Shown here one piece after another: positions 1 to 64,000 of a DNA stretch of 64,000 nt. Below the pieces are notes generated by a model. The model ran no database searches and was not told the DNA's origin. It was given only the letters and a program-made list of their open reading frames with translations. The stretch is from the IMG/VR virus record IMGVR_UViG_3300046808_001241, positions 1-64,000 of that record. One strand, given 5' to 3'. Each line of letters starts with the position of its first letter. Position 1 is the first letter of the stretch. Position numbers and translations under genes: made by a program.

Positions 1-223
1 AGAACAACCTCCTCTAATAGAAAGAATTGTATATGAAAGTAAATAGCCTAATCCTCCTAGCACTAATGCTTCCACTCGTTGGCTGTTCGACTGTTGATCA
101 AGCCAAGAAGGATTTCAAGAACTTTAAAGCCACTGTCCAATACAATGCAAAGGTCAAGCACTTTCCTGTAGTTGTTTTTAGGGATTGACCTGTCCAACCC
201 TCAACCCTATACTCAATACTGTT

Positions 224-403
224 ATGAATAAAACAACTACATACACAATCCAAGAACTTCTTAACAAGTACCCAGCTAATAAAGAGCTGAAAACTCTTGA
301 TTGGTCTAAGGATAAAGACGATCTTGAATTTGATATCAGTTCAATAATTGGTGGAGATTGGATTGTCGATCGTCAGAACAACACTGTCACAAATCTTCAT
401 TGA
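224..403 (+). CDS. early hypothetical protein
   Basis: ATG 39 nt after promoter 185; stop is the TGA of motif 400. Confidence 0.8.
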   Translation: MNKTTTYTIQELLNKYPANKELKTLDWSKDKDDLEFDISSIIGGDWIVDRQNNTVTNLH

Positions 404-435
404 CCTGTCCAACAACAATCTCTAGAATTAAAACC

Positions 436-618
436 ATGAAAGAACACGAACTTGTAAACTATTTGATTGAAGTCCTGGATTGGGCTTCGAATGAAGACAA
501 TATGGTCGTTGGTGTGGATACTTTTGAGAGTGCAGGACTTATGACTAACAACGAAGGTCTTGTAATCAAGATGAAGACTGGAGAAGTCTTTCAGCTGACG
601 GTCAAACAATCCCGTTGA
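436..618 (+). CDS. early hypothetical protein
   Basis: ATG after promoter 400; stop is the TGA of motif 615. Confidence 0.8.
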   Translation: MKEHELVNYLIEVLDWASNEDNMVVGVDTFESAGLMTNNEGLVIKMKTGEVFQLTVKQSR

Positions 619-652
619 CCTGTCCAACCCAAACTCCGATAGTAATACTGTT

Positions 653-913
653 ATGAACAACTACTACACTGACTACTCCAATATTGATCTCAACAGCGGA
701 TATCAAAAGGATTTGAACATCATTGATCCTCTTTCGTTTGCAGATCTTCTTTTAGAGATCAATTGCAACATTCCAAAGATCAACGAGCAGACCGTTCGTC
801 GTCAGTTCGAAGAAGATCTACAACGTACGATCGATTCTGCTCGAGAAGTCTTTGAAGCTAACTTGTCAAACATCGTCAAGCATGCAAACGACTATCGCAA
901 AGAATTAGTTTGA
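653..913 (+). CDS. early hypothetical protein
   Basis: ATG after promoter 615; stop is the TGA of motif 910. Confidence 0.8.
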   Translation: MNNYYTDYSNIDLNSGYQKDLNIIDPLSFADLLLEINCNIPKINEQTVRRQFEEDLQRTIDSAREVFEANLSNIVKHANDYRKELV

Positions 914-945
914 CCTGTCCAATCTAAATCTCTACAATCTTTCTC

Positions 946-1305
946 ATGATCAAATCGACACAAAAACACACAATTACCGTCAATGCAACAGATCTCAAAA
1001 AGAATCTGTGTGCTTCCTATCTGCAACTGCTTCAAGATGAACTGGATGCAAAGGAGATTGACTTCGAGTATTTCAAAATGGATCTCGATCGTTTCCAAGA
1101 CGAGCTGGATTCTGTTGTGAAGAGCGGGTTTGCACAATCGTTTCGCGACGGAAATACTATGATTTTATTGAACGGTGAAGACTTCGAATTCGTCGAGAAC
1201 TGGTTCGATAAGAACAAGAACCTCTCCGAAGAGCTTGTTGTGCGTATCCTCGATGATGAAGGTAATCAGATGGAAGTAGTTCAGCACGTTGATCTAAGCT
1301 ACTAA
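946..1305 (+). CDS. acidic early hypothetical protein
   Basis: 119 aa ORF after promoter 910. Confidence 0.8.
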   Translation: MIKSTQKHTITVNATDLKKNLCASYLQLLQDELDAKEIDFEYFKMDLDRFQDELDSVVKSGFAQSFRDGNTMILLNGEDFEFVENWFDKNKNLSEELVVRILDDEGNQMEVVQHVDLSY

Positions 1306-1319
1306 GAGGTTGGGTCGCT

Positions 1320-1361
1320 AAAAAAGGGGAGCTGGCAAGAATGCCTGGCGGCCAGCTCCCC
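1320..1361. terminator. GC-rich hairpin, probable terminator
   Basis: 11-bp stem GGGGAGCTGGC (1326-1336) / GCCAGCTCCCC (1351-1361); the A-tract before it gives a U-tract on the minus strand. Confidence 0.55.
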
Positions 1362-1418
1362 CCACGCGTGGGATTAATGTTGAGCAGTCCAGGCAAGTTG
1401 TTGAAGATTCTTTCTGTT

Positions 1419-2336
1419 ATGCAAGCTATTCAATCGAACAACACCACCAATAAAAACTTCACTCGTGTACGAGACGTTCAAGTTCCAGAGATCTTCTTTC
1501 GGAAGTTCAAGACTGGTATTGAAGATCTGGACGAAGCATTTGGTGGACAAGGATTTCTTCCTGGTTCTGTAATCACTCTTGCTGCTCCGGCTGGTGTTGG
1601 CAAGAGCTCGATTGCTTTGCAACTCCTTCAGTCATTGGAAGATATTGGTAAGAAGACTGCCTACATTTCTGGAGAAGAGACTTTGGAACAAGTTTCGTTT
1701 GCTGCTAAACGGTTGAGAGCTGAGTCTGTTCCTGTTGCCAATCTTGTTTATATTGAAGACATTGAAGAAGCTGTTGTTGAGTACGGCTTTAATTTTATTG
1801 TGTTGGATAGCTTTCCAACGATTGCAACTAAGCGGAAAGGAATGAGCTCCAGGGAGAAAGAAAGCTATGTTATTGGCAAGCTTGTTAATCTCGCAAAAGA
1901 ACGAGAGTGTTGCATGCTTATCATCCAACACTTTACGAAGAGTGGCAAATACAAAGGAGGTACGGAATTGATTCATGCTGCAGATGCTTTGTTCACTCTT
2001 GAGAAAAACCCTGACGATCACAATCTTAGAGATCTGATTTGTCACAAGAATCGTTTCGGTCAGTGCTCGTTCACTACCTTTCCTTTTGGGGCACAAGGAT
2101 ATACTTTCGAAGCCGTTGCTGCAGATAACAATCCAGAGCGCAAGTCTAGTGCAAAGAAAGAATCCAAAGCGGATCTCGTTCTTGACAGTCTTAGTGAACC
2201 AAAGAACGTTGCGCAAATTGTTCAAGAGACAGGCATTTCTGGACCATATCTTAACATGGTTCTTCGGCAGCTTGTTACAGAAGGCAAGATCAACAAAGAT
2301 GGTCGGGGAGCAGATGCACTGTACAAGAAGATCTGA
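1419..2336 (+). CDS. RadA/Sms-like RecA-fold ATPase with probable C-terminal winged helix
   Basis: TGIEDLDEAFGG, Walker A APAGVGKSS, Walker B IVLDS, ELIHAADA, KNRFG; start taken at the ATG after promoter variant 1380. Confidence 0.85.
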   Translation: MQAIQSNNTTNKNFTRVRDVQVPEIFFRKFKTGIEDLDEAFGGQGFLPGSVITLAAPAGVGKSSIALQLLQSLEDIGKKTAYISGEETLEQVSFAAKRLRAESVPVANLVYIEDIEEAVVEYGFNFIVLDSFPTIATKRKGMSSREKESYVIGKLVNLAKERECCMLIIQHFTKSGKYKGGTELIHAADALFTLEKNPDDHNLRDLICHKNRFGQCSFTTFPFGAQGYTFEAVAADNNPERKSSAKKESKADLVLDSLSEPKNVAQIVQETGISGPYLNMVLRQLVTEGKINKDGRGADALYKKI

Positions 2337-2357
2337 GTCGATATGCTCTTGAATCAT

Positions 2358-2391
2358 CAAAACGATTTTAAACGCATTCTAGAGCCAAGAA
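2358..2391 (+). repeat. 34-bp intergenic repeat, copy 1
   Basis: CAAAACGATTTTAAACGCATTCTAGAGCCAAGAA; matches 7281-7314 with 2 mismatches. Confidence 0.85.
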
Positions 2392-2478
2392 TCAGTGGAT
2401 ATGTGCACGGGCTCTGAAGCATTCTTTGAAAGATAATTGTTGAGCTGTCCAGGATCTGTCTCGAGAATAATAACTGTT

Positions 2479-2676
2479 ATGAACAACACCAATCACATCA
2501 TCAACGACTACTTGGAAGCACTAACCGAGCGAGCTGAAATGGCTGGAGACGATCGGTTAGCATATGCTATGGGCTTCCTGCTAGGATCCCTGAAGACTCT
2601 TGGCCTTCAAGGCTATGAGCTCGAAGTGCTTCAACGAGACACAGCTAACCTTCGCAACCTCATTGCTGGAAAGTAA
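2479..2676 (+). CDS. early hypothetical protein
   Basis: ATG 39 nt after promoter 2440. Confidence 0.75.
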   Translation: MNNTNHIINDYLEALTERAEMAGDDRLAYAMGFLLGSLKTLGLQGYELEVLQRDTANLRNLIAGK

Positions 2677-2679
2677 TTT

Positions 2680-2949
2680 ATGACCACTCAACAAAACACT
2701 ATCAACCTTGTTCGATCGATCATGCGAGCAGGCGGCAAGACTCAAGTCTGGAACAACAAGTACGAAGACGGAGTCCGTACAGTGAAGTGCTACAGGGACA
2801 AAGACACATGCAAGGACTTACAACTCAAGGACATCATTGTTCAGACTCTTGGAGACTTGCACATTGATCATAAGATCAATTTCACATTGCCTTCAGGTGG
2901 TCCTTTCAATCCAGGCACGGGAGGATTTATTGTCAGGCTTCCTGCTTGA
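2680..2949 (+). CDS. early hypothetical protein
   Basis: 89 aa; stop is the TGA of motif 2946. Confidence 0.75.
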   Translation: MTTQQNTINLVRSIMRAGGKTQVWNNKYEDGVRTVKCYRDKDTCKDLQLKDIIVQTLGDLHIDHKINFTLPSGGPFNPGTGGFIVRLPA

Positions 2950-2990
2950 CCTGTCCGAGATCTGTCCCGAGAATAATAACTGTTATGAAC
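2946..2990 (+). repeat. 45-bp exact direct repeat (promoter plus start codon), also at 3239-3283
   Basis: TTGACCTGTCCGAGATCTGTCCCGAGAATAATAACTGTTATGAAC is identical at both sites; a near copy lies at 2440. Confidence 0.9.
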
Positions 2991-3242
2991 GACTCCAAAT
3001 CACTAATCCAAGAAGGCAAAGAACTCGAACAAGAGCTGAAGGCTCTGCACAAGAGGCTCAAGGCTGAGACTAAAGAGCTGAAGAAGAGGTACAGGGCACA
3101 CGTTAAGAGTGTCGACAAGTTCTGTGACAAGAACCAAGAGGATACAGATCTCTGTCTCAAAGTAGGAGCTCCTTTCGATCGTTGTGAGAGTGCTCTTTAT
3201 TACATCCCAGAAGTCTTCGAAGGCTGGAATAGTTTTAATTGA
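2985..3242 (+). CDS. early coiled-coil hypothetical protein
   Basis: after promoter 2946; stop in motif 3239. Confidence 0.75.
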   Translation: MNDSKSLIQEGKELEQELKALHKRLKAETKELKKRYRAHVKSVDKFCDKNQEDTDLCLKVGAPFDRCESALYYIPEVFEGWNSFN

Positions 3243-3277
3243 CCTGTCCGAGATCTGTCCCGAGAATAATAACTGTT

Positions 3278-3475
3278 ATGAACAACACTACCAAATTAGT
3301 CAAAATCCTCGAAGACGCTGGCAAATCGACCCACTACATCATTGGGAATTTGCAAGCAGTTCTGCAACTTCTCGAACGGGAATCTCCTGCTAATGCTAAG
3401 ATCCTCCAAGACTCTGTGAAGTATGCAGAGCAACTAATTCAAATGAACAAAGAAGAAGAAGCTAAACTCAAATGA
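3278..3475 (+). CDS. early hypothetical protein
   Basis: after promoter 3239. Confidence 0.75.
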   Translation: MNNTTKLVKILEDAGKSTHYIIGNLQAVLQLLERESPANAKILQDSVKYAEQLIQMNKEEEAKLK

Positions 3476-3618
3476 AAAAACTGATCCTATTAACACTCCT
3501 CATCAGCTCTGCAACGGGATGCTCTACAGTAAAGCAAGCCCAGGCAGACTTCAGACACTTCCAAAATACAATCAAGTATCACCACAGCCAACCAGTAGTC
3601 CGCAACATTTACTTCTAA
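3472..3618 (+). CDS. small lipoprotein (48 aa, not in ORF track)
   Basis: MKKLILLTLLISSATGC signal with lipobox-like Cys; ATGA overlap with the upstream stop. Confidence 0.7.
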   Translation: MKKLILLTLLISSATGCSTVKQAQADFRHFQNTIKYHHSQPVVRNIYF

Positions 3619-3619
3619 A

Positions 3620-3766
3620 ATGAAACAATACATCAACACCATCCTGTCATTCCTGTTCCCATTCCAAGAACTTAACAGCAAGGTTTCCGTCCTATCAGAA
3701 CAAAGTTGGCTAGAGAAGATTATGACATCTCCTCAAGTTAAAGACTATCTGTGGACTGCTAAATGA
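3620..3766 (+). CDS. small hypothetical protein (48 aa)
   Basis: ATG directly after the previous stop, ends just before a tRNA. Confidence 0.5.
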   Translation: MKQYINTILSFLFPFQELNSKVSVLSEQSWLEKIMTSPQVKDYLWTAK

Positions 3767-3773
3767 TTTTTAA

Positions 3774-3846
3774 GGGCTTGTAGCTCAAAGGTTAGAGCGT
3801 GTTTCTCATAAAAACTTGGTTGGGGGTTCGAATCCCTCCAGGCCCA
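3774..3846 (+). tRNA. tRNA with CAT anticodon (Met or Ile2)
   Basis: GGGCTTG/CAGGCCC acceptor stem, CTCATAA anticodon loop, TTCGAAT T-loop; CCA not encoded. Confidence 0.85.
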
Positions 3847-3851
3847 TTAAC

Positions 3852-3937
3852 TTCATAACACGTCTGATGCGTACGGAACGCATCTTTTCATAACAAAAGA
3901 GAAGAGCTGCTGGATCTAGACTGGCAGCTCTTTTTCT
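3852..3937 (+). terminator. TTCATAACA - hairpin - TTTTCATAACA - terminator hairpin
   Basis: GATGCGT/ACGCATC stem (3866-3884), then GAAGAGCTGC/GCAGCTCTTT followed by a T tract. Confidence 0.75.
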
Positions 3938-3977
3938 TGTTGTCTTGTCCTCAGCTCTTCTCGAAGGTATTTGCATT

Positions 3978-4217
3978 ATGAAAAAGATCTACAAATACAA
4001 AAACCTCGGATATGCTCTTGCAGTCTTCTTCTATGTGGATCTGTCTGTGGCAGCCTTTGCGTACGTTGGCAAAGATGTTGTCAGAGACTATCAACTCAAA
4101 CGGGATGCAGAGAACATTCTGAACACTCCAGATCTCACTACTGGATTGGAAGAGCTTGAGCATGCCGTGCAGATGGACCTTGCCGACCTGGAGAAGACCT
4201 TCCAAAAGAATTCTTGA
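3978..4217 (+). CDS. early membrane-anchored hypothetical protein
   Basis: one hydrophobic segment; follows promoter variant 3940. Confidence 0.7.
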   Translation: MKKIYKYKNLGYALAVFFYVDLSVAAFAYVGKDVVRDYQLKRDAENILNTPDLTTGLEELEHAVQMDLADLEKTFQKNS

Positions 4218-4252
4218 TCTGTCCTAAAAGAATCCTGAATATAAAGACTGTT

Positions 4253-4468
4253 ATGGAAATCAAAAATCAAAGCCAGCTCCGAGAATTCTTTTGGGATGTT
4301 ATGTATCCTCGTTATACGCCAAAGAGGTTTTCCTCTTCTAAAAAATTCTATAGACAGAACGACTATTGTGCAGAGGTTCGAATGAACTGGGTTGACTTTG
4401 TCGATGTAATGCAACGAGAGGGACGAATCTCTGACAATCTAGCTCACACTGCTACTCTTCGAGCTTGA
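4253..4468 (+). CDS. early hypothetical protein
   Basis: after promoter 4214; stop in motif 4465. Confidence 0.75.
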   Translation: MEIKNQSQLREFFWDVMYPRYTPKRFSSSKKFYRQNDYCAEVRMNWVDFVDVMQREGRISDNLAHTATLRA

Positions 4469-4503
4469 CCTGTCCACCAACACTCTCTAAGATTATTACC
4501 GTT

Positions 4504-4707
4504 ATGAATACAACAACCCAACAATTCAATCGATCGTTTGTAGACAAGCTGAAAGGAAAAGGCTCGAAGTGGCTTACAGAGAGCATCCAAGTCGAAGAGC
4601 GCATGCTTAAGTTCTGCCCAGAGAGCGAACTTCCCAAGTACGAGCTTTACATTCAGGTCATGAAAAAAGCTCTCAATGAGCTTGACCTGTCCACAGCTGC
4701 TGCCTAA
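4504..4707 (+). CDS. early hypothetical protein
   Basis: after promoter 4465. Confidence 0.75.
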   Translation: MNTTTQQFNRSFVDKLKGKGSKWLTESIQVEERMLKFCPESELPKYELYIQVMKKALNELDLSTAAA

Positions 4708-4717
4708 GATTATCAAC

Positions 4718-4879
4718 ATGGACAAAGAAGTAAATCAAGCAGACTATCTTTTGCACGACTTGATTATCCCTACTGTTAATGAACACTTCAATGAAGACGA
4801 TCACTACGGAGTGTCTCGAATTGAAGACGATCGCAAAGAAGAAGATAGTCAACAAATGAACTTTTGGGGGAAGTGGTAG
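4718..4879 (+). CDS. early hypothetical protein
   Basis: after promoter 4682. Confidence 0.65.
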   Translation: MDKEVNQADYLLHDLIIPTVNEHFNEDDHYGVSRIEDDRKEEDSQQMNFWGKW

Positions 4880-4880
4880 A

Positions 4881-5078
4881 GTGAAAGTTACCAGGAAGTC
4901 TTTGCTGACTGGTAGGCTGAATACCTTGGAGCTTGATATCACTCCGCAAGAAATGGAATGGTTCGAGCAAGGGGAAGCAAAGATCCAAGAGCTCTGGCCC
5001 CATCTTACTCCCGAACAACACGACTTTATTAAGACAGGTATAACAGAACAAGAAATCAATGAAAGGATTAAACAATAA
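4881..5078 (+). CDS. small phage hypothetical protein
   Basis: GTG start, tightly packed; RKSLLTG...FIKTGIT pattern resembles small phage proteins. Confidence 0.7.
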   Translation: MKVTRKSLLTGRLNTLELDITPQEMEWFEQGEAKIQELWPHLTPEQHDFIKTGITEQEINERIKQ

Positions 5079-5079
5079 C

Positions 5080-5274
5080 ATGACTGCACGAGACCATCAA
5101 TTTGAAGTAGGGACTTGCCTGGAAGAGATCAAGCAGTTCCAAGACCGAGTCCTGGATGTCTATGATCCCAAGGACCAGAAGAAGATTGCTTTGCTGAAGG
5201 AACTGGTCTCCTTGCAAGCAGAACTGGAAGAATTGGATAAAGAGTTCGAGAACTATATCAAAGAGAATTGTTGA
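5080..5274 (+). CDS. coiled-coil hypothetical protein
   Basis: stop is the TGA of motif 5271. Confidence 0.7.
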   Translation: MTARDHQFEVGTCLEEIKQFQDRVLDVYDPKDQKKIALLKELVSLQAELEELDKEFENYIKENC

Positions 5275-5305
5275 CCTCTCCAAAGAGATTGACGAAGGTT
5301 ATTAC

Positions 5306-5620
5306 ATGAACAAAATATCTTTGATCCTTCTGGCAGCAGTGGCGATGACTCTCCAGGCTTGTTCCACCGGTGGATCTTATCAAGTAGGTTACTCCCGTGG
5401 TTATGTAAACAACTATTCTCCAACACGTACCTATTACAATCCTTATAACTCTTACAATCCTTACCAAACCTATTCCGTTGGCCCTCAATACTATAAGACA
5501 CGCGTTCCTTACTTCGGCCAACAAGTTCGGAACTATACTGGAACCCCAATCGCGATGCCCTCTTATAGTCCTTGTGGACAGCAGAGGTCTTCAATGATCA
5601 TCCCCAACAGCTGGAACTAA
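5306..5620 (+). CDS. Tyr/Asn/Pro-rich lipoprotein
   Basis: MNKISLILLAAVAMTLQAC lipobox; YNPY repeats; own promoter at 5271. Confidence 0.75.
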   Translation: MNKISLILLAAVAMTLQACSTGGSYQVGYSRGYVNNYSPTRTYYNPYNSYNPYQTYSVGPQYYKTRVPYFGQQVRNYTGTPIAMPSYSPCGQQRSSMIIPNSWN

Positions 5621-5628
5621 ACAACATA

Positions 5629-5790
5629 ATGAAATACGAAATCCTCAAAAATACTATCGGCGGTCTCATAATCTCTGCAACACTCATCGGAATGGCAATC
5701 CCAAAAGAATCCGGAATGCTTGATGTGGTACTCTTTGCAGCAATGATGACGACCTTCCTCTACGTCGTGCTGCCGACTCAAAAGAGTTGA
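5629..5790 (+). CDS. small two-TM membrane protein
   Basis: two hydrophobic segments; stop in motif 5787. Confidence 0.65.
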   Translation: MKYEILKNTIGGLIISATLIGMAIPKESGMLDVVLFAAMMTTFLYVVLPTQKS

Positions 5791-5825
5791 CCTGTCCAAG
5801 AAGAATATAGATTATAAAGACTGTT

Positions 5826-5993
5826 ATGAACGATCTATTCCTTAAAGCAATCGCACAAGACATTACCTTCGCAGCCCACGTGATGGCAAAGATTATGGGA
5901 GGACTTTTCCTCAGCCCTGACGCAATTGCCATCTGTGTGGTCTTCGGTCTTGGGTTCTTGGCCTTCTGGCTCAAAGCTAAATTGAACGCTTAA
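5826..5993 (+). CDS. small membrane protein (55 aa, not in ORF track)
   Basis: ATG 39 nt after promoter 5787; hydrophobic C-terminal half. Confidence 0.7.
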   Translation: MNDLFLKAIAQDITFAAHVMAKIMGGLFLSPDAIAICVVFGLGFLAFWLKAKLNA

Positions 5994-5994
5994 T

Positions 5995-6198
5995 ATGACA
6001 ATCCCTGAACTGATTGCACAAACCAAGAACCAAGTCTCCCTGCTGCGGGCTCTAGTCGATAGTCACGCAAATGATATAAAGGACTATCCTAAAGGCAATT
6101 ACGATCTTGCTTCTCTAAGTCAGCTCGAGCATTGTTACAATACTTTGTTGACTCTGAACGATTTACTAGCTAAACCTATAACGGAAGAACTTTCATAA
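5995..6198 (+). CDS. hypothetical protein
   Basis: 67 aa; its TAA lies inside a TTTCATAAC motif. Confidence 0.7.
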   Translation: MTIPELIAQTKNQVSLLRALVDSHANDIKDYPKGNYDLASLSQLEHCYNTLLTLNDLLAKPITEELS

Positions 6199-6314
6199 CA
6201 GACCCTCCGTGGCCAGGGAACAAGGCCACCTTTTCATAACTAGGACAGAGCTTCTGCCGAATCAAGCTCAAAAAGAAAGACTCAGAGATCAGACTCTGGG
6301 TCTTTTTTCTTTTT
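6191..6314 (+). terminator. TTTCATAAC - hairpin - TTTTCATAAC - hairpin - terminator
   Basis: GTGGCC/GGCCAC, GAGCTT/AAGCTC and AAAGACTCAGAG/CTCTGGGTCTTT stems, then a long T tract. Confidence 0.75.
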
Positions 6315-6351
6315 GTTGACATGTCCAACAACATAGCTGACTCTATTAAAG

Positions 6352-7218
6352 ATGACACAAAGAAAAATTACCTCCGTGATGGTTACTGAAGGACGACTGG
6401 TTGCTTATGATGGCAGCGAAAAGGTCAAAGAGTTCGGGCAAAACTTCGTTGCAGCTGCTACAGCTTCCCCGGAGAAGGTTATTACCGTTAACAAGTACGG
6501 CCATGTAGAAGAGTGGAAGTTTGATCCAAAGTTCCCTTCTCTAGATAAAGTTCGCATGTGGGGCACTTCTGATAGTCCTGTGAGCATTAGCGCTAGTGGA
6601 AACAATTGCAACGTCACGAGGTCTAATGGCCAGACTGACATGTATATCAACGGACAGAAGTCTCGTACTGTTGGTACTGCTAATACTCCCAAGACCTCTA
6701 GCGAACCTTCTTCTAGTAAGGACTATCAACCAGAACAGCCTTATCAACAATCGGATACTTCATATGCTGACATTCCGGATGGGTTTATGGCAGGAATGGG
6801 TCACAGGTGTAAGGTATTGATCACTGAGCCAATTCCAGGACCTTGGGCAAAGATTGTTGTGTGGTTTACAGCGATCTCCTCTGCTGTGGCAGCTGGCGTT
6901 GTTTTGTATAATACTGGCGAAGCAGATCCAAGTCTTATTGTCTCGGCGCTTGGCCTCGTAGTAGTTAATGCTGGACTTAGCTACTGGCTTCGACATGCAA
7001 TTGCTAAGGTTCTAGTACGGTCTTGGTACGGAGCTCCTCTTGTCATTCTTGGAGCTCTGATCAGCCAAACGTATCCAGACATCGGAGGGATTATTATAGC
7101 GGCAGGAGCAATTGCGTGGTTGTGGCCCATTTGGCCAATTGCATTGATTGTGATTTGTGTAGTGTTTGTAGTGATGGCAGCAGTAGGCAAATCTGTTCCT
7201 ACAATGGATCGTCGGTAA
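6352..7218 (+). CDS. membrane protein with soluble N-terminal domain and multi-TM C-terminus
   Basis: 288 aa; about 4-5 hydrophobic segments at the C-terminus; own promoter at 6316. Confidence 0.8.
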   Translation: MTQRKITSVMVTEGRLVAYDGSEKVKEFGQNFVAAATASPEKVITVNKYGHVEEWKFDPKFPSLDKVRMWGTSDSPVSISASGNNCNVTRSNGQTDMYINGQKSRTVGTANTPKTSSEPSSSKDYQPEQPYQQSDTSYADIPDGFMAGMGHRCKVLITEPIPGPWAKIVVWFTAISSAVAAGVVLYNTGEADPSLIVSALGLVVVNAGLSYWLRHAIAKVLVRSWYGAPLVILGALISQTYPDIGGIIIAAGAIAWLWPIWPIALIVICVVFVVMAAVGKSVPTMDRR

Positions 7219-7275
7219 TTTTTCATAACAGAGAAGAAGGGCCTTGGATTCGTTTCTGAGGCCCTTTTGCTTTTT
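7219..7275 (+). terminator. TTTTTCATAACAG followed by terminator hairpin
   Basis: AAGGGCCT/AGGCCCTT stem followed by T-rich sequence. Confidence 0.7.
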
Positions 7276-7280
7276 ATAGA

Positions 7281-7314
7281 CAAAACGATTTTAAACGCAT
7301 CCTAGTGCCAAGAA
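7281..7314 (+). repeat. 34-bp intergenic repeat, copy 2
   Basis: CAAAACGATTTTAAACGCATCCTAGTGCCAAGAA. Confidence 0.85.
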
Positions 7315-7512
7315 CAATGGGAATTACCCTGCAGAAGATTCTCGTTGAGGTCATCAAGGAAAGACTTGAATGTGTCTGCATGATATTTAGAGCACAACTA
7401 CACATCCTTTGCATGATCAAGAATCCTTCGAAGTGGAGATTCTATTTGAAGGGAATCTTGAGAGAGTTTGGGATTGACCTGTCCAAGAACTGACAGGACT
7501 ATAGAGACTGTT

Positions 7513-7761
7513 ATGAACGCTACATCTACTACACCACAACACAAATCATTCACACGAGTCGTCCCCCACAAGTACTTCATGGACCTTGTCAAGGAGGCTC
7601 GTAGGGTCAAGTACATCATCAAGCAAGAGGGTCAGCACCTGTACGATGTGCGGGACGACGAGACTGGGGAGAAGGTCTTCTTTGGCATGAAGCACTCTTC
7701 AGGCAAGTGGATTGCTTCCTTCTCTACAGCATATTGGCAAGAGCCTGCACTGCCAGCTTGA
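7513..7761 (+). CDS. early hypothetical protein
   Basis: after promoter 7474. Confidence 0.8.
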   Translation: MNATSTTPQHKSFTRVVPHKYFMDLVKEARRVKYIIKQEGQHLYDVRDDETGEKVFFGMKHSSGKWIASFSTAYWQEPALPA

Positions 7762-7763
7762 TC

Positions 7764-7937
7764 ATGAACACATTCAATCCCAAAGACTATATCGTGACGC
7801 TTGATGGCTTCCGAGGCTATGTCGTGAAGCGTCTGGACTATTGCCACAACATGTACGAGATCAGACTCGCATCGGGCTTGACAGTACGGGGCGGAGAAGA
7901 GCTGAAGCTGGATGAGCTGATGTATCAAGAAGCTTGA
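7764..7937 (+). CDS. early hypothetical protein
   Basis: stop in motif 7934. Confidence 0.7.
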   Translation: MNTFNPKDYIVTLDGFRGYVVKRLDYCHNMYEIRLASGLTVRGGEELKLDELMYQEA

Positions 7938-7972
7938 CCTGTCCTGAAGACTCCCTGACAATCTTTAATGTT

Positions 7973-8230
7973 ATGACGATCGATTCAAAAAACACTGCAA
8001 CCTTTATCGGCAATGAGATCTCAGTCCGTCACTCGGTACGGCCAGACGTCCGGAGGGAGTTCCTAGCCTTCTCTATCGACAACGGATGGGACGATGTGAA
8101 GAAGGTCCATAAGAAGGTCCTGAAGTTCCAAGACCGCAAGTTCGTCTTCAGTGGCTGGAACTCAGACACTAACGAGTGCTACTTCTTCCGTCCCTTGAAT
8201 CAAGACCCAGACACTGCTACGATCCTTTAA
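7973..8230 (+). CDS. early hypothetical protein
   Basis: after promoter 7934. Confidence 0.75.
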   Translation: MTIDSKNTATFIGNEISVRHSVRPDVRREFLAFSIDNGWDDVKKVHKKVLKFQDRKFVFSGWNSDTNECYFFRPLNQDPDTATIL

Positions 8231-8254
8231 GAGGGTTTGATTAAATAAAATAGT

Positions 8255-8620
8255 ATGAAGAATAAAGATACTCAATTACTAGAAGAAGCTTACGAGAAAG
8301 TCATGGAACAATCCTTTCCTGTTGGCATGAAAGAGAAGATCGAAAGGTATGCAGAGCTTTCAGACCCTGATGCCGAATTAGATACAGAGGAAGAAATGGA
8401 ATTGAGCGATCTACAAAAGTGGGCTGAACAACATGGAGTAATTGACCATTTCGAGAAGCATGCAGAGAGCGCTCATTTTGGAAGAGGTATGTCAGGACAA
8501 GCTTCTGATCCTCTAGCATTCAGACAAAAAATGATGAATCCTCTGAGAGTTACTAAAGCCGGCAAAGCTTATTCCCAAGACATTCAAGGCAGAAAGAATT
8601 TGATGCGAAACATCAAATAA
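8255..8620 (+). CDS. putative late internal head protein
   Basis: TAAATA at 8242; N-terminus MKNKDTQLLEEAY is shared with 14378. Confidence 0.7.
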   Translation: MKNKDTQLLEEAYEKVMEQSFPVGMKEKIERYAELSDPDAELDTEEEMELSDLQKWAEQHGVIDHFEKHAESAHFGRGMSGQASDPLAFRQKMMNPLRVTKAGKAYSQDIQGRKNLMRNIK

Positions 8621-8631
8621 CTTAAAGAAAA

Positions 8632-8678
8632 TTTCATAACAGTATAGAGAGAGGTCTTCGGGCCTCTCTTTCTTTTTG
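8632..8678 (+). terminator. TTTCATAACAGTAT followed by UUCG terminator hairpin
   Basis: GAGAGGTC-TTCG-GGCCTCTC then a T tract. Confidence 0.8.
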
Positions 8679-8713
8679 TTGACCTGTCTTGCAGACTCTC
8701 TGACTATAGACAT

Positions 8714-8941
8714 ATGAGCACACACAACTATAGGCAAGACATGGAGCGGATGGAAGCCAAGGAGAAGATCGAGCGGCTTGAATGGGAGCTAGCTTGTGAG
8801 AAGGAGTGGACTGAGAAGCTGCAGAAGATAGCACGGGAGCATTATAAAAGTGCAGAGACAGCTAGACAAGAGCGAGACGAGGCTCGCAAAGATGCAGAGT
8901 ACCACAAAGCCCGCTACGACGTACTGAGGGAGAGCTGGTAA
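8714..8941 (+). CDS. early coiled-coil hypothetical protein
   Basis: after promoter 8679. Confidence 0.75.
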   Translation: MSTHNYRQDMERMEAKEKIERLEWELACEKEWTEKLQKIAREHYKSAETARQERDEARKDAEYHKARYDVLRESW

Positions 8942-9202
8942 CATCTTATAACTAAACGACTTATCAATATTGTGGAATGTGTCTTCGCTGGGGGAGTGTT
9001 CGAGGGCCAGTGGGTGGGACTGGATGAAGTGGAAGTAGTGGAGAGCTTCCAGAAGCAATTGGTTCCCAATAATAGGTTTATAACTTCTCCCTTCTGTACG
9101 TTCTTTTATAGGGGCAACAAGTACACGTCTCAGGTGACAAAGAGGCCGACATGGGTCTTTGAATAGTTGACCTGTCCTATAGTCTCCCTGAAAGTCTTTC
9201 TC

Positions 9203-9430
9203 ATGCACACAACCCAAACTCTCATCAATCAACTGATCAAGACTCTCGCCGAACAACTCCGGGCAGTTGATAATGCTACTCTGGGACTGAAGAGTACCTA
9301 CAAGAAGATCGCTCAGTGTTCCAAGACAGTGGCACAGCTTGAGAAGCTCGGAGTGGATCACAACACAGCATACGACAGGGCTGACTTGATCAATGGAGTA
9401 GCGGATCGCGAGACTCTTGGAATGGCTTAA
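9203..9430 (+). CDS. early hypothetical protein
   Basis: after promoter 9167. Confidence 0.75.
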   Translation: MHTTQTLINQLIKTLAEQLRAVDNATLGLKSTYKKIAQCSKTVAQLEKLGVDHNTAYDRADLINGVADRETLGMA

Positions 9431-9434
9431 TACT

Positions 9435-9698
9435 ATGATACTCAATCTATTCCCTCACCTTAAAGGCTACAAAGTACTTCATGGATCTCCGGGGTGCGAG
9501 ACTCCAGAGACTATCAAATCGATTCGGACTGATAGGATTAAGAAGAGCTTCCTGACTCTAGAGTTCGACAGTGGAGTCTTCACCTACATTAACAAAGAAG
9601 ACTTTGATCGGTTCCTGGAAGAAGGAAAGGTATACTTCCAGCGAGCGGCAGGCAGGATGGGCTTCGAAGCTCCAGAGAGTTTGGTTGACCTGTCCTGA
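9435..9698 (+). CDS. hypothetical protein
   Basis: ends inside motif 9685; start uncertain. Confidence 0.65.
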   Translation: MILNLFPHLKGYKVLHGSPGCETPETIKSIRTDRIKKSFLTLEFDSGVFTYINKEDFDRFLEEGKVYFQRAAGRMGFEAPESLVDLS

Positions 9699-9723
9699 GA
9701 CTTTATAGAATATCAATATCGTT

Positions 9724-10062
9724 ATGAGAATAAATACTCCATTCACAATCACTAGCCGTATTGCAGAAGCTCTTGGACTTCCTGACAGCCATATGGCGGA
9801 TGCTCTTCTGATCACTCGGTACAAAGCTGTTGCAGAGATTGTCTCCAGCTTCCTGAACTATACAGATAACAAGATCGCTTCTCAGCAAGGGTTCTTTGCT
9901 TCTATGATCATTCGGATCCTTCTCCCTAATGACAAGGCCGTGCACTTCTCTGATATGCAGACGGTTATCAATATCATCATGAATGGGGAGAAGGCTATAC
10001 AGGAAGAGATGAAGCAGGAGAGGGAAGACTGGAGAGCGGCGCGGGAACTTGCTACTGCTTAA
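9724..10062 (+). CDS. early hypothetical protein
   Basis: after promoter 9685. Confidence 0.75.
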   Translation: MRINTPFTITSRIAEALGLPDSHMADALLITRYKAVAEIVSSFLNYTDNKIASQQGFFASMIIRILLPNDKAVHFSDMQTVINIIMNGEKAIQEEMKQEREDWRAARELATA

Positions 10063-10068
10063 GACTTT

Positions 10069-10239
10069 ATGGAAGACACTACTCCTTCTTATGAACAGCT
10101 TTACATGGAACACCAGAGAGTCCTGGCTGAGTACTATAGAGACTCTGTAGACTTCCATAAGCAGATCATACAGCTTAAGGACGAGCTAGCAGAAGCAAAG
10201 CTAGCCCTACAAAACCAATCCTCAAAAGAAAGAAAGTGA
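10069..10239 (+). CDS. small coiled-coil protein (56 aa, not in ORF track)
   Basis: open frame filling the gap before promoter 10249. Confidence 0.55.
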   Translation: MEDTTPSYEQLYMEHQRVLAEYYRDSVDFHKQIIQLKDELAEAKLALQNQSSKERK

Positions 10240-10283
10240 TCTTATCTATTGACTTGTCCAACGATTGGTCTTAATATTATCTC

Positions 10284-10856
10284 ATGATTAAAACAGCTAA
10301 GAAGAAAAAAGCAGCGAAGGGCAAAGGGTTCAAGATTAAACCAATCCCGTTGAGTGAAGAGCAGATCACAATGTTTGTTAGTCATTATAAACAGTTTAAG
10401 TCTTTTCCTGGCTCAAAGATCCCTTGCACTATTACTGGAAAGCTAACTACTTGTGTAGGGCCTTGGATGCAGAAGAAGATCAAGGAGTTCGGTTCAGCGG
10501 AGTCCTTGTTGCGCAACTACCAATGCAGGGGAGCTCTTAAAGACCAAAGGATTAAAGCAAAGCCTCAGAAGGTTAAACGGAAGAGTAAAGTAAAGGATCT
10601 TATTGAAAAGGAAGAGGGTAAGTATAACATTCCTTCCATGGATAGTTTTGTAAAGCCCACACCATATGATCCCGCAAAAGAATCTGAGTCCGTCTGCTTG
10701 CGGCCCGATATCTTTCTGTCGAACGATCGGCATTGTGATGGATGTCACCACTTTAAGATCTGCCGCAGCCGTCTCAAGAATCTTCCAAAGCATGTTTCAT
10801 TTGATGGAAACAGCTTTGTGTACGATGAAGGTTACAAGACAAAGAAAAAGAAATGA
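10284..10856 (+). CDS. Lys-rich early protein with Cys/His cluster, possible nucleic-acid binder
   Basis: very basic; C-x9-H-C-x2-C-HH-x3-C; promoter at 10249. Confidence 0.75.
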   Translation: MIKTAKKKKAAKGKGFKIKPIPLSEEQITMFVSHYKQFKSFPGSKIPCTITGKLTTCVGPWMQKKIKEFGSAESLLRNYQCRGALKDQRIKAKPQKVKRKSKVKDLIEKEEGKYNIPSMDSFVKPTPYDPAKESESVCLRPDIFLSNDRHCDGCHHFKICRSRLKNLPKHVSFDGNSFVYDEGYKTKKKK

Positions 10857-10969
10857 TCTGGTACATCTATATAGCCTTCATGTCAATACTGATTACTGTC
10901 AACCTCTATGAGTGGTACAAAAAGGTAAAGTAGTTGACGTGTCCGAAGCCTTTCCGGAATATAGACAAC

Positions 10970-11482
10970 ATGACACAGAAGAAGATCTCAATGAATAGGC
11001 GGAAGCTTTCTTCGCCGTACTTCTCAATAAGAAAGGAGAAGGTCAAGTGGCCAACTATCCGCGGAGCATATATGACGGATAGCAATGTGCCTGTACTCAA
11101 AGACTTTGTAACGAAGAAGGGTCGTTCGATTATCTTTCTGGATGGGAAGTATGATACTACTCTGAATCGTTATAAGAATCTTCCATCCGAAGAGCGAGCG
11201 ATCGCTTGGGAGTTCATGTGCAGAGAGAATGGAGTCAAAGGAGGGATCTTCATGCTGTGCTGGCTTGGGAACTTCCACAATGGGTGCATCTTCCATGCCT
11301 CTCCTCAGTTCCCACAGATTCAATGCTGGTATGAACAGATGGGAGTAGAGAGGGCTAATGCGTTCTTCGAGAGGCAAGCATTCAAGATCTATAACGAAGT
11401 GGTAAAGATTGTACACAATGGTGGTTCGATTGTGGATAAAGAAGTGCAAGAGTTTATAACTAATGGCACCAACAAAGTTTAA
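10970..11482 (+). CDS. early hypothetical protein
   Basis: after promoter 10934. Confidence 0.75.
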   Translation: MTQKKISMNRRKLSSPYFSIRKEKVKWPTIRGAYMTDSNVPVLKDFVTKKGRSIIFLDGKYDTTLNRYKNLPSEERAIAWEFMCRENGVKGGIFMLCWLGNFHNGCIFHASPQFPQIQCWYEQMGVERANAFFERQAFKIYNEVVKIVHNGGSIVDKEVQEFITNGTNKV

Positions 11483-11483
11483 T

Positions 11484-11681
11484 ATGACAAAAGAACGACA
11501 AAAACAATTAGAAGATTGCGAGCTTATGCTAGGAAGGATTGCCAACCTGGTGCAAGAGTTCTGTGAAGAGGATGAGACTACCTTGCAAGGAGTTGCAAAG
11601 CTTGTTGCAACCTATAGAGATTATCAAGCACAAGAAGCTTGGGACTTTGTATACTCCTTGCATCTGAAGAAGAAGATATGA
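11484..11681 (+). CDS. hypothetical protein
   Basis: tightly packed ORF. Confidence 0.6.
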   Translation: MTKERQKQLEDCELMLGRIANLVQEFCEEDETTLQGVAKLVATYRDYQAQEAWDFVYSLHLKKKI

Positions 11682-11875
11682 AGATCGTAAAAGTCCCTAT
11701 AGAACTATCCTTGATGAGCTACTTTGATGAAGCACACAGTTCTCTTGTAATGGCTGCTGAGGTTGCTCATTTCGAAAAGCATCCAGAAGCTCAGAACATT
11801 TCTGAACTAATCGATACATTGGAAGAAATTATTCTAAAGGTTTGTGACGAGACATCTTTAACACAAAAAACATGA
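11678..11875 (+). CDS. hypothetical protein
   Basis: ATGA overlap. Confidence 0.6.
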   Translation: MKIVKVPIELSLMSYFDEAHSSLVMAAEVAHFEKHPEAQNISELIDTLEEIILKVCDETSLTQKT

Positions 11876-12054
11876 CAATGCCACTACACATTCAAAGGTC
11901 CCTTGTGACAGCTCTCTATACTACTATAAGTGTTTATTATCCGTTGCGAAATAAGCAGCTTGCGGCGCGCGAGTACGTTAAGCAATCTATTGAGGCTCTG
12001 AGGTATATTCAAATGAATACTCCGGGCGAGGACTGGATAGCGGTAATGATGTAG
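11872..12054 (+). CDS. hypothetical protein
   Basis: ATGA overlap. Confidence 0.55.
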   Translation: MTMPLHIQRSLVTALYTTISVYYPLRNKQLAAREYVKQSIEALRYIQMNTPGEDWIAVMM

Positions 12055-12078
12055 GGGAGTTGTAGTTTAAATAAGTTT

Positions 12079-12684
12079 ATGAAATTTGATGAGGCAATAG
12101 ACACCTATCTAGCTACATCATTCTTTGTGGAGAGTCCGATGTATTATGATGGGTTGTTTAATGAGCAGATGAATGACATTGAACACAATAAACAAATTGC
12201 TCAGAACATCATATCTAGCAACAAACCTTTTGATAGATTTGAAAGTTGGGTTGTATATAGAGTCGTTGATGGCTTTGATGAAGACATACGGACGTTTTGT
12301 TTAATTAAAGATGGGTTAGTTGATGCTTTTATGGAGATAGCAACTAGTAAAGACAACTACTTCAGCAGAGGAGTGTGGCAGAGAAACACGGCTGATAATA
12401 AAGGTTTAATTAGAAACTTTATTCTTAATTTTTTACCAAAGCACTATACTTCATTAATCTCCGACAAAACAGCTAACAAACTGGGCATTAAATTTTATAA
12501 AAAACTTCTAGATGTTTGCATACAAAAAGGATTAAAAGTGACCGTTCTTAAAGGATCTCTTAAAAACGAAATTCCTTATCATGCAAATCAGTTTGAAAGC
12601 TATTGGCACAATGTCAATAGAGATGTTCCTACGCATCCTACATTCGTAACAACAAAGGATGATTTGTTTAAGATTTATTTTTGA
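12079..12684 (+). CDS. ESP-family paralog 1 (possible GNAT-like fold)
   Basis: TAAATA at 12068; VESP, SDKTANKLGIKFYKKLL, FESYWH, LFKIYF match 61397 and 13782. Confidence 0.75.
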   Translation: MKFDEAIDTYLATSFFVESPMYYDGLFNEQMNDIEHNKQIAQNIISSNKPFDRFESWVVYRVVDGFDEDIRTFCLIKDGLVDAFMEIATSKDNYFSRGVWQRNTADNKGLIRNFILNFLPKHYTSLISDKTANKLGIKFYKKLLDVCIQKGLKVTVLKGSLKNEIPYHANQFESYWHNVNRDVPTHPTFVTTKDDLFKIYF

Positions 12685-12704
12685 AACGATAAATAACGGT
12701 TGTC

Positions 12705-13073
12705 ATGAAGGTCGTTAAGCTTTTATTGTTGTCTGTTGTTATAAGTGCTTGCACGAGCAATCCACCCACAAATGTTCCGGAATGGGTCGGTAAGATGAAG
12801 AATGCATGCTTGCCGGAAGCAATTGTAATGACACAAGGGTTGAAGGCTAGCGGTATACAAGCAAAGGTGTTGTCAATTCACACAAAAGATTGGGGACATG
12901 CTACATGTGTTTATATGTATCCTCCGGGCCGGAACAAATTGTGGGTATGGGATAGCCATTGGCAATCTGTTCCTCTGAGAGCTTTTTGGAATGATCCAAA
13001 CTCTGTTGCAAGAGCATGGATGAAATGGAGATATGACGAAACTCCGTTAACAAACGTTTACTTTCAAGAATAG
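12705..13073 (+). CDS. lipoprotein with putative Cys-His-Asp (papain/transglutaminase-like) triad
   Basis: lipobox ISAC; NACLP, WGHATC, VWDS; TAAATA at 12690. Confidence 0.65.
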   Translation: MKVVKLLLLSVVISACTSNPPTNVPEWVGKMKNACLPEAIVMTQGLKASGIQAKVLSIHTKDWGHATCVYMYPPGRNKLWVWDSHWQSVPLRAFWNDPNSVARAWMKWRYDETPLTNVYFQE

Positions 13074-13108
13074 TTGACATGTCCGATAAGGCAACTGACT
13101 ATTATTGA

Positions 13109-13291
13109 ATGAAGACAGACGAATATTTTGTAGAGACTGTTCCGTGCGTCCATGTAGGTGATGAGGAATGGATTCCTACAGATAAAGTTGAATTTGTAGA
13201 TATCTGTGAGGATTTCTGCGGTTATGATCTAATGACGTTTATTTATAAAGGCAAACAAATGCAATCTAAAATTACCACTAGGCCAGTATAA
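13109..13291 (+). CDS. early hypothetical protein
   Basis: ATG 35 nt after promoter 13074. Confidence 0.75.
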   Translation: MKTDEYFVETVPCVHVGDEEWIPTDKVEFVDICEDFCGYDLMTFIYKGKQMQSKITTRPV

Positions 13292-13503
13292 TGGACACGT
13301 ACGTCAAGCTTATTCCAAATGCTGAGGTAAAAGGCTTTATAAAACAAGCGCAAACCGCTGGAAGAGACATTGAAGTAAGTGCTGCAGATACGTTTTTTAT
13401 ACGAGACAAAAAGACTAATGCGATGATTCTCAAAGGTATGAGAATTAGACAAGACTTATGGGGATTGACATTCACTAAAACATATTATCCAGAACCAACA
13501 TAA
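13291..13503 (+). CDS. hypothetical protein, distant paralog of 7513
   Basis: RD..T, GM, W..F..Y.EP pattern shared. Confidence 0.7.
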   Translation: MDTYVKLIPNAEVKGFIKQAQTAGRDIEVSAADTFFIRDKKTNAMILKGMRIRQDLWGLTFTKTYYPEPT

Positions 13504-13508
13504 TTTAT

Positions 13509-13766
13509 ATGGACGACATTCACATTATTGAACAGAAGGACCGAGTTGTTATTCAATCTTATTTTAAACTCAGACACAATCATAACAACTATACGTTTGT
13601 TGATTATATTTACGAAGATAGTGGAGAGCCGCTCGAGTGTGGGGAGTTCAACTCAATCTTCAATATTAGCGGCAAGCTGGTGGATAACGAAGAACTTAAG
13701 GATACAATTGGTCAGTTTTGTAATCTGGTACGGACTTGTAGAAAGGTTGTGGTAGTTGATAAATAA
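13509..13766 (+). CDS. hypothetical protein
   Basis: 85 aa ORF. Confidence 0.65.
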   Translation: MDDIHIIEQKDRVVIQSYFKLRHNHNNYTFVDYIYEDSGEPLECGEFNSIFNISGKLVDNEELKDTIGQFCNLVRTCRKVVVVDK

Positions 13767-13781
13767 CTTCTCTGAGAAGAA

Positions 13782-14369
13782 ATGACTTTAAAATTTGAAA
13801 AGTTTCTAAATTACTATAACAGACACGAAAGAATTCTAAATGAATCTCCGGTTAGATTAGGAAGACAATACAGCGAAGAGTTAGACAACAACTGGTTTAA
13901 TGTTGAAACGGCTAAGGAAACTTTAGAAGATTCCTCGTTTGAGAAAGTTCTTTCGAAAGAAGTATTTGACGTTAATTTAAACTTATTTAGAGATGTTTAC
14001 GAAGAAGATAAGTTTCAAGATTATTGGATGACTGATCAGCCGTTTATAAGTTGTTATTTTCTTTTTCAAAAGTCTGGAAAAGGTTTACAATCACTGAGAG
14101 TTTGGAACCATAAAGCATTTAAAGGAACTGCAAAAGATTTGTTTTTTTCTTATTATTTGCAAAATTTTGATTTTATTATAAGTGATAACAAACATTCTGA
14201 TCAAGGAGAATCATACTGGAAGAAGATTGTTAAAATTGCTCGAACTAACGGAAACGCAGTTACAGTTATTGCCAGAGACGGAATCGAAAGCGATCTAAAA
14301 AATTTAGATGGTCTTTGGGGAAGTTCTGAAGAGTTCTCAAAATTTAGAATTAAAGTTTTTAAAAGATAA
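13782..14369 (+). CDS. ESP-family paralog 2 (possible GNAT-like fold)
   Basis: TAAATA at 13760; LNESP, SDNKHSDQGESYWKKIV. Confidence 0.75.
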   Translation: MTLKFEKFLNYYNRHERILNESPVRLGRQYSEELDNNWFNVETAKETLEDSSFEKVLSKEVFDVNLNLFRDVYEEDKFQDYWMTDQPFISCYFLFQKSGKGLQSLRVWNHKAFKGTAKDLFFSYYLQNFDFIISDNKHSDQGESYWKKIVKIARTNGNAVTVIARDGIESDLKNLDGLWGSSEEFSKFRIKVFKR

Positions 14370-14377
14370 ATAACTTC

Positions 14378-14668
14378 ATGAAATCCAAAGACCAACAACT
14401 CCTAGAAGAAGCTTATACTAAAATCAACGAACAAGAAGAGCAAGGCTTTAGTTACTACTCCGGTCCCTCGGAAGATGTAATGTTCTTAGAAGATTTGGAT
14501 GTAGACAACTTTAAAAGAAAAGTTCAAGAGGGACAGCACTTTAAAACAGCTTATGTTGCTCATAAAGCTGATGCTGTGAACTACGGATATCCGGACGAAG
14601 GAGCTCATGAGTTTTATGTTTTTTACGACAAACAAGACTTTGCTCATCCTGCGTTGATTCCTGTCTAA
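14378..14668 (+). CDS. putative late internal head protein
   Basis: TAAATA at 14367; MKSKDQQLLEEAY. Confidence 0.7.
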   Translation: MKSKDQQLLEEAYTKINEQEEQGFSYYSGPSEDVMFLEDLDVDNFKRKVQEGQHFKTAYVAHKADAVNYGYPDEGAHEFYVFYDKQDFAHPALIPV

Positions 14669-14702
14669 CGAATATTTTCCCGTCGGGAGAATAAGTAATT
14701 AA

Positions 14703-15005
14703 ATGAAGAAACAAATTACTCTTAAGCAGGCACATGACTTGCTTCAAATATCACCAGTTATCGGTTTAGAAGGTAGATATATTGTTCCTTCATTGTTTGA
14801 GTTAGAAGGAGAAGAGGGATCTGAATTCTGTGTATTGTACTGGACGGAGATTTATAAAGAAGATCCTGTCGATTTTACAGTCGTGTTTGAAGAGGGAGAT
14901 AACAAAAAATGCGAACTTGATGGTTGTGAGCTTGTGCTCGTAAACAACGAAGGAGAAGAAGAAGTTCTTCAATTATTAGTTCCTCATTATCCTGAATTTG
15001 ATTAA
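14703..15005 (+). CDS. acidic hypothetical protein
   Basis: 100 aa ORF. Confidence 0.65.
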   Translation: MKKQITLKQAHDLLQISPVIGLEGRYIVPSLFELEGEEGSEFCVLYWTEIYKEDPVDFTVVFEEGDNKKCELDGCELVLVNNEGEEEVLQLLVPHYPEFD

Positions 15006-15013
15006 ATAATTTT

Positions 15014-15106
15014 ATGACAGGATTTCTAATCCTACACGGCGCAGTGACATTGGTTTGTTTTATTATTGCAATTATAGGAATTAGAGAAGATATAAAAAGA
15101 CGTTGA
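15014..15106 (+). CDS. 30-aa hydrophobic peptide
   Basis: TAAATA at 15003; single TM; stop is the TGA of motif 15103. Confidence 0.45.
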   Translation: MTGFLILHGAVTLVCFIIAIIGIREDIKRR

Positions 15107-15137
15107 CCTACCCAAACAACGATAGGATTATGTCTTA

Positions 15138-15455
15138 ATGACCGCTGCTAAAACCTACGCTGTTAATTCTAATTCAACTTCTATTAACGGAACTCAATAT
15201 TTGGGTTATGTAACCATCACTTACGACGAGCTCGTAAAAACGCTTGGCCAACCAAAGGAAGGCAGTGCTGATGGAAAAACTACATGCGAATGGCATGTAG
15301 AATTCGAAGATGGGTCAGTAGCTACAGTGTATGACTGGAAGGTTGGATATACGCCTAAAAATTTGCATGATTGGCATGTCGGAGGAAGGTCAGGGATTGC
15401 TCTCGATTATCTAGAAGAAGTTTTAGAAAAACAAATCACTCGTTCAAAATACTAA
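15138..15455 (+). CDS. phage hypothetical protein
   Basis: GKTTCEW...ATVYDWK pattern; promoter at 15103. Confidence 0.8.
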   Translation: MTAAKTYAVNSNSTSINGTQYLGYVTITYDELVKTLGQPKEGSADGKTTCEWHVEFEDGSVATVYDWKVGYTPKNLHDWHVGGRSGIALDYLEEVLEKQITRSKY

Positions 15456-15461
15456 TTTATT

Positions 15462-15752
15462 ATGACTCAACACACTACTATTAATGATTTAGTTTCAGCG
15501 ACAAAACGGAAAATCAGCGACATAAACAGCATTGTTGATGTATTGCTTTCTGGATATCGTACAGCTTCAGAATTGCTAGATGATCAAATTGATCACAGAA
15601 AGACATACGTCGACCAGTTACAAGAATTAAACAAAGAGCTCTCAGCAATTACTGATGGTCACCCAGCGCTTAAAACAGAAAAACTTGCTCAAGACGTTTT
15701 TGCTAGTTTGGTTAATATAGCATGCGGTGACAGCTTTTCAGCTAAAATATAA
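15462..15752 (+). CDS. coiled-coil hypothetical protein
   Basis: 96 aa ORF. Confidence 0.65.
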   Translation: MTQHTTINDLVSATKRKISDINSIVDVLLSGYRTASELLDDQIDHRKTYVDQLQELNKELSAITDGHPALKTEKLAQDVFASLVNIACGDSFSAKI

Positions 15753-15762
15753 AACACTGATA

Positions 15763-15942
15763 ATGAAGGGATATTGGGATCATAAAACAAAGCCTTCTAC
15801 GTTTGTTGTTGTAAAAGATGGACAGGAAATTTATAGAGGACCGTTTGAAGGTGGATATAAATTAATTTCTCTTAACAGGTGTTATAAAACAGAGGTAGCA
15901 AAATATTTCAAGGAGCCTGAATGTCTCACTCCTAAAAAATAA
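15763..15942 (+). CDS. hypothetical protein
   Basis: ends just before promoter 15944. Confidence 0.55.
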   Translation: MKGYWDHKTKPSTFVVVKDGQEIYRGPFEGGYKLISLNRCYKTEVAKYFKEPECLTPKK

Positions 15943-15978
15943 GTTGTCTTGTCCGTTTACAGAATGGACTATAGTTCT

Positions 15979-16341
15979 ATGATTAAATCAAATGTAACTG
16001 TATATCGAGCTCCGTGGATTACTCTTTTGCGTTTCGATGATCGAGAAAATTGGTTTATAGCAAGAGAGCCTGGGTTCTCTTATCAAAGTAAGCTGAAAGG
16101 AGAAGAAGCAGCAGAGGAGGCTTTTCATCTTACAAATGCTCCAGAAGATTGTTTGGAAGACGATCATAAAGAAATTCTTGCAGAACAACAATTTAAAGGA
16201 CCTTCTTTGTCCGTGGGAGATATAGTAAGAGTTGAACCTATTGTAAAAGGGTCTAAAATGCCAGAATACTATCTGTGTAAGTCTTTTGGTTGGGAGAAGT
16301 ACGGAGGAGATGTAATTCAATTGTTAAAACACTTACTATGA
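15979..16341 (+). CDS. hypothetical protein with SLSVGDIV motif
   Basis: ATG 35 nt after promoter 15944. Confidence 0.75.
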   Translation: MIKSNVTVYRAPWITLLRFDDRENWFIAREPGFSYQSKLKGEEAAEEAFHLTNAPEDCLEDDHKEILAEQQFKGPSLSVGDIVRVEPIVKGSKMPEYYLCKSFGWEKYGGDVIQLLKHLL

Positions 16342-16604
16342 AAACAAAATATAAATTTGTAGAAACTACTGGATGTACAGCGTTTGATTTTAGTGCTAAT
16401 GATGAGTCTCTTTCAGAGCTTACTGACGAAGAACGAAACAAAATATTAGATTATCTTCTTTTAAAGATAAAAGAAGGAGTACAAGAACAAGCAATACTTT
16501 TAGAAAACGTTGTTCAATTGTTTCAATATGATGACTACGAACATGATCCAAACGTATGTGAACAATGTGGAGATACAGTAAGCACGACAACTTGGAATAT
16601 ATGA
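16338..16604 (+). CDS. hypothetical protein with C-terminal CxxC
   Basis: ATGA overlap; CEQCGD. Confidence 0.7.
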   Translation: MKTKYKFVETTGCTAFDFSANDESLSELTDEERNKILDYLLLKIKEGVQEQAILLENVVQLFQYDDYEHDPNVCEQCGDTVSTTTWNI

Positions 16605-16906
16605 AAACACCAACACTTGCGGAAAAAGTTATACAGTATGAAAAATTTCTTCATAAAATTAATTCTTTGGTAACAGCTTGTAATCACGAAGGAGTAAGAG
16701 AACTCGTGCAGAATGCAGATAGTTGGTCGTATTCCCATCGAGTCGGAAATGGAGAAATGTCGGATAGAAAACAACAACAACTAATTGATGTTGCGTTTAG
16801 AAAATTACTTGATACCCCAAAGGCAGATAAAGAAACCGAAGAAAGACAAAAGGCTTGGCAGGAAGTGTCAAAAGAAAAAGAAAAAGCTTTCATGAAAAAT
16901 ATATGA
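16601..16906 (+). CDS. hypothetical protein
   Basis: ATGA overlap. Confidence 0.7.
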   Translation: MKTPTLAEKVIQYEKFLHKINSLVTACNHEGVRELVQNADSWSYSHRVGNGEMSDRKQQQLIDVAFRKLLDTPKADKETEERQKAWQEVSKEKEKAFMKNI

Positions 16907-17100
16907 TTAACAAAGTGCATCAAATCAAAGCAACTCCTATAGTTTCTCCCATTATAGACGAACCAATTAACCAATCCAGAGTTGGTATTGTTAACACATA
17001 CACAAAAGGCGTTGAAGAAAATGGAGTTCTGGTGTGGTATTTGTATCTCGTTAACTATGACGAACAAGTATTCAAATATAGGTTAGACTTTTATGAATAA
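16903..17100 (+). CDS. hypothetical protein, paralog of 18985
   Basis: GVLVWYLYLVNYDEQVF identical in both. Confidence 0.75.
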   Translation: MINKVHQIKATPIVSPIIDEPINQSRVGIVNTYTKGVEENGVLVWYLYLVNYDEQVFKYRLDFYE

Positions 17101-17290
17101 TAACGAAGACAAAAACCTCGATCTACTAACATACATGTTATTTGCTGTTTTTATAACAATTATATTAGCTGCTTCTTGGGAGTCATATTTAAATTATCTA
17201 AACAGAAAACTTATTATTGAAGCAGTTAAAACCGACAGCCCTAATATGTCCGTCGAGCAAATCCAAGGACTAATCAATTCTAAAAGATGA
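17093..17290 (+). CDS. single-TM hypothetical protein
   Basis: hydrophobic N-terminal segment. Confidence 0.6.
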   Translation: MNNNEDKNLDLLTYMLFAVFITIILAASWESYLNYLNRKLIIEAVKTDSPNMSVEQIQGLINSKR

Positions 17291-17565
17291 GAGAGCTAAT
17301 TGACGAAGTTACAAAGCTAACCGAACAATGGTATAAATTAATTGGATCAGAACACCACAAGGACAGGGATTGTCATTGGTATATTGAAACCAAATGGAGT
17401 TATGGCAGCTATCCAACATATACTATTTTGCATCATGGTTACGTTCTTGATAAAATTGAAGAAAATTGGTCAACATATGATGTAGCTCTAAAAAGATTAA
17501 AAGAAATCTTAGAAGAAAAAATAAAAGAAGAAAAAGAATGGCAAGAAAAACACGATGAGTGGTAA
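17287..17565 (+). CDS. hypothetical protein
   Basis: ATGA overlap. Confidence 0.7.
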   Translation: MRELIDEVTKLTEQWYKLIGSEHHKDRDCHWYIETKWSYGSYPTYTILHHGYVLDKIEENWSTYDVALKRLKEILEEKIKEEKEWQEKHDEW

Positions 17566-17896
17566 AAACAAATTTAAATTCTTTTGTACGGCTGCTAATG
17601 GATTTATACAAGATTATAAATATAATGGATACGTCGAAGAACTATTTGACGATGCTATACTAATTCCTTGCCAATTTACTGGATTGCAAGATAAGAATGG
17701 AAAAGACGTATACGAAAATGATCTTATAGGAATCGATAAAAATGGATTTGGAGAAATTCGTACTGGCAAAATAGGGTTTAAATTTGGAGCATTTTGTGTT
17801 GAATATCTAGAACCAACCGGTACAATGAATTTTAACTTTATGCATCAACTTGGACCATTTGATGTTATTGGATGCGCTTTAGAAAAAAATGAGTAA
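17555..17896 (+). CDS. YopX-family protein
   Basis: QFTGLQDKNGKDVYENDLI. Confidence 0.8.
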   Translation: MSGKNKFKFFCTAANGFIQDYKYNGYVEELFDDAILIPCQFTGLQDKNGKDVYENDLIGIDKNGFGEIRTGKIGFKFGAFCVEYLEPTGTMNFNFMHQLGPFDVIGCALEKNE

Positions 17897-18158
17897 CGAA
17901 ACATTCACAGAACACAAATACGCAATATATCATAAGCCTACTCAAACCTGGGTACAGTTTGGAAATGATGATTTAGAATTAACAGTAACTATTATAGAAC
18001 TAGTTGATTTCAAAGATTGCTTTATTAACGGAAATAAAGATTTTATGGAAACGTTTTTAAAGAGAAGTGTCTTTAATAAAACTCCAAATTATGGTAGCGA
18101 CAATTTTTTAGAATTTGAATTCGTAATAATCAAAGCCACATATACAACAGAATTATGA
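17889..18158 (+). CDS. hypothetical protein
   Basis: overlapping packed ORF. Confidence 0.65.
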   Translation: MSNETFTEHKYAIYHKPTQTWVQFGNDDLELTVTIIELVDFKDCFINGNKDFMETFLKRSVFNKTPNYGSDNFLEFEFVIIKATYTTEL

Positions 18159-18619
18159 ATACGGAAATAGAAACACTAAAACAAGAATTCGAGGAAATTC
18201 AAACCACCTTTCTTCATAAAGAAGAAACAAAACCAGAAGAAGCATTCTATACAAAAAATGTAGAAGAATGGCTAGAATTTATAAAAGAACCCAAAGTTGA
18301 TCTTATAGGTGAATATGTTTTTGATTATGAAATTATCAAAAATGCCGAAGCATTTGCATTGGGTCCAGTATTTTGTTATAACGGAAAAACGGAAGCTTGT
18401 TCTTCCGTGGAATATGGTTCTTTGAATGATCTGAAAAACTCTTTAAAAGCAAAAAAATACTTAGTTTATTACATTCTTTGTAGAGTTGTTTCTGAACCTG
18501 TTGGTCCAATTGAATCAGAAGATTTTATTATTACCTATAAAGATAAATTTGTAAGAAAAGACAGAATTGGGAAAAATCCGAAAACAAGGTACACATTTAA
18601 AGGACATATATTAGAATGA
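18155..18619 (+). CDS. hypothetical protein
   Basis: 154 aa, ATGA overlaps. Confidence 0.7.
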   Translation: MNTEIETLKQEFEEIQTTFLHKEETKPEEAFYTKNVEEWLEFIKEPKVDLIGEYVFDYEIIKNAEAFALGPVFCYNGKTEACSSVEYGSLNDLKNSLKAKKYLVYYILCRVVSEPVGPIESEDFIITYKDKFVRKDRIGKNPKTRYTFKGHILE

Positions 18620-18951
18620 ATGATTACATACCAGACAAATGGATAGTAGTTAAGATTGAAGGGGGAGAATTTCCTTTGACCTATAAAGTATTTGCTTGCT
18701 GGTATGGTGGTTATTTGGGTTCTAATTCTTGGAAGATGAACAGCGGAATAAGAATTGCATCAGAAGGAAGAGATTCTTATTTGTTTGAAGGCTATTCTGG
18801 TTCTATATATAAGTGTTTTGAAGGAAACTACGGAACTCATATGTATGGTCATGGGGTGTTAGAGGATATTATACAGAGATCCAAAGAAGCTGGAATGAAT
18901 GTAGAAATAATGCCAGAAGATACAAATTGGCTTGACTTGTCCTACGAATAG
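18616..18951 (+). CDS. phage hypothetical protein
   Basis: WYGGYLGSNSWKMNSGI pattern familiar from large phages. Confidence 0.75.
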   Translation: MNDYIPDKWIVVKIEGGEFPLTYKVFACWYGGYLGSNSWKMNSGIRIASEGRDSYLFEGYSGSIYKCFEGNYGTHMYGHGVLEDIIQRSKEAGMNVEIMPEDTNWLDLSYE

Positions 18952-18960
18952 TTCTATATT
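18932..18960 (+). promoter_or_regulatory. early-type promoter
   Basis: TTGACTTGTCC then TATATT at 17-bp spacing. Confidence 0.7.
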
Positions 18961-18984
18961 GATTATGCGAAAGAAAACGTAGTT

Positions 18985-19185
18985 ATGATTAATAAAATAC
19001 ATCAAGTTAAAGCATCCGCTCCTATAGTTTCTCCTATTATGGATGAACCAGTTAACCAACCCAGTGTTAGTATTGTTAACACATATACCAAAAGCTTCGA
19101 AGAAGACGGTGTTCTGGTGTGGTATTTGTATCTTGTTAACTATGACGAACAGGTTTTTAGATACAGACTAGATTTTAGTTTATGA
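18985..19185 (+). CDS. hypothetical protein, paralog of 16903
   Basis: clearly homologous 66-aa sequence. Confidence 0.75.
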   Translation: MINKIHQVKASAPIVSPIMDEPVNQPSVSIVNTYTKSFEEDGVLVWYLYLVNYDEQVFRYRLDFSL

Positions 19186-19418
19186 AAAATAAAAAGACTA
19201 CACAATTACCGAATAAAGTCTATTATCCAGAAATTGACGACACATATTCTATTATTTCTTATTATGAAAAGCCAGACGATGGAAATGTAAAAAAAATTAA
19301 AATTCCAAATTGGTTAGCAGAAATGATATCATATGAAGTAGTGAACGAATCCGAAAAAGCCGTAGAAGAATTTAAGCAAGAAGTTTTTGAGATGTTCAAG
19401 CCATTACAAATGATTTAA
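19182..19418 (+). CDS. hypothetical protein
   Basis: ATGA overlap. Confidence 0.6.
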   Translation: MKNKKTTQLPNKVYYPEIDDTYSIISYYEKPDDGNVKKIKIPNWLAEMISYEVVNESEKAVEEFKQEVFEMFKPLQMI

Positions 19419-19420
19419 AT

Positions 19421-19621
19421 ATGAAAGAAAAACGATACTTTATCGAAATTGTAATTAAAGACTCTGATACTTTGGAACCAGTTCGTTCTATTTCTACAAG
19501 TTCAGATTATCCAGAGAGTGTTTTAACTTACCCACATGTAAAGTTATTGAAAGAGGTTCATGCATGTGTAGATATTCTTTGTTCAATTCATTTTGGGAAT
19601 GATAAGCAATTCAAACTTTAA
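19421..19621 (+). CDS. hypothetical protein
   Basis: packed ORF. Confidence 0.6.
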   Translation: MKEKRYFIEIVIKDSDTLEPVRSISTSSDYPESVLTYPHVKLLKEVHACVDILCSIHFGNDKQFKL

Positions 19622-19891
19622 ATGAATAAACCGAAGATTAGTTTAGGCGGAAAGAACAACCATGGACGCATGAGTGGCGCACGTTCGAGTCGTGCATCTT
19701 CGACCATTTTCAAAAAATTGCAAAAGTTGGATAGAGAAATTTCTTTTCTTAAAGCTCGTTGTAATTTGTCAAATTATTATATTTTAGGAAAAGCATTTAT
19801 AAAAAAGACAGAAGAAAGAATAGAAAAACTTGACTTGAAGAGAAAACAAGTTAGACTTGAAAGAAAGAAATATAAAAATGAAAACAAATAA
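19622..19891 (+). CDS. basic hypothetical protein
   Basis: packed ORF. Confidence 0.55.
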   Translation: MNKPKISLGGKNNHGRMSGARSSRASSTIFKKLQKLDREISFLKARCNLSNYYILGKAFIKKTEERIEKLDLKRKQVRLERKKYKNENK

Positions 19892-20057
19892 ACTAGTACT
19901 TGTAGCAGATGCAGTAGAGCGCATTTCAGACATCACTGGAACTGATGATATTGAAGCAGTCGTTAATGCCTTGATTGGCGTTGCTTGGGATGAGGAAGAG
20001 GCTTCGGAAATTAAACAATATCATTCAAACGATGAAGATTGGGATTGGGAATTATGA
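19878..20057 (+). CDS. acidic hypothetical protein
   Basis: packed ORF. Confidence 0.55.
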   Translation: MKTNKLVLVADAVERISDITGTDDIEAVVNALIGVAWDEEEASEIKQYHSNDEDWDWEL

Positions 20058-20536
20058 ATAACAGACCACTTAAATTTCGTGTTTGGGATAAACTAGCAAA
20101 ACAATTCACATATCCAGATAAAGGATATCAAGGACATTATGTTCTTTATTTGAATGGACAATTTCAAAACCTTCAGAATGGTTCTGGTGGTGATGAATAT
20201 GTTGTTCAGCAATTTACTGGACTAAAAGATTCCGAACGTAACGACATTTATGAAGGTGATTATGTTGAGTATTATAAAGATGAAAAAAACTACTTAGGCA
20301 CTGTTAGTTTTTTTGATGGAGCCTTTACGGTTATAGGAGAACATTATCACAATAATAATGAATTAACAATCTTCAAATATCAATTATATGATCTTTACAA
20401 ATACATTTATGAATATAAAGTAAAAGTAGTTGGCAACACATTTCAATCACCATGCAATCCAGATCATAATGGAGAATGTTTAGTTTGTGATTCTTGGTTG
20501 AGTGATTGTCCTTTTAATAAAAATGAACAAAAATAA
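20054..20536 (+). CDS. YopX-family protein with C-terminal Cys/His cluster
   Basis: LKFRVWDK, QQFTGLKD...IYEGDYV; C-x3-H-x3-C-x2-C-x6-C tail. Confidence 0.85.
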   Translation: MNNRPLKFRVWDKLAKQFTYPDKGYQGHYVLYLNGQFQNLQNGSGGDEYVVQQFTGLKDSERNDIYEGDYVEYYKDEKNYLGTVSFFDGAFTVIGEHYHNNNELTIFKYQLYDLYKYIYEYKVKVVGNTFQSPCNPDHNGECLVCDSWLSDCPFNKNEQK

Positions 20537-20843
20537 ATTCAGAATTTGGAGCAGAAGTGGAAAGAGTTTTCAAGACCTCGATCTATCACAAAGTCATCAG
20601 CAATTCATTGGAATCTTGGATAAAAATTTGCGAGAGATATACGAAAGAGATGTCGTAAAATTCTTTACCCTCAATGGTGAAGAACTTGGAGAAGTTTTAT
20701 ATAGTACAGACTCTTGTGCATATTATATCAATGATTACCCAATTATGAATTTAGATCTTGCTTCTTTAGAAATTGTTGGTAATATGGTTGAAGATTATAT
20801 GTGGGATGAAAGTGGAGAAAGACTGGTGAAAACAAATTTATGA
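20523..20843 (+). CDS. YopX-family protein
   Basis: KFRIW, QQFIGILDKNLREIYERDVV, LEIVGN. Confidence 0.8.
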   Translation: MNKNKFRIWSRSGKSFQDLDLSQSHQQFIGILDKNLREIYERDVVKFFTLNGEELGEVLYSTDSCAYYINDYPIMNLDLASLEIVGNMVEDYMWDESGERLVKTNL

Positions 20844-21118
20844 AATATAAAGACATCGCTACAATTAACGGTCTCTTGGATGGAATTTCTGTTCTTGAGA
20901 ATAATAAAGATGAACAACCAGCTCTGCAGACAGACGTTCTTTACAATGACAAAGAACCGTTTGATTTTGATTTGAAAGGACTGTATTATGATGAAGGATC
21001 TACGGTTTCGAATTATCGAGTAGAAGATTTTGGGGAACCTGTTACGCTCTTGAGTACAATAACTATGAAAGAAGCTTTGGTAGGAACAGACGATGCTCTT
21101 CAATGCTCTGGAAGCTAA
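20840..21118 (+). CDS. acidic hypothetical protein
   Basis: 3' end overlaps tRNA-Cys by a few nt. Confidence 0.55.
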   Translation: MKYKDIATINGLLDGISVLENNKDEQPALQTDVLYNDKEPFDFDLKGLYYDEGSTVSNYRVEDFGEPVTLLSTITMKEALVGTDDALQCSGS

Positions 21119-21176
21119 CCGGTTAGGCAAGGGTCTGCAAAACCCTTTATAGTCAGTTCGATTCTGACCCAGAGCT
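21105..21176 (+). tRNA. tRNA-Cys(GCA)
   Basis: GCTCTGG/CCAGAGC, AGGGT-CTGCAAA-ACCCT, U73 discriminator. Confidence 0.9.
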
Positions 21177-21200
21177 CACATAATAATAAGTAATTATGTT

Positions 21201-21383
21201 ATGAAAAAGTTGCTCTATAAAGAAGAAGAGTTATTGAATTCTATTGACCATTGGTGTAACGAATTGAACAAAGCTCTGTATAACTCCGAACAATATATTA
21301 ATGCTCTAACTGAGCTAAATTATTACAAATTCTTATTGCAGAAAGTAGTAAGAAAAAGAGCTAAAAAAAGAGCCAAACAGTAA
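21201..21383 (+). CDS. hypothetical protein
   Basis: 60 aa ORF. Confidence 0.55.
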   Translation: MKKLLYKEEELLNSIDHWCNELNKALYNSEQYINALTELNYYKFLLQKVVRKRAKKRAKQ

Positions 21384-21450
21384 GTTTAAAAAAGTATTAA
21401 AAGTGTTGTTGAAAGTTTGAATAAAAATATGAGAATGTTTATTCAAATTT

Positions 21451-21783
21451 ATGAAAAACGAAAAACGTCTCATTGCAAAACTAAAAAAAGAAGCTCATGA
21501 TATTTTTTGTGAAGCAATTGACTTAAGAGAACAATCATACAGTTTGGAAGAAGAAGCAAAACTTCTGCTGGATGAAGTAAAGCAAATAGAGGAGCATATT
21601 AAAGGAAGAGATTCTACTGCTTCTTGCGTTATAGCAAAAGATATTTTAAAAGCTTCGAGTGAAAAACTTGGAGGGTTTGCGTTGAAGACTTTATATGATG
21701 TCTTGGACGGCAAACGACTAGAGCAAGAACAGAAAGAACGCTTTTCTTTGTTAGCTCGAGAATATTTGCATGTAATTGTATGA
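21451..21783 (+). CDS. coiled-coil hypothetical protein
   Basis: 110 aa ORF. Confidence 0.7.
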   Translation: MKNEKRLIAKLKKEAHDIFCEAIDLREQSYSLEEEAKLLLDEVKQIEEHIKGRDSTASCVIAKDILKASSEKLGGFALKTLYDVLDGKRLEQEQKERFSLLAREYLHVIV

Positions 21784-22418
21784 TTTCTAAACAAACAAGT
21801 TTGGAAGCGCTGTACGAGCATAGTCAAACTCAATATACAGACTACCTTCTTAAAGAATGTGTTGATGGGTTTGATTGGAGTAATTTCTGGAAGTTTTATG
21901 TATTTTGCGAACAGAACTATTCTTGCTTATACGAAGCATTTGAACTTAAAAACAAAACAAAAACTACGGACGAGTACAAGGTAATTGCTACAAATGGCAT
22001 GGAGTTTGAAGTTTATGTAAATTATATGAACTCCCATCAGTTAGATGATAGAATTCTTAACGCTCTTTATTCAGACCCTAATAACAAAACAACTATTCAC
22101 AAACTTCAGAAATGTATATCTGACACTAAAGCTCCGGTGTTAAACGTAAACTTCATAGATTCGAATAAAAATACTCACGTCACAGGAAAATTAGGAAACT
22201 ATTCATTTTCTGTAATTAGCGGAATCAAGAAAGCGATTATCAATAGTATACATGCAAGAAATGATGCTGTTCCAGATGTGATGTTTTTTATAGCAAACAA
22301 AAACGAACAAAAGAAAATACAATTTTTCGTTAACGGATTTCATAATATGTTTGGCTTGAATAACGCATATATAGATTCAACATACCCTCATCATAGTTCG
22401 GTGTTTTTATTTCGTTAG
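21780..22418 (+). CDS. hypothetical protein
   Basis: 212 aa, ATGA overlap. Confidence 0.75.
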   Translation: MISKQTSLEALYEHSQTQYTDYLLKECVDGFDWSNFWKFYVFCEQNYSCLYEAFELKNKTKTTDEYKVIATNGMEFEVYVNYMNSHQLDDRILNALYSDPNNKTTIHKLQKCISDTKAPVLNVNFIDSNKNTHVTGKLGNYSFSVISGIKKAIINSIHARNDAVPDVMFFIANKNEQKKIQFFVNGFHNMFGLNNAYIDSTYPHHSSVFLFR

Positions 22419-22420
22419 TG

Positions 22421-22449
22421 TTGACTAGTCCAAAATTTTGATAGAAATT
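22421..22449 (+). promoter_or_regulatory. early-type promoter variant
   Basis: TTGACTAGTCC directly after a stop and before a lipoprotein ATG. Confidence 0.55.
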
Positions 22450-22457
22450 AATTGCAA

Positions 22458-22796
22458 ATGAAAATAACAAATATGTTACTGTTAGCTTCTGTGTCATTGA
22501 CACTAATTGGGTGCACGACTTATCCAAAGACTTATACATACAGTCCGACCGTTACCATTAACGGAGACAACAATTCGTCAACTCCTTTGGTTCTTCCGAA
22601 TCCGTTTGCTAAAACTCCTCGAGCTAAAACAGAACACAATATAAATACTACCCAACGAATTTATAGTTATCAAGAACAACCAAGTCCTCTGACTGCCCGT
22701 ATTCCTGAGCCACCTGTTTCAGCAAATTATTATCCAACTTATAATCGTGAAGAAACGTACGTATTTGTTGGTCCAGAATACCTCCAAGCTAACTGA
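22458..22796 (+). CDS. Thr/Pro/Tyr-rich lipoprotein
   Basis: LLLASVSLTLIGC lipobox. Confidence 0.75.
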   Translation: MKITNMLLLASVSLTLIGCTTYPKTYTYSPTVTINGDNNSSTPLVLPNPFAKTPRAKTEHNINTTQRIYSYQEQPSPLTARIPEPPVSANYYPTYNREETYVFVGPEYLQAN

Positions 22797-22937
22797 GTTT
22801 ATGCTTTACTTTGTAATACTTGTATGGAATATGTTCGTAATAGGAGGATGTGCATATCTGGTTTTTTGGAAGGCAGCCTCCGCTTGGTGGTTCGTTCTTG
22901 CTATGATGTTGATTTTTAGAATTGGAAAATAAAGAAA

Positions 22938-23222
22938 GTGAGAAGAATTTATACACATCCTCAAGTTCCAAAAAAATTCATTCTTAGTATCCAGTACGGA
23001 GGGCTAGTGAGTAGTCTAATAATTTTTTGGTTAGGCATAACGTTTCCCTCCCAAATTAAAGATTTGTTAAGACAAACAACAACTAAATTTTTCAACGCAC
23101 CCTTGAAACACAACAACAAATTGAATTATGGACCATATTCTGATGCTCTTGCAAGAAATTTTATTAAAAATTTAAAAATAAACGTTGATGAGTCCAAATT
23201 AACAAATGAATATAATAAATAA
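22938..23222 (+). CDS. single-TM hypothetical protein
   Basis: hydrophobic segment; GTG start. Confidence 0.5.
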   Translation: MRRIYTHPQVPKKFILSIQYGGLVSSLIIFWLGITFPSQIKDLLRQTTTKFFNAPLKHNNKLNYGPYSDALARNFIKNLKINVDESKLTNEYNK

Positions 23223-23721
23223 TATGAACGAAGAAAAAACATATCACATTGATGTAACGCCAGAAGAGGATGCCCTATTTAACTCGGACGTAAAATCGAA
23301 AAACAAAACCCATAAACAACCACTTTCTTTTACAAAAGTAGTTTGTGTAGTTGCAGCGGTTCATGCAGTAATTGGAGCAGGTGTCTTGTCTATGACAAAT
23401 TCAGCTCACGCAAAACCAAAGGACGACATTGACTTGACGCAACCAGTAGCCGAAATTCCAAAGCAATATCAAGAACCAACTCCAACTCCATCTCCAACTC
23501 CTTCTCCTACTCCAATCAAAATTACTCAAAAAATAACTTCCGTAACAACTCTTCAATCAAAGACAAACGACAAGTATATAAAAGAATATGTAGTAAAACA
23601 AGGAGACACTCTATACAGTATTTCAAAAAAATATAAACTGAATACAGAACGTCTTATTAAAATAAATAACATTAAAGACACCAACAAATTAGTTGTCGGA
23701 CAAAAACTCAAATTTTTGTAA
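23206..23721 (+). CDS. membrane-anchored LysM-domain protein
   Basis: TM, PTPTPSPTPSPTP linker, YVVKQGDTLYSISKKY...N...L.VGQKL. Confidence 0.9.
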   Translation: MNIINNMNEEKTYHIDVTPEEDALFNSDVKSKNKTHKQPLSFTKVVCVVAAVHAVIGAGVLSMTNSAHAKPKDDIDLTQPVAEIPKQYQEPTPTPSPTPSPTPIKITQKITSVTTLQSKTNDKYIKEYVVKQGDTLYSISKKYKLNTERLIKINNIKDTNKLVVGQKLKFL

Positions 23722-23724
23722 TTC

Positions 23725-24336
23725 ATGAAAAAACCAATAACATTTAAACAAGCTGGTATGATCGTAATCGTTCTGCATGTAGCTGGATTTATTGGTTTTA
23801 CTCAATATGCAAGTTATAGAGCAGCCATAGCTAAACAATTGAGAGAGTCTAAAAAGACGGAACTGTTGTCAGAAATTCGTTCACAACAAGATTGGAATAA
23901 CGTCAACATAAAGCCTAGAATTGTTGCAGTAGCGACTCCCAAAAAACCCTCTTCTCCTAGTAATAAGGAAAACCAAAAAGGGGACATGCTACGAACCGTA
24001 CAAAATTTTGCAGTACAAACAACTGACAAAATCAAACAAGAGCTGAAGGAGGTTAACGTCTCTTCAACAAACCAGCAGCAACCAGCTAGAACAAAACCGG
24101 TCACCTCTACTGTTTGGAAGGTAGAAGTAAAACAACCGTCTCCGACACCATCAATAGTTGCTTCGAAGCAACAAGCCCAAAAAAGAAAAATAGATATAGC
24201 CTCGATTAAACAAAATGTAAATAAACTTAAATCTGAAATACAAACCATCAAAACGGTCAGTTTCAGCAACGGACTTGTTACGCAAACTACGGAAGAAATT
24301 CAACAAAGGATGTCTTCTCACATAGTGCTGAGATAA
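23725..24336 (+). CDS. membrane-anchored low-complexity protein
   Basis: N-terminal TM; K/Q/P/S/T-rich. Confidence 0.7.
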   Translation: MKKPITFKQAGMIVIVLHVAGFIGFTQYASYRAAIAKQLRESKKTELLSEIRSQQDWNNVNIKPRIVAVATPKKPSSPSNKENQKGDMLRTVQNFAVQTTDKIKQELKEVNVSSTNQQQPARTKPVTSTVWKVEVKQPSPTPSIVASKQQAQKRKIDIASIKQNVNKLKSEIQTIKTVSFSNGLVTQTTEEIQQRMSSHIVLR

Positions 24337-24344
24337 TTATACTT

Positions 24345-24590
24345 GGGCTAAGCATGAAAACGAGCCGCGACCCGCTGATAAAGGGTGCTTAGTCCTAAGA
24401 CGTCGCGGGTAAACGTCTCATTTGCCAGACCCGATTAGGCAGGGAGTGATAAGTAACCTTCGTCCAGCGTGTTAAAAACACGGTAGCCAATGAAGAGCTT
24501 TCTGGTATAATTACATTTGATCTCTGCCAAAGGCAGGAATCCTACAGAGGCTTGACCGCTGAGCCAGCAATGCGAATTAGCGGTAACGAT
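24345..24590 (+). ncRNA. candidate structured RNA with 5' nested pseudoknot, unassigned
   Basis: GGCTAAGCA/TGCTTAGTC, CCGCGA/TCGCGG and CCC/GGG pairings plus downstream helices; no credible ORF. Confidence 0.5.
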
Positions 24591-24602
24591 CTTTGAAATT
24601 TT

Positions 24603-25036
24603 GGGGGTGTACTGGTTTCGACACATAGTTGAACCTAAGAGTGCATGCAGAGGTTAATCGATGGCCTCTTTAAAAATCGATTAAAAACCTAAACGCAGAA
24701 GACAACACTTCTGACCTCTTAGCTGAGGCCGAATACATCTTCAACAATGCTGACGAGTTCCTCGCCGGCGTTGAAGAGTACGAACTCGCAGCCTAAGAGC
24801 CTAATAGAGGATCCTCTAAATCTATTTTGAAACGTAGAGGAAAAGATAACAGTGTAAGCTTGTAAAAAATTACCACTGAGAAATATATGATCTTCGCATA
24901 TATAGGCAGACACAAAAAGTTAGGCCGATGAGCCACGACAGCCTTTTGTCAATCAAATGTCAAATCCATCCAAGCATGTGAAGAGCTTTTAGCATAAATT
25001 ATTTGGACAGGGGTTCGAATCCCCTCACCTCCACCA
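24603..25036 (+). ncRNA. ssrA: tmRNA
   Basis: 5' GGGGGTGTACTGGTTTCGAC, 3' GGGGTTCGAATCCCCTCACCTCCACCA with G3:U; tag ORF 24695-24796 ending YELAA*. Confidence 0.95.
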
Positions 25037-25053
25037 TAAATATATTAACTAAC

Positions 25054-25141
25054 GGACAGGTGGCAGAGTGGTCGATTGCGCTGGTCTTGAAAACCAGAGG
25101 ACCGAAAGGTTCCGTGGGTTCGAATCCTACCCTGTCCGCCA
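25054..25141 (+). tRNA. tRNA-Ser(TGA)
   Basis: GGACAGG/CCTGTCC, CTTGAAA loop, long variable arm, CCA. Confidence 0.95.
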
Positions 25142-25161
25142 CTTTCTCATTGCGAACGAAA

Positions 25162-25233
25162 GGGGGTGTGGTGCTAATGGTAACACATGGCCTTTGCAAG
25201 GCTGGGTTAAGAGTTCGATTCTCTTCACCTCCA
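25162..25233 (+). tRNA. tRNA-Ala(TGC)
   Basis: GGGGGTG/CACCTCC with G3:U70 (same stem as the tmRNA), TTTGCAA loop. Confidence 0.85.
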
Positions 25234-25405
25234 CGTTCTTACTTTTTCTTTTTATTAGCTCCTTTTTGAGATGATTTAGAACCAGCTTGCTTTGGTTTTT
25301 TCTTTTCTTTACGTTGGGAGTTGTTTCCTTTTGCCATAGTAAAATTACTTATTATTTTTTGTTAATTTTCTTGAATGTCCAAACATTTCGTGTATTATAT
25401 AAAGC

Positions 25406-25672
25406 ATGCAACCGACTATTAAAGATCTACGACGGCAAGGGTACAAGGTACGAGTAATGCACACTCGGGAATATTGGATTAAAGCTAGGGTAACCGGGCA
25501 CTCAAAAGAACTGCATGCAAGAGGAGGTTCTACTAAAATTGAACTAACCACACCCGATAAACAACACACAGTTGCAGGAGAAGCAGTTTGTTCGCTTGAA
25601 GATAACTTTAATAGGAAATTAGGCAATTCAATTGCTCTTGGACGAGCTCTTACAGCGTTAGAACACAAATAA
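25406..25672 (+). CDS. phage hypothetical protein
   Basis: ARGGST...AVCSLEDNFNRKLGNSIALGRA pattern. Confidence 0.75.
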   Translation: MQPTIKDLRRQGYKVRVMHTREYWIKARVTGHSKELHARGGSTKIELTTPDKQHTVAGEAVCSLEDNFNRKLGNSIALGRALTALEHK

Positions 25673-25680
25673 TTTAAAAA

Positions 25681-25767
25681 GCTCGAGTGGCGAAATGGCG
25701 AAACGCAAAGGACTTAAAATCCTTTACATTAGAAACACTGTGGGTTCGAGTCCCACCTCGAGTACCA
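25681..25767 (+). tRNA. tRNA-Leu(TAA)
   Basis: GCTCGAG/CTCGAGT, CTTAAAA loop, variable arm, CCA. Confidence 0.95.
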
Positions 25768-25778
25768 AATTTTAAAAT

Positions 25779-25863
25779 GGGTAGTTCGTATAGCGGCAAT
25801 TACTGAAGACTGTAAATCTTCTGCCTTCGGGCTTCGCAGGTTCGAGTCCTGCACTACCCACCA
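25779..25863 (+). tRNA. tRNA-Tyr(GTA)
   Basis: GGGTAGT/ACTACCC, CTGTAAA loop, CCA. Confidence 0.95.
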
Positions 25864-25873
25864 CTTTCAAAAT

Positions 25874-26041
25874 ATGACACAAAACACAACACAAGAAAAA
25901 GTATTCCAACTCTGTCAGGAATTGGAAGAGATGAAGCAACGCAAAAAGTCGTTCGTTAGGGCTTATAACGAAGAAATCAAGCGTTTGCAAGCAGAGATTA
26001 AAGACCTTATCAATCCCGAAGAAGCAGTTGAACTTCCTTAA
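25874..26041 (+). CDS. small coiled-coil protein (55 aa, not in ORF track)
   Basis: MTQNTTQEKVFQLCQELEEMKQRKK... Confidence 0.6.
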   Translation: MTQNTTQEKVFQLCQELEEMKQRKKSFVRAYNEEIKRLQAEIKDLINPEEAVELP

Positions 26042-26093
26042 TATTCAAAAGAACCGGCTTAGTTAGTTCGATCCCAATTAAGCATATTATTAC

Positions 26094-26360
26094 ATGAAGG
26101 ATCTCATAAGAGAGTCAGCAGGAATATTAATGGCTTTGTGCTTTATGTTCTGTTATGTACCTCAAATAGTCAAAATAGCAAAAACAAAATCTTCAAAAGA
26201 CGTTTCTCTGTCTTTAATCTTTATGTGCATGGGAGGATACACATTTGGTTTGCTTTATATGTTTTTGACGAATTTTGCTTTGTGGATATTTTTAAACTAC
26301 ACTTTTGGGCTTGTCATGTCATCGGTTCTGATATATACTTGCTTTAAATATAAAAAATAG
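26094..26360 (+). CDS. PQ-loop / SemiSWEET-family transporter
   Basis: 88 aa, three TM segments, YVPQIVKIAKTKSSKDVSL signature. Confidence 0.85.
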   Translation: MKDLIRESAGILMALCFMFCYVPQIVKIAKTKSSKDVSLSLIFMCMGGYTFGLLYMFLTNFALWIFLNYTFGLVMSSVLIYTCFKYKK

Positions 26361-26435
26361 ACTTGTAGCTCAGCTAGTCAGAGCACATCATTGATAATGA
26401 TGGGGTCGTTGGTGCAAATCCAACCAGGTCTACCA
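26359..26435 (+). tRNA. tRNA-Ile(GAT)
   Basis: AGACTTG/CAGGTCT, CATCA-TTGATAA-TGATG; atypical T-loop TGCAAAT; CCA. Confidence 0.85.
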
Positions 26436-26438
26436 AAC

Positions 26439-26516
26439 GCTCCTATGGTGTAATTGGTTAACACATCTCCCTTTCACGGAGAAGACTTGCGGGTTCGAGC
26501 CCCGCTGGGAGTGCCA
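26439..26516 (+). tRNA. tRNA-Glu(TTC)
   Basis: TCTCC-CTTTCAC-GGAGA, CCA. Confidence 0.9.
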
Positions 26517-26687
26517 TAAATACTACAAATGAAGGTAGAAAAAATAACACGAATTTACTTGCCTTTCAAAGACCATTTCAAAAAACAAAAAGACGATAAA
26601 AAACAACAACGGAAGAAAAAAACCGTTGAGCAGTCCAAAGAGAAAAAAGATAGTCATTTTATTGGATGGGCATAATTAATTTTATAA

Positions 26688-26759
26688 TGCGGGTTACAAT
26701 TCTGGGAATTGGGATGTCTCATAAGCATCTTCAGGAGGGTTCGATTCCCTCACCCGCTA
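26688..26759 (+). tRNA. tRNA with CAT anticodon (Met or Ile2)
   Basis: GATGT-CTCATAA-GCATC, GAGGG-TTCGATT-CCCTC; mismatched first acceptor pair, short D arm. Confidence 0.75.
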
Positions 26760-26762
26760 TTA

Positions 26763-26837
26763 GCCGGCATAGCTCAGTGGTAGAGCAACGGTTTTGTAAA
26801 CCGTCGGTCCTCGGTTCGAATCCGAGTGTCGGCTCCA
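26763..26837 (+). tRNA. tRNA-Thr(TGT)
   Basis: canonical cloverleaf, TTTGTAA loop, CCA. Confidence 0.95.
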
Positions 26838-26843
26838 TTTTTT

Positions 26844-26918
26844 TGGCGAGTAGCTCAGTGGTAGAGCGGTCGGCTGTTAACCGATTGGTCGTAGGTTCGA
26901 ATCCTACCTCGCCAGCCA
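26844..26918 (+). tRNA. tRNA-Asn(GTT)
   Basis: TGGCGAG/CTCGCCA, CTGTTAA loop, CCA. Confidence 0.95.
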
Positions 26919-26970
26919 TTTTAAGTGGACTTGTCCACTATTTGATAGTATCTTTATTTCACAATAAAAC

Positions 26971-27047
26971 GTACCTGTAGCTCAGTTGGATAGAGCAATA
27001 GCCTTCTAAGCTATTGGTCGCTGGTTCGAGCCCAGCCAGGTACGCCA
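26971..27047 (+). tRNA. tRNA-Arg(TCT)
   Basis: GTACCTG/CAGGTAC, CTTCTAA loop, CCA. Confidence 0.95.
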
Positions 27048-27058
27048 CTTTTACACAC

Positions 27059-28159
27059 ATGACATTACCTACTTTATACGCAAGAACCAATACAGGAGCT
27101 GTTCAACAATGGTCCGTAGAGACATCTGCAAACTCATTCAGAACAATATTTGGTCAAGTTGGTGGAAAGCTTCAAACTACAAATTGGACAGAATGTTACG
27201 AAACTAATTCTGGACGTTCTAATCAAAGAACCCCAGAACAACAAGCCGAGTTTGAGGCTAAAGCTCTTTGGAAGAAAAAGAAAGACTCTGGATATTTTGA
27301 ATCAGTTGATGAAATCGACAAACCGACCTTTGTGGAGCCAATGCTTGCAAAGAATTATGACGATTTTAGAGACAAAATTTCCTTTCCTGTTTTTGCTCAG
27401 CCAAAGCTAGATGGCATTCGTTGCATTGTCACTCAGCACGGAATGTTTACGAGAAACGGAAAGCATATAGAATCTTGTCCTCATATTTTAAAACAACTGC
27501 AAAGGTTTTTTGAAGAGCAACCAAATATAATTTTTGATGGAGAGCTCTACAATCACGATCTTAAACACGATTTTAATAAAATTGCTTCTTTAGTTAAGAA
27601 AATAAAGCCAACTATTGCGGATATCAACGAGTCAAAAAGTCTTGTTGAGTATTGGATATATGATATCGTTGACTCAACTAAAGCTTTTAAACAAAGATTA
27701 GAGTGGATTGAAGAACATATTTTTAACAAAGATTGCGATGCGATTAAATTCGTTCCTACCGCATATCTCCTAACCCAACAAGAACTAGACGCTCATTATG
27801 AAACTTGTACTGAACACGGTTATGAAGGACAGATGGTCCGTTTAAACACAAAGTACGAAAATAAGCGTTCTAAAAATCTCCTTAAGCGTAAAGACTTTCA
27901 AGACAAAGAATATACAATCCTAGACATTATTGAGGGAGAGGGAAACAAATCCGGAATGGCTGGAGCAATGGTGTTTGAAAACGAGACAGGCGTTCGGTTT
28001 AACAGCAACATTAAAGGATCTAGAGATTTTTTAAAAGAAATTTGGAAAGATAAAAACCAGTTGATTGGAGAACAAGCTACTGTAAAATATTTTAATCTGA
28101 CACCAGAGAATAAAGTGCCGCGTTTTCCCTATGTAATTGCTATCAGAAATTATGATTAA
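27059..28159 (+). CDS. ATP-dependent DNA ligase (gp30-like)
   Basis: QPKLDGIR, FDGELY, EGQMVR, LLKRK, PRFP; start moved to ATG 27059 because the track start lies inside tRNA-Arg. Confidence 0.95.
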   Translation: MTLPTLYARTNTGAVQQWSVETSANSFRTIFGQVGGKLQTTNWTECYETNSGRSNQRTPEQQAEFEAKALWKKKKDSGYFESVDEIDKPTFVEPMLAKNYDDFRDKISFPVFAQPKLDGIRCIVTQHGMFTRNGKHIESCPHILKQLQRFFEEQPNIIFDGELYNHDLKHDFNKIASLVKKIKPTIADINESKSLVEYWIYDIVDSTKAFKQRLEWIEEHIFNKDCDAIKFVPTAYLLTQQELDAHYETCTEHGYEGQMVRLNTKYENKRSKNLLKRKDFQDKEYTILDIIEGEGNKSGMAGAMVFENETGVRFNSNIKGSRDFLKEIWKDKNQLIGEQATVKYFNLTPENKVPRFPYVIAIRNYD

Positions 28160-28442
28160 AACGTCCATATCTATTAGAAATCCGTTCGCAAAAGACGAAA
28201 ATTGTTTGATAAGTTGGTGCAAAACAATTGCTTTAACTGAAAATAAAACGTTTGAAATAGAGCTTTGTTCAGCCTCTATGTATAATTTAATTTCAATTAG
28301 CTTGGACTTAGGCTGGAGAGGACAAGATCATGCTGGACCGGAATTACATGTTGAGCTGTTTGGATTTGAGGCTAGAATTAAAATATATGACAACAGACAC
28401 TGGAACTACACCAATGGAACATGGGAACGATATGATGTTTAA
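28137..28442 (+). CDS. hypothetical protein
   Basis: 101 aa; probable start at the ATG near 28152. Confidence 0.7.
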   Translation: MLSEIMIKTSISIRNPFAKDENCLISWCKTIALTENKTFEIELCSASMYNLISISLDLGWRGQDHAGPELHVELFGFEARIKIYDNRHWNYTNGTWERYDV

Positions 28443-28578
28443 GGTAGAACGTTCGACCGGACCAGGTTGGTACGAGGTAATGCTTTCACCGTTTAAAACT
28501 CTGTTAGACGCAACTACTTACATCGAAAAGTATAAACAATATTATCCTGTAGAGGACAGAGTGTATAAAATTACAGAA

Positions 28579-28968
28579 TTAAATGTAACCTAAGTGGTGC
28601 ATTCTGCGATGGCGTTCACGTCCAGACTCTGTGCCACGATCATACACATCAAACGGTTTAACTGTATCTTCTGCGACGCTTGAGAGCTCAATGTTTCCTG
28701 AGGACACAACTGCTTGAGAAACTCCTGCTGATAAAGCAGAAACCGAAACAGAATATGCTCCCAACGTTGTTGATAAAGCATCGAACGTATAAACGGAATT
28801 AGTAGCATCTGAAATAGCAATGCTGTCTTTTTTCCATTGATACTCATATGTCGCAGTAGAAAAATCAGCAGAAGCTACTACCGAAAATGTTGTATCTTGT
28901 CCAAAAGGAACATTAGAGAGAATAGTACCAGCGTTTGGAGTTAAAGATGTGATGATAATGGATGCCAT
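28579..28968 (-). CDS. Ig-like domain virion protein
   Basis: FSVVA...YQWKKD..AISDAT.S.YT...GAYSVSV; TAAATA upstream on the minus strand (28975-28980). Confidence 0.8.
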   Translation of the reverse strand: MASIIITSLTPNAGTILSNVPFGQDTTFSVVASADFSTATYEYQWKKDSIAISDATNSVYTFDALSTTLGAYSVSVSALSAGVSQAVVSSGNIELSSVAEDTVKPFDVYDRGTESGRERHRRMHHLGYI

Positions 28969-29149
28969 ATCTTTTATTTATCTATTTTGGAAGAAAAATT
29001 TGTCGTTCTTCGTTCAAACAAATTAAAAACAAATTGTTTTCAGGTTCAAAAATTCTTTGCGCTGTACTCTAGAAGCTGACTATTCAATCGTTCTTGTTAG
29101 TCTTCTTTGCGTTTAGAATATTTTTAAGCGTTTGTCCTTAAATATTATT

Positions 29150-29758
29150 ATGAACCGAACAATATTAATTGCGTGCATTGCAATATTGTTGCTTCCGTCC
29201 TGCACTGTATATACAGAGAAGCAATCAGAAGTTTTGTCACAATCAGCCTATTTAGCAGATGATTCGTTTGAGGCCGGTCGTTTTGATGTAACCGACTCTG
29301 CCTTAGATAATGTAATCCGGATCGTCAAACCTCCAAAACAAAGACTGCAAATTAAAGCAATCGAAACACCAACCTCTTTAACTTCTTCTTCTGAAGGTTC
29401 AACGCAAAAAAATACAAACACTGCTGCTAATCAAAAAATTGTAATAGTTCCTGAAAAATTCAAAAACCAACAAATAGTGGTCGTGAATTCTGAAGAGTTT
29501 CAACAGTTAATAAAAGACAAAAAAATACTCGAGCAATTACAGGGTGATCATAAAATTCTTAATAAATTAAAAGTAGATATTGAACAGGAGCTTGCAAAGC
29601 AAATAGCTTACAACAATAAAATGGTCGAGGACTTAAACAAACTACAAAAAGAATTGTTATCAAAAAAACTTCTTATCTTAAAATTGTACATAATTATAGC
29701 AATAATGGTATTGGTAATGGGGGGAGGAGTCTATCTTAGATTGAAAGGAATTTTATGA
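29150..29758 (+). CDS. lipoprotein with coiled coil and C-terminal TM, putative unimolecular spanin
   Basis: lipobox LLLPSC; C-terminal IIIAIMVLVMGGGVYL; TAAATA at 29139. Confidence 0.65.
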   Translation: MNRTILIACIAILLLPSCTVYTEKQSEVLSQSAYLADDSFEAGRFDVTDSALDNVIRIVKPPKQRLQIKAIETPTSLTSSSEGSTQKNTNTAANQKIVIVPEKFKNQQIVVVNSEEFQQLIKDKKILEQLQGDHKILNKLKVDIEQELAKQIAYNNKMVEDLNKLQKELLSKKLLILKLYIIIAIMVLVMGGGVYLRLKGIL

Positions 29759-29874
29759 AAAACATATTGCAACTTGTCTTAGAAAATATTAAAATGTTTT
29801 ATAAAAAACATCCTATCTTGGCTGTTTTTATATCCGGAATATTATTTGGTTTGTTTTTATCGTTTATTTTTTAG
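29755..29874 (+). CDS. 39-aa TM peptide (not in ORF track)
   Basis: ATGA overlap; ILAVFISGILFGLFLSFIF. Confidence 0.55.
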   Translation: MKNILQLVLENIKMFYKKHPILAVFISGILFGLFLSFIF

Positions 29875-29875
29875 T

Positions 29876-30349
29876 ATGTGGAGAGGAATAACAGATTTAA
29901 TAAAAGCTGCAGCATCAATGTTGCATAGCGGATCTGTGCCTCCAAACACCCCTGTAAGATATAAAGAAGATTTAAGTAAAGTAAATTTTTTAGCTTCTAA
30001 AAAATTTTATGTAGTATTCTGGTCGGTTGTCATACTAGCAATATTTTATGTTGCTAGTATTGTGGTATTGTTTTTAACAGCAAATGCTCCTTCCTTAACA
30101 GTTCCGTTTGTTTCAATTTTTACAGAAACTATTAAAATACTAGCTATTATAATTGCTAGTTATCTTGGTGTACAAACAGTATTGGATTACAAAATGCAGT
30201 CTAACACAAATATTGATTTGCAAGGTTCAAATTCTTTTACTAGTGAAGTTGTTGATGAAAACGTAGTTCAAAAATTTGCAGAGAAACATAAAACAGATCT
30301 TTCATACGCACCTTTAGAGTGGATTCAAGAAAGGAGCTTTGAAGTATGA
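29876..30349 (+). CDS. two-TM holin-like protein
   Basis: two long hydrophobic segments, directly before the endolysin. Confidence 0.6.
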   Translation: MWRGITDLIKAAASMLHSGSVPPNTPVRYKEDLSKVNFLASKKFYVVFWSVVILAIFYVASIVVLFLTANAPSLTVPFVSIFTETIKILAIIIASYLGVQTVLDYKMQSNTNIDLQGSNSFTSEVVDENVVQKFAEKHKTDLSYAPLEWIQERSFEV

Positions 30350-30822
30350 ATCTTTGGCCAAAGCAAAATTATTCATCCATGGTAGAATACTACGGTCTAG
30401 TAGGAGAGAATCAAACAACTCTCATTCTTCCATATACTTTAAAGTTGGCTTGGGATTCGTCCTCCGTAGTTAAAAGAATGACATGTCATTTAAAAGTTGC
30501 TGAATCGTTACACAGCATATTTGAAAATGTTTTAAAAACTTACGGTGAAAAAGAATTGCGAAAACTGAACTTAGATGTGTTTGGAGGCTGTTTAAACGTA
30601 AGAAAAATGAGAGGGAGTAAAAATACGTGGTCTATACATTCTTGGGGAGCGGCTGTAGATTTGGATCCGAATAACAATCAGCTAAAATGGAATAATAACA
30701 AAGCAACGTTTGCAAAAAGGGAATACGAACCTTTTTGGAAAATAATCGAATCAGAGGGCTGGGTTAGTTTAGGAAAACAAAGAAATTATGACTGGATGCA
30801 CTTTCAAGCAGCAACACTCTAA
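30346..30822 (+). CDS. endolysin, M15-family Zn peptidase
   Basis: RKMRG, SIHSWGAAVD, DWMHFQ. Confidence 0.9.
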   Translation: MNLWPKQNYSSMVEYYGLVGENQTTLILPYTLKLAWDSSSVVKRMTCHLKVAESLHSIFENVLKTYGEKELRKLNLDVFGGCLNVRKMRGSKNTWSIHSWGAAVDLDPNNNQLKWNNNKATFAKREYEPFWKIIESEGWVSLGKQRNYDWMHFQAATL

Positions 30823-31729
30823 TCTTAAAAGTAAAAGACGGACAGAAGTTGGAGAAACGGAACGTCTTTTATTAAACATTACAAACAGACAAGCAAACTT
30901 AAAAGAACTGTCGTCGTATTTATCAGAATTAGAGAGCCAACTGGCTTTAATTTTTGCAGCATCTCCTGATATTATTGTGTTGTTGGACAAAACAGCCAAA
31001 ATTTTGAAAATCAGCGAGGCTGCTTATTCTGCTTTAGAATATAGAAAAGAAGAATTGGTAGGTAAGTGTCTTTGGGATTTTATTTCTTTGGACGATTTAG
31101 ATAAGACAAAAGAAACGTTTTTAAGTTTGCAACAAGGAACAGAAACGATTGAGACAAAAGCTTTGATAAATCGTTGGATTTCAAAAAGTGGCAAATTAGT
31201 AAAATTAGTTTGGAGATTTTCTTTGTTCAATTCAGAAAAAAACTATACTGTCGGAATTGCTTCTGATGTGTCTGTTTTTGGAGAAAACGAAAAGTACGAT
31301 CTCAAAACGCTTCAAAAAGCAGTAGACTTATCTGCAGATGGAGTAATTGTAACAGACTCTTTTAGTAAACACAATACAATAGTGTATGTGAACGAAGCGT
31401 TTTGCAATATGACTGGTTATACACAAGCGGAACTTGTTGGAAAAAATGCAAAATTTTTGCAAAGCGAAGAATGCAAGCATTCTAGAGCAATTAATACATT
31501 AAGAGAATGCATAAAAACAGGAAAAGGGTGCGACATACTTTTACAAAACATCAAAAAAAACGGAGAGATATTTTATAATAAATTGATGGTGTCTGCTGTT
31601 AAAGAAGGAGATGAGGTAATAAATCATATCTGGATATCTAAAGACGTGACAGATGAGATTGGGATCAAATATGAATGGTCTCCAAATACAGAAAGGGGGT
31701 TTTGGATTTTAAATGAGCAGAAACTCTGA
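30788..31729 (+). CDS. tandem PAS-domain protein, second domain LOV-like, no output domain
   Basis: PDIIVLLD...EELVGK; DGVIVTD...IVYVNEAFCNMTGY..AELVGKNAKFLQ...NIKKNG..FYN. Confidence 0.9.
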   Translation: MTGCTFKQQHSNLKSKRRTEVGETERLLLNITNRQANLKELSSYLSELESQLALIFAASPDIIVLLDKTAKILKISEAAYSALEYRKEELVGKCLWDFISLDDLDKTKETFLSLQQGTETIETKALINRWISKSGKLVKLVWRFSLFNSEKNYTVGIASDVSVFGENEKYDLKTLQKAVDLSADGVIVTDSFSKHNTIVYVNEAFCNMTGYTQAELVGKNAKFLQSEECKHSRAINTLRECIKTGKGCDILLQNIKKNGEIFYNKLMVSAVKEGDEVINHIWISKDVTDEIGIKYEWSPNTERGFWILNEQKL

Positions 31730-32114
31730 TGCCCTACAAAAAAACAATTACGAAGGAAATGGTTGGTCAAAATACCAAATCATGGTATTGCAGCAACTTG
31801 AGGATCATAATGCTGTTTTACAAAATTTAAATAAAGAACTAATCGAACTTAAGCAAAACATGGCTGTGTCTGAAACCGAGTTAAAAATGTGGAGAGCTCA
31901 GACCATGTTGTCCATTGAAAAGCTTACTGAAGAAGTTGACGAAATACTTTATGACGAAAGCGGACTAAGCTACAAAATTAGAGCTCTTGAGAGGAATAAC
32001 GAAGTCGACGAAAAAGTTAGTTTAAAAACAAAAGCCATTTGGGCTATGTTGGGAGCTATATTGACTTTTTTAGCAAGTTTTGGAGCTAAGGTAGTAGAAA
32101 TTTTTTTAAAATAG
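31713..32114 (+). CDS. coiled-coil protein with C-terminal TM
   Basis: heptad pattern; AIWAMLGAILTFLASFGA. Confidence 0.75.
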   Translation: MSRNSDALQKNNYEGNGWSKYQIMVLQQLEDHNAVLQNLNKELIELKQNMAVSETELKMWRAQTMLSIEKLTEEVDEILYDESGLSYKIRALERNNEVDEKVSLKTKAIWAMLGAILTFLASFGAKVVEIFLK

Positions 32115-32130
32115 CTTGGTAACTTTAGTG

Positions 32131-32159
32131 TTGCCTTGTCCGTTTAACTCTTGTATGGT
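32131..32159 (+). promoter_or_regulatory. early-type promoter variant
   Basis: TTGCCTTGTCC then TATGGT at 17-bp spacing. Confidence 0.65.
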
Positions 32160-32181
32160 AGTTCTTGTAACAATCAAACAT

Positions 32182-33063
32182 ATGACTGACACACTACAAG
32201 TACTAACCTTAGACGAAGCAATCAGCCGAGTTCCTGCTATTGGAGCTACAGGCCCATCGGAGCGCGTTTCTGACAGCTATCAATTCGTTTCCACTCGCGA
32301 CATTCTTGAGCGCGTTCAACAAGACGGCTGGCTTATTACAGGCGTAAATGCTCAAAGCCGAATGCCTTATGCTCAGCATCGTGTAACTCTTGTTCATGAA
32401 AATAGCCTCGAGAAGGCACGCCAAGCTGTCGGAAATTTGACAAATCAACCAGATGAAGGAATTCCTCGAATTGAGATGTTCAATTCACATAATTTGACCA
32501 AACGTCTTATGTTTGCAATTGGATATTTTAAATTTGTTTGCTCTAACGGACTTATTGTGGCTAGCGGTCCTGCTGAGACCATTCGTACTAAACATCGCTT
32601 TTCAGGAGATCGCCTCAACGAAATCATGGAACAAGTCTCCTCAATTTCAGAACGCTTTCCGGTTATCAATCAAACCATCAACGACTTCCGTTCTCGTCAA
32701 ATGACAGAAGAGGAACAAGTTGCTTATGCACAGTTTGCAATTAAAGGTCGCTTTAACTATCGTCCTGAAATGCCGAAGCGTTTCCGTGATATGGGTCGCA
32801 CCGTAGAAAAGCTTCTTGCTCATCGCCGAGAAGAGGACAACGGCAACACGACATGGCAAGTATTTAATCGAGTACAAGAAAATCTTATGATGGGCATGGA
32901 AGGGTTTTCCCGGCCAATTCGTGGATACTCTGATTCTGTTCGTGTTAACCAGCTTCTTTGGAAAGGCGCTGAGACAACCTTGAAATTTGATTCACAAGCA
33001 CTGAATACAGCTCTGATGAATTTGATTGTCAAGGATGGCAAAAAAGGCAAAGTCTCTGTCTAA
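32182..33063 (+). CDS. DUF932-family protein
   Basis: EMFNSHN, FVCSNGL, WQVFNRVQEN. Confidence 0.85.
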   Translation: MTDTLQVLTLDEAISRVPAIGATGPSERVSDSYQFVSTRDILERVQQDGWLITGVNAQSRMPYAQHRVTLVHENSLEKARQAVGNLTNQPDEGIPRIEMFNSHNLTKRLMFAIGYFKFVCSNGLIVASGPAETIRTKHRFSGDRLNEIMEQVSSISERFPVINQTINDFRSRQMTEEEQVAYAQFAIKGRFNYRPEMPKRFRDMGRTVEKLLAHRREEDNGNTTWQVFNRVQENLMMGMEGFSRPIRGYSDSVRVNQLLWKGAETTLKFDSQALNTALMNLIVKDGKKGKVSV

Positions 33064-33072
33064 TTAATACAT

Positions 33073-33110
33073 GGGGAGAAGAGTAAAATCCTTCTCCCCT
33101 TCCATTTTTT
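33073..33110 (+). terminator. intrinsic terminator
   Basis: GGGGAGAAG/CTTCTCCCC then a T tract. Confidence 0.75.
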
Positions 33111-33368
33111 GTGATATCTTTTATAACAAAACCAAACGGAACAATTCAAGTGAAGCAAAAAGGAACCATCTACTACAAATTTAAGGGAATGTCGATGCAT
33201 CCTGAACCAGCAACTGTCGTCGAGCAAGATGGAGACGTTCTTGTAGTTGACCGAGAAATTGACAAACAATTAGTTGAATTTATTAAGTCTAATTCATCCT
33301 GGCTTCTTAAAGGAAATGAAACTCCAAATAGTCTATTGTATGGGACGTGTTTCAGGTTCGACTCATGA
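33111..33368 (+). CDS. hypothetical protein
   Basis: 85 aa, GTG start. Confidence 0.6.
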   Translation: MISFITKPNGTIQVKQKGTIYYKFKGMSMHPEPATVVEQDGDVLVVDREIDKQLVEFIKSNSSWLLKGNETPNSLLYGTCFRFDS

Positions 33369-33796
33369 AGGTGTTCTTTACAAAAAAATTAAACAAAAAA
33401 CAGCTCAGAGAATTAATCTGTGAAACAGCTGGAAAAGTTGGAGTAAACAAAGTTGTATTCAACAATAAAGCAAAATATGTAAGAGGAACATATAATGCAT
33501 TCACAGGCATTTTATATTTGAGTTTAAAACAAACTAAAAAAGATTTACTGAATGCATTTTTTCACGAATTAGGACATCACTTTGCAGTAAAGAACAATCG
33601 CTGGAAGGTTTATCATTTTAATTTAGTGCCGTCTATGACGGTCGAACGGATGTTTAGAATTGAAAACAAAATTGACAGAAAAGCCAAAAAGCTTTGGAAT
33701 AAATACGTTGACTTGACCCAGTGGGGTAAGTATAATTTCGCTTATCCAAAAGCAAGAAAAAAACAAATTATGAATCATATTATTAATACGCTATAA
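33365..33796 (+). CDS. HExxH Zn metallopeptidase-like protein (ImmA/IrrE-like)
   Basis: AFFHELGHHFA. Confidence 0.65.
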   Translation: MKVFFTKKLNKKQLRELICETAGKVGVNKVVFNNKAKYVRGTYNAFTGILYLSLKQTKKDLLNAFFHELGHHFAVKNNRWKVYHFNLVPSMTVERMFRIENKIDRKAKKLWNKYVDLTQWGKYNFAYPKARKKQIMNHIINTL

Positions 33797-33797
33797 A

Positions 33798-34010
33798 ATG
33801 AGTGACGCTACATTGCACATCTACATGGAGGGAGACAAATTTTGTTTTGACTCTGAAATTTATACACAAGACGGACCCAAAAAAACTCTCGATTACGAAG
33901 ACGGGGACATGATTAAATGGAGTTGGGAAGGCAAAAAAATGACAGGCACGTTAAGGCAAAAGAATATAGATCTTGGACTTTTCTCCATCGAAAACGTAGT
34001 GGCATATTAA
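33798..34010 (+). CDS. hypothetical protein
   Basis: packed ORF. Confidence 0.65.
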   Translation: MSDATLHIYMEGDKFCFDSEIYTQDGPKKTLDYEDGDMIKWSWEGKKMTGTLRQKNIDLGLFSIENVVAY

Positions 34011-34804
34011 TGAACGTTTTTAAAGAGCTGTCTATATTCAACCGGATAACGTTTGTAGAAAAAACACATACTTATTTGTTGGATGGATTACCAACAAATA
34101 GCCCGTCGGTTACAAGACTATTAAAAAGATACAAGAAAGAATTCGAAAAAGACAAGATTGCTGCACGAGTAGCCAAAAAACAAAAAACTACAGTTGCTCA
34201 TATTTTGGCTGAGTGGGAAATGAATAATTTGTATTCCACTACGCTCGGTTCAATGTTGCACAAATACATTGAAAATTTTTACTGTAACAAAAGAATCGAA
34301 TTTGATGGCAATTTTGCTGGTCTAGGTTTTGATGAGAAAAAGAAAATATCTGAAACTCTTCCAAAATTGATTGAATACTTTCAGAATTTTTACAATGATA
34401 ACAAACATTTAGTCTGCGTAAAAAATGAAATGGTTCTAGGGGATATAGAAGATACCAAGGTATGTGGTATGATGGACATGCTTTGCTACAACACTCAGAC
34501 AGAGTGTTTGGAAATATTGGATTTCAAAACCAATAAAAAGATGGAAAAAACAAGTCCGTGGGGCAATCTTTTTTGTCCTTTTGATGATATGACTGAAGGA
34601 GAAATAAACGAATATACAATTCAGTTAAATTGTTACAAACATTTTTTAGAAAAGTACACATCTTGCAAGATTAACAAACTAAAGCTGGTTTGGTTTAACA
34701 TTAACAATCCAAACTATGAAGTAATTGAGCTTGGAGATCTGCAGCCAAAAATTAAACTGATGTTAGATCAATTCAAATCATCTTCTTTATTTGCAGGAGT
34801 GTAA
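34010..34804 (+). CDS. PD-(D/E)XK exonuclease
   Basis: PSVTRLL, GSMLH, CGMMD...ILDFKT, YTIQLNCY. Confidence 0.85.
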   Translation: MNVFKELSIFNRITFVEKTHTYLLDGLPTNSPSVTRLLKRYKKEFEKDKIAARVAKKQKTTVAHILAEWEMNNLYSTTLGSMLHKYIENFYCNKRIEFDGNFAGLGFDEKKKISETLPKLIEYFQNFYNDNKHLVCVKNEMVLGDIEDTKVCGMMDMLCYNTQTECLEILDFKTNKKMEKTSPWGNLFCPFDDMTEGEINEYTIQLNCYKHFLEKYTSCKINKLKLVWFNINNPNYEVIELGDLQPKIKLMLDQFKSSSLFAGV

Positions 34805-35135
34805 ACAAAGACAGTACATAAACTGGAGCTACAATAATTATTTCCCCACAAATAAAACCAGCCACCAAAGCTAGCCAAAAGTTTAAGCAAAACGGACAGC
34901 TAACTAACTTTAATAAAAATTTTAAAAATTTGTTTGTGTTTTTTAATGATTTTTTATACAAAAAGTCTGGAAGAAAATCGTTTTTATTTTCTGATATATG
35001 CGATGTATATTGCAGTCTTAGATTTTCCCAAATACCAAATAGCTGACTATAGTGAACAAACCAATCTGTACAAAACCAAATAATAGAAATCGCTGAAATC
35101 CAAAATGTAGAGTAAAAAATTTGTTCGATTAGCAT
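34773..35135 (-). CDS. membrane protein with CPFC motif
   Basis: LVSCPFCLNFW between hydrophobic segments; probable start a few codons inside. Confidence 0.65.
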   Translation of the reverse strand: MLIEQIFYSTFWISAISIIWFCTDWFVHYSQLFGIWENLRLQYTSHISENKNDFLPDFLYKKSLKNTNKFLKFLLKLVSCPFCLNFWLALVAGFICGEIIIVAPVYVLSLFTLLQIKKMI

Positions 35136-35153
35136 AAATAAGTATAACTAATT

Positions 35154-35549
35154 ATGAAATTTGATGATTTGTACAATAAGGTTTTTATTTGTGAGCAAGA
35201 CAATACAGAGGTTGCTGATCCTGCAGATTTTAACGACGTAGAACCAGCTCCACTTCCTGAACCAACTCCTGCTTTAGAGGCTCCTTCAGAGGAAACGCCA
35301 GCTCCTGTTGCAGCTGAGTCTGCTTCTTCTTTGACTGACTATATTACGCAAATCGAAGATTTTGCTAATAAGCTCAACGGCACAGACGGGTCATCCCTTC
35401 AATCATTAGTATCCAAACTTGATAGAGTTGAAACTCCTTTTGAAGGAATTTACGGACGTACGAGTTCTGAAATCGTTGATGCTGCAAAGACTCTTCGTTC
35501 GGTTTCTGAAAAGCTTAAGAATTTTATTATTCACGCTGCTAAAAAGTAA
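35154..35549 (+). CDS. putative late internal head protein
   Basis: TAAATA at 35135; MKFDDLYNKVFICE; acidic Pro/Ala linker. Confidence 0.7.
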   Translation: MKFDDLYNKVFICEQDNTEVADPADFNDVEPAPLPEPTPALEAPSEETPAPVAAESASSLTDYITQIEDFANKLNGTDGSSLQSLVSKLDRVETPFEGIYGRTSSEIVDAAKTLRSVSEKLKNFIIHAAKK

Positions 35550-35583
35550 TTTGAATTTTTCTTTTTAGTAGTATAATAAACTC

Positions 35584-36591
35584 GTGGAGCTAAACCAAGA
35601 GTTTTTAATCGAGACGTTTTATTCGTACTGTAGAAGACCGATACATAAAAAGTATCAAAACGTTTTTAATGCGGAATGTCCTGTATGCAAGGAGGGCAAA
35701 TCAGCCGGACGTACGAGAAGATTGTTTTACTTTCCACACAAGCAATATTTTTATTGTCACAATTGCGTAAAATCTTGGAGACCATTTGAGTGGGTTAAAG
35801 ACATAACCGGTTGGACGTTTCCTGAAATTGTTAGAAAGAACAACGAGAAAGAAGGACTAGTACAAACTAAAAAGCTTGTATATCCTATAGTGCAAGCTCA
35901 AAAGGTCATAGAAATACCAGATCTGCCTGAGAACTCGATCGATCTCACAGATAAAACTCAAATTGAGTATTACAATGACAACAAATTTGTTAAACTGGCT
36001 TTAAATTATTGTCAAAAAAGACGATTATGGACTGCTACTAATAGTTGCAAACGATTTTATTTGTCGCTAGAAGACAGAGTGCATAAAAATAGGTTGGTCA
36101 TACCATTTATTTCAGATAATGGTAAAACGAATTGTTACCAAACACGAGCATTGACAGAAAATCAGTTTCCAAAGTATTTGACAAAGTTTGGGGAAAAGGA
36201 AATGTTTGGAATCAATAATATCAATGAAGAAATTCCTTATGTGTTTATCTTCGAAGGTCCGATTGATTCAATGTTTGTAAAGAATGGGGTTGCAATGGCT
36301 TCTTTGGCTCCTACGGAGCATCAACTACAGCAACTAACCAACTTAATCGGATACGAACAAATTTGGGTGTTCGATAACGATAAAAATAATAAACAAACAT
36401 CAAGAAAGATCGAGAAATATATTAAAGAAGGCAAAAAAATATTTGTATGGCCTAAAGAATTTCAAAAATTTAAAGACTTTAATGAAATTTGCTGCAGCTT
36501 AGAACTCGATGAAATTCCTTGGAATTTTGTAGTAAAAAATTCAGCAGCAGGACAAGAAGCTCAGCTTAAACAAAAGTTATTGAGAGTTTAG
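35584..36591 (+). CDS. DNA primase (gp61-like)
   Basis: CPVC..CHNC zinc finger; EGPIDSMF TOPRIM; KDFNE. Confidence 0.92.
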   Translation: MELNQEFLIETFYSYCRRPIHKKYQNVFNAECPVCKEGKSAGRTRRLFYFPHKQYFYCHNCVKSWRPFEWVKDITGWTFPEIVRKNNEKEGLVQTKKLVYPIVQAQKVIEIPDLPENSIDLTDKTQIEYYNDNKFVKLALNYCQKRRLWTATNSCKRFYLSLEDRVHKNRLVIPFISDNGKTNCYQTRALTENQFPKYLTKFGEKEMFGINNINEEIPYVFIFEGPIDSMFVKNGVAMASLAPTEHQLQQLTNLIGYEQIWVFDNDKNNKQTSRKIEKYIKEGKKIFVWPKEFQKFKDFNEICCSLELDEIPWNFVVKNSAAGQEAQLKQKLLRV

Positions 36592-37952
36592 CGACCCATT
36601 GTGGGAACGCCTAAGCTGAGTCCTTTTGCAATTTGAGTTGCGCCGCTCAAACCTCCGCTTATTTTGTCCATCCAATCCACAGAACCTTCTTTTTGAATAT
36701 AATTTGCAAGATTCATTAGTTGATTATATAGATTAGCAACTTGAGGAATTTCGTTTTGATAATTTTTAAGACTGGCTAGATCATAAACGAATTGGCCTTC
36801 CTGTTTTTCGAAAGGTTTTAAATTTGTTTGTTTGTCGTCTGGGGTTTTAGATTTATTTTCTTCAGAAGATTGAGTTGAGCTCGATTGGGCTGAATCAGAG
36901 GTCACCACTCCAGGACCACTCGTAGCTGTAGTCCTGCTACCCGTAGAAGTATATGTAGTACGAGAAGTCGGTTTGATTTCATTCAGCATTTGTTTATTGA
37001 ACAATTCAAAGCTTTGATTAAAAGACGCGTTTTGTGGAGTAAGATTCTGAGGAGAGGTCTCTTCCGTTTTTTTATGAATCATCCAATCCATAGGTTTTGT
37101 AGGAACTAAGGCTCCACTTCCTAAAAATTCTGCATATGCTCTCCGTTCGTCTTTAAAGTTTGGTTTTTGCGTTTTTGAATCGATTCCTAAATTGTTTGTC
37201 GCTTGTTGTATAAACAATTCATGAGCAGCGTTGGAAATTTTAAGAAGATCTTCTACTGCTACATCGTTGTACAGAGCTTTAATTTTTTGATCGGGTAATG
37301 GTTTTTTCCCACTCAAATAAACCTGAGGATTGAAAAATATATCCTTAACAAAATTGTCAGCTGGCGGAATCTTATCCACAGGAATTTTTGGTTTAAGCGC
37401 TTGTTTTCTAATTGCAAGTAAGTACAAAACAACAGAATAAATGCTTAAGTTTGGATTAATAATATCAAGACGAGCTTTTCCTAAATCTTGGCGGGTGGAA
37501 GAATAATGTTCTTTTTTTACATCTTTGGCCCATACAGTTTTTGTTGGAAACTCCATAGGAATATCGCTAACGTTTGGATCTTTTAATTGTTTTATAAAGT
37601 TTTCTGTAATTGCTTTTGCATCTACTGGATTTCCCGAACCGCCTTTTTTGTATACCTGATACAACTGAGCGAACAAATCCAAAAGAGGATACACAGCAAT
37701 CAAATTTTGATAACGTTTGGGATCTTTTATAGACCGAGGAAAAGATGTTACTACTGTTTGGGCTATGTTGTTCAAATCTCCAATACTTGTAGGAAAAGGA
37801 AATAACTCTTTGTTTGCGTATTTTGTTTCATACGCAGCTTTTAGAGTAGAGTACACTTCAGGCGTTAAAAACCCAGCCATGCCTTTTTTGGTATCTTCGT
37901 CAGCGTCCTGCTCAAGCAAAAAGCTTTCAACCAATTCCTCAAACTTAATCAT
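36588..37952 (-). CDS. large putative late internal/virion protein
   Basis: TAAATA on the minus strand (37958-37963); MIKFEELVESFLLEQ. Confidence 0.75.
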   Translation of the reverse strand: MIKFEELVESFLLEQDADEDTKKGMAGFLTPEVYSTLKAAYETKYANKELFPFPTSIGDLNNIAQTVVTSFPRSIKDPKRYQNLIAVYPLLDLFAQLYQVYKKGGSGNPVDAKAITENFIKQLKDPNVSDIPMEFPTKTVWAKDVKKEHYSSTRQDLGKARLDIINPNLSIYSVVLYLLAIRKQALKPKIPVDKIPPADNFVKDIFFNPQVYLSGKKPLPDQKIKALYNDVAVEDLLKISNAAHELFIQQATNNLGIDSKTQKPNFKDERRAYAEFLGSGALVPTKPMDWMIHKKTEETSPQNLTPQNASFNQSFELFNKQMLNEIKPTSRTTYTSTGSRTTATSGPGVVTSDSAQSSSTQSSEENKSKTPDDKQTNLKPFEKQEGQFVYDLASLKNYQNEIPQVANLYNQLMNLANYIQKEGSVDWMDKISGGLSGATQIAKGLSLGVPTMGR

Positions 37953-37993
37953 TCAATTATTTATCATTAAATAGAGAAAAAGTCTTTGATTAG

Positions 37994-38001
37994 TATAAAT
38001 A
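37994..38001 (+). promoter_or_regulatory. T4-type late promoter TATAAATA
   Basis: exact T4 gp55 consensus. The core TAAATA also precedes genes at 8242, 12068, 12690, 13760, 14367, 15003, 25037, 29139, 35135 and 53899, and on the minus strand at 28975, 37958 and 42552. Confidence 0.8.
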
Positions 38002-38006
38002 ACACT

Positions 38007-38282
38007 ATGAAGAAATCTTTTGATCAATTGTTTAGTGAAATTGTTGGAGAAACACTCATGGCCCCAACACAACCCAACCAGCCACAACAAAATCAACCGG
38101 TTCCTACTGCTAACCAACAAGTTGGAGAGCTTCCTGATGAAATTGCTAAATTGTTCGTTGCTGCAAAGACTCCTCAAGAAGTAAATGCAGCATATGCTAA
38201 GCTTCAACAAATGAAACAGCAGCAACCTCAAGCCAATCAGCAAAACCAGCAGCAACAGAATGCAGTCAACAAACCAGCGTAA
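38007..38282 (+). CDS. Gln-rich putative internal head protein
   Basis: late promoter; MKKSFDQLFSEIVGE. Confidence 0.7.
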   Translation: MKKSFDQLFSEIVGETLMAPTQPNQPQQNQPVPTANQQVGELPDEIAKLFVAAKTPQEVNAAYAKLQQMKQQQPQANQQNQQQQNAVNKPA

Positions 38283-38880
38283 ACCTCAAAAAAGTAGGTG
38301 TATGTACTGTGGATCGGCTGACCACGGCAAAGGCTGTAGGTTTGGTCCACACGGGGTTCATTTTCATCCAGACGATTCCACAAAGTGTGGCTTTTGCGGT
38401 TCGACGAGTTACGGAAGAGGTTGTAGGTTGAATCCAACGTCTGATTTACATGTGCACGGTTCAAGCTTTAATTCTATGTACAAAGAGTCCGTGCAAAGCT
38501 TTTTAGATAATGAAATTCTTTTAAAAGAACTCAAAAAAGACTTCAGACAATTTCAATGTTATAAGCTTGGTATTATTGACAAAGACGGCAATAAAGTTAA
38601 AAATCCAATTACCGAACAAGAAAAACTTTCATTTACTCCGTTTGTAAAAACCGTTTTAAAGCTCAAAAAATATTTAGGTTCAAAACTTGATTTATTAGAA
38701 GCTCAAAACGACTTATCCCTTTCTTCATTGCAGCTAAACGAAAACATTGAACACTACAAAAAAGTTTTGGACTACCAAGACAAAGTAAAAACAATAGTTA
38801 ATGAACTGTATAAAACCTTAGATGAGGCAACGGAAGAAGGTCTTTGTTTAGAGGATATACAAAAATTATTAAAGGCTTGA
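38260..38880 (+). CDS. protein with two Cys/His zinc-binding repeats
   Basis: CxxCGS-x4-GxGC-x3-P...HxH twice, then KLGIIDKDG domain. Confidence 0.75.
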   Translation: MQSTNQRKPQKSRCMYCGSADHGKGCRFGPHGVHFHPDDSTKCGFCGSTSYGRGCRLNPTSDLHVHGSSFNSMYKESVQSFLDNEILLKELKKDFRQFQCYKLGIIDKDGNKVKNPITEQEKLSFTPFVKTVLKLKKYLGSKLDLLEAQNDLSLSSLQLNENIEHYKKVLDYQDKVKTIVNELYKTLDEATEEGLCLEDIQKLLKA

Positions 38881-38910
38881 CATGACACTGAAGTGTGGTA
38901 AACTTCTTTC

Positions 38911-39186
38911 ATGTCTAATATAAATGTAGCACTAACTGAAAAGGAACTTCAAACAGCAATTTCCGGATTGCTTTTTTCGTGTTCTGTAAATGTTGTATCA
39001 AATACAAACCTTGAGTATCAAACTGAACTTCTTCAACTTGCTAAAAAGTTGAAAGATCTAAAACCTGACATCAAACTTACTGAAATCCAATTCGTAAAAG
39101 AAGATGACTACGAGGATGAAACATCTCCGTTGATTTTGGAAGCATTTAAAAGTAATATTGAAATTACATCATTTGATTGCGTATGA
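38911..39186 (+). CDS. hypothetical protein
   Basis: 91 aa; TTGACA at 38877 upstream. Confidence 0.7.
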   Translation: MSNINVALTEKELQTAISGLLFSCSVNVVSNTNLEYQTELLQLAKKLKDLKPDIKLTEIQFVKEDDYEDETSPLILEAFKSNIEITSFDCV

Positions 39187-39617
39187 GTTATGTTTCTACA
39201 AAAATTATTGAATTAGGTTCTTGTGCTTTTCGTCAATGGCGAGCTGAGGATACCCACTGCAAGTACGTACATGGGTACCAGCTAAAAGCTAAATTTTGGT
39301 TTGAAGGAGAGCTGGACGAACGAAATTGGGTTGTTAATTTTGGAGGATTGAAAGAACTTAAATACCAACTCCAACAGCAATTTGACCATACTCTGTGTAT
39401 AGCTGTTGATGATCCTTTGGTGTCATTATTTCAACAGTTGCATGAAGCTGGAGGTTGTGATCTTCGAATCATGGGAGATGTTGGTATAGAAAAAACAGCA
39501 GAATGGTGTTTTAAGAAAGCAAACAATTACGTTAAAAACCAGACTGACGGACGTTGCAAAGTGACCAAAGTAGAAGTTTGGGAACACGATTTGAATAGTG
39601 CAATTTATACAGAATAA
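39183..39617 (+). CDS. queD: 6-carboxy-5,6,7,8-tetrahydropterin synthase
   Basis: HCKYVHGY, FDHTLC, TAE, VEVWE. Confidence 0.9.
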   Translation: MSYVSTKIIELGSCAFRQWRAEDTHCKYVHGYQLKAKFWFEGELDERNWVVNFGGLKELKYQLQQQFDHTLCIAVDDPLVSLFQQLHEAGGCDLRIMGDVGIEKTAEWCFKKANNYVKNQTDGRCKVTKVEVWEHDLNSAIYTE

Positions 39618-39621
39618 CATT

Positions 39622-40380
39622 ATGATTGATATTAATACAGAAACATTGTTCTTATCTGATGATAAGATTTTTTATACAGTAGAAGGAGAAGGGGAATATG
39701 TTGGACAGCCTTCTGTCTTTATGCGTATGTCTATGTGTAACCTTACCTGTAAAGGATTTGCTTCAGCTGATAGTCCAAATGGATGTGATTCATTTATTTC
39801 TTGGTCGATTAAAAATAAAATGACCTTTAAAGAAATTTTCGAAATGATGGAAGAAAAAAATTATGTAGAGCATCTTCGAAATAGAGCTATTTTTAAATTA
39901 ACAGGAGGGGAACCTTTCATTCAGCAGAAACAGCTTCTTAAGTTTATGGAGGCTTTTAATGAGCGTTATAATTTTAATCCTCGAATTGATTTTGAGACAA
40001 ACGCCACTTTGATTCCTGACGAGCGCTGGGTGACTGATTTTTGTGCTACCTTCACTACCTCTCCAAAGTTAACAACAAACGGAGATCCAGAAGAAAGGAC
40101 ATACAAGCCAGATGTTTTGAGATGGCACGTGGACCACAAATCTGGTTTTAAATTTGTTATTAATTCTGACAGAGATATTGAAGAAATTTGGAGAAAGTAT
40201 ATTGATGATCACGAAGGAATTAACGTGCCTCTCCAACGAGTCTGGTTTATGCCTTGTTGTGGATCTAGACAAGAACATATTGAGCGAGCTCAAGCTGTTG
40301 TAGAATATGCAAAAGCAATGCATGTAAATTTTAGTCCGAGATTACACTTGCTGGTGTTTGATATGGCACTTAAAGTTTGA
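39622..40380 (+). CDS. queE: 7-carboxy-7-deazaguanine synthase (radical SAM)
   Basis: YTVEGEG, CNLTC...CDS, TGGEP, ETN, TSPK, SPRLH. Confidence 0.9.
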   Translation: MIDINTETLFLSDDKIFYTVEGEGEYVGQPSVFMRMSMCNLTCKGFASADSPNGCDSFISWSIKNKMTFKEIFEMMEEKNYVEHLRNRAIFKLTGGEPFIQQKQLLKFMEAFNERYNFNPRIDFETNATLIPDERWVTDFCATFTTSPKLTTNGDPEERTYKPDVLRWHVDHKSGFKFVINSDRDIEEIWRKYIDDHEGINVPLQRVWFMPCCGSRQEHIERAQAVVEYAKAMHVNFSPRLHLLVFDMALKV

Positions 40381-40410
40381 TTTATTTTGAAACAACTTTA
40401 ATTAAACTTC

Positions 40411-41082
40411 ATGCGTATTGCACTAATAGGAGCTCACAGTGTAGGAAAATCTACTTTAGTTGAACAATTTCTTAAAGAGTGGCCAATGTATAAAAGGCCG
40501 GAAAAGACTTATAGAGATATCATTAAGGAAAAAAACCTTAATATCAATATGCAAGGAGACAAAGAGTCTCAAAGAGCAATTCTTAATGCGTTAGTTGATG
40601 AAGTCCAGCTTGCAAGTACTTCGGATGACAAACATATTATTTTTGATAGATGTCCGGTAGATAATATGGCTTACACTCTTTGGCACTATGCAAAAGATAC
40701 AGAAGGATTTACTTCAGAGTTTGTAATGACATGTAAAGATATTGCTGCTCTTTCATTAAAACATATTGATCTTATTTTTTACGTTCCAGCTCGAAAGGAA
40801 ATTCCTCTTACTCCAAGAGAAGGACGAGAAACAGACGAAGTTTTTAGGGAAGAGATCGACAATATTTTTGATTCGCTAGTCAATTCTTATGAAAAGAACA
40901 CAGGAGCATTTTTCCCTTCAGAAGACTGTCCTGCTGTTATTCGTCTGGAGGGTCCTCCAGACATGCGTATCCCTCAAATTAAGCTGTATATTAAAGAAAA
41001 CGGTAATTACTTTGGAGAAGAAGACGGCTCTTTAATTGATGCTTCTAAGGTAGTGTTGGACGGAGAACAACAGCCGTTTTAA
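40411..41082 (+). CDS. P-loop nucleotide kinase (dNMP kinase / AAA_28-like)
   Basis: GAHSVGKST, FDRCPVD. Confidence 0.8.
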   Translation: MRIALIGAHSVGKSTLVEQFLKEWPMYKRPEKTYRDIIKEKNLNINMQGDKESQRAILNALVDEVQLASTSDDKHIIFDRCPVDNMAYTLWHYAKDTEGFTSEFVMTCKDIAALSLKHIDLIFYVPARKEIPLTPREGRETDEVFREEIDNIFDSLVNSYEKNTGAFFPSEDCPAVIRLEGPPDMRIPQIKLYIKENGNYFGEEDGSLIDASKVVLDGEQQPF

Positions 41083-41090
41083 ACGTGTGA

Positions 41091-41501
41091 ATAAGAAGCG
41101 AAATAGATTTTAGTGAAGCTCCGTTTTGCGCTATTGGAAAATCTACTATTTGTGACGGACAAGGATTATTTGCTCTAAAACGATTTGAAATAGGAGATAT
41201 AATAGCTGATTATAACATTAGCTCTAACAAGTGGATTGAATGTGATTTTAAACGTATACCAAAAGAATATAAAGAATCTTGTTGGTGGGTAGGCAAAACA
41301 ACTGAAGTTTGTTTACTAGCTTTACCAGAAAGTCTTTTTATGAGGGCAAATCACAGTAGTGACCCAAATACAGATTGGTATCCTGAACAAAAAGTATTGA
41401 GGGCAAACTCCGTTATTCTTCCTGGGGAAGAAATTACATACGAATATACAAAAGAAGTAGCTCCTTCTTATATAAAAGAATGCCCTCCTAGTTGGATTTA
41501 A
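41091..41501 (+). CDS. SET-domain lysine methyltransferase-like protein (missed by ORF track; start atypical)
   Basis: open frame IGKSTICDGQGLFALKRFEIGDIIADY...RANHSSDPN...LPGEEITYEY; an in-frame GTG at 41085 is followed directly by TGA. Confidence 0.8.
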   Translation: MRSEIDFSEAPFCAIGKSTICDGQGLFALKRFEIGDIIADYNISSNKWIECDFKRIPKEYKESCWWVGKTTEVCLLALPESLFMRANHSSDPNTDWYPEQKVLRANSVILPGEEITYEYTKEVAPSYIKECPPSWI

Positions 41502-41907
41502 GCTTTATCTTACTTGAAAATTCGTTAAACTTTCTTTGAGGCTTCTGTTGTTTTAAACTATTTTCAGCAGCACTCTCTAAGTCTGGAGAAGTCAAATCAA
41601 ACTTACCGCAATAAGGTATTGGAAGCTGGTTCATCATTCCATCAAAATAATTGTCTATAAAGTTGCTTATTTTTTGAGTGATGGCCTTCTTTGATATGCA
41701 CATCACTTTCGGAAAAGCGCTCTGTGTACTTTTATAAGTGGCTTCTATACTTTTGAAGCAAAATCCTAACAAAATGCGTCTTCCGTCTGCACTATTAAGT
41801 CTGATGTTGTTTTTGTTAGCAAAATCAGTCGCAGCTCTTAATCCTTTTTCGAAAGAAGGATATGCATCAATAACACAAATTCGGGACTTAGGAAAGGTTT
41901 TTGTCAT
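41488..41907 (-). CDS. hypothetical protein
   Basis: 139 aa, overlaps the denA-like stop. Confidence 0.7.
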   Translation of the reverse strand: MTKTFPKSRICVIDAYPSFEKGLRAATDFANKNNIRLNSADGRRILLGFCFKSIEATYKSTQSAFPKVMCISKKAITQKISNFIDNYFDGMMNQLPIPYCGKFDLTSPDLESAAENSLKQQKPQRKFNEFSSKIKLKSN

Positions 41908-42317
41908 TTTAGGAAATTTTTAGGTGGCTTACCGATACGAACATTTATTATGCCATTGTAGAATTGTTCATTCAAGAGCACGTCATATTCCAGCTGTTTC
42001 TTTATTTCTTTATACCCCAATTCCCATTTTGATCCACCCCATTCTAAAATTTCAAAAGTAAAGTTTTCCTTGCCATGCTTTGCAATGTCTTCATTCAACT
42101 CTTTTGATGAGCCGGTATAGGTCTTCCAATCGCTTTCTTTATGGTCTATGCGGTTTCTTGTCTTTCCTTTTAATGGTTTTCGTTTGACTCGAGAAACACA
42201 TTGCTTTTTTCCAATATACTGGCGACCGTTAACATTATTGGTAATCATGTAAATGAAACCAAAAGGATTTTCGGTTGTATAAAGACTTTCCTTGATTGTC
42301 CAGTGACCGAGATCCAT
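41904..42317 (-). CDS. denA: GIY-YIG endonuclease II-like
   Basis: GFIYMITN...RQYIGKK, ESDW.TYTGSS; 137 aa, the size of T4 EndoII. Confidence 0.8.
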   Translation of the reverse strand: MDLGHWTIKESLYTTENPFGFIYMITNNVNGRQYIGKKQCVSRVKRKPLKGKTRNRIDHKESDWKTYTGSSKELNEDIAKHGKENFTFEILEWGGSKWELGYKEIKKQLEYDVLLNEQFYNGIINVRIGKPPKNFLK

Positions 42318-42318
42318 T

Positions 42319-42546
42319 TTAAGACTTTTTCTTTTTTCTAGTTTTTTTCTTTTTGGGCTTGCGCATTCCAGACCGAGTCATAACTCCCTTGTAACTTCCG
42401 TACAAGTTACGTGCATCTCCAGGAGCATAATTGTCTCCACTGAATGCTGTAGCTGTTGCTCCAACATTTGGTCCAAAGGCAGATCCTTCTCCTCCAGACA
42501 TTACGTCTTCAACAAGGACTTCTTCTACAATTTTTTGAAATTCCAT
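42319..42546 (-). CDS. small late protein with basic tail
   Basis: TAAATA on the minus strand (42552-42557); MEFQKIVEEVLVED; KKKK tail. Confidence 0.75.
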   Translation of the reverse strand: MEFQKIVEEVLVEDVMSGGEGSAFGPNVGATATAFSGDNYAPGDARNLYGSYKGVMTRSGMRKPKKKKTRKKKKS

Positions 42547-42597
42547 AATAGTATTTAAGAAAATTTGTTGACATTAATACTAAGTAAACGACATTGA

Positions 42598-42950
42598 TGC
42601 ATCGTCTGTTAGCCCTAGCCAAAGCGTTATAGCAGGTCTCAGTAGTGAGATAAACAACAAGGATCAGCGATTAATAAATTAAAAACACATCTCGAAGTGC
42701 GCTATTGCGTGACCGTTGTTTAGCATTTTTTGCTAGGACCACTCAAGCCAGCCCTTATAGGACAACCGAGGGGGCATATTAATCATGGGATTTTTTGAAG
42801 CTTGTTACAACCCGACTGAGACTCGTTTTATACGGAGTATTAAAGAAAGGGAGGTTTTCCCAATAATGGGGGACCTCCCCTCCTTCGATCTGAATTGCCG
42901 GAATATTAAAGATACTTTAAAAGGGGCGGGAGTAGATTTTTTAATTTTTT
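42598..42950 (+). ncRNA. candidate structured ncRNA or origin upstream of uvsY
   Basis: TTGACA at 42568; several hairpins including GGGAGGT...ACCTCCC (42849-42879); no convincing ORF. Confidence 0.4.
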
Positions 42951-42966
42951 GTTTTATTGTTAATTT

Positions 42967-43380
42967 GTGAGTGAAAAAACTACATCTGATCTTTTTTTAG
43001 AATATCATCAAAAGATTGAAGAATTTCTTAAAATTGATGAATTGAATCTCAAGGATGCTCAAATGTCTTTGCCTTCTGTAAGACATTATTGGGTTGGTCG
43101 TTTGATGTTCCATAAACAGCAAATAGGTAAGTTTAAAAAAGCTAGAGAAAAGGCCACTAAAGCTCTTAGACAAAAGTTAGAACACGAGTCTCCAGTCGGT
43201 CTTACATCAAAAACAATAACTGAATCGATTACCCAAAATGATATTGTTCTTAAGATTGATGATGAAATTGCAAACCATGAAATTTTAGTAGAGTACCTTA
43301 CAAAAGTAGAAAATAATTTTAGAGATGCTCAGCATGGTTTATCAAACTTGACTAAGATTATAACTTTAGAAACAACATAA
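42967..43380 (+). CDS. uvsY: recombination mediator UvsY
   Basis: 137 aa helical protein directly before uvsW; IDELNL, T4 synteny. Confidence 0.75.
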   Translation: MSEKTTSDLFLEYHQKIEEFLKIDELNLKDAQMSLPSVRHYWVGRLMFHKQQIGKFKKAREKATKALRQKLEHESPVGLTSKTITESITQNDIVLKIDDEIANHEILVEYLTKVENNFRDAQHGLSNLTKIITLETT

Positions 43381-44819
43381 TGGAAGTTTTGTTTGATTTT
43401 GATACAGTTTCCAGAAAGCCAAAAATTATTTCTGAGTTTTTAGATCAAATCCGTGAACATTTTTCCGTAGAAGATAAAGCGCTAGTCTTTATGAGAAAGC
43501 GATATGGACGCAATATGCCGGTTCGCAAATACGCAATCGCTAATAAAGGAAATTTTGATTTGCCGTTTTATCAAGAAATTTGTAAAGAAATAACTGAAAC
43601 ATTTCCCAGTCTTATACTTAAAAAAACAAACAAATTCGATCAGCTTGTACGAGACAAACAAATTGCAAAAGAGTTGGTCAAACTAAAATTAGAACCAAGA
43701 GACTACCAGAAAGAATCTGCAAAACTAGCCTTACAAAAAGGAAACGGAATTATTGTTCTTCCTACATCAGCTGGGAAGACATTTACAATGGCGTTAATAT
43801 CAGCAACGGCTATTAAAGAAAAGAGCTATAATATTTTTATAATTGTTCCAAATATTCAACTTGTTCAGCAAACATATCAAGATTTTTTGGATTACGGAAT
43901 TGATGAGAATTTAGTTTCCAAATGGACGGGGAATAACGAATATAGAGGCACAAAGATTGTCATTTCAAACAGTCAAATACTACTATCTGAAAAACAAGAT
44001 ACGACTGTGCTCAAAGACTTTCAATGTGTAATTGTAGATGAGTGCCATAAAATTGCTACGGCTACTGAGATTACAAAGCTAGTTAAAAAGTTGAACTCTG
44101 ATCATATTTTTGGTTTGACTGGTTCATTGCCTGAAAACAAATTTGATATTTGGTCTTTAAATAGAATTTTTGGTTCTGTAATTTATCATAAAAAATCTAT
44201 AGAATTGAGACAGGATCAATACATATCAAGAGTCAGAGTCGTAGGATTAGAAATTCAATACTCAAACGTACCAAACTTTACGAGACCTTCTATGTCTGAA
44301 CCAACTGCTGGATACGAAGAGGAAACGACTTGGTTACACACTAATAAGTTTAGAAATGAATTAATAGGAAATTTAATCGATAAACTAGACACTAATACAC
44401 TTGTCCTTGTCGATAGAATTGTTCATGGAGAAATTTTGTTAGAGCATTTAAAACAAAAAACGTCAAAACAAATTTACTTTATTCAAGGTTCTGTAGATGT
44501 AGAAGAACGAGAAAAGCTCAGACAGTTAATGGAAGAAACGCATGGAATCGTTTGTGTTGCTATTTCTAAAATTTTTTCTACTGGCATTTCAATAAAAAAC
44601 CTACACAACGTTGTTTTCGCGGCTATCGGAAAAGCGAGGATTAAGATCATTCAATCAATTGGAAGAAGTTTGAGATTGCATCAAACAAAAGAAATAGCAA
44701 CAATCTTTGATGTAGCTGATGTTAATTTAACATACGGTTATAAACATTTTGAAGAAAGAAAACGTTTATATGAATCCGAAAAAATTCCTATCGTATGCAA
44801 ACAGTTTGTTGAAAAGTAA
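43380..44819 (+). CDS. uvsW: SF2 helicase UvsW
   Basis: PRDYQ, PTSAGKT, VDECH, TGS, STGISIK, QSIGR.LR. Confidence 0.92.
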   Translation: MEVLFDFDTVSRKPKIISEFLDQIREHFSVEDKALVFMRKRYGRNMPVRKYAIANKGNFDLPFYQEICKEITETFPSLILKKTNKFDQLVRDKQIAKELVKLKLEPRDYQKESAKLALQKGNGIIVLPTSAGKTFTMALISATAIKEKSYNIFIIVPNIQLVQQTYQDFLDYGIDENLVSKWTGNNEYRGTKIVISNSQILLSEKQDTTVLKDFQCVIVDECHKIATATEITKLVKKLNSDHIFGLTGSLPENKFDIWSLNRIFGSVIYHKKSIELRQDQYISRVRVVGLEIQYSNVPNFTRPSMSEPTAGYEEETTWLHTNKFRNELIGNLIDKLDTNTLVLVDRIVHGEILLEHLKQKTSKQIYFIQGSVDVEEREKLRQLMEETHGIVCVAISKIFSTGISIKNLHNVVFAAIGKARIKIIQSIGRSLRLHQTKEIATIFDVADVNLTYGYKHFEERKRLYESEKIPIVCKQFVEK

Positions 44820-44848
44820 TTTATATAACGTATACTGCAAAAAGTTTT

Positions 44849-45382
44849 ATGAGTCAAGTTCTAAAAAAACCCAAAAAGAAAAAAGTTGAAGCAATTTCAA
44901 CAGCAAAAGAAAATCAACCAAAGCGAGTTAGGAGAACTAAAGAGGAACTCAAGGATGTATATATAGATCCAATTGCAATGGAAGCTTTAATTGAAGAATA
45001 TTACGCTTCGGACATCATCTCAAATCGCTTAGCTGAAATGGTTCAAATGATCGCCGTACGATTGGGGTTAGCTCGTAACTTTTACTCTTACAGCTTCAAG
45101 ACCGAAATGCAGGGAGATGCGATTGTAAAAATGATGACGGCTTTGAGAAGAAAGCGTTTTAAATGTGGATCTGGTTATAATCCCTTTTCCTACTTTACAA
45201 AAGTGGCTTATCACGCTTTTCAAAATTGTATTAAAAAATCCAAAAAAGATTTTGAAACGTTGAAGCGCTATCAGGAGGAAATTTACGAAGATCACGTTTG
45301 TACGGGTCAAATACCTTCACGTAAAAACACACGTTATGGTGGCTCTGATGACTACACACAAAATGGACACTTCGAAGATTAA
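44849..45382 (+). CDS. 55: late-transcription sigma factor gp55
   Basis: NF.SY..K.EM..DA, NPFSYFT...Y.AF...IKK.K; synteny between uvsW and 47. Confidence 0.85.
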   Translation: MSQVLKKPKKKKVEAISTAKENQPKRVRRTKEELKDVYIDPIAMEALIEEYYASDIISNRLAEMVQMIAVRLGLARNFYSYSFKTEMQGDAIVKMMTALRRKRFKCGSGYNPFSYFTKVAYHAFQNCIKKSKKDFETLKRYQEEIYEDHVCTGQIPSRKNTRYGGSDDYTQNGHFED

Positions 45383-46427
45383 TCCAAAAAATAACAAAGT
45401 TCTTTTCTTTTCCGATTTGCATTTGGGAGTTCATCAAAATTCCCAAACTTGGCACAAAATTGCTTTGGATCTAGCCGAGTGGATTAACCAAGTCATGAAA
45501 GACAATAAGTTGAATACTATCTTTTTTGCAGGGGATGTGTTTCATGATCGTCATGAAATTGGAGTAAATACATTACACGTTGCTAAAAAGTTCTTTAATA
45601 TTCTAAAAGATTATAATATTCACATCGTGCCTGGCAACCACGATGCCTTTCTTTCATCGACCGTTGAAATTAATTCTGTAGAAATTCTGGAATCGGAAAA
45701 TATTTGCGTTTATACAAATCCGACTACACTAACGGTTGGAGAAAAATTAGTCACCTTTTGTCCGTGGAAAACTATAGTTAAAGATCTACAAAAAGTAGAC
45801 ATGTTGGTTGGCCATTTTGAAATAGCCAACTTTAAAATGAACGCAACAAAAATTTGCGATCACGGAGACAGTTCTACTGATTTGCTTGAAAAAGCTGAAG
45901 CAGTGGTTACAGGTCATTTTCATTACAGAGAACAAAGAAACTACGATGACAAGTTTGTTTTGTATTTGGGGTCGCCTTATGAAATGGATTTTGGAGATAG
46001 AAACCAACAAAAAGGAGTTTCTATTATTGACTTCGATGACAAGTTTAATGTCGAGTTTATTGAAAACGATTTAACACCAAAACATTTCCGATTAAAAATT
46101 TCTGAGCTAATACAAAAACAATATACAGATCTCCCCAATATTGTTAAAAATAATATTATAAGCGTATATGTTGATACTAAAATTGATACATTGACCTTAG
46201 ATTTATTAAACACCAAACTTACCCAATATAGTCCTCTTCAGTTTAGAACAGAATTTAACGTTTTAGATAGTGCACAAGTGGATACTAAAGATGTTAAAAA
46301 ATTATCAATTGATATAGAAACCGCTTTTCAGGAGTTTGTTGAGCACGTTGAAACTAGAGCTACTAAAAAAGAAGTGCTTGATAAATGCATAGAACTTTAT
46401 AAGTTATGTCAAACTTCCCATGAGTAA
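45363..46427 (+). CDS. 47: recombination endonuclease gp47 (Mre11/SbcD-like)
   Basis: SDLHLG, GDVFH, GNHD, GHFE, GHFH. Confidence 0.92.
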   Translation: MDTSKINPKNNKVLFFSDLHLGVHQNSQTWHKIALDLAEWINQVMKDNKLNTIFFAGDVFHDRHEIGVNTLHVAKKFFNILKDYNIHIVPGNHDAFLSSTVEINSVEILESENICVYTNPTTLTVGEKLVTFCPWKTIVKDLQKVDMLVGHFEIANFKMNATKICDHGDSSTDLLEKAEAVVTGHFHYREQRNYDDKFVLYLGSPYEMDFGDRNQQKGVSIIDFDDKFNVEFIENDLTPKHFRLKISELIQKQYTDLPNIVKNNIISVYVDTKIDTLTLDLLNTKLTQYSPLQFRTEFNVLDSAQVDTKDVKKLSIDIETAFQEFVEHVETRATKKEVLDKCIELYKLCQTSHE

Positions 46428-47271
46428 AAAAGAAAAAATAGGTGTTGGAATTATTACTTGTAATAGATTAAACTATCTAAAAGGATTAGTTGATACGCTA
46501 GTTTCTTGCGAGAATTTTATTGATTGTTTAGTTGTCGTAAATGATGGAACGGATCAGCCAGACTGGAAGTTACCTTATGGTGAGTGGGTCAATAACGAGC
46601 AAAACTTAGGTGTAGCTAAATCAAAAAATAAAGCTCTAAAGCATTTACTTGACGCTCAGTGCGATTTTTTCTTTTTAATTGAGGATGACATGCTCATTAA
46701 AGATCCAACCGTATTTGAGCAATATATTAATGCATTTAAGGTAAGTGGAATTCAGCATTTTAATTACGGACCTGGATCGCCTTTTAATCGCAAGCAAGCT
46801 ATAGTTAATTATGATTTGCACAACAGACATCTTCTTGACGAAAAGTCAGAGCCAAATCCTAAACTTATTGTTGATTATAAAATATGTAAGATCGCTCTAT
46901 ATGAGCATACGGTTGCAATGTTTTCGTTTTTCACTAGAGAGTTGTTAGAAAAAGGACTGGGCTTCATGCCAGAAGAATATGACAGGTGTTGGGAGCATGT
47001 AGATAGCACTTACCAAATCATCAAAGCTGGCTATCATCCGCCATTTTGGTGGTTTGCAGATATTGCAAACAGTCACGAACTTGTTGCGGAAGCTCCAGGA
47101 GCAATTGAGAATTCTTCGATTGCTAAAAACAAGGATGAATGGATGCAGCGTGTAATGGAAGGAAGGGAAATTTATAAACGTAAGCACGGACACTATCCAA
47201 ATCAACCGCCTCAACACACCAAAGAGGAGGTCATTGAAATTTTAAAACAAATTAAAACAAATGGTAAATGA
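46420..47271 (+). CDS. GT-A (family 2-like) glycosyltransferase
   Basis: IITCNR, VVNDG, N.GVAKSKN, IEDD, WEH. Confidence 0.85.
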   Translation: MSKKEKIGVGIITCNRLNYLKGLVDTLVSCENFIDCLVVVNDGTDQPDWKLPYGEWVNNEQNLGVAKSKNKALKHLLDAQCDFFFLIEDDMLIKDPTVFEQYINAFKVSGIQHFNYGPGSPFNRKQAIVNYDLHNRHLLDEKSEPNPKLIVDYKICKIALYEHTVAMFSFFTRELLEKGLGFMPEEYDRCWEHVDSTYQIIKAGYHPPFWWFADIANSHELVAEAPGAIENSSIAKNKDEWMQRVMEGREIYKRKHGHYPNQPPQHTKEEVIEILKQIKTNGK

Positions 47272-48040
47272 AATTATAACTTTTGGACAAGGATATAAAC
47301 TAAGTCCTGGAATTAAAGTGTTTGTGCAAAGCGCTAAAAAAATTTGCAATAACGTGACTATTATTTGTTCTGGGCTGTCAAAAGATCTGACTGATTATCT
47401 CGAAAATAATAAAGTCAATTTAATTGATGCTAAAGAATTAGCTTTAAAGCACAATGTACAAACCAACATTTCGCCTTATACATTAAAAGTAATTTATTTT
47501 TATTTATATGTTAAAAATTACTCTTCCGCTTCCAATGTATATCTTTGTGATTTTACTGACATATATTTTCAAAAAAGTCCTTTTGATTTAATACAAAATA
47601 TAAGACCTTATGTCACTAGTGAGAATCACTTTATTTGCAATTGCGAAACTAATACAACATGGATAAAACTTTGTTATAACAATGACATTTATAACTTGCT
47701 TAAAAAATATCAAATTATAAACGGAGGCAGTATACTAGGAAACAGAGAAACTGTAGTAAATCTTCTTAAGGAAATGTGTGCTGATATGACTCAAATAATT
47801 TCAAGAATTGGAAATTATCAAAACATTGATCAAGCGTCTTTAAATAAAACCATTTATTTTGATCAGCATCGTTACAATGTGTTAAACGATTTTGAAATTA
47901 TAAATATGGCTCATTTTGGAAACGCCAAGGTGGATTTGAATAAAGAATTTATTACAATTAATGGCAATGTTCCGCATATCATTCATCAATATGACGTCAT
48001 TAAAACATTAGAAAATAATCTGTATGTCAATCATCAATAA
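47261..48040 (+). CDS. GT-A-like glycosyltransferase
   Basis: CDFTDIYFQKSPF, INGGSILG, DQASLN, HQYD. Confidence 0.75.
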   Translation: MVNEIITFGQGYKLSPGIKVFVQSAKKICNNVTIICSGLSKDLTDYLENNKVNLIDAKELALKHNVQTNISPYTLKVIYFYLYVKNYSSASNVYLCDFTDIYFQKSPFDLIQNIRPYVTSENHFICNCETNTTWIKLCYNNDIYNLLKKYQIINGGSILGNRETVVNLLKEMCADMTQIISRIGNYQNIDQASLNKTIYFDQHRYNVLNDFEIINMAHFGNAKVDLNKEFITINGNVPHIIHQYDVIKTLENNLYVNHQ

Positions 48041-48770
48041 TAAATTCGACGTCATTATACTTTCTTTAGCTTTAGATGATGAAAGTTTTAATACCACTAA
48101 AACATGCATAGAATCTTACATTGTCACTGCTAATGAACTGATTAATAAAATTTTTGTAGTAGAAACAAATATCGAGTTTAATCGAGATTATAAACAACCA
48201 AAAGTAGAAATCATAAAGCCCGGCAAACGATTTAACTATAACGAATTTTATAATATTGCTTTGAGTAAATGTGAAGCAGAATTTGTTATAGGACCGAACA
48301 ATGATCTTGTAATTCAACCAAATTGCATTCAAACATTGCTGAGAGAATTTCAAGCAAACAGCTGTATAAGTTCGATATCGCCAATCGATAGAGAATGGCA
48401 CAGACATACAAAGATGTATTTGCCGTTAGACAACAAACTCTATCATGGTTATGAAGTGTCGTTACATATGTTTGGATGCATTTTTGCATGCCGGCGTTCT
48501 GTTTTTAGTGAAATAGGCTTCTTAGATGAAAAGTTTTATTTCTTTTATCAAGACAATGATTATGCGATGTCTTTAGAAAGATGTGGTATTTTGCACGGAG
48601 CTCATACGGGAGCGTTAGTTAAACACCAATCTGGAAATTCTAATAAAAATGCAGAAGATAGACTCAAATATACTCCTAAAAATATGAACGAGCAGGGAGA
48701 TCTTTTAGCAAGTAAATGGTCATCAGAACCTTTTGTATCAGGAGGTTTTAAAAAATTTAAAGATTATTAA
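48024..48770 (+). CDS. GT-A (family 2-like) glycosyltransferase
   Basis: FNYNEFYN, NNDL, IGFLDE.F.F.YQDNDY. Confidence 0.85.
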   Translation: MSIINNKFDVIILSLALDDESFNTTKTCIESYIVTANELINKIFVVETNIEFNRDYKQPKVEIIKPGKRFNYNEFYNIALSKCEAEFVIGPNNDLVIQPNCIQTLLREFQANSCISSISPIDREWHRHTKMYLPLDNKLYHGYEVSLHMFGCIFACRRSVFSEIGFLDEKFYFFYQDNDYAMSLERCGILHGAHTGALVKHQSGNSNKNAEDRLKYTPKNMNEQGDLLASKWSSEPFVSGGFKKFKDY

Positions 48771-49711
48771 TGAAAAACGTAGCATTCCACTCGAATCAAC
48801 TAGGTATACGAGGAACAGAGGTTGCTTTGTATGATTACGCTTTGTATAATGAAATAATTTTGGGAAACAAATCTTTTATTTTATCAGACAAACATAAAGA
48901 TTTACAAGCACTTAAAAAGTTTCAAGACAAGTTTAGTGTGTTCTTATACGATTCATTTGAAGACACTTTTAAATTTACTAAAGACAGAGATATAACACAT
49001 GTTTACTTTATTAAAGGCGGGGACAATGACCGTAAAGTAATCCCCAACACTAAAAATGCTATCCACGCAGTCTTTCAAGAAAAGGACTTACATGGAGATT
49101 CATACGCATACGTTTCTAAGTGGCTTGCTGAAAAGATGGACTCTCCAGAGAAGTATGTTCCGCACATCGTCACATTACCTCCTCCACTCAAAAATTATAG
49201 AAATAAGCTCGGCTTAACAGACGAACAACTTATTATAGGCCGATATGGAGGCTTAAATGAATTTGATCTGCCATTTGCTAAACAAGCCGTAATAAATGCT
49301 GCTAAAAGCCGACCTGATATCGTATTTTTATTCATGAATACAGCTGCGTTTTGCAATCAAGCAAACATTATTTTTATTGAAGGCACGTGCAATTTGCAAA
49401 ATAAATCGGATTATATTAATACTTGCGATTACATGCTTCACGCAAGACATAGAGGAGAAAGTTTTGGACTAGCTATATCCGAATTTTTGTTTCACGACAA
49501 ACCGGTTATAAGTTGGAAAAATGGTTTAGATAGAAATCATATAGAAATATTGGGAGACAAAGGTATTTGGTACGATAGTGAATATCAGCTAAATAATTTG
49601 CTTTTAAATTTAAACAAAAACGACAAACCTCGAGGTTATTACAAATCTATCGTAGATCAATTTTGTCCGGAAGTTGTAATGAAGAGATTTGATCAAGTCT
49701 TTCTTCGATGA
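48770..49711 (+). CDS. GT-B (family 4-like) glycosyltransferase
   Basis: RGTEVALYDYA, GESFGLAISE. Confidence 0.85.
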   Translation: MKNVAFHSNQLGIRGTEVALYDYALYNEIILGNKSFILSDKHKDLQALKKFQDKFSVFLYDSFEDTFKFTKDRDITHVYFIKGGDNDRKVIPNTKNAIHAVFQEKDLHGDSYAYVSKWLAEKMDSPEKYVPHIVTLPPPLKNYRNKLGLTDEQLIIGRYGGLNEFDLPFAKQAVINAAKSRPDIVFLFMNTAAFCNQANIIFIEGTCNLQNKSDYINTCDYMLHARHRGESFGLAISEFLFHDKPVISWKNGLDRNHIEILGDKGIWYDSEYQLNNLLLNLNKNDKPRGYYKSIVDQFCPEVVMKRFDQVFLR

Positions 49712-50622
49712 AAACCATATCAATTATTGCTCCATATCGAAAGGGAGACGTATGGTCCGTTCCTTTAAGTTATTACTATGAGTTTAAACGTTTGGGGTAC
49801 AATGTTAAAATTTTTAATAACTTAAACGAGGACCAGCCTGGCATTACGCAAATGGATCCAAGAGCTTGGAACGAAGAAGGGCTACAACAATTATTAAAGG
49901 AAGCAAACGATGGAATTTTTGTACCAAATTTAATATTTCATTTTGATTTTGGCTTATATAAATCTCCTTTCCTTAACAAAAAACATTTTCCAAAAGCTTT
50001 GTGGATTTATGAATCTGGGGACGATCCGCAATGTTTTTCGTATAACTTTGAAAAAGTAAAATCGGGCAATTTTGATTTAATTATGTCTCCTGACATTAGA
50101 GCAGTAAATGAGTACAACAAGAGAGGGTTTAAAGCCGTATGGTCTCCGCACTTTGCTGACCCGCTTTTTTTAGGAGAAGAAATCGAACCAGCATATGACG
50201 CGATTACATCTAGACATTTTAGCGAACCTTTTTTTAAAGAATTAAAAGGCAGATTAGGGGAACGTTTTTTTGCCAGAGATCAATTTATAAACGAAAAAGA
50301 CCATTTACAGTTTTTAAAACAAGGCAAGATTATTGTACAGAACAGCAAGTACAAAGAAATAACCAGGAGAATATTTGAGGGTATGCTAGCCAACAGGCTC
50401 GTAATAACCGATCGTCCGGATCCAGCCACAAAAATCGATCTTATTTTTAAAGAAAATGTTGATATAGTTTATTTTGATAATATTGACGATTGTGTAAAAA
50501 AAATTAAATATTTTTCCTCAAATCAAAAAGAACTGGAGCGGATATCTAAAACTGGATACAACAAAGTTCTTAAAAACCACACTATACAAAAAAGAATCCA
50601 ACACTTAATAAAAATATTATGA
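49708..50622 (+). CDS. GT-B glycosyltransferase (CgeB/YkvP-like)
   Basis: GDDPQ, RRIFEGM, I.K.GY.KVL.NHT. Confidence 0.75.
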   Translation: MKTISIIAPYRKGDVWSVPLSYYYEFKRLGYNVKIFNNLNEDQPGITQMDPRAWNEEGLQQLLKEANDGIFVPNLIFHFDFGLYKSPFLNKKHFPKALWIYESGDDPQCFSYNFEKVKSGNFDLIMSPDIRAVNEYNKRGFKAVWSPHFADPLFLGEEIEPAYDAITSRHFSEPFFKELKGRLGERFFARDQFINEKDHLQFLKQGKIIVQNSKYKEITRRIFEGMLANRLVITDRPDPATKIDLIFKENVDIVYFDNIDDCVKKIKYFSSNQKELERISKTGYNKVLKNHTIQKRIQHLIKIL

Positions 50623-51470
50623 AAATTTTATATCTAACCAAGGGAGATCACGTAGACTACCAAAACGATTGCTTGTTAATTGGTTTAAAAGAGCTGTTTG
50701 GTACGAGCGTTGTAGACTTTAACAAACAAGAACATAACTACACAACATATAGTGAACAAAGTGCTAGAAAATTATATGGAAAAGGAATGTCTGTTACGAA
50801 AGTTTTGCCAGATTTAGAAGTAGATAGAACTGACATTACAAGCAAGATTAAAAATCGTTATTTTGATTATATTGTTTACGGCTCAATATGGCGTTGCAAC
50901 GACTATCTTGATAAGATCTTACAATATTATCCTAAAAATCAAGTAATAGCTGTAGACGGAGAAGACGAAACAAATATACACAAGTGTTTCGATCTCGGAA
51001 TCTTGTACTTTAAAAGAGAATTACGTTTGAAGCACGAACGTCTGTTTCCTATTTCTTTTGCTATGCCTACAAACAAAGGGGTCTTTAATAAAGATAAAAT
51101 TAAACAGTTTTCGTTTATTACTCCCTTGAATAGACAAACATACATTTACGATAACGAACAAGATTATTATAAAGATTATCAAGAAGCAATGTTTGGTATT
51201 ACGCTTAAAAAAGCAGGATGGGATTGCATGAGACACTATGAGATTTTATCGAATGGTTGTATTCCGTTTTTTATAGACGTAGAAAAATGTCCGGAACTTA
51301 CAATGACTCACTTTCCTAAAACCTTATGCAAAGAAGTAAATCAAAACTTCAAAAGCTTGACGGCAGACCAAATTTATGATAAGTTTATTAATCAGTTTGA
51401 GGAACACTTTAAACAAAACAACACTACTAAGGCTCTAGCAAATTATTTTATTAACTCGATTAAATTATGA
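50619..51470 (+). CDS. glycosyltransferase-like protein
   Basis: GWDCMRHYEIL..GCIP. Confidence 0.7.
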   Translation: MKILYLTKGDHVDYQNDCLLIGLKELFGTSVVDFNKQEHNYTTYSEQSARKLYGKGMSVTKVLPDLEVDRTDITSKIKNRYFDYIVYGSIWRCNDYLDKILQYYPKNQVIAVDGEDETNIHKCFDLGILYFKRELRLKHERLFPISFAMPTNKGVFNKDKIKQFSFITPLNRQTYIYDNEQDYYKDYQEAMFGITLKKAGWDCMRHYEILSNGCIPFFIDVEKCPELTMTHFPKTLCKEVNQNFKSLTADQIYDKFINQFEEHFKQNNTTKALANYFINSIKL

Positions 51471-52042
51471 AAAGATTCGATATTATTAACCATTTAATTA
51501 AAAAATACAATTACAAAACATATCTTGAAATCGGAACTCAATTTGGAGATTGTTTTAGCAACATTGATATCGAACGCAAAGTTTGCGTAGACCCAGAAAA
51601 GAGATATGACGAACTTACTCATGAAATGACATCAGACGAATTCTTTAATCAAAATTCAGAGACGTTCGACATTGTTTTTGTTGATGGCTTGCATTTAGAA
51701 GAGCAATCCACTAAGGACATTCATAATTCATTAAAATGTTTAAACGACGGAGGAGCAATAGTAATTCACGATTGTTTGCCCCATTGCGAAGAATTTATTA
51801 AAGTATGCTGGAATGGTACGGTTTTCCGTTCAATTATCGATCTTCGTTATAATAATCCTGAGCTAAGTTTACATGTAGTTGATACAGATTGTGGATGCGG
51901 AGTTATAACTAAACAACCTCCTCTTCAAGCAGTGTACAATAAAGTACCCATCGATTTAGCAAAAACGTATTACTATTACGACACGAATAAACAAGAATTA
52001 ATGAACGTAATTTCTATCGATCAGTTCGTTTCCATGCATTGA
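51467..52042 (+). CDS. class I SAM-dependent methyltransferase
   Basis: YLEIG, VDP, FDIVFVDGLH, GGAIVIHD. Confidence 0.85.
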   Translation: MKRFDIINHLIKKYNYKTYLEIGTQFGDCFSNIDIERKVCVDPEKRYDELTHEMTSDEFFNQNSETFDIVFVDGLHLEEQSTKDIHNSLKCLNDGGAIVIHDCLPHCEEFIKVCWNGTVFRSIIDLRYNNPELSLHVVDTDCGCGVITKQPPLQAVYNKVPIDLAKTYYYYDTNKQELMNVISIDQFVSMH

Positions 52043-52081
52043 AGGTTGAAAAACTTTTCTAATGGCTTATACTTGCTTTAG

Positions 52082-53878
52082 ATGCGGTTTATAACATTTA
52101 AAACTCTTGAAGGGAAAAATTTTCTTTCCTTTGGAGATTCCACAGTACAGATAGAGTTAAGGCCTGGTGTTAATGCAATAATTGGCACAAACTATGACAA
52201 AGAAGACTCGAAAAACGGAGCAGGCAAATCAAGCGTAACTGAACTATTATACTATTCCTTGTATGGAACTACTCTTCGAGAAATTTCAAAGGATCATATA
52301 CAAAACAGTCTGACCAAAAAACGATGCGAGGTGTCTCTAGAGTTTGAAATTACTTCAAACAATACGGTTGATGTATATAAAATTATCAGAAAATTAAACC
52401 CAACTAAATGCACTTTAATTAAAAACGGACAAGATGTAACGAGATCTACGTTAGCTAAAACCAATGCTTTGATTCAAGAGCTGATTCACACACCAGCTAC
52501 TGTATTTCAAAATTCTGTAATAATGTCAGCAAACAACGCTTTACCATTCATGGCGTTACCAAAGACAGATAAAAGAAAGTTTATTGAGAGCGTTTTAGGT
52601 TTAGAAGTTTTTACACAAATGGTGTTAAAAGCTAGAGATGATTACAGTATTGCTAAAAAGGACTATGAAGTTGCGTATACTAAATTTGAGCAAATACAAA
52701 ACGAACTTAGCTTTAATCAAACACAATTTGATAACTACGAAAATTTAAAAATTGAAAGATTGAATAAGCTTAACGAAAAGAAAAAAACACTAACGTCGGA
52801 TATACAAAGCATCGAAACAAAAATCGTTAAGTCCAAAACGCTAACAAACGAAAAGGACAAAACTCAGCTAGAACATACCGAACAACAACTACAAAGTTTT
52901 ACCGACAAAAAAAGCAAACTACAAACAAAAATTAACACGATTCAAGCTGAGATTAATTCTGTCAATAAACAAATTAAGCAATTACAGACAAACAAAGATA
53001 ACTGTCCGACATGTTCTAGAGAATACTCCGAGGAGCATGTAGGTCATGTTTCTGAATTAATTGCAAAACACCAAGCGGATATTAAAAAATTTTTAGAAGC
53101 AGAGAATAAAATTAAAAATTCTGTACAAGATATAGATAAAGAGATCATTAGTCTTCAAGCTGTTAAAAAGATTTGCACGGAAAATATAGCAAATATAAAT
53201 CAAATTATTAACGATAATAAAACATACGAGCTTAGCATTAAACACTTGAAGTCAAATCTAAAAGATGTTGAAGAAGAAATAGAAGTTGTACATAAAGAAC
53301 AAAATAACGATCTCAAAGGAAAAATACTAACCCTTAAAACATCTGCAGAACACCTGCAACAAAAAGTAGACAAGTTGAATAACGAATTAAACGTGTTAGA
53401 AACGGTTAAATTTGTTATTTCCGAAGAAGGAATTAAATCTTTTATTGTCAAGAAAGTTCTTAAAGTTCTTAACTCAAGACTAGCATTTTATTTGAAAAAA
53501 CTTGAAGCAAATTGTTTGTGCAGATTCAACGAATTTTTTGATGAGGAAATAATTGACGAAAATACTAATCAAAAATCATACTTTAATTTTTCTGGAGGAG
53601 AACGTAAACGTATTGACTTGGCTTGTTTATTTGCGTTTGCTGATATTCGTAGATTACAAGGAGATGTTAATTTTAGTACAGTTTTTTATGACGAACTTCT
53701 TGATTCCTCGCTTGATGATAAAGGAGTGATGCTTACTCTTAGATTACTCAGAGAGCGCTTTAATGAAAATAATGAGACCTGTTATATTATTACACACAGA
53801 GGACCAGAAGTGCTGTGTAAAGCAGAGCATGTAATTCATGTCGTTAAACGCAACGGCGTTTCTACGATTCAATCATAG
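52082..53878 (+). CDS. 46: recombination ATPase gp46 (Rad50/SbcC-like)
   Basis: KNFLSFG, NGAGKS, CPTC hook, FSGGE, DELLD, ITH. Confidence 0.95.
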   Translation: MRFITFKTLEGKNFLSFGDSTVQIELRPGVNAIIGTNYDKEDSKNGAGKSSVTELLYYSLYGTTLREISKDHIQNSLTKKRCEVSLEFEITSNNTVDVYKIIRKLNPTKCTLIKNGQDVTRSTLAKTNALIQELIHTPATVFQNSVIMSANNALPFMALPKTDKRKFIESVLGLEVFTQMVLKARDDYSIAKKDYEVAYTKFEQIQNELSFNQTQFDNYENLKIERLNKLNEKKKTLTSDIQSIETKIVKSKTLTNEKDKTQLEHTEQQLQSFTDKKSKLQTKINTIQAEINSVNKQIKQLQTNKDNCPTCSREYSEEHVGHVSELIAKHQADIKKFLEAENKIKNSVQDIDKEIISLQAVKKICTENIANINQIINDNKTYELSIKHLKSNLKDVEEEIEVVHKEQNNDLKGKILTLKTSAEHLQQKVDKLNNELNVLETVKFVISEEGIKSFIVKKVLKVLNSRLAFYLKKLEANCLCRFNEFFDEEIIDENTNQKSYFNFSGGERKRIDLACLFAFADIRRLQGDVNFSTVFYDELLDSSLDDKGVMLTLRLLRERFNENNETCYIITHRGPEVLCKAEHVIHVVKRNGVSTIQS

Positions 53879-53913
53879 ACAAATATCAATCTATCCTTTA
53901 AATAAACTTTTAT

Positions 53914-55140
53914 ATGACTGTTACTCCTGTACAAATAGGGCTTCAAACACTGCCAGGTGCTCCTTTAGGAATTCCTTTTGGAGCTCCAATGCAAACATAC
54001 TTACATAAGTCAGAGACAGTAAGCTTGCCTCCTCCAGAGGTTCCAGGTTCTGGACTAAAAAGGGCAATAAATTATTTAGCTGATTATGGAGGTTGTGGTT
54101 ATTATCGTTGCATGGCTCCTAATCTTTTGCTAAATCTTTATCAAAAATCTGTTGTAATTGAATCGACTGCAATGATCTTAGACCCTAAGTTTTATCAAAC
54201 AGTTGAGGCAGTTAAGTTGCAAAGACAAGCAACTCCTCAGCAATTGCAATTCGTGAAAGTTCTTAAACAAATTTCACAACAAAAGCCTCTCAAACTAATT
54301 TATGAAGTAGACGACGTGGTTTTTGCTGAAGACATTCCGTTGTACAACCGAAACAGAGATGCATTCACAGCTCCTGAGATTCAAAATTCCATTAAAGAAA
54401 TTTTATCAATGATGGATGAAATTACAGTTACATGCGATTACTTTAAGGATTACATTATAGAAAAAAGTGGTAATAAAAAAGTCTCTGTAATTCCAAACTA
54501 CTTGATGAAGTGGTGGTTTGATAGGTATTATAATCTAGCAGATTTAGTTAAAAAATACGATAAGAACAAAAAGAAGCCAGTGGTAGCTATCTTTGCATCA
54601 GGAACTCACGTTGATGTAGCAAATAGGGTAAATCAGCAAGATGACTTTGCAACCGTGGTGCAGCACATAATTAAAACGCGCACCGAATTTCAGTGGCACT
54701 TTTACGGCTCATATCCGTTAGGATTAAAACCGTTTATAGACAAAGGAGAAATTAAGTTTTTTCCGTGGGTGCAACTTCCGGATTTTCCTCAAGCCATGGC
54801 CAACTCCGGAGCACAAGTAACTTTTGCTGCTCTTCAAGACAATAACTTCAACCGTTGCAAGTCAAACATTAAGCTTATTGAAGCAGGAGCTTTAGGCATT
54901 CCCTGCGTATGTCCTGATATGGTGACATACAAGGACGCGTTTCTAAAATATAAAACCGGAAATGAATTTATTGATTGTTTAAAGAGCACTCTAAAAAACC
55001 AATCAACATATGTAGAGCAATGCAAAAAAGCTAGAGCTCATGCCGAAAAATTTTGGCTGGACGATGAGAAAAACCTCATGAAACATCATGAAGCTTATTT
55101 CACTCCGTTCGGCTCAAAAGATAGAAAATTTTTAGTTTGA
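53914..55140 (+). CDS. GT-B glycosyltransferase
   Basis: YEVDD, N.FNRCKSNIKLIEAGALGIP; TAAATA at 53899. Confidence 0.85.
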   Translation: MTVTPVQIGLQTLPGAPLGIPFGAPMQTYLHKSETVSLPPPEVPGSGLKRAINYLADYGGCGYYRCMAPNLLLNLYQKSVVIESTAMILDPKFYQTVEAVKLQRQATPQQLQFVKVLKQISQQKPLKLIYEVDDVVFAEDIPLYNRNRDAFTAPEIQNSIKEILSMMDEITVTCDYFKDYIIEKSGNKKVSVIPNYLMKWWFDRYYNLADLVKKYDKNKKKPVVAIFASGTHVDVANRVNQQDDFATVVQHIIKTRTEFQWHFYGSYPLGLKPFIDKGEIKFFPWVQLPDFPQAMANSGAQVTFAALQDNNFNRCKSNIKLIEAGALGIPCVCPDMVTYKDAFLKYKTGNEFIDCLKSTLKNQSTYVEQCKKARAHAEKFWLDDEKNLMKHHEAYFTPFGSKDRKFLV

Positions 55141-55171
55141 TCTTTATACCTTTTGTTGTACATTATTTTCA

Positions 55172-57727
55172 ATGTACCGTTCTGCTAGCTATAATCCGTT
55201 CAACGAATCTGTTTTTCTTCGCACATGGTCCGAAGAAGGAGTTCGTATAGAAACCGAAATTCCGTTTCGTCCTTATTTGTTCTTAGAAAAGGAAGGAGCT
55301 GATGATGCCACTTCTATCTTTAAAACGTCCTTGGTTAAAAAGCAGTTTAAAAACTCAATGGAGAGAAAGAGGTTTGTAGACTCAACTGCAAACAAACGAA
55401 TTTTTCATAATTTAGCTCCAGAGCAGCAATTTTTGATCGAAATGTATAAAGATCAAAACAGCAAGCCAGAGTTTTCTGCACATCCCTTGAAAGTATTTTT
55501 GCTCGACATCGAAGTCGATACTACAGTAGATTCAGCTTTTCCGACTCCAGAAAAGGCAGCCGTTCCAATTAATCTAATTACCGTTTATGATACTTTAACT
55601 AAATCGACTCACACATGGGGGTTGAAACAGAGATATACTCCAACTTTACCTGATTGTATATATCATTATTGCAAAGATGAAGAAGAGTTAATTTTACAAT
55701 TTGTAGAATTTTGGAAAGCTGATTATCCAGATATTGCTAGTGGCTGGAATTCTAGTGGATTTGACTTTCCTTACATTATTAATCGTTTTATGAGAATTTT
55801 TGGAGACGATTTTGTTCGTCGGCTTTCTCCAACTGGAAACGTTAGAGGCCGAAAAGTTTTCACCGACATGGGAAAAGAGGTTACTATATGGTCGATTCAA
55901 GGCGTATCTTTGTTAGATTACATGGACTTATATAAAACATTTTCTCCAGGAGAAAAAGAATCCTTTAGCTTGAATTATATTGCTGAGCTGGAACTCGGTG
56001 AAGGAAAAATCGCATATAATGCTGTTAGTCTCGGAGAGCTTGCTGCAAGTGACTGGAAAACATTTGTTGACTATAACATTCAAGACGTTCATTTGCTTGT
56101 TAGGCTAGAAGAGAAGTTAAAATTTTTGGAAATTGCGCGAATGCTTGCATACAAAGGGTGTACCAATTTTGAAGCTGCTCTTGGAAAGGTAGCCATTGTA
56201 ACTGGAGCAGTAGCTATCCAAGCCTCTAAGCAGGGATATGTAATCCCAACTTTTCCAAATAACATGGAGAGAGAGTCATATGAGGGTGGCTTTGTCAGAG
56301 ACCCAGAAAAAGGCATACAAAAAGCAGTAGTTAGCTTCGACGTAAATTCGCTGTATCCTAATACAATTATTACTTTAAACATTTCCCCAGAAACTAAAAT
56401 TGGAAAAGTAATATCAGGTGATTATGAGAATTTCACAGGAGAGATGTCAATCCGTTTGATTAACGGAAAAACGCATAGGTTGACTGCTGATAAATTTAAA
56501 ATGTTTTTGGCCAAAGAACAGATTTCTTTATCAAAAGCAGGAGTTTTATATTCTCAAAAAACCAAAGGAGTGATTCCAAACTTGATTGATGAAATTTACA
56601 GCGATCGTGTCAAAACCAAGCAAGAGCTGACAAAGCTTAAAAAATCTAAAAGCAAAGACGATAGAGCGCACCAATTAAAAATTACGTATTGTGATACTCT
56701 TCAATATACATTAAAGATTTTATTGAACTCAATATACGGCACTTTTGCGAACAAACACTCATCATTGATGGATATTGATCATGCAACATCAATTACTGTT
56801 ACTGGTCAAAACGTTTCGAAAGCTGGAGGTCACATTATTGATAATTTTGTTAAAGTAAAATATGGTGTTGAACATTCGATAACCAAATACGGCGACACGG
56901 ATTCTTTGTATGTTTCCATCCAGCCAATACTAGATAAATTACAAATTCCTTTGTTAGTAGAAGGTGAAATAAATCCAAAAGTTCATGAAATTGTAGACAA
57001 ACTAGATAAGCACGTAAATACTGAAATCTTGGAGTGGGCAAGAAAAGAGCTATTTTCCATAGATCCAAGATACGTCTTTAAAAGAGAAGTTATTGCAGAC
57101 GTAGGAATCTTTCTTCAAAAGAAAAGATACATCTTGCATGTTCTTGATGAAGAAGGCGTTGCTGTAGATAAATTTAAATATACTGGCATTGAACTAGCAC
57201 GTTCGACGACTCCAAAAAAGGTCAAAAAGTTTATTGAGGATATTATTAAAACAGCCTTGCTAACACAAAATTTTAAACAAACCAACGATGTCTATAGAGT
57301 GAGTTATGCTTCTTTTCAAAAGTTAGATCCAAACGATATTGCAGCCAGAACTTCAATCAACAATCTCGAGAAATATTCTGAAGGATCCTCGTTATATAAA
57401 TTTCAAAACAAAACTCCGTCTCATGTTAAAGGAGCAATTGCCTATAACATTTTGATTAAAGAGCTTAAAATAGACGACAAATATGAATCCATACAAGCAG
57501 GTCAGAAAGTCAAAAAACTGTACTGTGCAAAAAATAAATACGGACTGGACGCGATAACTTATGTTTCAACTCTTCCAGAAGAGTTTGCGATTAGGATTGA
57601 CTGGGATAAAATGTTTTCTAAGCTAGTAACGCAACCAACTGAAAGACTATACAATGCGATCGGTTGGGTTTTGCCGGAAATTGGAAAAGAAGTTCAAACA
57701 GATCTTTTTGAAATGTTTGCAAGTTAG
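55172..57727 (+). CDS. 43: family B DNA polymerase gp43
   Basis: DIE, SFDVNSLYP, KILLNSIYG, YGDTDS, KKRY. Confidence 0.97.
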   Translation: MYRSASYNPFNESVFLRTWSEEGVRIETEIPFRPYLFLEKEGADDATSIFKTSLVKKQFKNSMERKRFVDSTANKRIFHNLAPEQQFLIEMYKDQNSKPEFSAHPLKVFLLDIEVDTTVDSAFPTPEKAAVPINLITVYDTLTKSTHTWGLKQRYTPTLPDCIYHYCKDEEELILQFVEFWKADYPDIASGWNSSGFDFPYIINRFMRIFGDDFVRRLSPTGNVRGRKVFTDMGKEVTIWSIQGVSLLDYMDLYKTFSPGEKESFSLNYIAELELGEGKIAYNAVSLGELAASDWKTFVDYNIQDVHLLVRLEEKLKFLEIARMLAYKGCTNFEAALGKVAIVTGAVAIQASKQGYVIPTFPNNMERESYEGGFVRDPEKGIQKAVVSFDVNSLYPNTIITLNISPETKIGKVISGDYENFTGEMSIRLINGKTHRLTADKFKMFLAKEQISLSKAGVLYSQKTKGVIPNLIDEIYSDRVKTKQELTKLKKSKSKDDRAHQLKITYCDTLQYTLKILLNSIYGTFANKHSSLMDIDHATSITVTGQNVSKAGGHIIDNFVKVKYGVEHSITKYGDTDSLYVSIQPILDKLQIPLLVEGEINPKVHEIVDKLDKHVNTEILEWARKELFSIDPRYVFKREVIADVGIFLQKKRYILHVLDEEGVAVDKFKYTGIELARSTTPKKVKKFIEDIIKTALLTQNFKQTNDVYRVSYASFQKLDPNDIAARTSINNLEKYSEGSSLYKFQNKTPSHVKGAIAYNILIKELKIDDKYESIQAGQKVKKLYCAKNKYGLDAITYVSTLPEEFAIRIDWDKMFSKLVTQPTERLYNAIGWVLPEIGKEVQTDLFEMFAS

Positions 57728-57739
57728 TTAATTACAAAT

Positions 57740-58018
57740 ATGTATGCAGCAGAACAATTGTTTCAGGCATTGACGTACGAAGAGTTGTATTACACACTTA
57801 AAAGTATAGTTGAAAACGATTGTTATATAGATGAGTTTTTAGACAGTGAAATACTCGAAGATTTTTTATACATGCTGGATACATATGACATTACATATAT
57901 TGCATCGGATGACAGAGTGTTGCTAACAAGCAAAGGTGAGAAAGTTTTGCAATATATATCAACGATCGTTGAACTAGAAGATTTTTCCAATAAAGTAAAA
58001 AGAAAGAAAAAATTATGA
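57740..58018 (+). CDS. acidic hypothetical protein
   Basis: 92 aa; LTSKG wing-like motif. Confidence 0.65.
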   Translation: MYAAEQLFQALTYEELYYTLKSIVENDCYIDEFLDSEILEDFLYMLDTYDITYIASDDRVLLTSKGEKVLQYISTIVELEDFSNKVKRKKKL

Positions 58019-58374
58019 GTAACACAAATAAGCAACTAACAGTATTCTTGGATAATATCGGAAGAACTATTATCGGCAAAATTGCCAAAGAAAATAATGA
58101 TATTCTTTCAATTGAAAATCCAGCACTTGTTCACGTACAAGCGAATCCGCAAACGAGCCAACTACAGCTCCAAATTTTGCCTCTATTTTTTAGGGAGTTT
58201 CAAGCGGACAAAACTCAACCAACCGTTTGGAATTATAAAAAATCAAACATCACAACTTCGGAAGAAATTCCATTTGCAATTCAATTTACTGCTCAATATG
58301 AACAGATGTTTAAAGCAGCTGAGTCAGCTGCTCCTAAACAAACCGAAGTTATCAAACTTTTTGATGACGAATAA
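58015..58374 (+). CDS. hypothetical protein between gp43 and uvsX
   Basis: 119 aa, ATGA overlap. Confidence 0.75.
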   Translation: MSNTNKQLTVFLDNIGRTIIGKIAKENNDILSIENPALVHVQANPQTSQLQLQILPLFFREFQADKTQPTVWNYKKSNITTSEEIPFAIQFTAQYEQMFKAAESAAPKQTEVIKLFDDE

Positions 58375-58397
58375 TCTTTAGTCTAAGAGTCAACTGC

Positions 58398-58426
58398 AAA
58401 AAGGCCTCTTCGGAGGCCTTTTTTTT
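58398..58426 (+). terminator. intrinsic terminator with UUCG loop
   Basis: AAAAAGGCCTC-TTCG-GAGGCCTTTTTTTT. Confidence 0.9.
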
Positions 58427-58464
58427 GGTTGAAAAAAATTAATTTTAAAGGATATTAATCTTAT

Positions 58465-59604
58465 ATGGCTAAATCCAAAAAAACAAACGAAGAATCAAAT
58501 AGCAGTGGCTCCATCGAAGATGCTTTTGCAGTACTTGATAACTTGAATTCGAGTTCATCATTTCTAGATTCAAACAGTCTTTCGACGGTAACAGAGTGGA
58601 TTGATACCGGCTCATATGCTCTGAATGCTATTGTTTCTGGTTCTCTTTATGGAGGTGTTCCAATGGGCAGATTAACAGCTTTTATTGGAGCTGAATCATG
58701 TGGTAAGACATTGATGGCTAATAAAATTATGGCTAACGCTCAGAAGAAAGGAATGTACGTTGCTTATTTTGATACAGAAGGAGCGCTCGATCAAGCTACA
58801 GCAACACGACTTGGATGTGACCCTTCAAAAGTTAAGCACGTGCCTTCAGAAATTACAGAGCAATGTCGTAACGAAATTGTTCAATTTTTAAACACAATTA
58901 TAGAAAATAATTTGCAAGGAAAAGTCTTGATTGTGATTGACTCCCTCGGAAATTTAATTACAGCTCAAGAGAAAAAGAAAATCGAAGAAGGCTCCGATAC
59001 GGTTGATATGGGAAACAGAGCTCGACAACTTAAAAGTTTGATGAGAGCCGTTACTCATGCGGCAGCTAAGGCAAACTGTCCAGTGATTTTTACTAATCAT
59101 GTGTATGAAGATCCTTCACAACTCCATCCTTCCGCAATTAAAAAACAAGCAGGTGGTTCTGGTCCTCTTTACATGTCATCTGTGATTGTTCAGATGGCAA
59201 AGAAAACGGAACGTGCTGAAGATTCAAAAAATAAAGATGCGAATTCGGAAACTACACTAATTTCAAAAGGAATTAATGGGGTTACTTTGAGAGCTTTGAC
59301 TACTAAAAACCGCTTCGTTACTCCTTTCCTTGAAATTGAAATGTATTTGAACTTCCGAACCGGGTTGAATAAATTTTCAGGTCTTCTTGAGATGGCTGAG
59401 GGGTATGGGGTGATTGAACGGAGAGGTCATCAATTTGCATTTCAAGGAGAACTTCTTGGTTACTACAAGGACTGGAAAGAGGATGAAGAAGTGTGGAACA
59501 AAATTCTTCCTGAGCTTGAAAAGAAACTCCAGACTGAACTTTGCTTTAAGAACGAATGCCAAGTTGAACAAGAACAAGGTTTGGATGACGATTCTGCAGA
59601 ATGA
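58465..59604 (+). CDS. uvsX: RecA-like recombinase UvsX
   Basis: IDTGS..LN, GAESCGKT, DTEGA, IDSLG, GGSG. Confidence 0.92.
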   Translation: MAKSKKTNEESNSSGSIEDAFAVLDNLNSSSSFLDSNSLSTVTEWIDTGSYALNAIVSGSLYGGVPMGRLTAFIGAESCGKTLMANKIMANAQKKGMYVAYFDTEGALDQATATRLGCDPSKVKHVPSEITEQCRNEIVQFLNTIIENNLQGKVLIVIDSLGNLITAQEKKKIEEGSDTVDMGNRARQLKSLMRAVTHAAAKANCPVIFTNHVYEDPSQLHPSAIKKQAGGSGPLYMSSVIVQMAKKTERAEDSKNKDANSETTLISKGINGVTLRALTTKNRFVTPFLEIEMYLNFRTGLNKFSGLLEMAEGYGVIERRGHQFAFQGELLGYYKDWKEDEEVWNKILPELEKKLQTELCFKNECQVEQEQGLDDDSAE

Positions 59605-60962
59605 GTAAAGCTCAAGCCTCGAATAAACTAGATTTAGATTTCTTTGAAACAATTCTTTTATATAATGCATTAGGAGATTCGGAATATCTAAGCTCTATTA
59701 TATCATATATAGAGCCTTCCTTTTTCAATGATAAAAACATTGGTAGAGTTGTAGGAAGCATTAGTCAGTTTTTTAATGAACGAGGCTCTGTACCATCTCT
59801 TACAGAGATTAAGGCTCGTCTTACTTCTGAAGAAGATAAAAAGGCTTTATCTGATGTTAAAGCAAAATTGACAGCATTGCAAGGACCTTTTAACAAAGAG
59901 GAATTAATATCTAATACTGAAAAGTTTCTTAAAGAACGGTTCATATACAAAACAATATTGAACGTTGCTGATAAGTTTTCGGATCAAACATTTTCAATCG
60001 AAGAAACGCTAGTAGACTTTGAGAAAGCTTACAATATCACTCTTAAGGAAAATCTCGGCCATTGGTATTTTGAAGACATCGACAAACACATCAAAGATCT
60101 AGTTGCAATATACAACCCAGTTCCAACCGGCTGGAAATTCTTTGATGATAAAACAGAAGGAGGCTTGTATCCTAAAACCCTTACGGTTTTTGCAGGTCAA
60201 GTAAATGTAGGCAAATCGATTGTACTGGGAAATATTGCAACAAACATGCTATTGGCGGACAAAAACGTTTTGCTTATTTCTTTAGAAATGTCAGAGTTTA
60301 TGTACGCAAAGCGTATTAGTACTCAGCTTACTCAAATTCCTCATAACGATCTGAAAACATTTACAGAAGAGTTAAAGGAGCAAGTCAAACACATTCAAAG
60401 GAATATTAATGGCAAATTGATCGTAAAAGAATATCCTCCAAAAACAGTTACGGTTAGACAAATAGACGGATATATAACTAAACTGCAACACAAAGGATTT
60501 AAGCCAGATATTGTTGTAGTGGATTACATCAACCTCATTCAACCTATTTCAAAAAACTTAAACTCATATGAATATGTAAAAGAAATTGCAGAACAGCTAA
60601 GAGCACTGGCATTCAAATACAAAATCCCATTTGTTTCAGCAACACAATTGAACCGTGGAGCATTCAACACTGCTTCGCCAGGTATGGAAGGAATTTCTGA
60701 AAGCATAGGTCTTGCTGCAACTTGTGATGTAATTTGCTCTTTATGGCAAGAGGATGAAGATAGAGAGCTTGGAGTCATTAATATGGGGATGCAAAAGAAT
60801 CGTTTTGGTCCAAATTTTGGCAACGCTGCTTTTAGATGTAACTACAACACGCTAACCTTAAAAGAGACTTCTACTGATTATTTTGCACAAGATGGAGACT
60901 CTACAGAAGACAATGTGCAGAACGCTAACGGCACTCTAAATAAGTTGATCAATGAAGAATGA
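59601..60962 (+). CDS. 41: replicative helicase gp41 (DnaB-like)
   Basis: GQVNVGKS, SLEMSE, VVDYI, ATQLNR, KNRFG. Confidence 0.92.
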   Translation: MSKAQASNKLDLDFFETILLYNALGDSEYLSSIISYIEPSFFNDKNIGRVVGSISQFFNERGSVPSLTEIKARLTSEEDKKALSDVKAKLTALQGPFNKEELISNTEKFLKERFIYKTILNVADKFSDQTFSIEETLVDFEKAYNITLKENLGHWYFEDIDKHIKDLVAIYNPVPTGWKFFDDKTEGGLYPKTLTVFAGQVNVGKSIVLGNIATNMLLADKNVLLISLEMSEFMYAKRISTQLTQIPHNDLKTFTEELKEQVKHIQRNINGKLIVKEYPPKTVTVRQIDGYITKLQHKGFKPDIVVVDYINLIQPISKNLNSYEYVKEIAEQLRALAFKYKIPFVSATQLNRGAFNTASPGMEGISESIGLAATCDVICSLWQEDEDRELGVINMGMQKNRFGPNFGNAAFRCNYNTLTLKETSTDYFAQDGDSTEDNVQNANGTLNKLINEE

Positions 60963-61413
60963 CTCAGAAATTCAATTTCTAAATGAAGAAAATAAAGTAT
61001 ATGCCAGCCTATACAAGAAAACTTCTTGGGAAACAATTCGTTGTCTTCTTTATTACACAGAAGAGTCTTTAGTAGAAACTGAATTTTTTGAAAATTTTAT
61101 TAAAGAAACAGAAATTCCAGAAATACATATTTTATTCTTTGACTCTATAGAAAATTTTGACACAGAAAAATTCTTGCAAGATTTTAAAATAATTGATTTA
61201 AACATCAAAGATCTTTTTATTATTTTTAACAAAAGTTCACAACAAAAAAACGTTAAGTATCAACTTGTTGGATATTTTAAAAATTGCTTAGTTACCGAGA
61301 CAAATAATCCATTTATTAATAATACATTAAACACAAATATAAAATACGACGTTGTAAAGCTAATTACAAACCCTGGGTTAATTAACCTATTCAAAAATGA
61401 AAAACTTCAATGA
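60952..61413 (+). CDS. hypothetical protein
   Basis: 153 aa packed ORF. Confidence 0.65.
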   Translation: MKNDSEIQFLNEENKVYASLYKKTSWETIRCLLYYTEESLVETEFFENFIKETEIPEIHILFFDSIENFDTEKFLQDFKIIDLNIKDLFIIFNKSSQQKNVKYQLVGYFKNCLVTETNNPFINNTLNTNIKYDVVKLITNPGLINLFKNEKLQ

Positions 61414-61999
61414 TTTGATTAAAAGTCTAACAGACCAATTTTTGTTGGAGTCTCCCTTTTATGTTGGCAAAAAGCCACTATATATTAATTTAGATGATCC
61501 TGAGTTTAATAAAAATAAATTTGATGAAGTCGTACAAAATAATCCAAATAAGCTAGACACATTTAATGGTTACGATGTATTCCGTTCTTTAGATAAACAA
61601 ACAAGACACGACACTTTTTACTTTGTTAACAAAAATACAATCGAAGGACTAGTTGGAGTAGAAGATAAAGACGGAATTGCTTACAGCAAAGCTGTAGCAA
61701 AGAGAAACATTTCAGAAAATAAAACTCTTATACAGGATATATTTTTAAATTACTTTCCAACCATTTACTATTCTGTTGTTTCAGATGAATATATGAATGA
61801 CTTAGGAAAAACTTTTTGGAAAAAATTATTAGAACTATCTTTGACTAAAGGGTACTCTAATAGAGTATTAATTTCCAATACAGGAGAAGAAAAAGATTAC
61901 TTTCCAGAAAAGTTCGAGTCTTATTGGAACCACGAGTCAGATCCGGTAATTAGAAGACCTTCTCCTACAAGGATGTTATTTAAAATTTATTACAGATGA
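61397..61999 (+). CDS. ESP-family paralog 3 (possible GNAT-like fold)
   Basis: LLESP, SDEYMNDLGKTFWKKLL, FESYWN, LFKIY. Confidence 0.75.
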   Translation: MKNFNDLIKSLTDQFLLESPFYVGKKPLYINLDDPEFNKNKFDEVVQNNPNKLDTFNGYDVFRSLDKQTRHDTFYFVNKNTIEGLVGVEDKDGIAYSKAVAKRNISENKTLIQDIFLNYFPTIYYSVVSDEYMNDLGKTFWKKLLELSLTKGYSNRVLISNTGEEKDYFPEKFESYWNHESDPVIRRPSPTRMLFKIYYR

Positions 62000-62877
62000 A
62001 CAATCAAAACGTACACGTGTTTACTCATTCGGACTTAGATGGTGTTGTTAGCTATCTTGTTCTGTGTTGGGTTTACAATAAAAAATTGAGTGTTACTCCA
62101 ACAACACCAATGAAACTAGACCAAGATTACAACAAATTTGTTCAATCCAACAAACAATATGACAAACTTTATTTTCTGGATTTAGACGTTTCAAAAATTG
62201 GAGAAAACATTGATAACAAAAATACAGTTGTTTTAGATCACCATAAAACAAACCTTTATCCTTTTAAAAACGCAATTACTCGAATTTACAACGAAACTTC
62301 TTGCGCAAAGCTAATTTATGATACGTTTTTTAAAACGTCAGAAAAAAAGCTTTCAGCTGCTCAGAAAACACTATTAGCTCTTGCAGACGATTGGGACTCA
62401 GCTACGAAAGCAACTCCATTATCTGAGGGGTTAAACATTGTATACCATTCAATGTCCGACAAGTTCAATTCGTTCGTTGAAGATTATTATAACGGATTCG
62501 AACAATTTGATAAGTTCAAACAAAATACAATTACTTTATACAAAAAGCACAGAAAAGAATATTTAGATACATTGACTCCGTTTTTTGGTAAAGTAGAATT
62601 TGAAGGCCAAAAAGACATTAAAGTTGGAGCAGTGTTTTGTGATAAATTTGTTCAAGAGTGTTGTGATTGGATGTTTGCTATTCACAACGTAGACGTAGCA
62701 ATTGCTGTTTTGATTGATCAAAAGCGAATAGCTGTAAGAAGAAACATTAATTGTGACAAAGTAGATGTTTCTAAATTTGTTCAACGGATTGCTTCTGGTG
62801 GCGGACACGAAGCTGCAGCTGGTGGTAATTTAACAGACGAATTTGTAGAATTTACTAAAATGTTGAAACCATTGTAA
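61996..62877 (+). CDS. DHH-family phosphoesterase
   Basis: HSDLDG, LDHH, SGGGHEAAAG. Confidence 0.9.
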   Translation: MNNQNVHVFTHSDLDGVVSYLVLCWVYNKKLSVTPTTPMKLDQDYNKFVQSNKQYDKLYFLDLDVSKIGENIDNKNTVVLDHHKTNLYPFKNAITRIYNETSCAKLIYDTFFKTSEKKLSAAQKTLLALADDWDSATKATPLSEGLNIVYHSMSDKFNSFVEDYYNGFEQFDKFKQNTITLYKKHRKEYLDTLTPFFGKVEFEGQKDIKVGAVFCDKFVQECCDWMFAIHNVDVAIAVLIDQKRIAVRRNINCDKVDVSKFVQRIASGGGHEAAAGGNLTDEFVEFTKMLKPL

Positions 62878-62897
62878 TACGGGCTAAGTAGCTCATA

Positions 62898-63311
62898 ATG
62901 TTACAGCACATATTTGCAGAACTAGAAAGATCTAATTCAGCTCCTTCTGATCACATTAACTCAAGAGAATTTATAGAGGGAGTTTTAAAAGCTGGTTCGT
63001 TGATATCAATGCTCGAAAACAAAAAAATTAATACAACTATGCTTTTTTCATTGCTCTTAGAAAAGAGAGACTATCAAGAGTTTTTTACACATATTACGTC
63101 TTCAGATAATTTTAAAGAATCTATACTTTCGCTGTTGTATCTTCACCCATCACTTGTAAAGTCTAAAGTTACAAAATCTGTTATTAGAAAGCTGAATGCA
63201 AAACGATCTCACAAGTCTAGAAAAGTGCCTTTACAACAAGCATTTAATTGTTTCGAGGAGTCAGAAGAACAAACCTTTCAAGATAAAAAAGGACTTCGGG
63301 GACGTTGTTGA
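62898..63311 (+). CDS. hypothetical protein
   Basis: ORF overlaps the next gene; extent uncertain. Confidence 0.55.
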   Translation: MLQHIFAELERSNSAPSDHINSREFIEGVLKAGSLISMLENKKINTTMLFSLLLEKRDYQEFFTHITSSDNFKESILSLLYLHPSLVKSKVTKSVIRKLNAKRSHKSRKVPLQQAFNCFEESEEQTFQDKKGLRGRC

Positions 63312-63876
63312 AACAGAAAAACACAAGTTTTTAAAACGTATTTCAACTCTTTTTACTAAGCATCCGGAAATTGATCCCGATAGCTTTTTTCGTGCTCCCT
63401 ATGTTTTATATCCAGATGTGGAATATTTTGGTTTGGATTACTTTTCTACCATGCGTGCCGTTAAATCTTACACCATGTATCGTAAGCATATGTTTCTTCG
63501 AGATCCAGACGAGCAATTAAAACAAGTACAAGATTCATTAAACTTTATAGCAAAGTTCTGTATTCAGGAAAAAATCCAATTTTATCAATATCCGTACCAC
63601 AGAACAGCTGATCTTTTTACATGGATGAAGCATTACAAGGAAAATAAGATCAATATATATTCTATGTTTGAATTTTCTAATATATGTTCGTCTGTTAAAG
63701 AACTAGCAGAAGATGTACAAAGGTTTTTTGTATCTGATTTTGTTGACCAATTTCAAAAATTATATTTAAATTACATGAATTCTATGCAAGTAAAGCCTTA
63801 TGTCAGAAAAGCCTTTCCGCTGCTTTCAAATTTTGTTGAAAAGCAGTTGAACCAATTCAAAAAGCCAGTAAACTAA
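63196..63876 (+). CDS. hypothetical replication-region protein
   Basis: 226 aa, directly before the gp32-like start. Confidence 0.7.
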   Translation: MQNDLTSLEKCLYNKHLIVSRSQKNKPFKIKKDFGDVVETEKHKFLKRISTLFTKHPEIDPDSFFRAPYVLYPDVEYFGLDYFSTMRAVKSYTMYRKHMFLRDPDEQLKQVQDSLNFIAKFCIQEKIQFYQYPYHRTADLFTWMKHYKENKINIYSMFEFSNICSSVKELAEDVQRFFVSDFVDQFQKLYLNYMNSMQVKPYVRKAFPLLSNFVEKQLNQFKKPVN

Positions 63877-63882
63877 AAAAGT

Positions 63883-64000
63883 ATGAGTAATATTAATATC
63901 AAATCCATGTTCGATCAAATTAAACAGTCGCTTTCTTCTTCTGACAAGAAAGAAGGAGGCAATGGTCTGTATAAAGAAATTCTTAAATTTTCTGCTGGCA
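63883..64000 (+). CDS. probable ssDNA-binding protein gp32 (5' partial)
   Basis: MSNINIKSMFDQIKQSL...LYKEILKF; assignment mainly from T4 synteny. Confidence 0.45.
   Translation, partial: MSNINIKSMFDQIKQSLSSSDKKEGGNGLYKEILKFSAG

What the first reader, a model, noticed from the sequence alone, without database searches (positions are those of the whole stretch)
185..15979. Early genes look leaderless, and the -10 element often begins with G
Seen: ATG sits at only four offsets from the motif start: +35 (5306, 8714, 10284, 13109, 15138, 15979), +36 (436, 946, 4718, 6352, 9203, 10970), +38 (653, 3978) and +39 (11 genes, nearly all ending GTTATG). The -10 ends at +28, so leaders would be 0-4 nt, and no Shine-Dalgarno sequence is present. 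Many -10 boxes read GAGAAT, GACTAT, GAATAT, GACAAT, GATTAT or GAAGGT instead of TATAAT. Inference: the early programme uses leaderless translation, which could survive shut-off of SD-led host mRNA. It may rely on a host sigma factor tolerant at -12 or on compensation by the extended -35.
Basis: partly seen in the sequence, partly recalled or inferred. Interest (0 to 1): 0.6.

Follow-up and report, generated by a model that had tools for sequence, protein, structure and literature searches.

The report
Phage promoters butt against start codons
A large freshwater T4-like phage places all three of its promoter types directly against the start codon and has no ribosome-binding (Shine-Dalgarno) sites anywhere, so it probably expresses its whole genome from leaderless messages plus translational coupling, not only its early genes.

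Summary
All 25 motif copies lie at the stated coordinates. They read TTGACCTGTCC, 12 nt, (T/G)AnnAT, and the ATG follows at +35, +36, +38 or +39. G opens the -10 in 19 of 25.

The motif has every sequence feature of a sigma-70-type promoter. ATG at +35/+36 falls on the two preferred start positions, 7 and 8 bp after the -10. The +38/+39 class keeps a purine there, giving a 3-nt GUU leader.

- **Genome:** the window is the first 64 kb of a 217-kb distant T4-like phage with a gp55 late sigma factor.
- **Late genes:** the T4-type late box TAAATA ends 5 nt before the ATG at 32 sites, which again puts the start on the A.
- **Replication genes:** plain TTGA/-10 promoters also abut their ATGs.
- **Other genes:** 137 of 314 ORFs are coupled to the upstream stop codon.
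- **Shine-Dalgarno:** enrichment is nil here (0.10 against a 0.10 background). It is 0.56 in T4 and 0.47 in a pelagiphage.
- **Relatives:** related contigs share all of this.

So escape from a shut-off of SD-led host mRNA is not supported. An SD-independent host is more likely. No transcription start was measured. Thermus phages are the known precedent.

The parts
185..226 (+). Early promoter (TTGACC, 17 nt, TATACT) with ATG at +39; predicted start at G+36, leader GUU.
400..438 (+). Early promoter, -10 TAGAAT, ATG at +36. The TGA inside the -35 is the stop codon of the upstream ORF.
615..655 (+). Early promoter, -10 GATAGT, ATG at +38 (G-TT-ATG). The upstream stop codon lies inside the -35.
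910..948 (+). Early promoter, -10 TACAAT, ATG at +36. The upstream stop codon lies inside the -35.
1380..1421 (+). Weaker early promoter (TTGAGCAGTCC, -10 GAAGAT), ATG at +39. It heads the RecA/DnaB-superfamily ATPase gene, which follows a hairpin at about 1320-1370.
2440..2481 (+). Early promoter, -10 GAGAAT, ATG at +39.
2946..2987 (+). Early promoter, -10 GAGAAT, ATG at +39. The upstream stop codon lies inside the -35.
3239..3280 (+). Early promoter, identical over the scored 29-nt promoter to the copy at 2946, ATG at +39. The upstream stop codon lies inside the -35.
3899..3980 (+). Terminator hairpin (3899-3935) followed at once by an early promoter at 3940 (-10 GAAGGT), ATG at +38.
4214..4255 (+). 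Early promoter (TTGATC, -10 GAATAT), ATG at +39. The upstream stop codon lies inside the -35.
4465..4506 (+). Early promoter, -10 TAAGAT, ATG at +39. The upstream stop codon lies inside the -35.
4682..4720 (+). Early promoter, ATG at +36. The TAA of its -10 (4705-4707) is the stop codon of the upstream ORF.
5271..5308 (+). Early promoter (TTGACCTCTCC, -10 GAAGGT), ATG at +35. It heads a small lipoprotein-like ORF.
5787..5828 (+). Early promoter, -10 GATTAT, ATG at +39. The upstream stop codon lies inside the -35.
6273..6354 (+). Terminator hairpin (6273-6308) followed by an early promoter at 6316 (-10 GACTCT), ATG at +36.
7474..7515 (+). Early promoter, -10 GACTAT, ATG at +39.
7934..7975 (+). 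Early promoter, -10 GACAAT, ATG at +39. The upstream stop codon lies inside the -35.
8646..8716 (+). Terminator hairpin (8646-8671) followed by an early promoter at 8679 (-10 GACTAT), ATG at +35.
9167..9205 (+). Early promoter, -10 GAAAGT, ATG at +36.
9685..9726 (+). Early promoter, -10 GAATAT, ATG at +39.
10249..10286 (+). Early promoter (TTGACT, -10 TAATAT), ATG at +35.
10934..10972 (+). Early promoter (TTGACG, -10 GAATAT), ATG at +36. Near-identical promoters (same -10, discriminator and ATG offset) occur in relatives L077 and L121; the downstream genes were not compared.
13074..13111 (+). Early promoter (TTGACA, -10 GACTAT), ATG at +35.
15103..15140 (+). Weaker early promoter (TTGACCTACCC, -10 GATTAT), ATG at +35.
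15944..15981 (+). Weaker early promoter (TTGTCTTGTCC, -10 GACTAT), ATG at +35.
12068..12081 (+). T4-type late box TAAATA, 5 nt, then ATG.
14367..14380 (+). Late box GATAAATA, 5 nt, then ATG.
28966..28980 (-). Late box GATAAATA, 6 nt, then ATG.
29139..29152 (+). Late box TAAATA, 5 nt, then ATG.
37950..37963 (-). Late box GATAAATA, 5 nt, then ATG of a 454-aa gene. It lies back to back with the next part.
37996..38009 (+). Perfect T4 late box TATAAATA, 5 nt, then ATG.
42544..42557 (-). Late box TAAATA, 5 nt, then ATG.
53899..53916 (+). Late box TAAATA, 9 nt, then ATG (short-leader class); glycosyltransferase gene.
44849..45382 (+). gp55-like late sigma factor gene, followed by gp47- and gp46-like genes as in T4.
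38877..38913 (+). Plain sigma-70-like promoter (TTGACA, 16 nt, TAAACT, 6 nt) set against the ATG at 38911.
52044..52084 (+). Plain promoter (TTGAAA, TATACT, 8 nt) before the ATG of the gp46/SbcC-like gene.
55135..55174 (+). Plain promoter (TTTGAT/TTGATC, TACATT, 7 nt) before the ATG of the DNA polymerase gene.
58428..58467 (+). Plain promoter (TTGAAA, GATATT, 8 nt) before the ATG of the UvsX-like gene. Its residue 1 aligns with position 1 of the family profile.
62862..62900 (+). Plain promoter (TTGAAA, 16 nt, TAAGTA, 7 nt) before the ATG at 62898.

Best explanation
**What it is.** The repeated motif is a family of sigma-70-type early promoters: an extended -35 (TTGACCTGTCC), a 17-bp spacer and a -10 of the form (T/G)AnnAT. 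Each sits so that RNA polymerase should start either on the A of the AUG (ATG at +35/+36) or on a conserved purine 3 nt before it (ATG at +38/+39, RNA beginning GUUAUG).

**How it works.** Each small early gene is its own transcription unit. The intergenic space is just the promoter, and the upstream stop codon is often inside the -35. Translation would begin on a 5'-terminal or near-terminal AUG without any Shine-Dalgarno pairing.

**It is the phage's general design, not an early speciality.**
- gp55-type late promoters (TAAATA, 5 nt, ATG) are placed the same way.
- So are the plain TTGA/-10 promoters of replication genes.
- Genes without a promoter overlap or nearly touch the upstream stop (ATGA, TAAnATG), which fits termination-reinitiation.

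**Shown here:** the motifs, their spacings, their statistics, their conservation in relatives, and the absence of SD.

**Inferred:** the actual transcription start sites, the leaderless mode of ribosome binding, which sigma factor reads the early promoters, the 'early' timing, and the host.
For: **Early sites**
- All 25 sites were verified, and seven more lie elsewhere in the genome.
- The spacer is 17 nt throughout, A-11 and T-7 are invariant, and information is near zero in the spacer, so these are not recent copies.
- A pyrimidine-purine step lies at position 7 or 8 after the -10 in 27 of 32 sites. This matches the E. coli rule of a modal start at 7, then 8 (PMC5730371).
- Lambda PRM/cI has the same layout: -10, 6 nt, ATG.
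- All 32 promoter-proximal starts are ATG and, in the window, open ORFs of 53-305 codons.
- In 11 of 25 promoters the TGA inside the -35 ends an upstream ORF of at least 51 codons.

**Late genes**
- A gp55 homologue is present (phrog_234, E = 1e-17).
- The T4 late box lies at -13..-6 (PMC1524935).
- Counts of ATG after TAAATA are 32 at 5 nt and 14 at 6 nt, against about 2-3 at other spacings. Composition-matched control hexamers show no peak at 5 nt.

**Third promoter class**
- TTGA is enriched 34-36 nt before the ATG of uncoupled genes (8, 5 and 6 of 94). Coupled genes show no such peak.

**Shine-Dalgarno 4-mer before ORFs of at least 120 aa**
- This phage 0.10 (background 0.10); relatives 0.09.
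- T4 0.56 (background 0.06); pelagiphage Mosig 0.47 (0.05); cyanophage S-CAM1 0.22 (0.09).

**Relatives**
- 47 of 53, 13 of 16 and 8 of 8 matrix hits have ATG at +35..+39.
- They share the TAAATA peak at 5-7 nt.
- A more distant relative has both promoter types set against ATGs.

**Gene-start tally**
- 261 of 314 starts are either promoter-abutting or within 15 nt of an upstream stop.
Against: - No 5' end was measured. The only RNA library holding this phage is kept as assembled contigs, which cannot show starts.
- Three of those contigs run across promoters (388-669, 2408-2684, 2998-3315). This means read-through transcripts or DNA carry-over.
- The start-site rule comes from E. coli RNA polymerase, and the host is unknown.
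- A 3-nt leader strongly lowers leaderless translation in E. coli (my own knowledge of the leaderless-mRNA literature), so the +38/+39 class may use another route.
- Gene calls were crude (ATG-only, codon-score based). 53 starts fit no class.
- The role of the conserved TGTCC after the -35 is unexplained.
Confidence: 0.7

Rival explanations
1. Leaderless initiation is a speciality of the early programme that lets early mRNAs be translated after the phage shuts off SD-dependent host translation.
For: Early genes do have the leaderless layout and no SD. The phage encodes its own ribosomal protein bS21 in the early-type region, so some tampering with initiation is conceivable.
Against: The layout and the lack of SD are genome-wide, including late structural genes and internal operon genes. 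A shut-off of SD-led translation would therefore not separate early from other phage messages. Lineages with the nearest bS21 are themselves SD-poor (PMC10783764).
Confidence: 0.08
2. The promoters are real, but most protein comes from read-through polycistronic RNAs by SD-independent internal initiation, as in Bacteroidota-like hosts. On this view the closeness of promoter and ATG reflects genome compaction and cassette structure, not a need for a 5'-terminal AUG.
For: Few terminators separate early genes (4 clear hairpins in 16 kb). RNA-library contigs span promoters. Sequence before the ATG is A-rich and G-poor everywhere. Promoter repeats act as recombination joints in related populations, as described for T4 PeSL cassettes (PMC2839356, PMC4122927).
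Against: Compaction alone does not predict single-nucleotide registers (+35/+36, or a purine at +35/+36). It also does not predict the same register for an unrelated promoter type (TAAATA, 5 nt), or the absence of this register in compact T4, pelagiphage and cyanophage genomes.
Confidence: 0.12
3. The motif is read by something other than the host's primary sigma factor: a phage-modified polymerase, an alternative host sigma, or a factor bound at TGTCC. The start site could then differ from the sigma-70 rule.
For: The five bases after the -35 (TGTCC) are as conserved as the -35 itself and are absent from the plain promoters of replication genes. G at -12 dominates only in this class in this phage.
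Against: The -35, 17-nt spacer and -10 invariants are classic for primary sigma factors. No sigma-70 region 2 match was found in the genome; the only sigma-like gene detected is the gp55 homologue. A purine at position 7/8 is conserved, as the primary-sigma rule predicts.
Confidence: 0.07
4. The conserved 29-39 nt act in RNA rather than in DNA, for example as a processing site or a translational enhancer at a fixed distance before each AUG of a long early transcript.
For: The distance to the ATG is fixed, and there are long terminator-free runs of genes on the same strand.
Against: Information is concentrated exactly at -35 and -10 positions with an uninformative 12-nt core. No conserved pairing potential was seen in that uninformative core; folding was not tested. 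The -35/-10 pair keeps a rigid 17 nt while the distance to the ATG varies by 4 nt.
Confidence: 0.03

Closest known systems
Thermus phages phiYS40 and Lalka27a (most transcripts leaderless)
   Same: The phage genome as a whole, and more than one temporal class, starts transcripts on the A or G of the initiator codon, with host-type promoters set against ORFs (bioRxiv 10.64898/2026.04.20.719267).
   Different: Those cases are experimentally mapped, the phages are not T4-like, and they infect a Deinococcus-Thermus host known for leaderless mRNAs (PMC12340547). Here there is no mapping, the phage is a mesophilic freshwater T4-like phage with gp55-type late promoters, and the host is unknown.
Lambda PRM/cI leaderless mRNA and lambda PR
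   Same: PRM reads -10 TAGATT, 6 nt, ATG, the same register as the +35 class. PR reads TTGACT, 17 nt, GATAAT, so it also has a G-initial -10 with a near-consensus -35.
   Different: In lambda this is one gene in an SD-using genome. Here it applies to dozens of genes in a genome without SD.
T4-type PeSL cassettes (early promoter plus stem-loop) in hyperplastic regions
   Same: Repeated early promoters flank small ORFan genes on one strand, and some are immediately preceded by a terminator hairpin (3899, 6273, 8646). Contigs from related populations join cassettes in other orders, with joints at the repeats (PMC2839356, PMC4122927).
   Different: Only a minority of promoters here have a hairpin. 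T4 genes are mostly SD-preceded (SD 4-mer before 0.56 of ORFs), whereas here the promoter abuts the ATG.
T4 late promoters (gp55, TATAAATA at -13..-6)
   Same: The motif is the same (the first T is poorly conserved, as in other T4-like phages) and a gp55 homologue is present.
   Different: In T4 the ATG follows mainly at 21-23 nt or more, and in S-CAM1 at 18 nt or more. Here it peaks at 5-6 nt.
SD-independent initiation in Bacteroidota and some Verrucomicrobiota
   Same: SD is absent across the genome and the sequence before starts is A-rich and G-poor.
   Different: The promoters here are TTGACA/TATAAT-like, not the Bacteroidota TTTG/TAnnTTTG type (the Bacteroidota consensus is from my own knowledge). 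The phage bS21 is nearer to proteobacterial and verrucomicrobial bS21 than to that of Flavobacterium johnsoniae.

Membership tests
Sigma-70-type (primary sigma) promoter | -35 hexamer close to TTGACA | tested here: met
   The hexamer is TTGACC in 15 of 25 sites and matches TTGACA at 4 or more of 6 positions in 23 of 25; the two TTGTCT sites (3940, 15944) match at 3 of 6.
Sigma-70-type (primary sigma) promoter | Spacer of 17 +/- 1 bp | tested here: met
   Exactly 17 nt in all 25 window sites and in the 7 further sites.
Sigma-70-type (primary sigma) promoter | -10 hexamer with A at -11 and T at -7 | tested here: met
   Both are invariant in 25 of 25. The base at -12 is T or G.
Sigma-70-type (primary sigma) promoter | Transcription actually starts 6-9 bp after the -10 | not testable with these tools
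   Only assembled RNA contigs were available. The sequence context fits, with a pyrimidine-purine step at position 7/8 in 27 of 32 sites.
Leaderless mRNA | 5' untranslated region of about 0-5 nt | tested here: inconclusive
   Predicted to be 0-1 nt for the +35/+36 class and 3 nt for the +38/+39 class from promoter geometry. No 5' end was measured.
Leaderless mRNA | AUG initiator and no Shine-Dalgarno sequence | tested here: met
   32 of 32 starts are ATG. There is no SD enrichment.
Leaderless mRNA | Ribosome binding depends on the 5'-terminal AUG | not testable with these tools
   Needs toeprinting or reporter assays.
T4-type late promoter (gp55-dependent) | TATAAATA-like box about 10 bp before the start, with no -35 | tested here: met
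   TAAATA is invariant and A-rich on both flanks, with no conserved upstream element. It is placed 5-6 nt before the ATG at 46 sites.
T4-type late promoter (gp55-dependent) | Phage gp55 late sigma factor | tested here: met
   Window 44849-45382 matches phrog_234 at E = 1.1e-17 and T4 gp55 by tblastn at 6e-5. It is next to a gp47-like gene, as in T4.
T4-type late promoter (gp55-dependent) | gp33 co-activator and gp45 clamp | not tested
   Not searched for.
PeSL cassette (T4-type promoter-early stem-loop) | Composite of an early promoter and an adjacent terminator stem-loop | tested here: inconclusive
   Hairpins lie directly before 3 of 25 promoters (3940, 6316, 8679), and a further hairpin lies about 10 nt before the promoter at 1380.
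PeSL cassette (T4-type promoter-early stem-loop) | Serves as a joint for indels and shuffling between related phages | tested here: met
   Contigs in two DNA runs join 228 to 615, 229 to 2997, 240 to 967, 3230 to 615 and 4259 to 3991, that is, at promoter or ATG repeats. These are short contigs, so this is moderate evidence.

The most novel reading that the evidence does not exclude
A clade of freshwater T4-like jumbo phages, possibly infecting Verrucomicrobiota, has given up 5' leaders and Shine-Dalgarno sites altogether. Every transcription unit, whether read by host sigma or by the phage's gp55, begins on or 3 nt before an AUG. All other genes are translated by reinitiation at the preceding stop. 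The phage-encoded bS21 may help tune ribosomes to this mode.
Probability: 0.35. Interest if true: 0.75.

Novelty: new member of a known kind. Interest (0 to 1): 0.6.

Why it matters
**Scale of the effect.** If the predicted start sites hold, this is a mesophilic, uncultured T4-like phage lineage in which leaderless initiation is the rule for the whole genome and not an oddity of one gene. The gp55-type late promoter has been moved to the start codon as well.

**What it would offer.**
- A natural set of about 100 promoter-AUG junctions in two registers (0-1 nt and 3 nt) for studying what a 5'-terminal AUG needs.
- A warning for annotation. SD-based gene callers and start predictors will misplace starts in such genomes; for example, the -35 TTG is in frame with the +36 and +39 starts.
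- A possible marker for host prediction, since the host is probably SD-independent.
- A link between phage-borne bS21 and an unusual initiation regime.

The compact design, with the stop codon inside the next gene's -35 or -10, is also a neat example for synthetic biology.

Tried and rejected
- **Close relatives in GenBank phages:** megablast of 7.7 kb of the early region found nothing.
- **Relatives through the ATPase:** a search of IMG/VR with the early-region ATPase gave no confirmed relative.
- **Motif scan of IMG/VR:** the 15 specified bases gave mostly single chance hits. Only L077, L108 and L121 were true relatives.
- **RNA evidence:** the one RNA run holding the phage is kept as contigs. 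There is no start information, and the contigs cross promoters.
- **Host inference:**
  - Relatives cannot be drawn for a virus record.
  - The word search with bS21 returned only environmental phage-like copies.
  - The genome scan with bS21 gave only Verrucomicrobiota at 44-58% identity, but it is biased by exact peptide patterns and those genomes have 56-72% G+C.
  - The phage tmRNA has no real match in five verrucomicrobial genomes.
  - An Opitutaceae sample shows no peak in TTGAC-to-ATG spacing.
  - The same sample shows a weak excess of TAnnnT starting at -12 (7 of 181 starts).
  - I therefore treat the host as unresolved.
- **Bacteroidota host:** considered because SD is absent and bS21 is present. 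It became less likely because the promoters differ and the bS21 is unlike that of F. johnsoniae.
- **SAR11/LD12 host:** considered because of pelagimyophage bS21. It became less likely because pelagiphage Mosig uses SD and the tmRNA here is one-piece.
- **Early proteins:** Pfam found nothing in ten of them.
- **Other family searches:** no sigma-70 region 2 gene and no DUF1501 in this genome.
- **phiKZ as a precedent:** rejected, because no leaderless transcripts were detected there.

Full report
**Where the window lies.** The window is bases 1-64000 of a 217,182-bp IMG/VR virus record. Its 128-bp end repeat marks a circular or permuted assembly. The record encodes T4-type replication and recombination proteins: a gp43-like polymerase about 32% identical to those of cyanophages and pelagiphages, UvsX, gp46/gp47 and a DnaB-like helicase. 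It also encodes a gp55-like late sigma factor, 13 tRNAs and a tmRNA. It has no close relative among GenBank phages. Near-identical DNA occurs in freshwater and estuary metagenomes from 14 studies.

A at position 2 and T at position 6 are invariant. The ATG lies at +35 (6 sites), +36 (6), +38 (2) or +39 (11, all ending GTTATG).
- G opens the hexamer in 19 of 25 sites.
- A weight matrix from these sites finds 37 places in the genome scoring 12 bits or more, against 0-3 in shuffles. Of these, 31 have ATG at +35..+39.
- The new sites lie at 204804-216827, so the region continues across the record ends. Two more lie at 76224 and 121569.
- T4, pelagiphage Mosig, cyanophage S-CAM1 and 400 kb of an Opitutaceae genome give 3-11 matrix hits each, none with ATG at +35..+39.
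- Each of the 25 ATGs opens an ORF of 53-305 codons, where a random ATG in this region gives a median of 21.

**Why it is a promoter aimed at the AUG.**
- Information is concentrated at the -35 (plus five following bases) and at A-11 and T-7. The spacer is rigid at 17 nt and carries no information. This is the signature of a primary-sigma promoter, and it shows the copies are not recent duplicates.
- In E. coli the modal start is 7 bp after the -10, then 8. Starts more than 2 bp further downstream are rare. A purine preceded by a pyrimidine is preferred (PMC5730371).
- Offset +35 is position 7 and +36 is position 8, so in 12 window genes the A of ATG sits on the preferred start.
- In the +38/+39 class, positions 7/8 hold a conserved G (once an A) after a pyrimidine, followed by TT and then ATG. 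That gives a 3-nt leader.
- Overall, 27 of 32 sites have the pyrimidine-purine step at position 7 or 8.
- Lambda PRM, the classic leaderless case, reads TAGATT, 6 nt, ATG of cI, which is the +35 register.

**The G at -12.** It is real but has precedent. Lambda PR reads TTGACT, 17 nt, GATAAT. From my own knowledge, lambda PL and T7 A1 read GATACT. In related contigs T predominates: 42 T against 10 G in one contig and 10 T against 4 G in another. The position is therefore loosely constrained. A near-consensus -35 with an ideal spacer is a sufficient, though untested, explanation.

**Compact cassettes.**
- In 11 of 25 promoters the TGA inside TTGAC is the stop codon of the upstream ORF. At 4705 the TAA of a -10 is the upstream stop.
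- Terminator hairpins sit directly before the promoters at 3940, 6316 and 8679.
- Contigs from two other metagenomes join cassettes in different orders, with joints at the promoter/ATG repeats. This is like the PeSL cassettes of T4-type phages (PMC2839356; PMC4122927).
- Ten early proteins have no Pfam match.

**The feature is genome-wide.**
- *Shine-Dalgarno.* SD-like 4-mers at -18..-4 occur before 10.5% of non-early genes and 9.5% of random positions. G is depleted and A enriched before starts. With one crude pipeline for all genomes, the values are: this phage 0.10 (background 0.10), relatives 0.09, T4 0.56 (0.06), Mosig 0.47 (0.05) and S-CAM1 0.22 (0.09).
- *Late genes.* The T4 late box lies at -13..-6 (PMC1524935). 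Here TAAATA is followed by ATG after exactly 5 nt at 32 places and after 6 nt at 14, against about 2-3 at other spacings. The sites include genes of 1328, 1091, 706 and 665 codons. Five intervening bases put the start on the A of ATG. T4 and S-CAM1 show broad maxima at 18-23 nt or more.
- *Replication genes.* The polymerase, UvsX and gp46 genes, among others, have plain TTGA(A/C/T)N, about 17 nt, TAAGTA/TATACT/TACATT promoters ending 5-9 nt before the ATG. TTGA is enriched 34-36 nt before uncoupled starts and not before coupled ones.
- *Tally of 314 ORFs.* 137 start within 15 nt of, or overlapping, an upstream stop (44 as ATGA). 30 are early-type, 52 late-type and 27 plain -35/-10. 15 have a -10-like hexamer only, and 53 are unclassified.

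**Relatives.**
- Three IMG/VR contigs share the architecture. ATG lies at +35..+39 in 13 of 16, 47 of 53 and 8 of 8 matrix hits.
- For two of these contigs (G001, G002), for which the rest of the record was fetched, there is also no SD and the TAAATA peak lies at 5-7 nt.
- In them the 3-nt leader reads GUA, AUA, GAA or AAG, so the register is conserved, not the letters.
- A more distant contig, found through a bS21 that is 72% identical, again has both promoter types set against ATGs.

**Host.**
- The phage encodes bS21 at 216510-216713 of the record.
- A pattern-biased scan of 185,579 species genomes returned only Verrucomicrobiota at 44-58% identity.
- Among solved ribosomes, the phage bS21 is nearer to gammaproteobacterial bS21 (1e-7) than to that of Flavobacterium johnsoniae (4e-3).
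- A relative carries a DUF1800/DUF1501 pair whose nearest Atlas cluster is mostly verrucomicrobial.
- Some Verrucomicrobiota are reported as SD-scarce (PMC10783764). In agreement, 71 rpsU loci and a 400-kb Opitutaceae sample show no SD enrichment. That sample also has a weak excess of TAnnnT starting 12 nt before starts.
- Against this, those genomes have 56-72% G+C, the tmRNA finds no match in them, and the TTGAC-to-ATG spacing shows no peak.
- I leave the host open. The data favour an SD-independent host over an SD-using one.

**What remains inferred.** No transcription start was measured. The single RNA library with this phage is held as contigs. It shows 100%-identical pieces over the early region, some crossing promoters, which means read-through or DNA carry-over. 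The 'early' timing, the sigma factor that reads the motif, and the role of the conserved TGTCC are also inferences.

**Comparison and novelty.** Genome-wide leaderless expression is documented for Thermus phages phiYS40 and Lalka27a. A -10 adjacent to ORFs is common in Deinococcus-Thermus (PMC12340547). By contrast, phiKZ has no leaderless transcripts. This phage is a new member of that kind in an unrelated lineage. Its particular features are T4-type late promoters moved onto the AUG, a second 3-nt-leader register, stop codons inside the next promoter, complete lack of SD, and a phage bS21.

Noticed in passing
G000:C1:216510-216713 (outside the window; L127:1486-1689): The phage encodes ribosomal protein bS21 (67 aa; Pfam 59 bits). 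Upstream lie a perfect TATAAATA box and a long hairpin ending in a T-run, at L127 about 1382-1470.
   Followed up: partly
window 24603-25036 and 19632-19706: A one-piece tmRNA gene is present, with a tag ending ...YELAA. ARAGORN also calls a tRNA with a four-base anticodon (gacg). Twelve other tRNAs are clustered at 21105-27047, apart from one at 3774.
   Followed up: no
window 1-12000 against 12000-64000: The early-type region has 41-46% G+C. The rest of the window has 32-42%, mostly 32-36%.
   Followed up: no
window 228-4464 (joints): Contigs in two other metagenomes join early cassettes in other orders (228 to 615, 229 to 2997, 240 to 967, 3230 to 615, 4259 to 3991). The joints lie at the promoter/ATG repeats, which suggests recombination at promoters.
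   Followed up: partly
window 33-188, 3472-3618, 5306-5620: Three small ORFs have lipoprotein-type signal peptides (LVGC, ATGC, LQAC). The first two are paralogues. They could be candidates for superinfection exclusion.
   Followed up: no
G000:C1:215700-216450 (L127:680-1430): About 750 bp have no sizeable ORF and no Rfam match apart from a neighbouring tRNA. This could be an uncharacterised RNA or an origin-like region.
   Followed up: partly
window 37950-38009; also G000 102668/102719 and 202553/202613: Back-to-back divergent late boxes each sit 5-8 nt from their own ATG, so the genes in a pair start only about 50-60 bp apart.
   Followed up: no
L269:6689-9419 (contig of a relative): A related phage carries a DUF1800/DUF1501 gene pair beside its bS21. 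The nearest Atlas cluster is mostly Verrucomicrobiota, which is a lead on the host. This genome has no DUF1501.
   Followed up: partly
L249-L268 (Opitutaceae chromosome sample): This verrucomicrobial genome shows no SD enrichment (0.07 against 0.12 background). It has a weak excess of TAnnnT starting exactly 12 nt before start codons, which hints at some leaderless genes in that lineage.
   Followed up: partly
window 1341-2336: The ORF of the early-region RecA/DnaB-superfamily ATPase can start at 1341, but the promoter-proximal ATG is at 1419. Family matches begin near residue 30-44 of the long form, which favours the shorter start.
   Followed up: partly

What the first reader, a model, noticed from the sequence alone, without database searches (positions are those of the whole stretch)
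185..15954. Promoter-gene cassette array whose repeated motif also supplies the upstream stop codon
Seen: 25 copies of TTGACNTGTCC in 16 kb (28 in the window), nearly one per gene. In at least 11 cases the TGA of TTGA is the stop codon of the previous ORF (motifs at 400, 615, 910, 2946, 3239, 4214, 4465, 5271, 5787, 7934, 15103). Conservation runs 5 nt beyond the -35 hexamer and forms a GAC-N-N-GTC dyad, a perfect GACATGTC at 6316 and 13074. Established: some T4-type phages have early promoter/stem-loop (PeSL) repeats that allow gene cassettes to be shuffled by recombination. Inference: each unit is a self-expressing cassette exchanged through the repeated motif, an integron-like host-takeover module. 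The TGTCC extension may also bind an activator (MotA-box analogue) or recombinase.
Basis: partly seen in the sequence, partly recalled or inferred. Interest (0 to 1): 0.85.

Follow-up and report, generated by a model that had tools for sequence, protein, structure and literature searches.

The report
Shuffled array of leaderless early-gene cassettes
A large uncultivated T4-like phage carries about 25 tiny genes, each with its own near-identical promoter placed directly against the start codon; related phages have reshuffled these genes at the promoters, a new variant of a gene-shuffling mechanism already known in T4-type phages.

Summary
TTGACNTGTCC occurs 18 times exactly and 28 times with at most one mismatch, all on the + strand (0.07 expected by chance). 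In 11 units the TGA inside TTGA ends the upstream ORF.

Each motif is the -35 box of a sigma70-type promoter: a 17-nt spacer, then a -10 of the form (T/G)AnnnT. The mRNAs must therefore be leaderless or carry about 3 nt of leader, with no room for a Shine-Dalgarno site.

The window is the start of a circular 217-kb genome of a distant T4-like phage. More than 120 metagenome stretches carry the same architecture (620 unique promoters). Cassette order there is scrambled: neighbours are conserved in 7.6% of comparisons, against 61% in the replication module. 79% of homology breakpoints fall inside the promoter, and leader variants are homogenised within genomes.

So shuffling of self-expressing cassettes at the repeat is supported. 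It resembles the known PeSL system of T4-type phages, but 95% of units lack the stem-loop and none has a Shine-Dalgarno site. No integrase, attC-like hairpin, MotA or AsiA was found, and the proposed dyad is not conserved.

TGTCC is as conserved as TTGAC, and its function is unexplained. This is a new variant of a known kind.

The parts
1..16341 (+). Early-gene cassette array: 49 small + strand ORFs, median 75 aa. 24 abut a promoter, 16 are coupled to the upstream stop (gap of 10 nt or less), 8 are other. The dense array begins within the last 3 kb of the circular contig (promoters at L215 11545 and 14122, about 2.8 kb and 0.2 kb before window position 1).
185..226 (+). Promoter unit: TTGACCTGTCC, 17-nt spacer, TATACT, 10 nt, ATG 224. 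Its TGA ends ORF 33-188.
400..438 (+). Promoter unit: -10 TAGAAT, 7 nt, ATG 436. Its TGA ends ORF 224-403.
615..655 (+). Promoter unit: -10 GATAGT, 9 nt, ATG 653. Its TGA ends ORF 436-618.
910..948 (+). Promoter unit: -10 TACAAT, 7 nt, ATG 946. Its TGA ends ORF 653-913.
1380..1421 (+). Doubtful degenerate copy (TTGAGCAGTCC) inside the KaiC/RecA-like ATPase ORF 1341-2336. That ORF has a GGGGAG sequence 9 nt upstream of its own ATG at 1341.
2440..2481 (+). Promoter unit (TTGAGCTGTCC): -10 GAGAAT, 10 nt, ATG 2479.
2946..2987 (+). Promoter unit: -10 GAGAAT, 10 nt, ATG 2985. Its TGA ends ORF 2680-2949. It is 47/48 identical to the unit at 3239 although the downstream proteins are unrelated.
3239..3280 (+). 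Promoter unit: -10 GAGAAT, 10 nt, ATG 3278. Its TGA ends ORF 2985-3242.
3774..3846 (+). tRNA-Met embedded in the array.
3899..3935 (+). Hairpin plus T-run terminator directly upstream of the promoter at 3940 (a PeSL-like composite).
3940..3980 (+). Promoter unit (TTGTCTTGTCC): -10 GAAGGT, 9 nt, ATG 3978.
4214..4255 (+). Promoter unit (TTGATCTGTCC): 10 nt, ATG 4253. Its TGA ends ORF 3978-4217.
4465..4506 (+). Promoter unit: 10 nt, ATG 4504. Its TGA ends ORF 4253-4468.
4682..4720 (+). Promoter unit: -10 TAAGAT, 7 nt, ATG 4718.
5271..5308 (+). Promoter unit (TTGACCTCTCC): 6 nt, ATG 5306. Its TGA ends ORF 5059-5274.
5787..5828 (+). Promoter unit: 10 nt, ATG 5826. Its TGA ends ORF 5629-5790.
6273..6308 (+). 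Terminator hairpin directly upstream of the promoter at 6316.
6316..6354 (+). Promoter unit (TTGACATGTCC): 7 nt, ATG 6352, driving a 288-aa ORFan. The stretch from about 6204 to 7298 is absent from relative L108.
7235..7268 (+). Terminator hairpin after the 288-aa gene.
7474..7515 (+). Promoter unit: -10 GACTAT, 10 nt, ATG 7513.
7934..7975 (+). Promoter unit: -10 GACAAT, 10 nt, ATG 7973. Its TGA ends ORF 7764-7937.
8646..8671 (+). Terminator hairpin directly upstream of the promoter at 8679.
8679..8716 (+). Promoter unit (TTGACCTGTCT): 6 nt, ATG 8714.
9167..9205 (+). Promoter unit: 7 nt, ATG 9203. The upstream open frame (64-aa GTG-start ORF 8972-9166; no ATG-start gene called) ends with a TAG that directly abuts TTGA.
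9685..9726 (+). Promoter unit: 10 nt, ATG 9724. The upstream ORF 9435-9698 reads through the -35 box and stops just after TGTCC.
10249..10286 (+). Promoter unit (TTGACTTGTCC): -10 TAATAT, 6 nt, ATG 10284.
10934..10972 (+). Promoter unit (TTGACGTGTCC): 7 nt, ATG 10970.
13074..13111 (+). Promoter unit (TTGACATGTCC): 6 nt, ATG 13109. The upstream ORF's TAG directly abuts TTGA.
15103..15140 (+). Degenerate promoter unit (TTGACCTACCC): -10 GATTAT, 6 nt, ATG 15138.
15944..15981 (+). Promoter unit (TTGTCTTGTCC): -10 GACTAT, 6 nt, ATG 15979. This is the last unit of the dense array.
18932..18942 (+). Outlying copy of the box (TTGACTTGTCC) with -10 TATATT. No convincing abutting gene.
22421..22460 (+). 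Outlying promoter unit (TTGACTAGTCC): 8 nt, ATG 22458 (112 aa).
26926..26970 (+). Box (TGGACTTGTCC) plus TAGTAT read by eye in the flank printed (the scripted 17-nt -10 call was TATCTT), upstream of tRNA-Arg 26971-27047. The -35 box is used here without any ATG.
32131..32184 (+). Outlying box (TTGCCTTGTCC) with a 22-nt distance from -10 to ATG.
33708..33736 (+). Outlying box (TTGACTTGACC) with -10 TATAAT and no abutting gene (first ATG 33 nt after the -10, opening an 8-codon ORF).

Best explanation
This is the early hyperplastic region of a distant T4-like phage, built from single-gene transcription units. Each unit starts with an 11-bp -35 box (TTGAcnTGTCC), followed by a 17-nt spacer and a -10 of the form (T/G)AnnnT. 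A purine lies 7-8 nt after the -10. That purine is either the A of the ATG (a true leaderless mRNA) or the G of GT(T/A)ATG (a 3-nt leader).

Inferred steps: host sigma70-type RNA polymerase fires all units at once after infection, and ribosomes start on the 5'-terminal AUG without a Shine-Dalgarno site. That would explain why nearly every gene needs its own promoter. Genes without a promoter sit within 10 nt of the upstream stop and would be translated by coupling.

Coding sequence runs right up to the next promoter, so the invariant TGA inside TTGA often becomes the stop codon. This also keeps each cassette translationally closed whatever lies downstream.

The two conserved blocks (the -35 box and the -10/leader/ATGAA block) are repeated about 25 times per genome. 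They act as short homology patches for the phage's own recombination machinery (UvsX-like, Rad50/Mre11-like). The result is deletion, insertion, replacement and reordering of promoter-gene cassettes within and between related phages. This is the PeSL principle without the stem-loop and without the Shine-Dalgarno site.

Shown here: the anatomy, its conservation in more than 600 promoters, scrambled gene order, breakpoints in the promoters, and concerted evolution of the leader. Inferred: transcription start sites, leaderless translation, early timing and the recombination pathway. What reads TGTCC is unknown.
For: Motif statistics and strand bias.

Promoter geometry: a 17-nt spacer and an ATG 5-10 nt after the -10 in all 25 window units. 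The same holds in 620 unique units from relatives, with distances of 10 nt (430), 7 (68), 9 (58) and 6 (36). A purine sits at the expected start position in every class.

Gene starts: 24 of 48 array genes abut a promoter and 16 are coupled.

Phage identity: T4-like, with family B DNA polymerase, Rad50-like and Mre11-type metallophosphatase proteins, UvsX-like RecA, DnaB-like helicase, primase and ligase. The genome is a circular 217-kb contig.

Distribution: the same architecture occurs in more than 120 metagenome stretches, with 675 units on the array strand and 43 on the other. There is one chance-level hit in 185,579 bacterial species genomes.

Constraint on the box: in a set free of search bias, TGTCC carries 1.5-1.9 bits per position against 0.9-2.0 for TTGAC, while the adjacent spacer carries 0.1-0.4 bits, rising to 0.6-0.9 in the three positions before the -10.

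Shuffling: most window cassettes have homologues elsewhere, in a different order. Neighbour conservation is 16/211 in the array against 297/484 in the polymerase module.

Breakpoints: 160 of 202 unique breakpoints between contigs at least 95% identical lie within -20 to +60 of the -35 start, against 16% of the sequence. Breakpoints per junction are 0.39 at promoters, 0.06 at tight promoterless junctions and 0.13 at other gaps. One gene head is joined to four different upstream contexts exactly at the -10/leader. Three contexts of one gene head are each backed by 2-3 separate contigs, which for the loci whose source was displayed come from different assemblies or samples. For the window itself, HSP ends against L210 and L108 fall at the ATG (+36), at +48 to +60, or at +10 of promoters.

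Concerted evolution: 23 of 35 loci are at least 85% pure for GTT-ATG or GTA-ATG, a purity reached by none of 2000 shuffles. Promoters 2946 and 3239 are 47/48 identical in front of unrelated genes.

Precedent: PeSL crossovers mapped between the -10 and the ATG, and T4 recombination needs under 50 bp of homology (PMC2839356; PMC4122927).
Against: There are no RNA data, so start sites, timing and leaderless translation are inferred from geometry alone. The host is unknown.

Shine-Dalgarno sites are rare across the whole window (6 of 58 genes). Their absence in the array is therefore not special; only the missing leader is.

The 3-nt-leader class (about 79% of units) may not behave as strictly leaderless.

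Breakpoints at promoters are partly expected because only intergenic joints survive selection. In addition, alignments extend into conserved blocks, so exact crossover points are not resolved.

At family level even coupled pairs are often separated: by my tally of the per-gene counts, about 9 of 70 coupled neighbours are conserved, so rearrangement does not strictly need a promoter.

Related loci were found through the motif itself, and most are short metagenome contigs, so some joints could be assembly chimeras.

This model gives no reason why TGTCC should be as conserved as the -35 hexamer.
Confidence: 0.7

Rival explanations
1. The box, and especially the TGTCC extension or the GAC-NN-GTC dyad, is the target of a dedicated protein that catalyses site-specific cassette exchange in an integron-like way, with circular intermediates.
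For: TGTCC is as constrained as the -35 hexamer while the spacer next to it is free. Breakpoints cluster at the element. PeSL mini-circles exist in RB49 and phi1 (PMC2839356).
Against: No integrase, recombinase or transposase domain was found in the 50 array proteins, the 53 other window proteins or 10 upstream proteins. The other roughly 140 kb of the genome was not seen.

Breakpoints fall in two separate blocks, with alignment ends clustering near 0 and near +20 to +35 on one side, and near +10-15 and +40-55 on the other. They are not at one fixed position.

The dyad's first arm is not conserved. Only about 5% of units have any hairpin nearby.
Confidence: 0.1
2. The 11-bp box is a composite promoter element read by sigma region 4 together with a second factor. 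That factor could be a MotA-like activator acting through sigma appropriation, a virion-delivered protein, or a host-specific feature of the primary sigma. In this reading the box defines a private temporal promoter class, and shuffling is a by-product.
For: The geometry matches a T4 MotA-dependent promoter: the box ends 12 nt before the -10 (Mot-box description in PMC4122927). TGTCC is strongly constrained. The same box precedes a tRNA gene with no ATG (26926). The full box-leader-ATG composite is absent from bacterial genomes apart from one chance-level hit; the box on its own was not scanned.
Against: TTGA is nearly invariant, so ordinary -35 recognition is retained, unlike at MotA promoters. 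No MotA or AsiA domain was found in the window. The position and gene content (ORFans at the head of a rightward transcription region) fit immediate-early genes, which must fire before phage proteins exist.
Confidence: 0.2
3. The box doubles as an operator for a phage repressor that shuts early transcription off. This would be analogous to the asymmetric, one-orientation 'stoperator' sites of mycobacteriophage L5, which overlap -35 elements and stop codons. That comparison is from my own memory and was not checked here.
For: The sites are asymmetric, number about 25-28, all lie in one orientation, and overlap both the -35 and stop codons.
Against: Every site has a correctly spaced -10 and an abutting ATG, so promoter function alone explains the placement. 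No helix-turn-helix repressor was identified. Nothing here tests binding.
Confidence: 0.1
4. The apparent shuffling is an artefact. In this reading, short-read assemblers mis-join contigs at the repeated promoters, and the arrays are really collinear.
For: The repeats are 11-48 nt long. Large contigs end inside the array (window start, L083, L099/L166).
Against: Identical junctions recur in separate contigs, which for the loci whose source was displayed come from different assemblies or samples (ENA, JGI, Logan). One gene head has three alternative contexts, each seen in 2-3 contigs. The window contig closes into a circle across the array. Order is also scrambled at the protein-family level between diverged phages.
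Confidence: 0.05

Closest known systems
PeSL (promoter-early stem-loop) cassettes of T4-type phages (Arbiol et al. 2010, PMC2839356; Comeau et al. 2014, PMC4122927)
   Same: Both have near-consensus sigma70-type early promoters with a 17-nt spacer, repeated between small ORFan genes in a hyperplastic region of a T4-like genome. In both, indels, replacements and displacements are bounded by the element, with crossovers between the -35/-10 and the ATG. Both fit recombination on short homology.
   Different: About 95% of units here have no stem-loop terminator (33 of 610 have one; 3 in the window by the criterion). No unit has a Shine-Dalgarno site, and the ATG follows the -10 by 5-10 nt. The -35 is an 11-bp box with an invariant TGTCC extension. 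The upstream ORF ends inside or against the -35 box. The density and degree of order scrambling are far higher than described for RB49/phi1, T4/PST or KVP40/nt-1.
T4 MotA-dependent middle promoters and the PmSL variant in nt-1
   Same: A box of 9-11 bp centred near -30 ends about 12 nt before a sigma70 -10 element.
   Different: The sequence is different (TGCTT Mot box). MotA promoters lack a -35 TTGAC, whereas here TTGA is nearly invariant. No MotA or AsiA was detected in the window.
Integron gene-cassette arrays
   Same: Arrays of small, mostly unknown genes, all in one orientation, whose content and order vary between relatives.
   Different: Integrons need an IntI tyrosine recombinase and attI/attC sites that fold into hairpins, and their cassettes are promoterless and expressed from one Pc promoter. 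None of this applies here, since every cassette has its own promoter.
Leaderless genes of Actinobacteria, Deinococcus-Thermus and archaea, and the lambda cI mRNA from PRM
   Same: A -10 TAnnnT lies 6-8 nt upstream of the start codon, so transcription and translation would start at the same nucleotide, with no Shine-Dalgarno site.
   Different: Here the arrangement is applied systematically to a phage early-gene array with a strongly conserved -35 box. Most units keep a conserved 3-nt GT(T/A) leader. No such arrangement was found for a T4-like phage in the literature searches.
Stoperators of mycobacteriophage L5-type phages (from my own memory, not checked here)
   Same: Many copies of an asymmetric site of about 13 bp containing TTGAC-like bases, in one orientation, often overlapping stop codons.
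   Different: Those are repressor-binding sites of temperate phages scattered through the genome and not tied to a -10 plus ATG. Here every site is part of a complete promoter.

Membership tests
PeSL (promoter-early stem-loop) element | Sigma70-like early promoter, -35 / about 17 nt / -10 | tested here: met
   All 25 window units have a 17-nt spacer and a nAnnnT -10; so do 620 unique units in relatives.
PeSL (promoter-early stem-loop) element | Stem-loop terminator immediately upstream of the promoter | tested here: not met
   Only 33 of 610 units have a T-run plus hairpin of -8 kcal/mol or better. In the window these are 3940, 6316 and 8679.
PeSL (promoter-early stem-loop) element | Shine-Dalgarno sequence and start codon at the 3' end of the element | tested here: not met
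   The ATG lies 5-10 nt after the -10, leaving no room for a Shine-Dalgarno site.
PeSL (promoter-early stem-loop) element | Located in a hyperplastic region of a T4-like genome, flanking ORFans | tested here: met
   T4-like replication genes are present. 49 of 50 array proteins have no Pfam family at E<=0.001 (two more have only weak hits at E 0.004-0.005). Neighbour conservation is 7.6% against 61% in the core module.
PeSL (promoter-early stem-loop) element | Indel and replacement breakpoints between relatives lie in the element | tested here: met
   160 of 202 breakpoints lie in promoter windows. Rates per junction are 0.39 at promoters against 0.06 and 0.13 elsewhere. Window compared with L210 and L108.
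PeSL (promoter-early stem-loop) element | Excised mini-circles formed by recombination between flanking elements | not testable with these tools
   This needs inverse PCR or long reads on infected cells or virions.
Integron | IntI-type tyrosine recombinase gene next to the array | tested here: not met
   No integrase or recombinase Pfam or PHROG hit was found in the array, the rest of the window, or the 14 kb upstream. The rest of the genome was not seen.
Integron | attC imperfect inverted repeats at cassette ends | tested here: not met
   The only symmetry is the 3-nt GAC/GTC arms, which are not conserved in relatives. Hairpins are rare.
Integron | Promoterless cassettes expressed from a common Pc promoter | tested here: not met
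   24 of 48 genes have their own abutting promoter.
T4 MotA-dependent middle promoter | Mot box (TGCTT core) replacing the -35 | tested here: not met
   The box is TTGAcnTGTCC, with TTGA 91-99% conserved.
T4 MotA-dependent middle promoter | Box positioned about 12 nt upstream of a sigma70 -10 | tested here: met
   There are 12 nt between TGTCC and the -10 in units with a 17-nt spacer. The Mot-box layout is described in PMC4122927; the 12 +/- 1 figure is from my own knowledge.
T4 MotA-dependent middle promoter | motA and asiA genes in the phage | tested here: inconclusive
   None was found among 103 window proteins. About 140 kb of the genome was not examined.
Leaderless mRNA genes | Transcription start 0-5 nt from the start codon | not testable with these tools
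   This is inferred only from the fixed -10 to ATG distance and a purine 7-8 nt after the -10. It needs 5'-end mapping.
Leaderless mRNA genes | No Shine-Dalgarno sequence upstream of the start codon | tested here: met
   Only the promoter itself lies upstream of the ATG.
T4-like phage (Straboviridae/Kyanoviridae-type core) | gp43-type family B polymerase, gp41-type helicase, UvsX, gp46/47-type nuclease and primase in one module | tested here: met
   Pfam hits. The polymerase is 31-33% identical to those of cyanomyophages and pelagimyophages. The clade is a distant one.

The most novel reading that the evidence does not exclude
The 11-bp TTGAcnTGTCC box is not just a strong -35. It is read jointly by sigma and a dedicated factor, either phage-delivered or specific to the unknown host. 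Together with the obligate 5'-terminal AUG it would define a private expression code for a phage clade. Any gene that recombines into the box-leader frame would be switched on at once in both transcription and translation, making the array a purpose-built acquisition platform for host-takeover genes.
Probability: 0.2. Interest if true: 0.8.

Novelty: new variant of a known kind. Interest (0 to 1): 0.6.

Why it matters
Promoter-mediated modular shuffling (PeSL) has rested on a few pairs of cultured T4-type phages. Here the same principle appears in an uncultivated clade found in many metagenomes. With hundreds of promoter copies and dozens of natural junction variants, the process can be measured at population scale.

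The anatomy is also more minimal. The promoter is fused directly to the start codon and the previous stop codon sits inside the -35, so the smallest exchangeable unit carries its own transcription start, translation start and translation stop.

If leaderless expression is confirmed, this would be, as far as my searches show, the first T4-like phage whose early programme is built on leaderless mRNAs. That would also be a strong clue to the biology of its unknown host.

The unexplained conservation of TGTCC is a concrete target for finding a new promoter-recognition determinant.

Tried and rejected
- **Similarity to known phages:** megablast of the array and of 24-48 kb against 50,697 phage records found nothing useful, only tRNA matches.
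- **A wasted scan:** the first viral-contig pattern scan used the wrong gap length (N24-27 instead of N23) and found nothing.
- **Protein-seeded searches:** The search for related loci with the KaiC-like ATPase and with the 288-aa ORFan returned only the window's own contig. An exact-protein look-up of window gene 7513-7761 gave only one short collinear contig.
- **Bacterial genomes:** the scan for the promoter-leader composite gave one chance-level hit, so there is no host clue.
- **Literature:** a search for the motif string found only unrelated primer sequences. Searches for leaderless early genes in T4-like phages found no precedent.
- **Dyad hypothesis:** rejected, because the first-arm base varies in relatives.
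- **Integron reading:** rejected on the missing integrase, missing attC and the per-cassette promoters.
- **Simple tandem duplication:** rejected as the source of the repeats, because spacers are variable and downstream proteins are unrelated while the box is invariant.
- **Host assignment:** Bacteroidota was considered because Shine-Dalgarno sites are rare, but the promoter is not of the TTTG / TAnnTTTG type (that consensus is from my own knowledge). Actinobacteria and SAR11/LD12 were also considered. The host is left open.

Full report

Yes. TTGACNTGTCC matches 18 times exactly, always on the + strand, against 0.07 expected from dinucleotide shuffles. With at most one mismatch there are 28 + strand copies and one - strand copy. 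Twenty-three of them lie between 185 and 15954.

The TGA inside TTGA closes an ATG-started ORF of 51-89 aa at 185, 400, 615, 910, 2946, 3239, 4214, 4465, 5271, 5787 and 7934. The site at 15103 closes only a 30-codon ORF, and 185 was missed. GACATGTC at 6316 and 13074 is correct.

**2. Anatomy**

Every copy is followed, after a 17-nt spacer counted from TTGACC, by a -10 hexamer of the form (T/G)AnnnT.

There are two classes.
- In the 6/7-nt class, the A of the ATG sits where transcription should start.
- In the 9/10-nt class, a conserved CTGT(T/A)ATGAA places a G at that position and leaves a 3-nt leader.

There is no room for a Shine-Dalgarno site.

Of 48 array genes, 24 abut a promoter in this way. 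Sixteen start within 10 nt of the upstream stop, often as ATGA overlaps, and so look translationally coupled. Eight are other cases.

Only three or four units have a terminator hairpin just upstream: 3899-3935, 6273-6308 and 8646-8671, plus 7235-7268 after the largest ORFan.

The proteins are small, with a median of 75 aa. 49 of 50 have no Pfam family at E<=0.001. The exception is a KaiC/RecA-like ATPase. Several have lipobox-like or membrane-like N-termini.

**3. Context**

The window is the first 64 kb of IMGVR_UViG_3300046808_001241, a 217,182-bp contig. The contig closes into a circle through a 127-nt terminal repeat. The dense array starts within the last 3 kb of the contig and runs to about 16.3 kb of the window.

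Downstream lie a tRNA cluster, a tmRNA and a T4-type replication and recombination module. That module holds a family B polymerase, Rad50-like and Mre11-type metallophosphatase proteins, a UvsX-like RecA, a DnaB-like helicase, a primase and a ligase. The polymerase is only 31-33% identical to those of cyanomyophages and pelagimyophages. This is a distant T4-like lineage, and no close cultured relative was found.

**4. Relatives**

A pattern scan for the box plus leader found one further viral contig carrying an array and one carrying a single cassette promoter. It found one chance-level hit in 185,579 bacterial species genomes.

In 416 kb of these loci there are 675 complete units on the array strand and 43 on the other. 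They give 620 unique promoters.

I built a logo anchored only on the leader and excluded every unit that had satisfied the search pattern. In that logo TGTCC carries 1.5-1.9 bits per position. TTGAC carries 0.9-2.0 bits, and the adjacent spacer only 0.1-0.4, rising to 0.6-0.9 in the three positions before the -10. The extension is therefore under its own constraint and is not a relic of recent duplication.

The fifth base of the box varies, so the GAC/GTC dyad is not conserved.

**5. Test of the cassette-shuffling idea**

*Gene order.* Most window cassettes have protein homologues in other loci, but in different orders. L181, for example, reads W15, W24, W34, W13, W43, W21, W32, W7. L210 is nearly collinear apart from replacements. 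A window gene's downstream neighbour is conserved in 16 of 211 comparisons (7.6%, median anchor identity 58%). In the polymerase module the figure is 297 of 484 (61%, median identity 50%), and 78% among closer relatives.

*Breakpoints.* Among contig pairs at least 95% identical, 160 of 202 unique internal homology breakpoints lie within -20 to +60 of a -35 start. Only 16% of the sequence lies in such windows.

Breakpoints per junction are 0.39 for promoter junctions, 0.06 for tight promoterless junctions and 0.13 for other gaps. The effect is therefore more than a preference for intergenic DNA in general.

*Concrete cases.* One 82-aa gene is joined to four different upstream contexts, and identity begins exactly at the -10/leader. 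A relative lacks one cassette through a promoter-to-promoter deletion. Another deletion left a 6-codon scar.

For the window itself, alignments with L210 begin at the ATG or end at +48 to +60 of promoters. The alignment with L108 ends at +10 of promoter 7934. The stretch from about 6204 to 7298, which carries promoter 6316, the 288-aa gene and both flanking terminators, is present in the window and absent in L108.

*Concerted evolution.* The leader variant (GTT-ATG or GTA-ATG) is homogeneous within loci: 23 of 35 loci are at least 85% pure, a purity reached by none of 2000 shuffles. The gene families are nevertheless shared between the two types of loci. This points to gene conversion among promoter copies, or to genes adopting the resident promoter when they move.

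Inside the window, promoters 2946 and 3239 are 47/48 identical in front of unrelated proteins.

*Assembly chimeras* are unlikely to explain this. Identical junctions recur in separate contigs, which for the loci whose source was displayed come from different assemblies or samples. One gene head has three alternative contexts, each seen in 2-3 contigs.

**6. The stop codon in the motif**

Across relatives, 420 promoters have an identifiable upstream ORF end. In 168 of them the stop is the TGA of TTGA. In 65 the stop directly abuts TTGA. In 50 it lies further inside the promoter.

Among ORFs that reach the box, 77% are in the TGA frame, against 33% expected from random frames.

I read this as compaction, with an invariant TGA acting as a backstop. 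It brings a useful consequence: a crossover downstream of the -35 never changes the upstream protein. This reading is inference.

**7. Mechanism proposed**

On infection, host sigma70-type RNA polymerase would fire about 25-28 near-identical promoters. Each makes a monocistronic or short mRNA that begins at or 3 nt before the AUG. Ribosomes would start on the 5'-terminal AUG, and promoterless genes would be translated by coupling.

The one-promoter-per-gene layout then follows from leaderless translation.

The repeated -35 box and -10/leader/ATGAA block provide 11-48 nt homology patches. The phage encodes UvsX-like and Rad50/Mre11-like proteins. According to the PeSL papers, T4-type recombination needs under 50 bp of homology, and their crossovers mapped between the -10 and the ATG.

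The anatomy and the comparative pattern are shown here. Start sites, timing, leaderless translation and the recombination pathway are inferred.

**8. Comparison with known systems**

The closest known system is the PeSL of T4-type phages (PMC2839356, PMC4122927).

Shared features:
- a consensus early promoter repeated between ORFans in a hyperplastic region;
- breakpoints inside the element.

Defining features that are not met:
- the stem-loop terminator is absent from about 95% of units;
- the Shine-Dalgarno site is absent from all.

Features that are new here: the 11-bp box, the ATG abutting the promoter and the stop codon overlapping the -35.

It is not an integron. There is no integrase in what I could examine and no attC, and each cassette has its own promoter.

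It is not a MotA-type promoter, because TTGA is retained, the Mot box is absent and no MotA or AsiA was found in the window. The distance from box to -10 is the same, however, so a second reader of TGTCC remains possible.

**9. Limits**

- There are no RNA data and the host is unknown.
- Shine-Dalgarno sites are rare across the whole window (6 of 58 genes).
- Relatives were found through the motif itself, and most are short contigs.
- Exact crossover points cannot be resolved inside identical blocks.
- Coupled pairs are also often separated at family level: by my tally of the per-gene counts, about 9 of 70 coupled neighbours are conserved.
- About 140 kb of the genome was not examined.

**10. 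Verdict**

The feature is real and statistically overwhelming. The integron, dyad and recombinase elements of the interpretation are not.

The thing is best described as a PeSL-like system with no stem-loop and no leader, in a widespread uncultivated T4-like clade. It is a new variant of a known kind, with one unexplained element: the constraint on TGTCC.

Noticed in passing
window 24603-25036, and 25054-27047: The phage encodes a tmRNA (Rfam RF00023, 125.7 bits). ARAGORN predicts an unusually long tag peptide ending in YELAA. It is followed by a cluster of 10 tRNA genes.
   Followed up: partly
window 1-11500 compared with 16000-64000: The first 11.5 kb of the array is much richer in G+C than the rest: 41-45% against 32-36% overall, and GC3 48% against 28% in replication genes. 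Early cassettes may be tuned to host tRNAs before the phage tRNAs appear, or they may circulate among phages of different base composition.
   Followed up: partly
window 16500-64000: Shine-Dalgarno-like sequences are rare before genes across the whole window (6 of 58). Upstream regions are A/T-rich, and second codons are mostly AAx. This suggests a host that makes little use of Shine-Dalgarno sites. The host was not identified.
   Followed up: partly
window 1-127 = L215 14351-14477: The 217-kb contig has a 127-nt direct terminal repeat, so the genome assembles as a circle, and the assembler's cut lies inside the array. Two other large contigs (94 kb and 157 kb) also end inside their arrays.
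   Followed up: yes
window 3885-3907, 7220-7242, 8632-8640; also L094 near 240: The sequence TTTCATAAC(A) precedes several terminator hairpins. It is the reverse complement of the leader-start motif (T)GTTATGAAA. No minus-strand promoter or convincing minus-strand gene goes with it. Unexplained.
   Followed up: partly
window 2358-2391 and 7281-7314: A 34-nt direct repeat, 94% identical, lies just downstream of the two largest genes of the array (the KaiC-like ATPase and the 288-aa ORFan). Its function is unknown.
   Followed up: no
window 33-188, 3472-3618, 5306-5620, 12705-13073: Four small array proteins start with a hydrophobic stretch followed by a lipobox-like Cys (LVGCS, ATGCS, LQACS, ISACT), as in small lipoproteins. 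The first two are paralogues. Several other cassettes encode small membrane proteins.
   Followed up: partly
L082 5440-6156 (IMGVR_UViG_3300011336_000270, 52 kb): This contig has 45% G+C and carries its own DnaB-like helicase, a glycosyltransferase and a dCMP deaminase. It also carries one promoter almost identical to window 2946/3239, plus a second cassette with the same leader. It shows almost no other similarity to the window. This may be cassette transfer between lineages.
   Followed up: partly
window 26926-27047: A copy of the -35 box (TGGACTTGTCC), with TAGTAT read by eye as its -10, lies just upstream of tRNA-Arg. The box is therefore also used where no protein start follows.
   Followed up: no
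window 19632-19706: ARAGORN reports a tRNA-like gene with a four-base anticodon (gacg). It did not reach the Rfam tRNA gathering score.
   Followed up: no
L085 3870-3903 compared with L087 838-1120: In L085 a cassette present in L087 has been deleted. Its promoter and a 6-codon remnant ORF (MNTNTH*) remain in front of the next gene. The joint lies at a short ACCAAC microhomology.
   Followed up: partly

What the first reader, a model, noticed from the sequence alone, without database searches (positions are those of the whole stretch)
3852..8678. Operon-end TTTCATAAC boxes are exact antisense to the predicted 5' ends of the leaderless early mRNAs
Seen: six copies of (T)TTCATAAC (3852, 3885, 6191, 6231, 7219, 8632). 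All sit at the 3' end of early transcription units, directly before stem-loops. At 3852 and 6191 the unit is doubled as motif-hairpin-motif-hairpin-terminator. The reverse complement GTTATGAA surrounds the start codon of eight promoter-proximal genes (ATG 224, 653, 2479, 2985, 3278, 4504, 5826, 7513), where promoter geometry puts the transcription start at about that G. At 8632 the match extends to TTCATAACAGTAT versus ATACTGTTATGAA (217-228). The motif also resembles a CAU anticodon loop, and the first pair follows a CAT tRNA. Inference: 3'-UTR-derived sRNAs or 5'-3' mRNA pairing could occlude the AUG of leaderless early messages, giving a built-in shut-off for the early array. An operator bound in both orientations is the alternative. 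I know of no described equivalent.
Basis: partly seen in the sequence, partly recalled or inferred. Interest (0 to 1): 0.9.

Follow-up and report, generated by a model that had tools for sequence, protein, structure and literature searches.

The report
Anti-start-codon boxes at phage early terminators
In an uncultured freshwater T4-like phage and its relatives, early operons end in a short conserved sequence, next to a hairpin, that is the exact complement of the first eight bases of many early messages and changes with them between phages, which points to RNA-RNA pairing that could control leaderless messages.

Summary
TTCATAAC occurs 17 times in the window against 4.3 expected. The six + strand copies each lie 0-6 nt before a hairpin. 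All four clean intrinsic terminators of the early region carry the box; the only other one in 64 kb does not.

The complement GTTATGAA sits at eight early promoters. Promoter geometry puts the transcript start at that G.

In 279 kb of related phage DNA, found without using the box, TTCATAAC is the top 8-mer just upstream of strong hairpins (15 of 23, P about 1e-18). GTTATGAA scores 0 of 115.

The box co-varies with the start:
- Phages whose promoters read GTAATGAA carry CATTAC at both box-terminators.
- One unit with a GTCATGAA promoter carries TTCATGAC.

The best reading is RNA pairing between the 3'-UTR box and the 5' end of near-leaderless early mRNAs, in cis or from 3' fragments. Occlusion of the start codon is the likely result, but the effect was not tested.

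A DNA operator fits poorly. The CAT-tRNA link is coincidental. Known analogues exist (icaR 3'/5'-UTR pairing, 3'-UTR-derived sRNAs), so this is a new variant of a known kind. No RNA-end data could be obtained.

The parts
3774..3846 (+). tRNA-Met (CAT), elongator-like. Its 3' trailer is the first box pair.
   Evidence: ARAGORN and Rfam tRNA at 64.8 bits. The acceptor stem G1-C72 and an anticodon stem without the GGG/CCC run were read from the sequence.
3852..3860 (+). Box 1a, TTCATAAC plus A
   Evidence: Exact match. 5 nt after the tRNA and 6 nt before the hairpin at 3866-3884.
3866..3884 (+). 7-bp hairpin between boxes 1a and 1b, with no usable U tract of its own
3887..3895 (+). Box 1b, TTCATAAC plus A
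   Evidence: 2 nt before the terminator stem.
3897..3938 (+). Intrinsic terminator ending early unit A. The next promoter starts at 3940.
   Evidence: -21 kcal/mol, T tail.
6192..6200 (+). Box 2a. The TAA inside it is the stop codon of the 67-aa ORF 5995-6198.
   Evidence: the frame was read. Orthologous boxes are in L043, L129, L034 and L132.
6209..6229 (+). 6-bp GC-rich hairpin between boxes 2a and 2b. In L043/L129 a fully conserved insert of about 90 nt takes its place.
6233..6240 (+). Box 2b, followed by T rather than A
6248..6269 (+). Weak 6-bp hairpin after box 2b
   Evidence: Read; folded.
6273..6308 (+). Intrinsic terminator ending unit B. The next promoter starts at 6316.
7222..7230 (+). 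Box 3, 4 nt after the stop codon of the 288-aa ORF
7235..7268 (+). Intrinsic terminator ending unit C
8633..8641 (+). Box 4. The complementarity to promoter DNA runs on to 8645.
   Evidence: The orthologue in L112 has the same box and hairpin.
8646..8671 (+). Intrinsic terminator ending unit D. The next promoter starts at 8679.
185..228 (+). Class II early promoter: TTGACCTGTCC, 17-nt spacer, TATACT, 7 nt, then GTTATGAA (ATG at 224)
615..657 (+). Class II early promoter, GTTATGAA (ATG at 653)
2440..2483 (+). Class II early promoter, GTTATGAA (ATG at 2479)
2946..2989 (+). Class II early promoter, GTTATGAA (ATG at 2985)
3239..3282 (+). Class II early promoter, GTTATGAA (ATG at 3278)
4465..4508 (+). 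Class II early promoter, GTTATGAA (ATG at 4504)
5787..5830 (+). Class II early promoter, GTTATGAA (ATG at 5826)
7474..7517 (+). Class II early promoter, GTTATGAA (ATG at 7513)

Best explanation
The box UUCAUAAC(A) is an RNA element in the 3' UTR of the early transcription units. It pairs with the first eight nucleotides, pppGUUAUGAA, of the 'class II' early transcripts: a 3-nt leader, the AUG, and two bases of codon 2.

Shown here:
- The complementarity itself.
- Its strict strand polarity.
- Its fixed position 0-6 nt 5' of a stable hairpin.
- Its conservation in relatives whose hairpins are unrelated.
- Its co-variation with the start context.

Inferred:
- Transcription starts at the G. Class I promoters of the same array place their ATG exactly where class II promoters place GTT.
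- These messages have no Shine-Dalgarno sequence, so the 5'-terminal AUG is their only ribosome entry signal. An 8-bp duplex of about -8.7 kcal/mol, perhaps stacked on the neighbouring hairpin, would hide it. The 5' end would also be double-stranded, which would change 5'-end-dependent decay.
- The partner could be the same transcript, since every class II transcript that reaches the terminator carries both ends. It could also be 3' fragments protected by the hairpins. For the first pair, ordinary tRNA 3' processing would release a box-hairpin-box-terminator RNA of about 90 nt.
- Such fragments would build up as early transcription goes on, giving delayed negative feedback on the early array.

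The sign of the effect (repression or protection) is not established.
For: Enrichment
- 17 matches against 4.3 expected.
- All 4 early terminators carry the box; the 1 non-early terminator does not.
- An unbiased scan of all 8-mers over 279 kb of non-redundant sense-strand DNA from 51 related loci ranks TTCATAAC first for lying within 8 nt of a strong hairpin: 15 of 23 against a 2.8% background, P = 1.6e-18. GTTATGAA scores 0 of 115.
- The loci were fetched by the promoter pattern only, so the box did not bias retrieval.

Independence
- The box precedes hairpins of unrelated sequence, behind about eight different upstream genes.

Co-variation
- In the GTAATGAA clade (12-19 such promoters per locus), both box-terminators read (T/A)TCATTAC and none reads CATAAC.
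- In L043, the box that reads TTCATAAC in the orthologous L129 reads TTCATGAC, and the promoter upstream reads GTCATGAA.
- In L160 the only class II promoter heads the only unit that ends in a box.
- The compensated pairs restore about 4 kcal/mol.

Geometry
- The distance from TTGACC to the ATG is 38/39 nt in class II and 35/36 nt in class I.
- The box is tied to the hairpin (0-6 nt), not to the next promoter (22-244 nt, read).
- Boxes are mostly unpaired in local folds; at 3887 and 8633 the last bases pair weakly with the terminator tail.
- No Shine-Dalgarno sequence is seen before almost any gene of the window.

Precedent
- The 7-nt icaR 3'-UTR motif pairs with its own start region (PMC3868564).
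- 8-mers hundreds of nt downstream pair with the ribosome binding site in vivo (PMC12697547).
Against: - No RNA evidence. The metatranscriptome contigs are thin and none covers a box.
- The duplex is short and AU-rich.
- An A after the box is conserved in 24 of 26 copies, and a G follows in 13 of 26. These complement promoter positions -1 and -2, which lie outside the predicted transcript. A 3' dangling A, or starts one base upstream, could explain the A, but this is a loose end.
- Unit C (6316-7268) and L148 carry a box but no class II promoter, so pairing in cis cannot be the whole story.
- Many terminators of relatives lack any box, including the GAGTCTCTC class, and long promoter arrays such as L024 and L137 have none.
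- The co-variation rests on three substitution events.
Confidence: 0.5

Rival explanations
1. DNA operator. A phage or host protein binds the double-stranded 9-10 bp site (C)TGTTATGAA at early transcription starts, to shut them off. It binds the same site, inverted, at unit ends, for example as a roadblock.
For: - The complementarity extends 1-2 bp beyond the predicted transcript start: an A follows the box in 24 of 26 copies and a G in 13 of 26.
- At 8633 it reaches 13 bp of promoter DNA.
- A clade-wide switch of both promoters and boxes would also fit a protein whose specificity changed.
Against: - Orientation is absolute: 15 hairpin-adjacent TTCATAAC against 0 of 115 GTTATGAA.
- The site keeps a fixed distance to a hairpin, which is an RNA feature, and a variable distance to the next promoter.
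- The L043 variant is specific to one unit while other promoters of that phage keep GTTATGA.
- None of the 20 early proteins tested has a recognisable DNA-binding domain. This is weak evidence.
Confidence: 0.13
2. A protein-read RNA signal. Box plus hairpin is a module bound by an RNA-binding protein or nuclease, for processing, 3'-end stabilisation, or a nut-like boxA-boxB site that modulates termination. Its complementarity to the start would then be incidental.
For: - A linear box followed by a hairpin, sometimes in tandem, recalls lambda nut boxA-boxB (my own knowledge).
- Box-hairpin units are repeated as modules.
- The box occurs in units without a class II promoter.
Against: An incidental match would not co-vary with the start context, yet all three variant boxes that adjoin a hairpin of -20 kcal/mol or stronger match a start variant of the same phage or unit. 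The chance of an exact 8-nt complement to the most conserved promoter-proximal word is small.
Confidence: 0.12
3. Control of termination by short 5' transcripts. Abortive or short products (GUUAUGAA...) from the dozen near-identical early promoters pair with the box in nascent RNA and change terminator efficiency, as T7 abortive transcripts do at T-phi.
For: - Precedent: PMC2952870.
- Many promoters share the same initial transcribed sequence.
- The box lies directly at the foot of the terminator stem.
Against: - In T7 the effect needs pairing with the 5' half of the stem. Here the complementarity stops 0-6 nt before the stem and runs away from it.
- The first box of each pair precedes a hairpin that is not a terminator.
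Confidence: 0.08
4. No function. The boxes are target-site duplications or remnants left by small mobile hairpins or inverted promoter fragments, or are chance matches.
For: - The paired boxes flank an inserted hairpin like direct repeats: 3852/3887, 6192/6233, and the 90-nt insert in L043/L129.
- Inverted promoter modules do occur in relatives, for example L005 3400 and L107 1776.
Against: - Single boxes without an insert are the commoner form.
- The -10 and -35 parts of an inverted promoter are never retained.
- Conservation across unrelated hairpins, together with co-variation, indicates selection.
- Chance is excluded.
Confidence: 0.03

Closest known systems
icaR-type pairing between 3' UTR and 5' UTR in one mRNA (Staphylococcus aureus; PMC3868564); also hbs of Bacillus subtilis (PMC5737220)
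   Same: A short 7-8 nt motif in the 3' UTR is complementary to the translation start region of the same transcript. In icaR the pairing blocks the initiation complex and creates an RNase III substrate.
   Different: - icaR targets the Shine-Dalgarno sequence of one gene. Here the target is the 5'-terminal AUG of messages without a Shine-Dalgarno sequence.
- The same box closes several operons and matches a dozen promoters.
- It sits directly against the terminator hairpin.
- The effect is untested.
3'-UTR-derived and tRNA-trailer-derived small RNAs of enterobacteria (CpxQ, SroC, 3'ETS-leuZ; my own knowledge)
   Same: The architecture is a single-stranded seed immediately 5' of a Rho-independent terminator. 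The first box pair is the 3' trailer of a tRNA, a known route to a stable small RNA.
   Different: No evidence yet that a small RNA accumulates. The seed would target the phage's own messages. Chaperone use is unknown.
Long-range anti-ribosome-binding-site 8-mers inside mRNAs (PMC12697547)
   Same: An 8-nt complement hundreds of nt downstream pairs with the initiation region in vivo, promotes decay and blocks initiation.
   Different: Those sequences are selected against in genes. Here the complement is kept and placed at a fixed position.
T7 abortive-transcript antitermination at T-phi (PMC2952870)
   Same: The promoter-proximal transcribed sequence is complementary to RNA at a terminator of the same phage.
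   Different: T7 pairing invades the 5' half of the stem. Here it stops before the stem.
PeSL terminator-promoter cassettes of T4-like phages (PMC2839356, PMC4122927)
   Same: A T4-like phage with an array of small early genes, in which a stem-loop is directly followed by a conserved early promoter (3938/3940, 6308/6316, 8670/8679).
   Different: By their abstracts, PeSLs are described as recombination points. Those abstracts mention no box complementary to the mRNA 5' end; I did not read the full texts for this.
T4 RegB inactivation of early mRNAs at GGAG (my own knowledge)
   Same: A phage-built way to silence early messages at their initiation signal.
   Different: RegB is a protein nuclease acting on Shine-Dalgarno sequences. 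This phage has none, and the proposed agent is RNA.

Membership tests
3'-UTR / 5'-end pairing within an mRNA (icaR type) | A motif in the 3' UTR is complementary to the translation start region of the same transcript | tested here: met
   TTCATAAC against GTTATGAA, in the same units A, B and D. Not met in unit C (6316-7268), which has only a class I promoter.
3'-UTR / 5'-end pairing within an mRNA (icaR type) | The pairing is supported by compensatory changes | tested here: met
   Natural co-variation only: GTAATGAA with CATTAC (two sites) and GTCATGAA with TTCATGAC. That is three events. No mutagenesis was done.
3'-UTR / 5'-end pairing within an mRNA (icaR type) | The pairing lowers translation or triggers cleavage | not testable with these tools
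   Needs reporters, toeprinting and RNase assays.
3'-UTR-derived small RNA | A single-stranded seed lies directly 5' of a Rho-independent terminator with a U tail | tested here: met
   Met for boxes 3887, 7222 and 8633; box 6233 lies 33 nt before its terminator. Boxes 3852 and 6192 precede hairpins that are not terminators.
3'-UTR-derived small RNA | A discrete, stable small transcript accumulates | tested here: inconclusive
   The only RNA run gives contigs of depth 3-20, and none overlaps a box.
Leaderless mRNA | The transcript starts at or within a few nt of the start codon, with no Shine-Dalgarno sequence | tested here: inconclusive
   Promoter geometry: -10, then 7 nt, then ATG (class I) or GTTATG (class II). 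No Shine-Dalgarno sequence. No 5'-end mapping.
T7-type abortive-transcript antitermination | The initial transcribed sequence pairs with the 5' half of the terminator stem | tested here: not met
   Complementarity ends 0-6 nt before the stem. The requirement is taken from PMC2952870.
PeSL cassette | A composite stem-loop plus early promoter, repeated in the early or hyperplastic region | tested here: met
   Three of the four early terminators abut a TTGAC-type promoter.
PeSL cassette | Serves as a point of recombination between related phages | not tested
   Gene content differs between relatives around shared promoters, but breakpoints were not mapped.
Lambda nut-like site | A linear box followed by a hairpin, placed promoter-proximally and upstream of the terminators it overrides | tested here: not met
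   Box plus hairpin is present, but it sits at unit ends, on or next to the terminator itself.
DNA operator | The site works on duplex DNA, so its orientation relative to RNA features is free | tested here: not met
   15 against 0 orientation bias next to hairpins.

The most novel reading that the evidence does not exclude
A clade of freshwater T4-like phages tags its early operons with matching ends. Each class II transcript begins with GUUAUGAA, and each operon ends with one or two copies of the complement beside a hairpin. The phage's own 3' ends, in cis or as accumulating fragments, would then titrate the 5'-terminal start codons of leaderless messages and time the shut-off of the whole early array, with no protein repressor or nuclease. 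This would be the first RNA-only, genome-wide control of leaderless translation, and a bacterial-virus analogue of end-to-end mRNA communication.
Probability: 0.3. Interest if true: 0.8.

Novelty: new variant of a known kind. Interest (0 to 1): 0.62.

Why it matters
- How leaderless messages are regulated is poorly understood, because they offer no 5' UTR for regulators to act on. A 3' element that reads the 5'-terminal start codon would be a simple general answer.
- How T4-like phages without RegB, MotA or AsiA turn their early genes off is also open.
- The system gives a ready-made test. Nature provides matched variant pairs: GUUAUGAA with UUCAUAAC, GUAAUGAA with UUCAUUAC, and GUCAUGAA with UUCAUGAC.
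- If the box proves inert, the conserved promoter array (extended -35 TTGACCTGTCC, start at a fixed 7-8 nt after the -10, no Shine-Dalgarno sequence anywhere) still marks an unusual expression strategy in an abundant group of lake phages.

Tried and rejected
- **Known phages by DNA:** no match in 50,697 records. The DNA polymerase is only about 32% identical to those of cyanophages and pelagiphages.
- **RNA evidence:**
  - The first run search failed.
  - The second found one metatranscriptome.
  - Its contigs are short, of low depth and miss every box, so neither transcript starts nor small RNAs can be judged.
- **Link to tRNA-Met or the anticodon loop:** rejected. Neighbouring tRNAs in relatives are His, Thr, Trp and Met, and any complement of an AUG context looks like a CAU loop.
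- **Rfam:** nothing at the boxes, at the 90-nt insert of L043/L129, or at the 38-nt repeat.
- **Relatives through the early ATPase alone:** the single protein found only the window itself. An alignment found 57 loci, but most distant ones lack both the promoter type and the box. In the clade with 37% identity, TTCATAAC lies in a coding region.
- **Extra relatives by the GTAATGA promoter pattern in viral contigs:** few useful loci. Walking along the L026 contig with the look-up of encoding contigs worked; one look-up found nothing.
- **Pfam on 20 early proteins:** no informative hit.
- **Fixed spacing of the box to the next promoter:** rejected (22-244 nt).
- **The box as the stop codon of the last gene:** true only at 6192.
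- **Minus-strand promoter or ORF at the boxes:** no -35/-10 there.

Full report
**What the window is**

The window is the first 64 kb of a 217-kb uncultured viral contig (locus L003). DNA runs from freshwater metagenomes hold it. It encodes a T4-type replication set: family B polymerase, Rad50/Mre11-like pair, RecA/UvsX-like protein, DnaB-type helicase and primase. The polymerase is only about 32% identical to those of cyanophages and pelagiphages, and no phage record matches the DNA.

The first 16 kb or so is an array of small genes. It holds about 25 nearly identical promoters: TTGACCTGTCC, a 17-nt spacer counted from the TTGACC hexamer, a TAnnAT-like -10, and then an ATG within 7-11 nt. Almost no gene in the window has a Shine-Dalgarno sequence.

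**The observation**

TTCATAAC occurs 17 times against 4.3 expected; none of 100 shuffles reached 17.
- Six copies are on the + strand, all between 3852 and 8640. Each is 0-6 nt upstream of a hairpin.
- Eight copies are on the - strand.
- A scan of the whole + strand finds five clean intrinsic terminators. The four in the early region all have the box; the one at 58398 does not.
- The strong hairpin at 1326-1361 has no box.

**Where transcripts start**

The promoters fall into two classes that differ by exactly 3 nt in the distance from TTGACC to the ATG.
- Class I (35/36 nt): the -10, then 6-7 nt, then ATG.
- Class II (38/39 nt): the -10, then 6-7 nt, then GTTATG.

Both classes place a purine preceded by a pyrimidine 7-8 nt after the -10, the usual start position for sigma-70 promoters (established knowledge). 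Class I messages would then be truly leaderless, and class II messages would begin pppGUUAUGAA. This is an inference. No 5'-end data exist.

**Relatives**

I searched public collections with the promoter pattern only, so the box did not bias retrieval. I added an alignment of the early KaiC/RecA-like ATPase. Dozens of diverged freshwater relatives carry the same promoter array.

I oriented each locus by its promoters and removed redundancy. I then asked, for all 65,536 8-mers, how often each lies within 8 nt upstream of a strong hairpin.
- TTCATAAC ranks first: 15 of 23 occurrences against a 2.8% background, P = 1.6e-18.
- Overlapping words follow it in the ranking.
- GTTATGAA scores 0 of 115.

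The hairpins behind the boxes are unrelated in sequence and follow about eight different genes. The box is therefore kept by selection, not by descent of a whole cassette. Its logo is TTCAT(A/T/G)AC followed by A. Its distance to the hairpin is constant, while its distance to the next promoter ranges from 22 to 244 nt.

**Co-variation**

One clade uses GTAATGAA instead of GTTATGAA at 12-19 promoters per locus. It comprises L026/L210 and L211-L214. In it, both box-terminators read (T/A)TCATTAC, and no CATAAC adjoins a hairpin.

In L043, the box that reads TTCATAAC in the orthologous 3' UTR of L129 reads TTCATGAC, and the promoter upstream in L043 reads GTCATGAA.

In the distant L160, the only class II promoter heads the only unit that ends in a box.

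Searches list the box variants that adjoin a hairpin. Three of them adjoin a hairpin of -20 kcal/mol or stronger, and all three match a start variant of the same phage or unit. A fourth listing, TTCATGAC at L049 584, adjoins only a -13.8 hairpin and lies in probable coding sequence. A fifth, TTAATAAC at L017 2126, merges into the terminator's A tract and may not be a box. The matched pairs regain about 4 kcal/mol over the mismatched ones, and the wild-type duplex is about -8.7 kcal/mol. These are only three events, but they are what pairing predicts.

**Interpretation**

The link to a hairpin, the absolute strand polarity and the unit-specific L043 change point to an RNA-level role, with pairing to the 5' end of class II messages. 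Because these messages lack a Shine-Dalgarno sequence, hiding the terminal AUG should block ribosome entry. A paired 5' end should also alter decay.

Both partners lie on every class II transcript that reaches the terminator, so pairing in cis is possible. Unit C (6316-7268) and L148 carry a box without a class II promoter, which argues that 3' fragments also act in trans. The first pair is the 3' trailer of a tRNA, so normal tRNA processing would free a box-hairpin-box-terminator RNA. That route is known for 3'ETS-leuZ (my own knowledge).

I put 0.5 on this pairing model with start-codon occlusion as its effect. About 0.6 goes on RNA pairing of any kind, including the T7-like variant.

**Loose ends**
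- The A after the box (24 of 26), and less so the next G, complement promoter positions -1 and -2, outside the predicted transcript. A 3' dangling A stabilises a terminal C-G pair, or some transcripts may start one base earlier. It is also the best point for the operator rival.
- Many terminators of relatives have no box, and some long arrays have none.
- The duplex is weak and may need a chaperone.
- The metatranscriptome holds 99%-identical fragments of the early region, but at depth 3-20 and never over a box.

**Rivals**
- A duplex-DNA operator (0.13) is disfavoured by polarity, by the tie to hairpins and by L043.
- A protein-read box-hairpin module (0.12) does not explain the co-variation.
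- T7-like antitermination by short 5' transcripts (0.08) fails its defining feature: pairing does not enter the stem.
- Relics or chance (0.03) are excluded.

**Comparison with known systems**

The closest working analogue is the icaR 3'-UTR motif that pairs with its own start region (PMC3868564). The recent demonstration that 8-mers far downstream pair with the ribosome binding site in vivo supports this (PMC12697547).

The architecture is that of 3'-UTR-derived small RNAs. The surrounding terminator-promoter junctions resemble PeSL cassettes of T4-like phages (PMC2839356, PMC4122927), whose abstracts mention no such box.

The differences are these:
- The target is a 5'-terminal start codon rather than a Shine-Dalgarno sequence.
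- One box serves many promoters.
- The position against the hairpin is fixed.
- The design is shared by a phage clade.

Hence a new variant of a known kind, with the mechanism unproven.

Noticed in passing
window 2356-2395 and 7279-7318; also L005, L014 (twice), L017, L028, L030, L032, L043, L050, L086, L132 (twice): A block of about 38 nt, CAAAACGATTTTAAACGCATTCTAGAGCCAAGAATC, is far more conserved than the coding DNA around it.
- It usually lies just after a terminator and 50-130 nt before the next early promoter.
- It contains AAACG twice, 10 nt apart.
- It has no conserved RNA fold and no Rfam match.
- In L086 it lies between a tRNA-like sequence and a box-terminator.
- It may be a second promoter class or a protein-binding site.
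   Followed up: partly
L043 sense 627-712 and L129 sense 1987-2072, at the position of window 6200-6232: Between the two boxes these relatives carry an insert of about 90 nt. It is GC-rich and folds strongly. It is essentially identical (one mismatch) between the two phages, while flanking genes are 85% identical. The window has only a 21-nt hairpin there. No Rfam match.
   Followed up: partly
window 24603-25036: The phage encodes a full-length tmRNA (Rfam 125.7 bits). ARAGORN reads an unusually long tag peptide ending in ELAA. An array of ten tRNA genes follows at 25.0-27.0 kb.
   Followed up: no
window 19632-19706: ARAGORN calls a tRNA-like gene with a four-base anticodon (gacg). Rfam does not report it at gathering score.
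   Followed up: no
whole window: Almost no gene, early or later, has a Shine-Dalgarno sequence. Starts are typically preceded by A/T-rich sequence and followed by AAx codons. The host probably initiates translation without Shine-Dalgarno pairing, but its identity was not established.
   Followed up: partly
window 1-12000 against 12000-64000: The early array has 41-46% G+C, while the rest of the window has 32-39%, apart from 41.6% at the tmRNA/tRNA block around 24-26 kb.
   Followed up: no
window 185-16000 and relatives: The -35 region is conserved over 11 nt (TTGACCTGTCC), five more than a sigma-70 hexamer needs. This holds across phages whose genes have diverged to about 50% identity, which suggests an extra contact or factor.
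   Followed up: no
window 1419-2333 and L154 (same contig, 190-211 kb): The early KaiC/RecA-like ATPase has a paralogue, 56% identical, near the other end of the 217-kb contig.
   Followed up: no
window 1326-1361: A strong GC-rich hairpin (-24.6 kcal/mol) with neither a U tract nor a box lies between the 119-aa gene and the promoter of the ATPase gene.
   Followed up: no
window 7305-7493: A small ORF reading MGITLQKILVEV... begins a few nt after the 38-nt block. It recurs after the same block in L043 and, with a GTG start, in L132.
   Followed up: no
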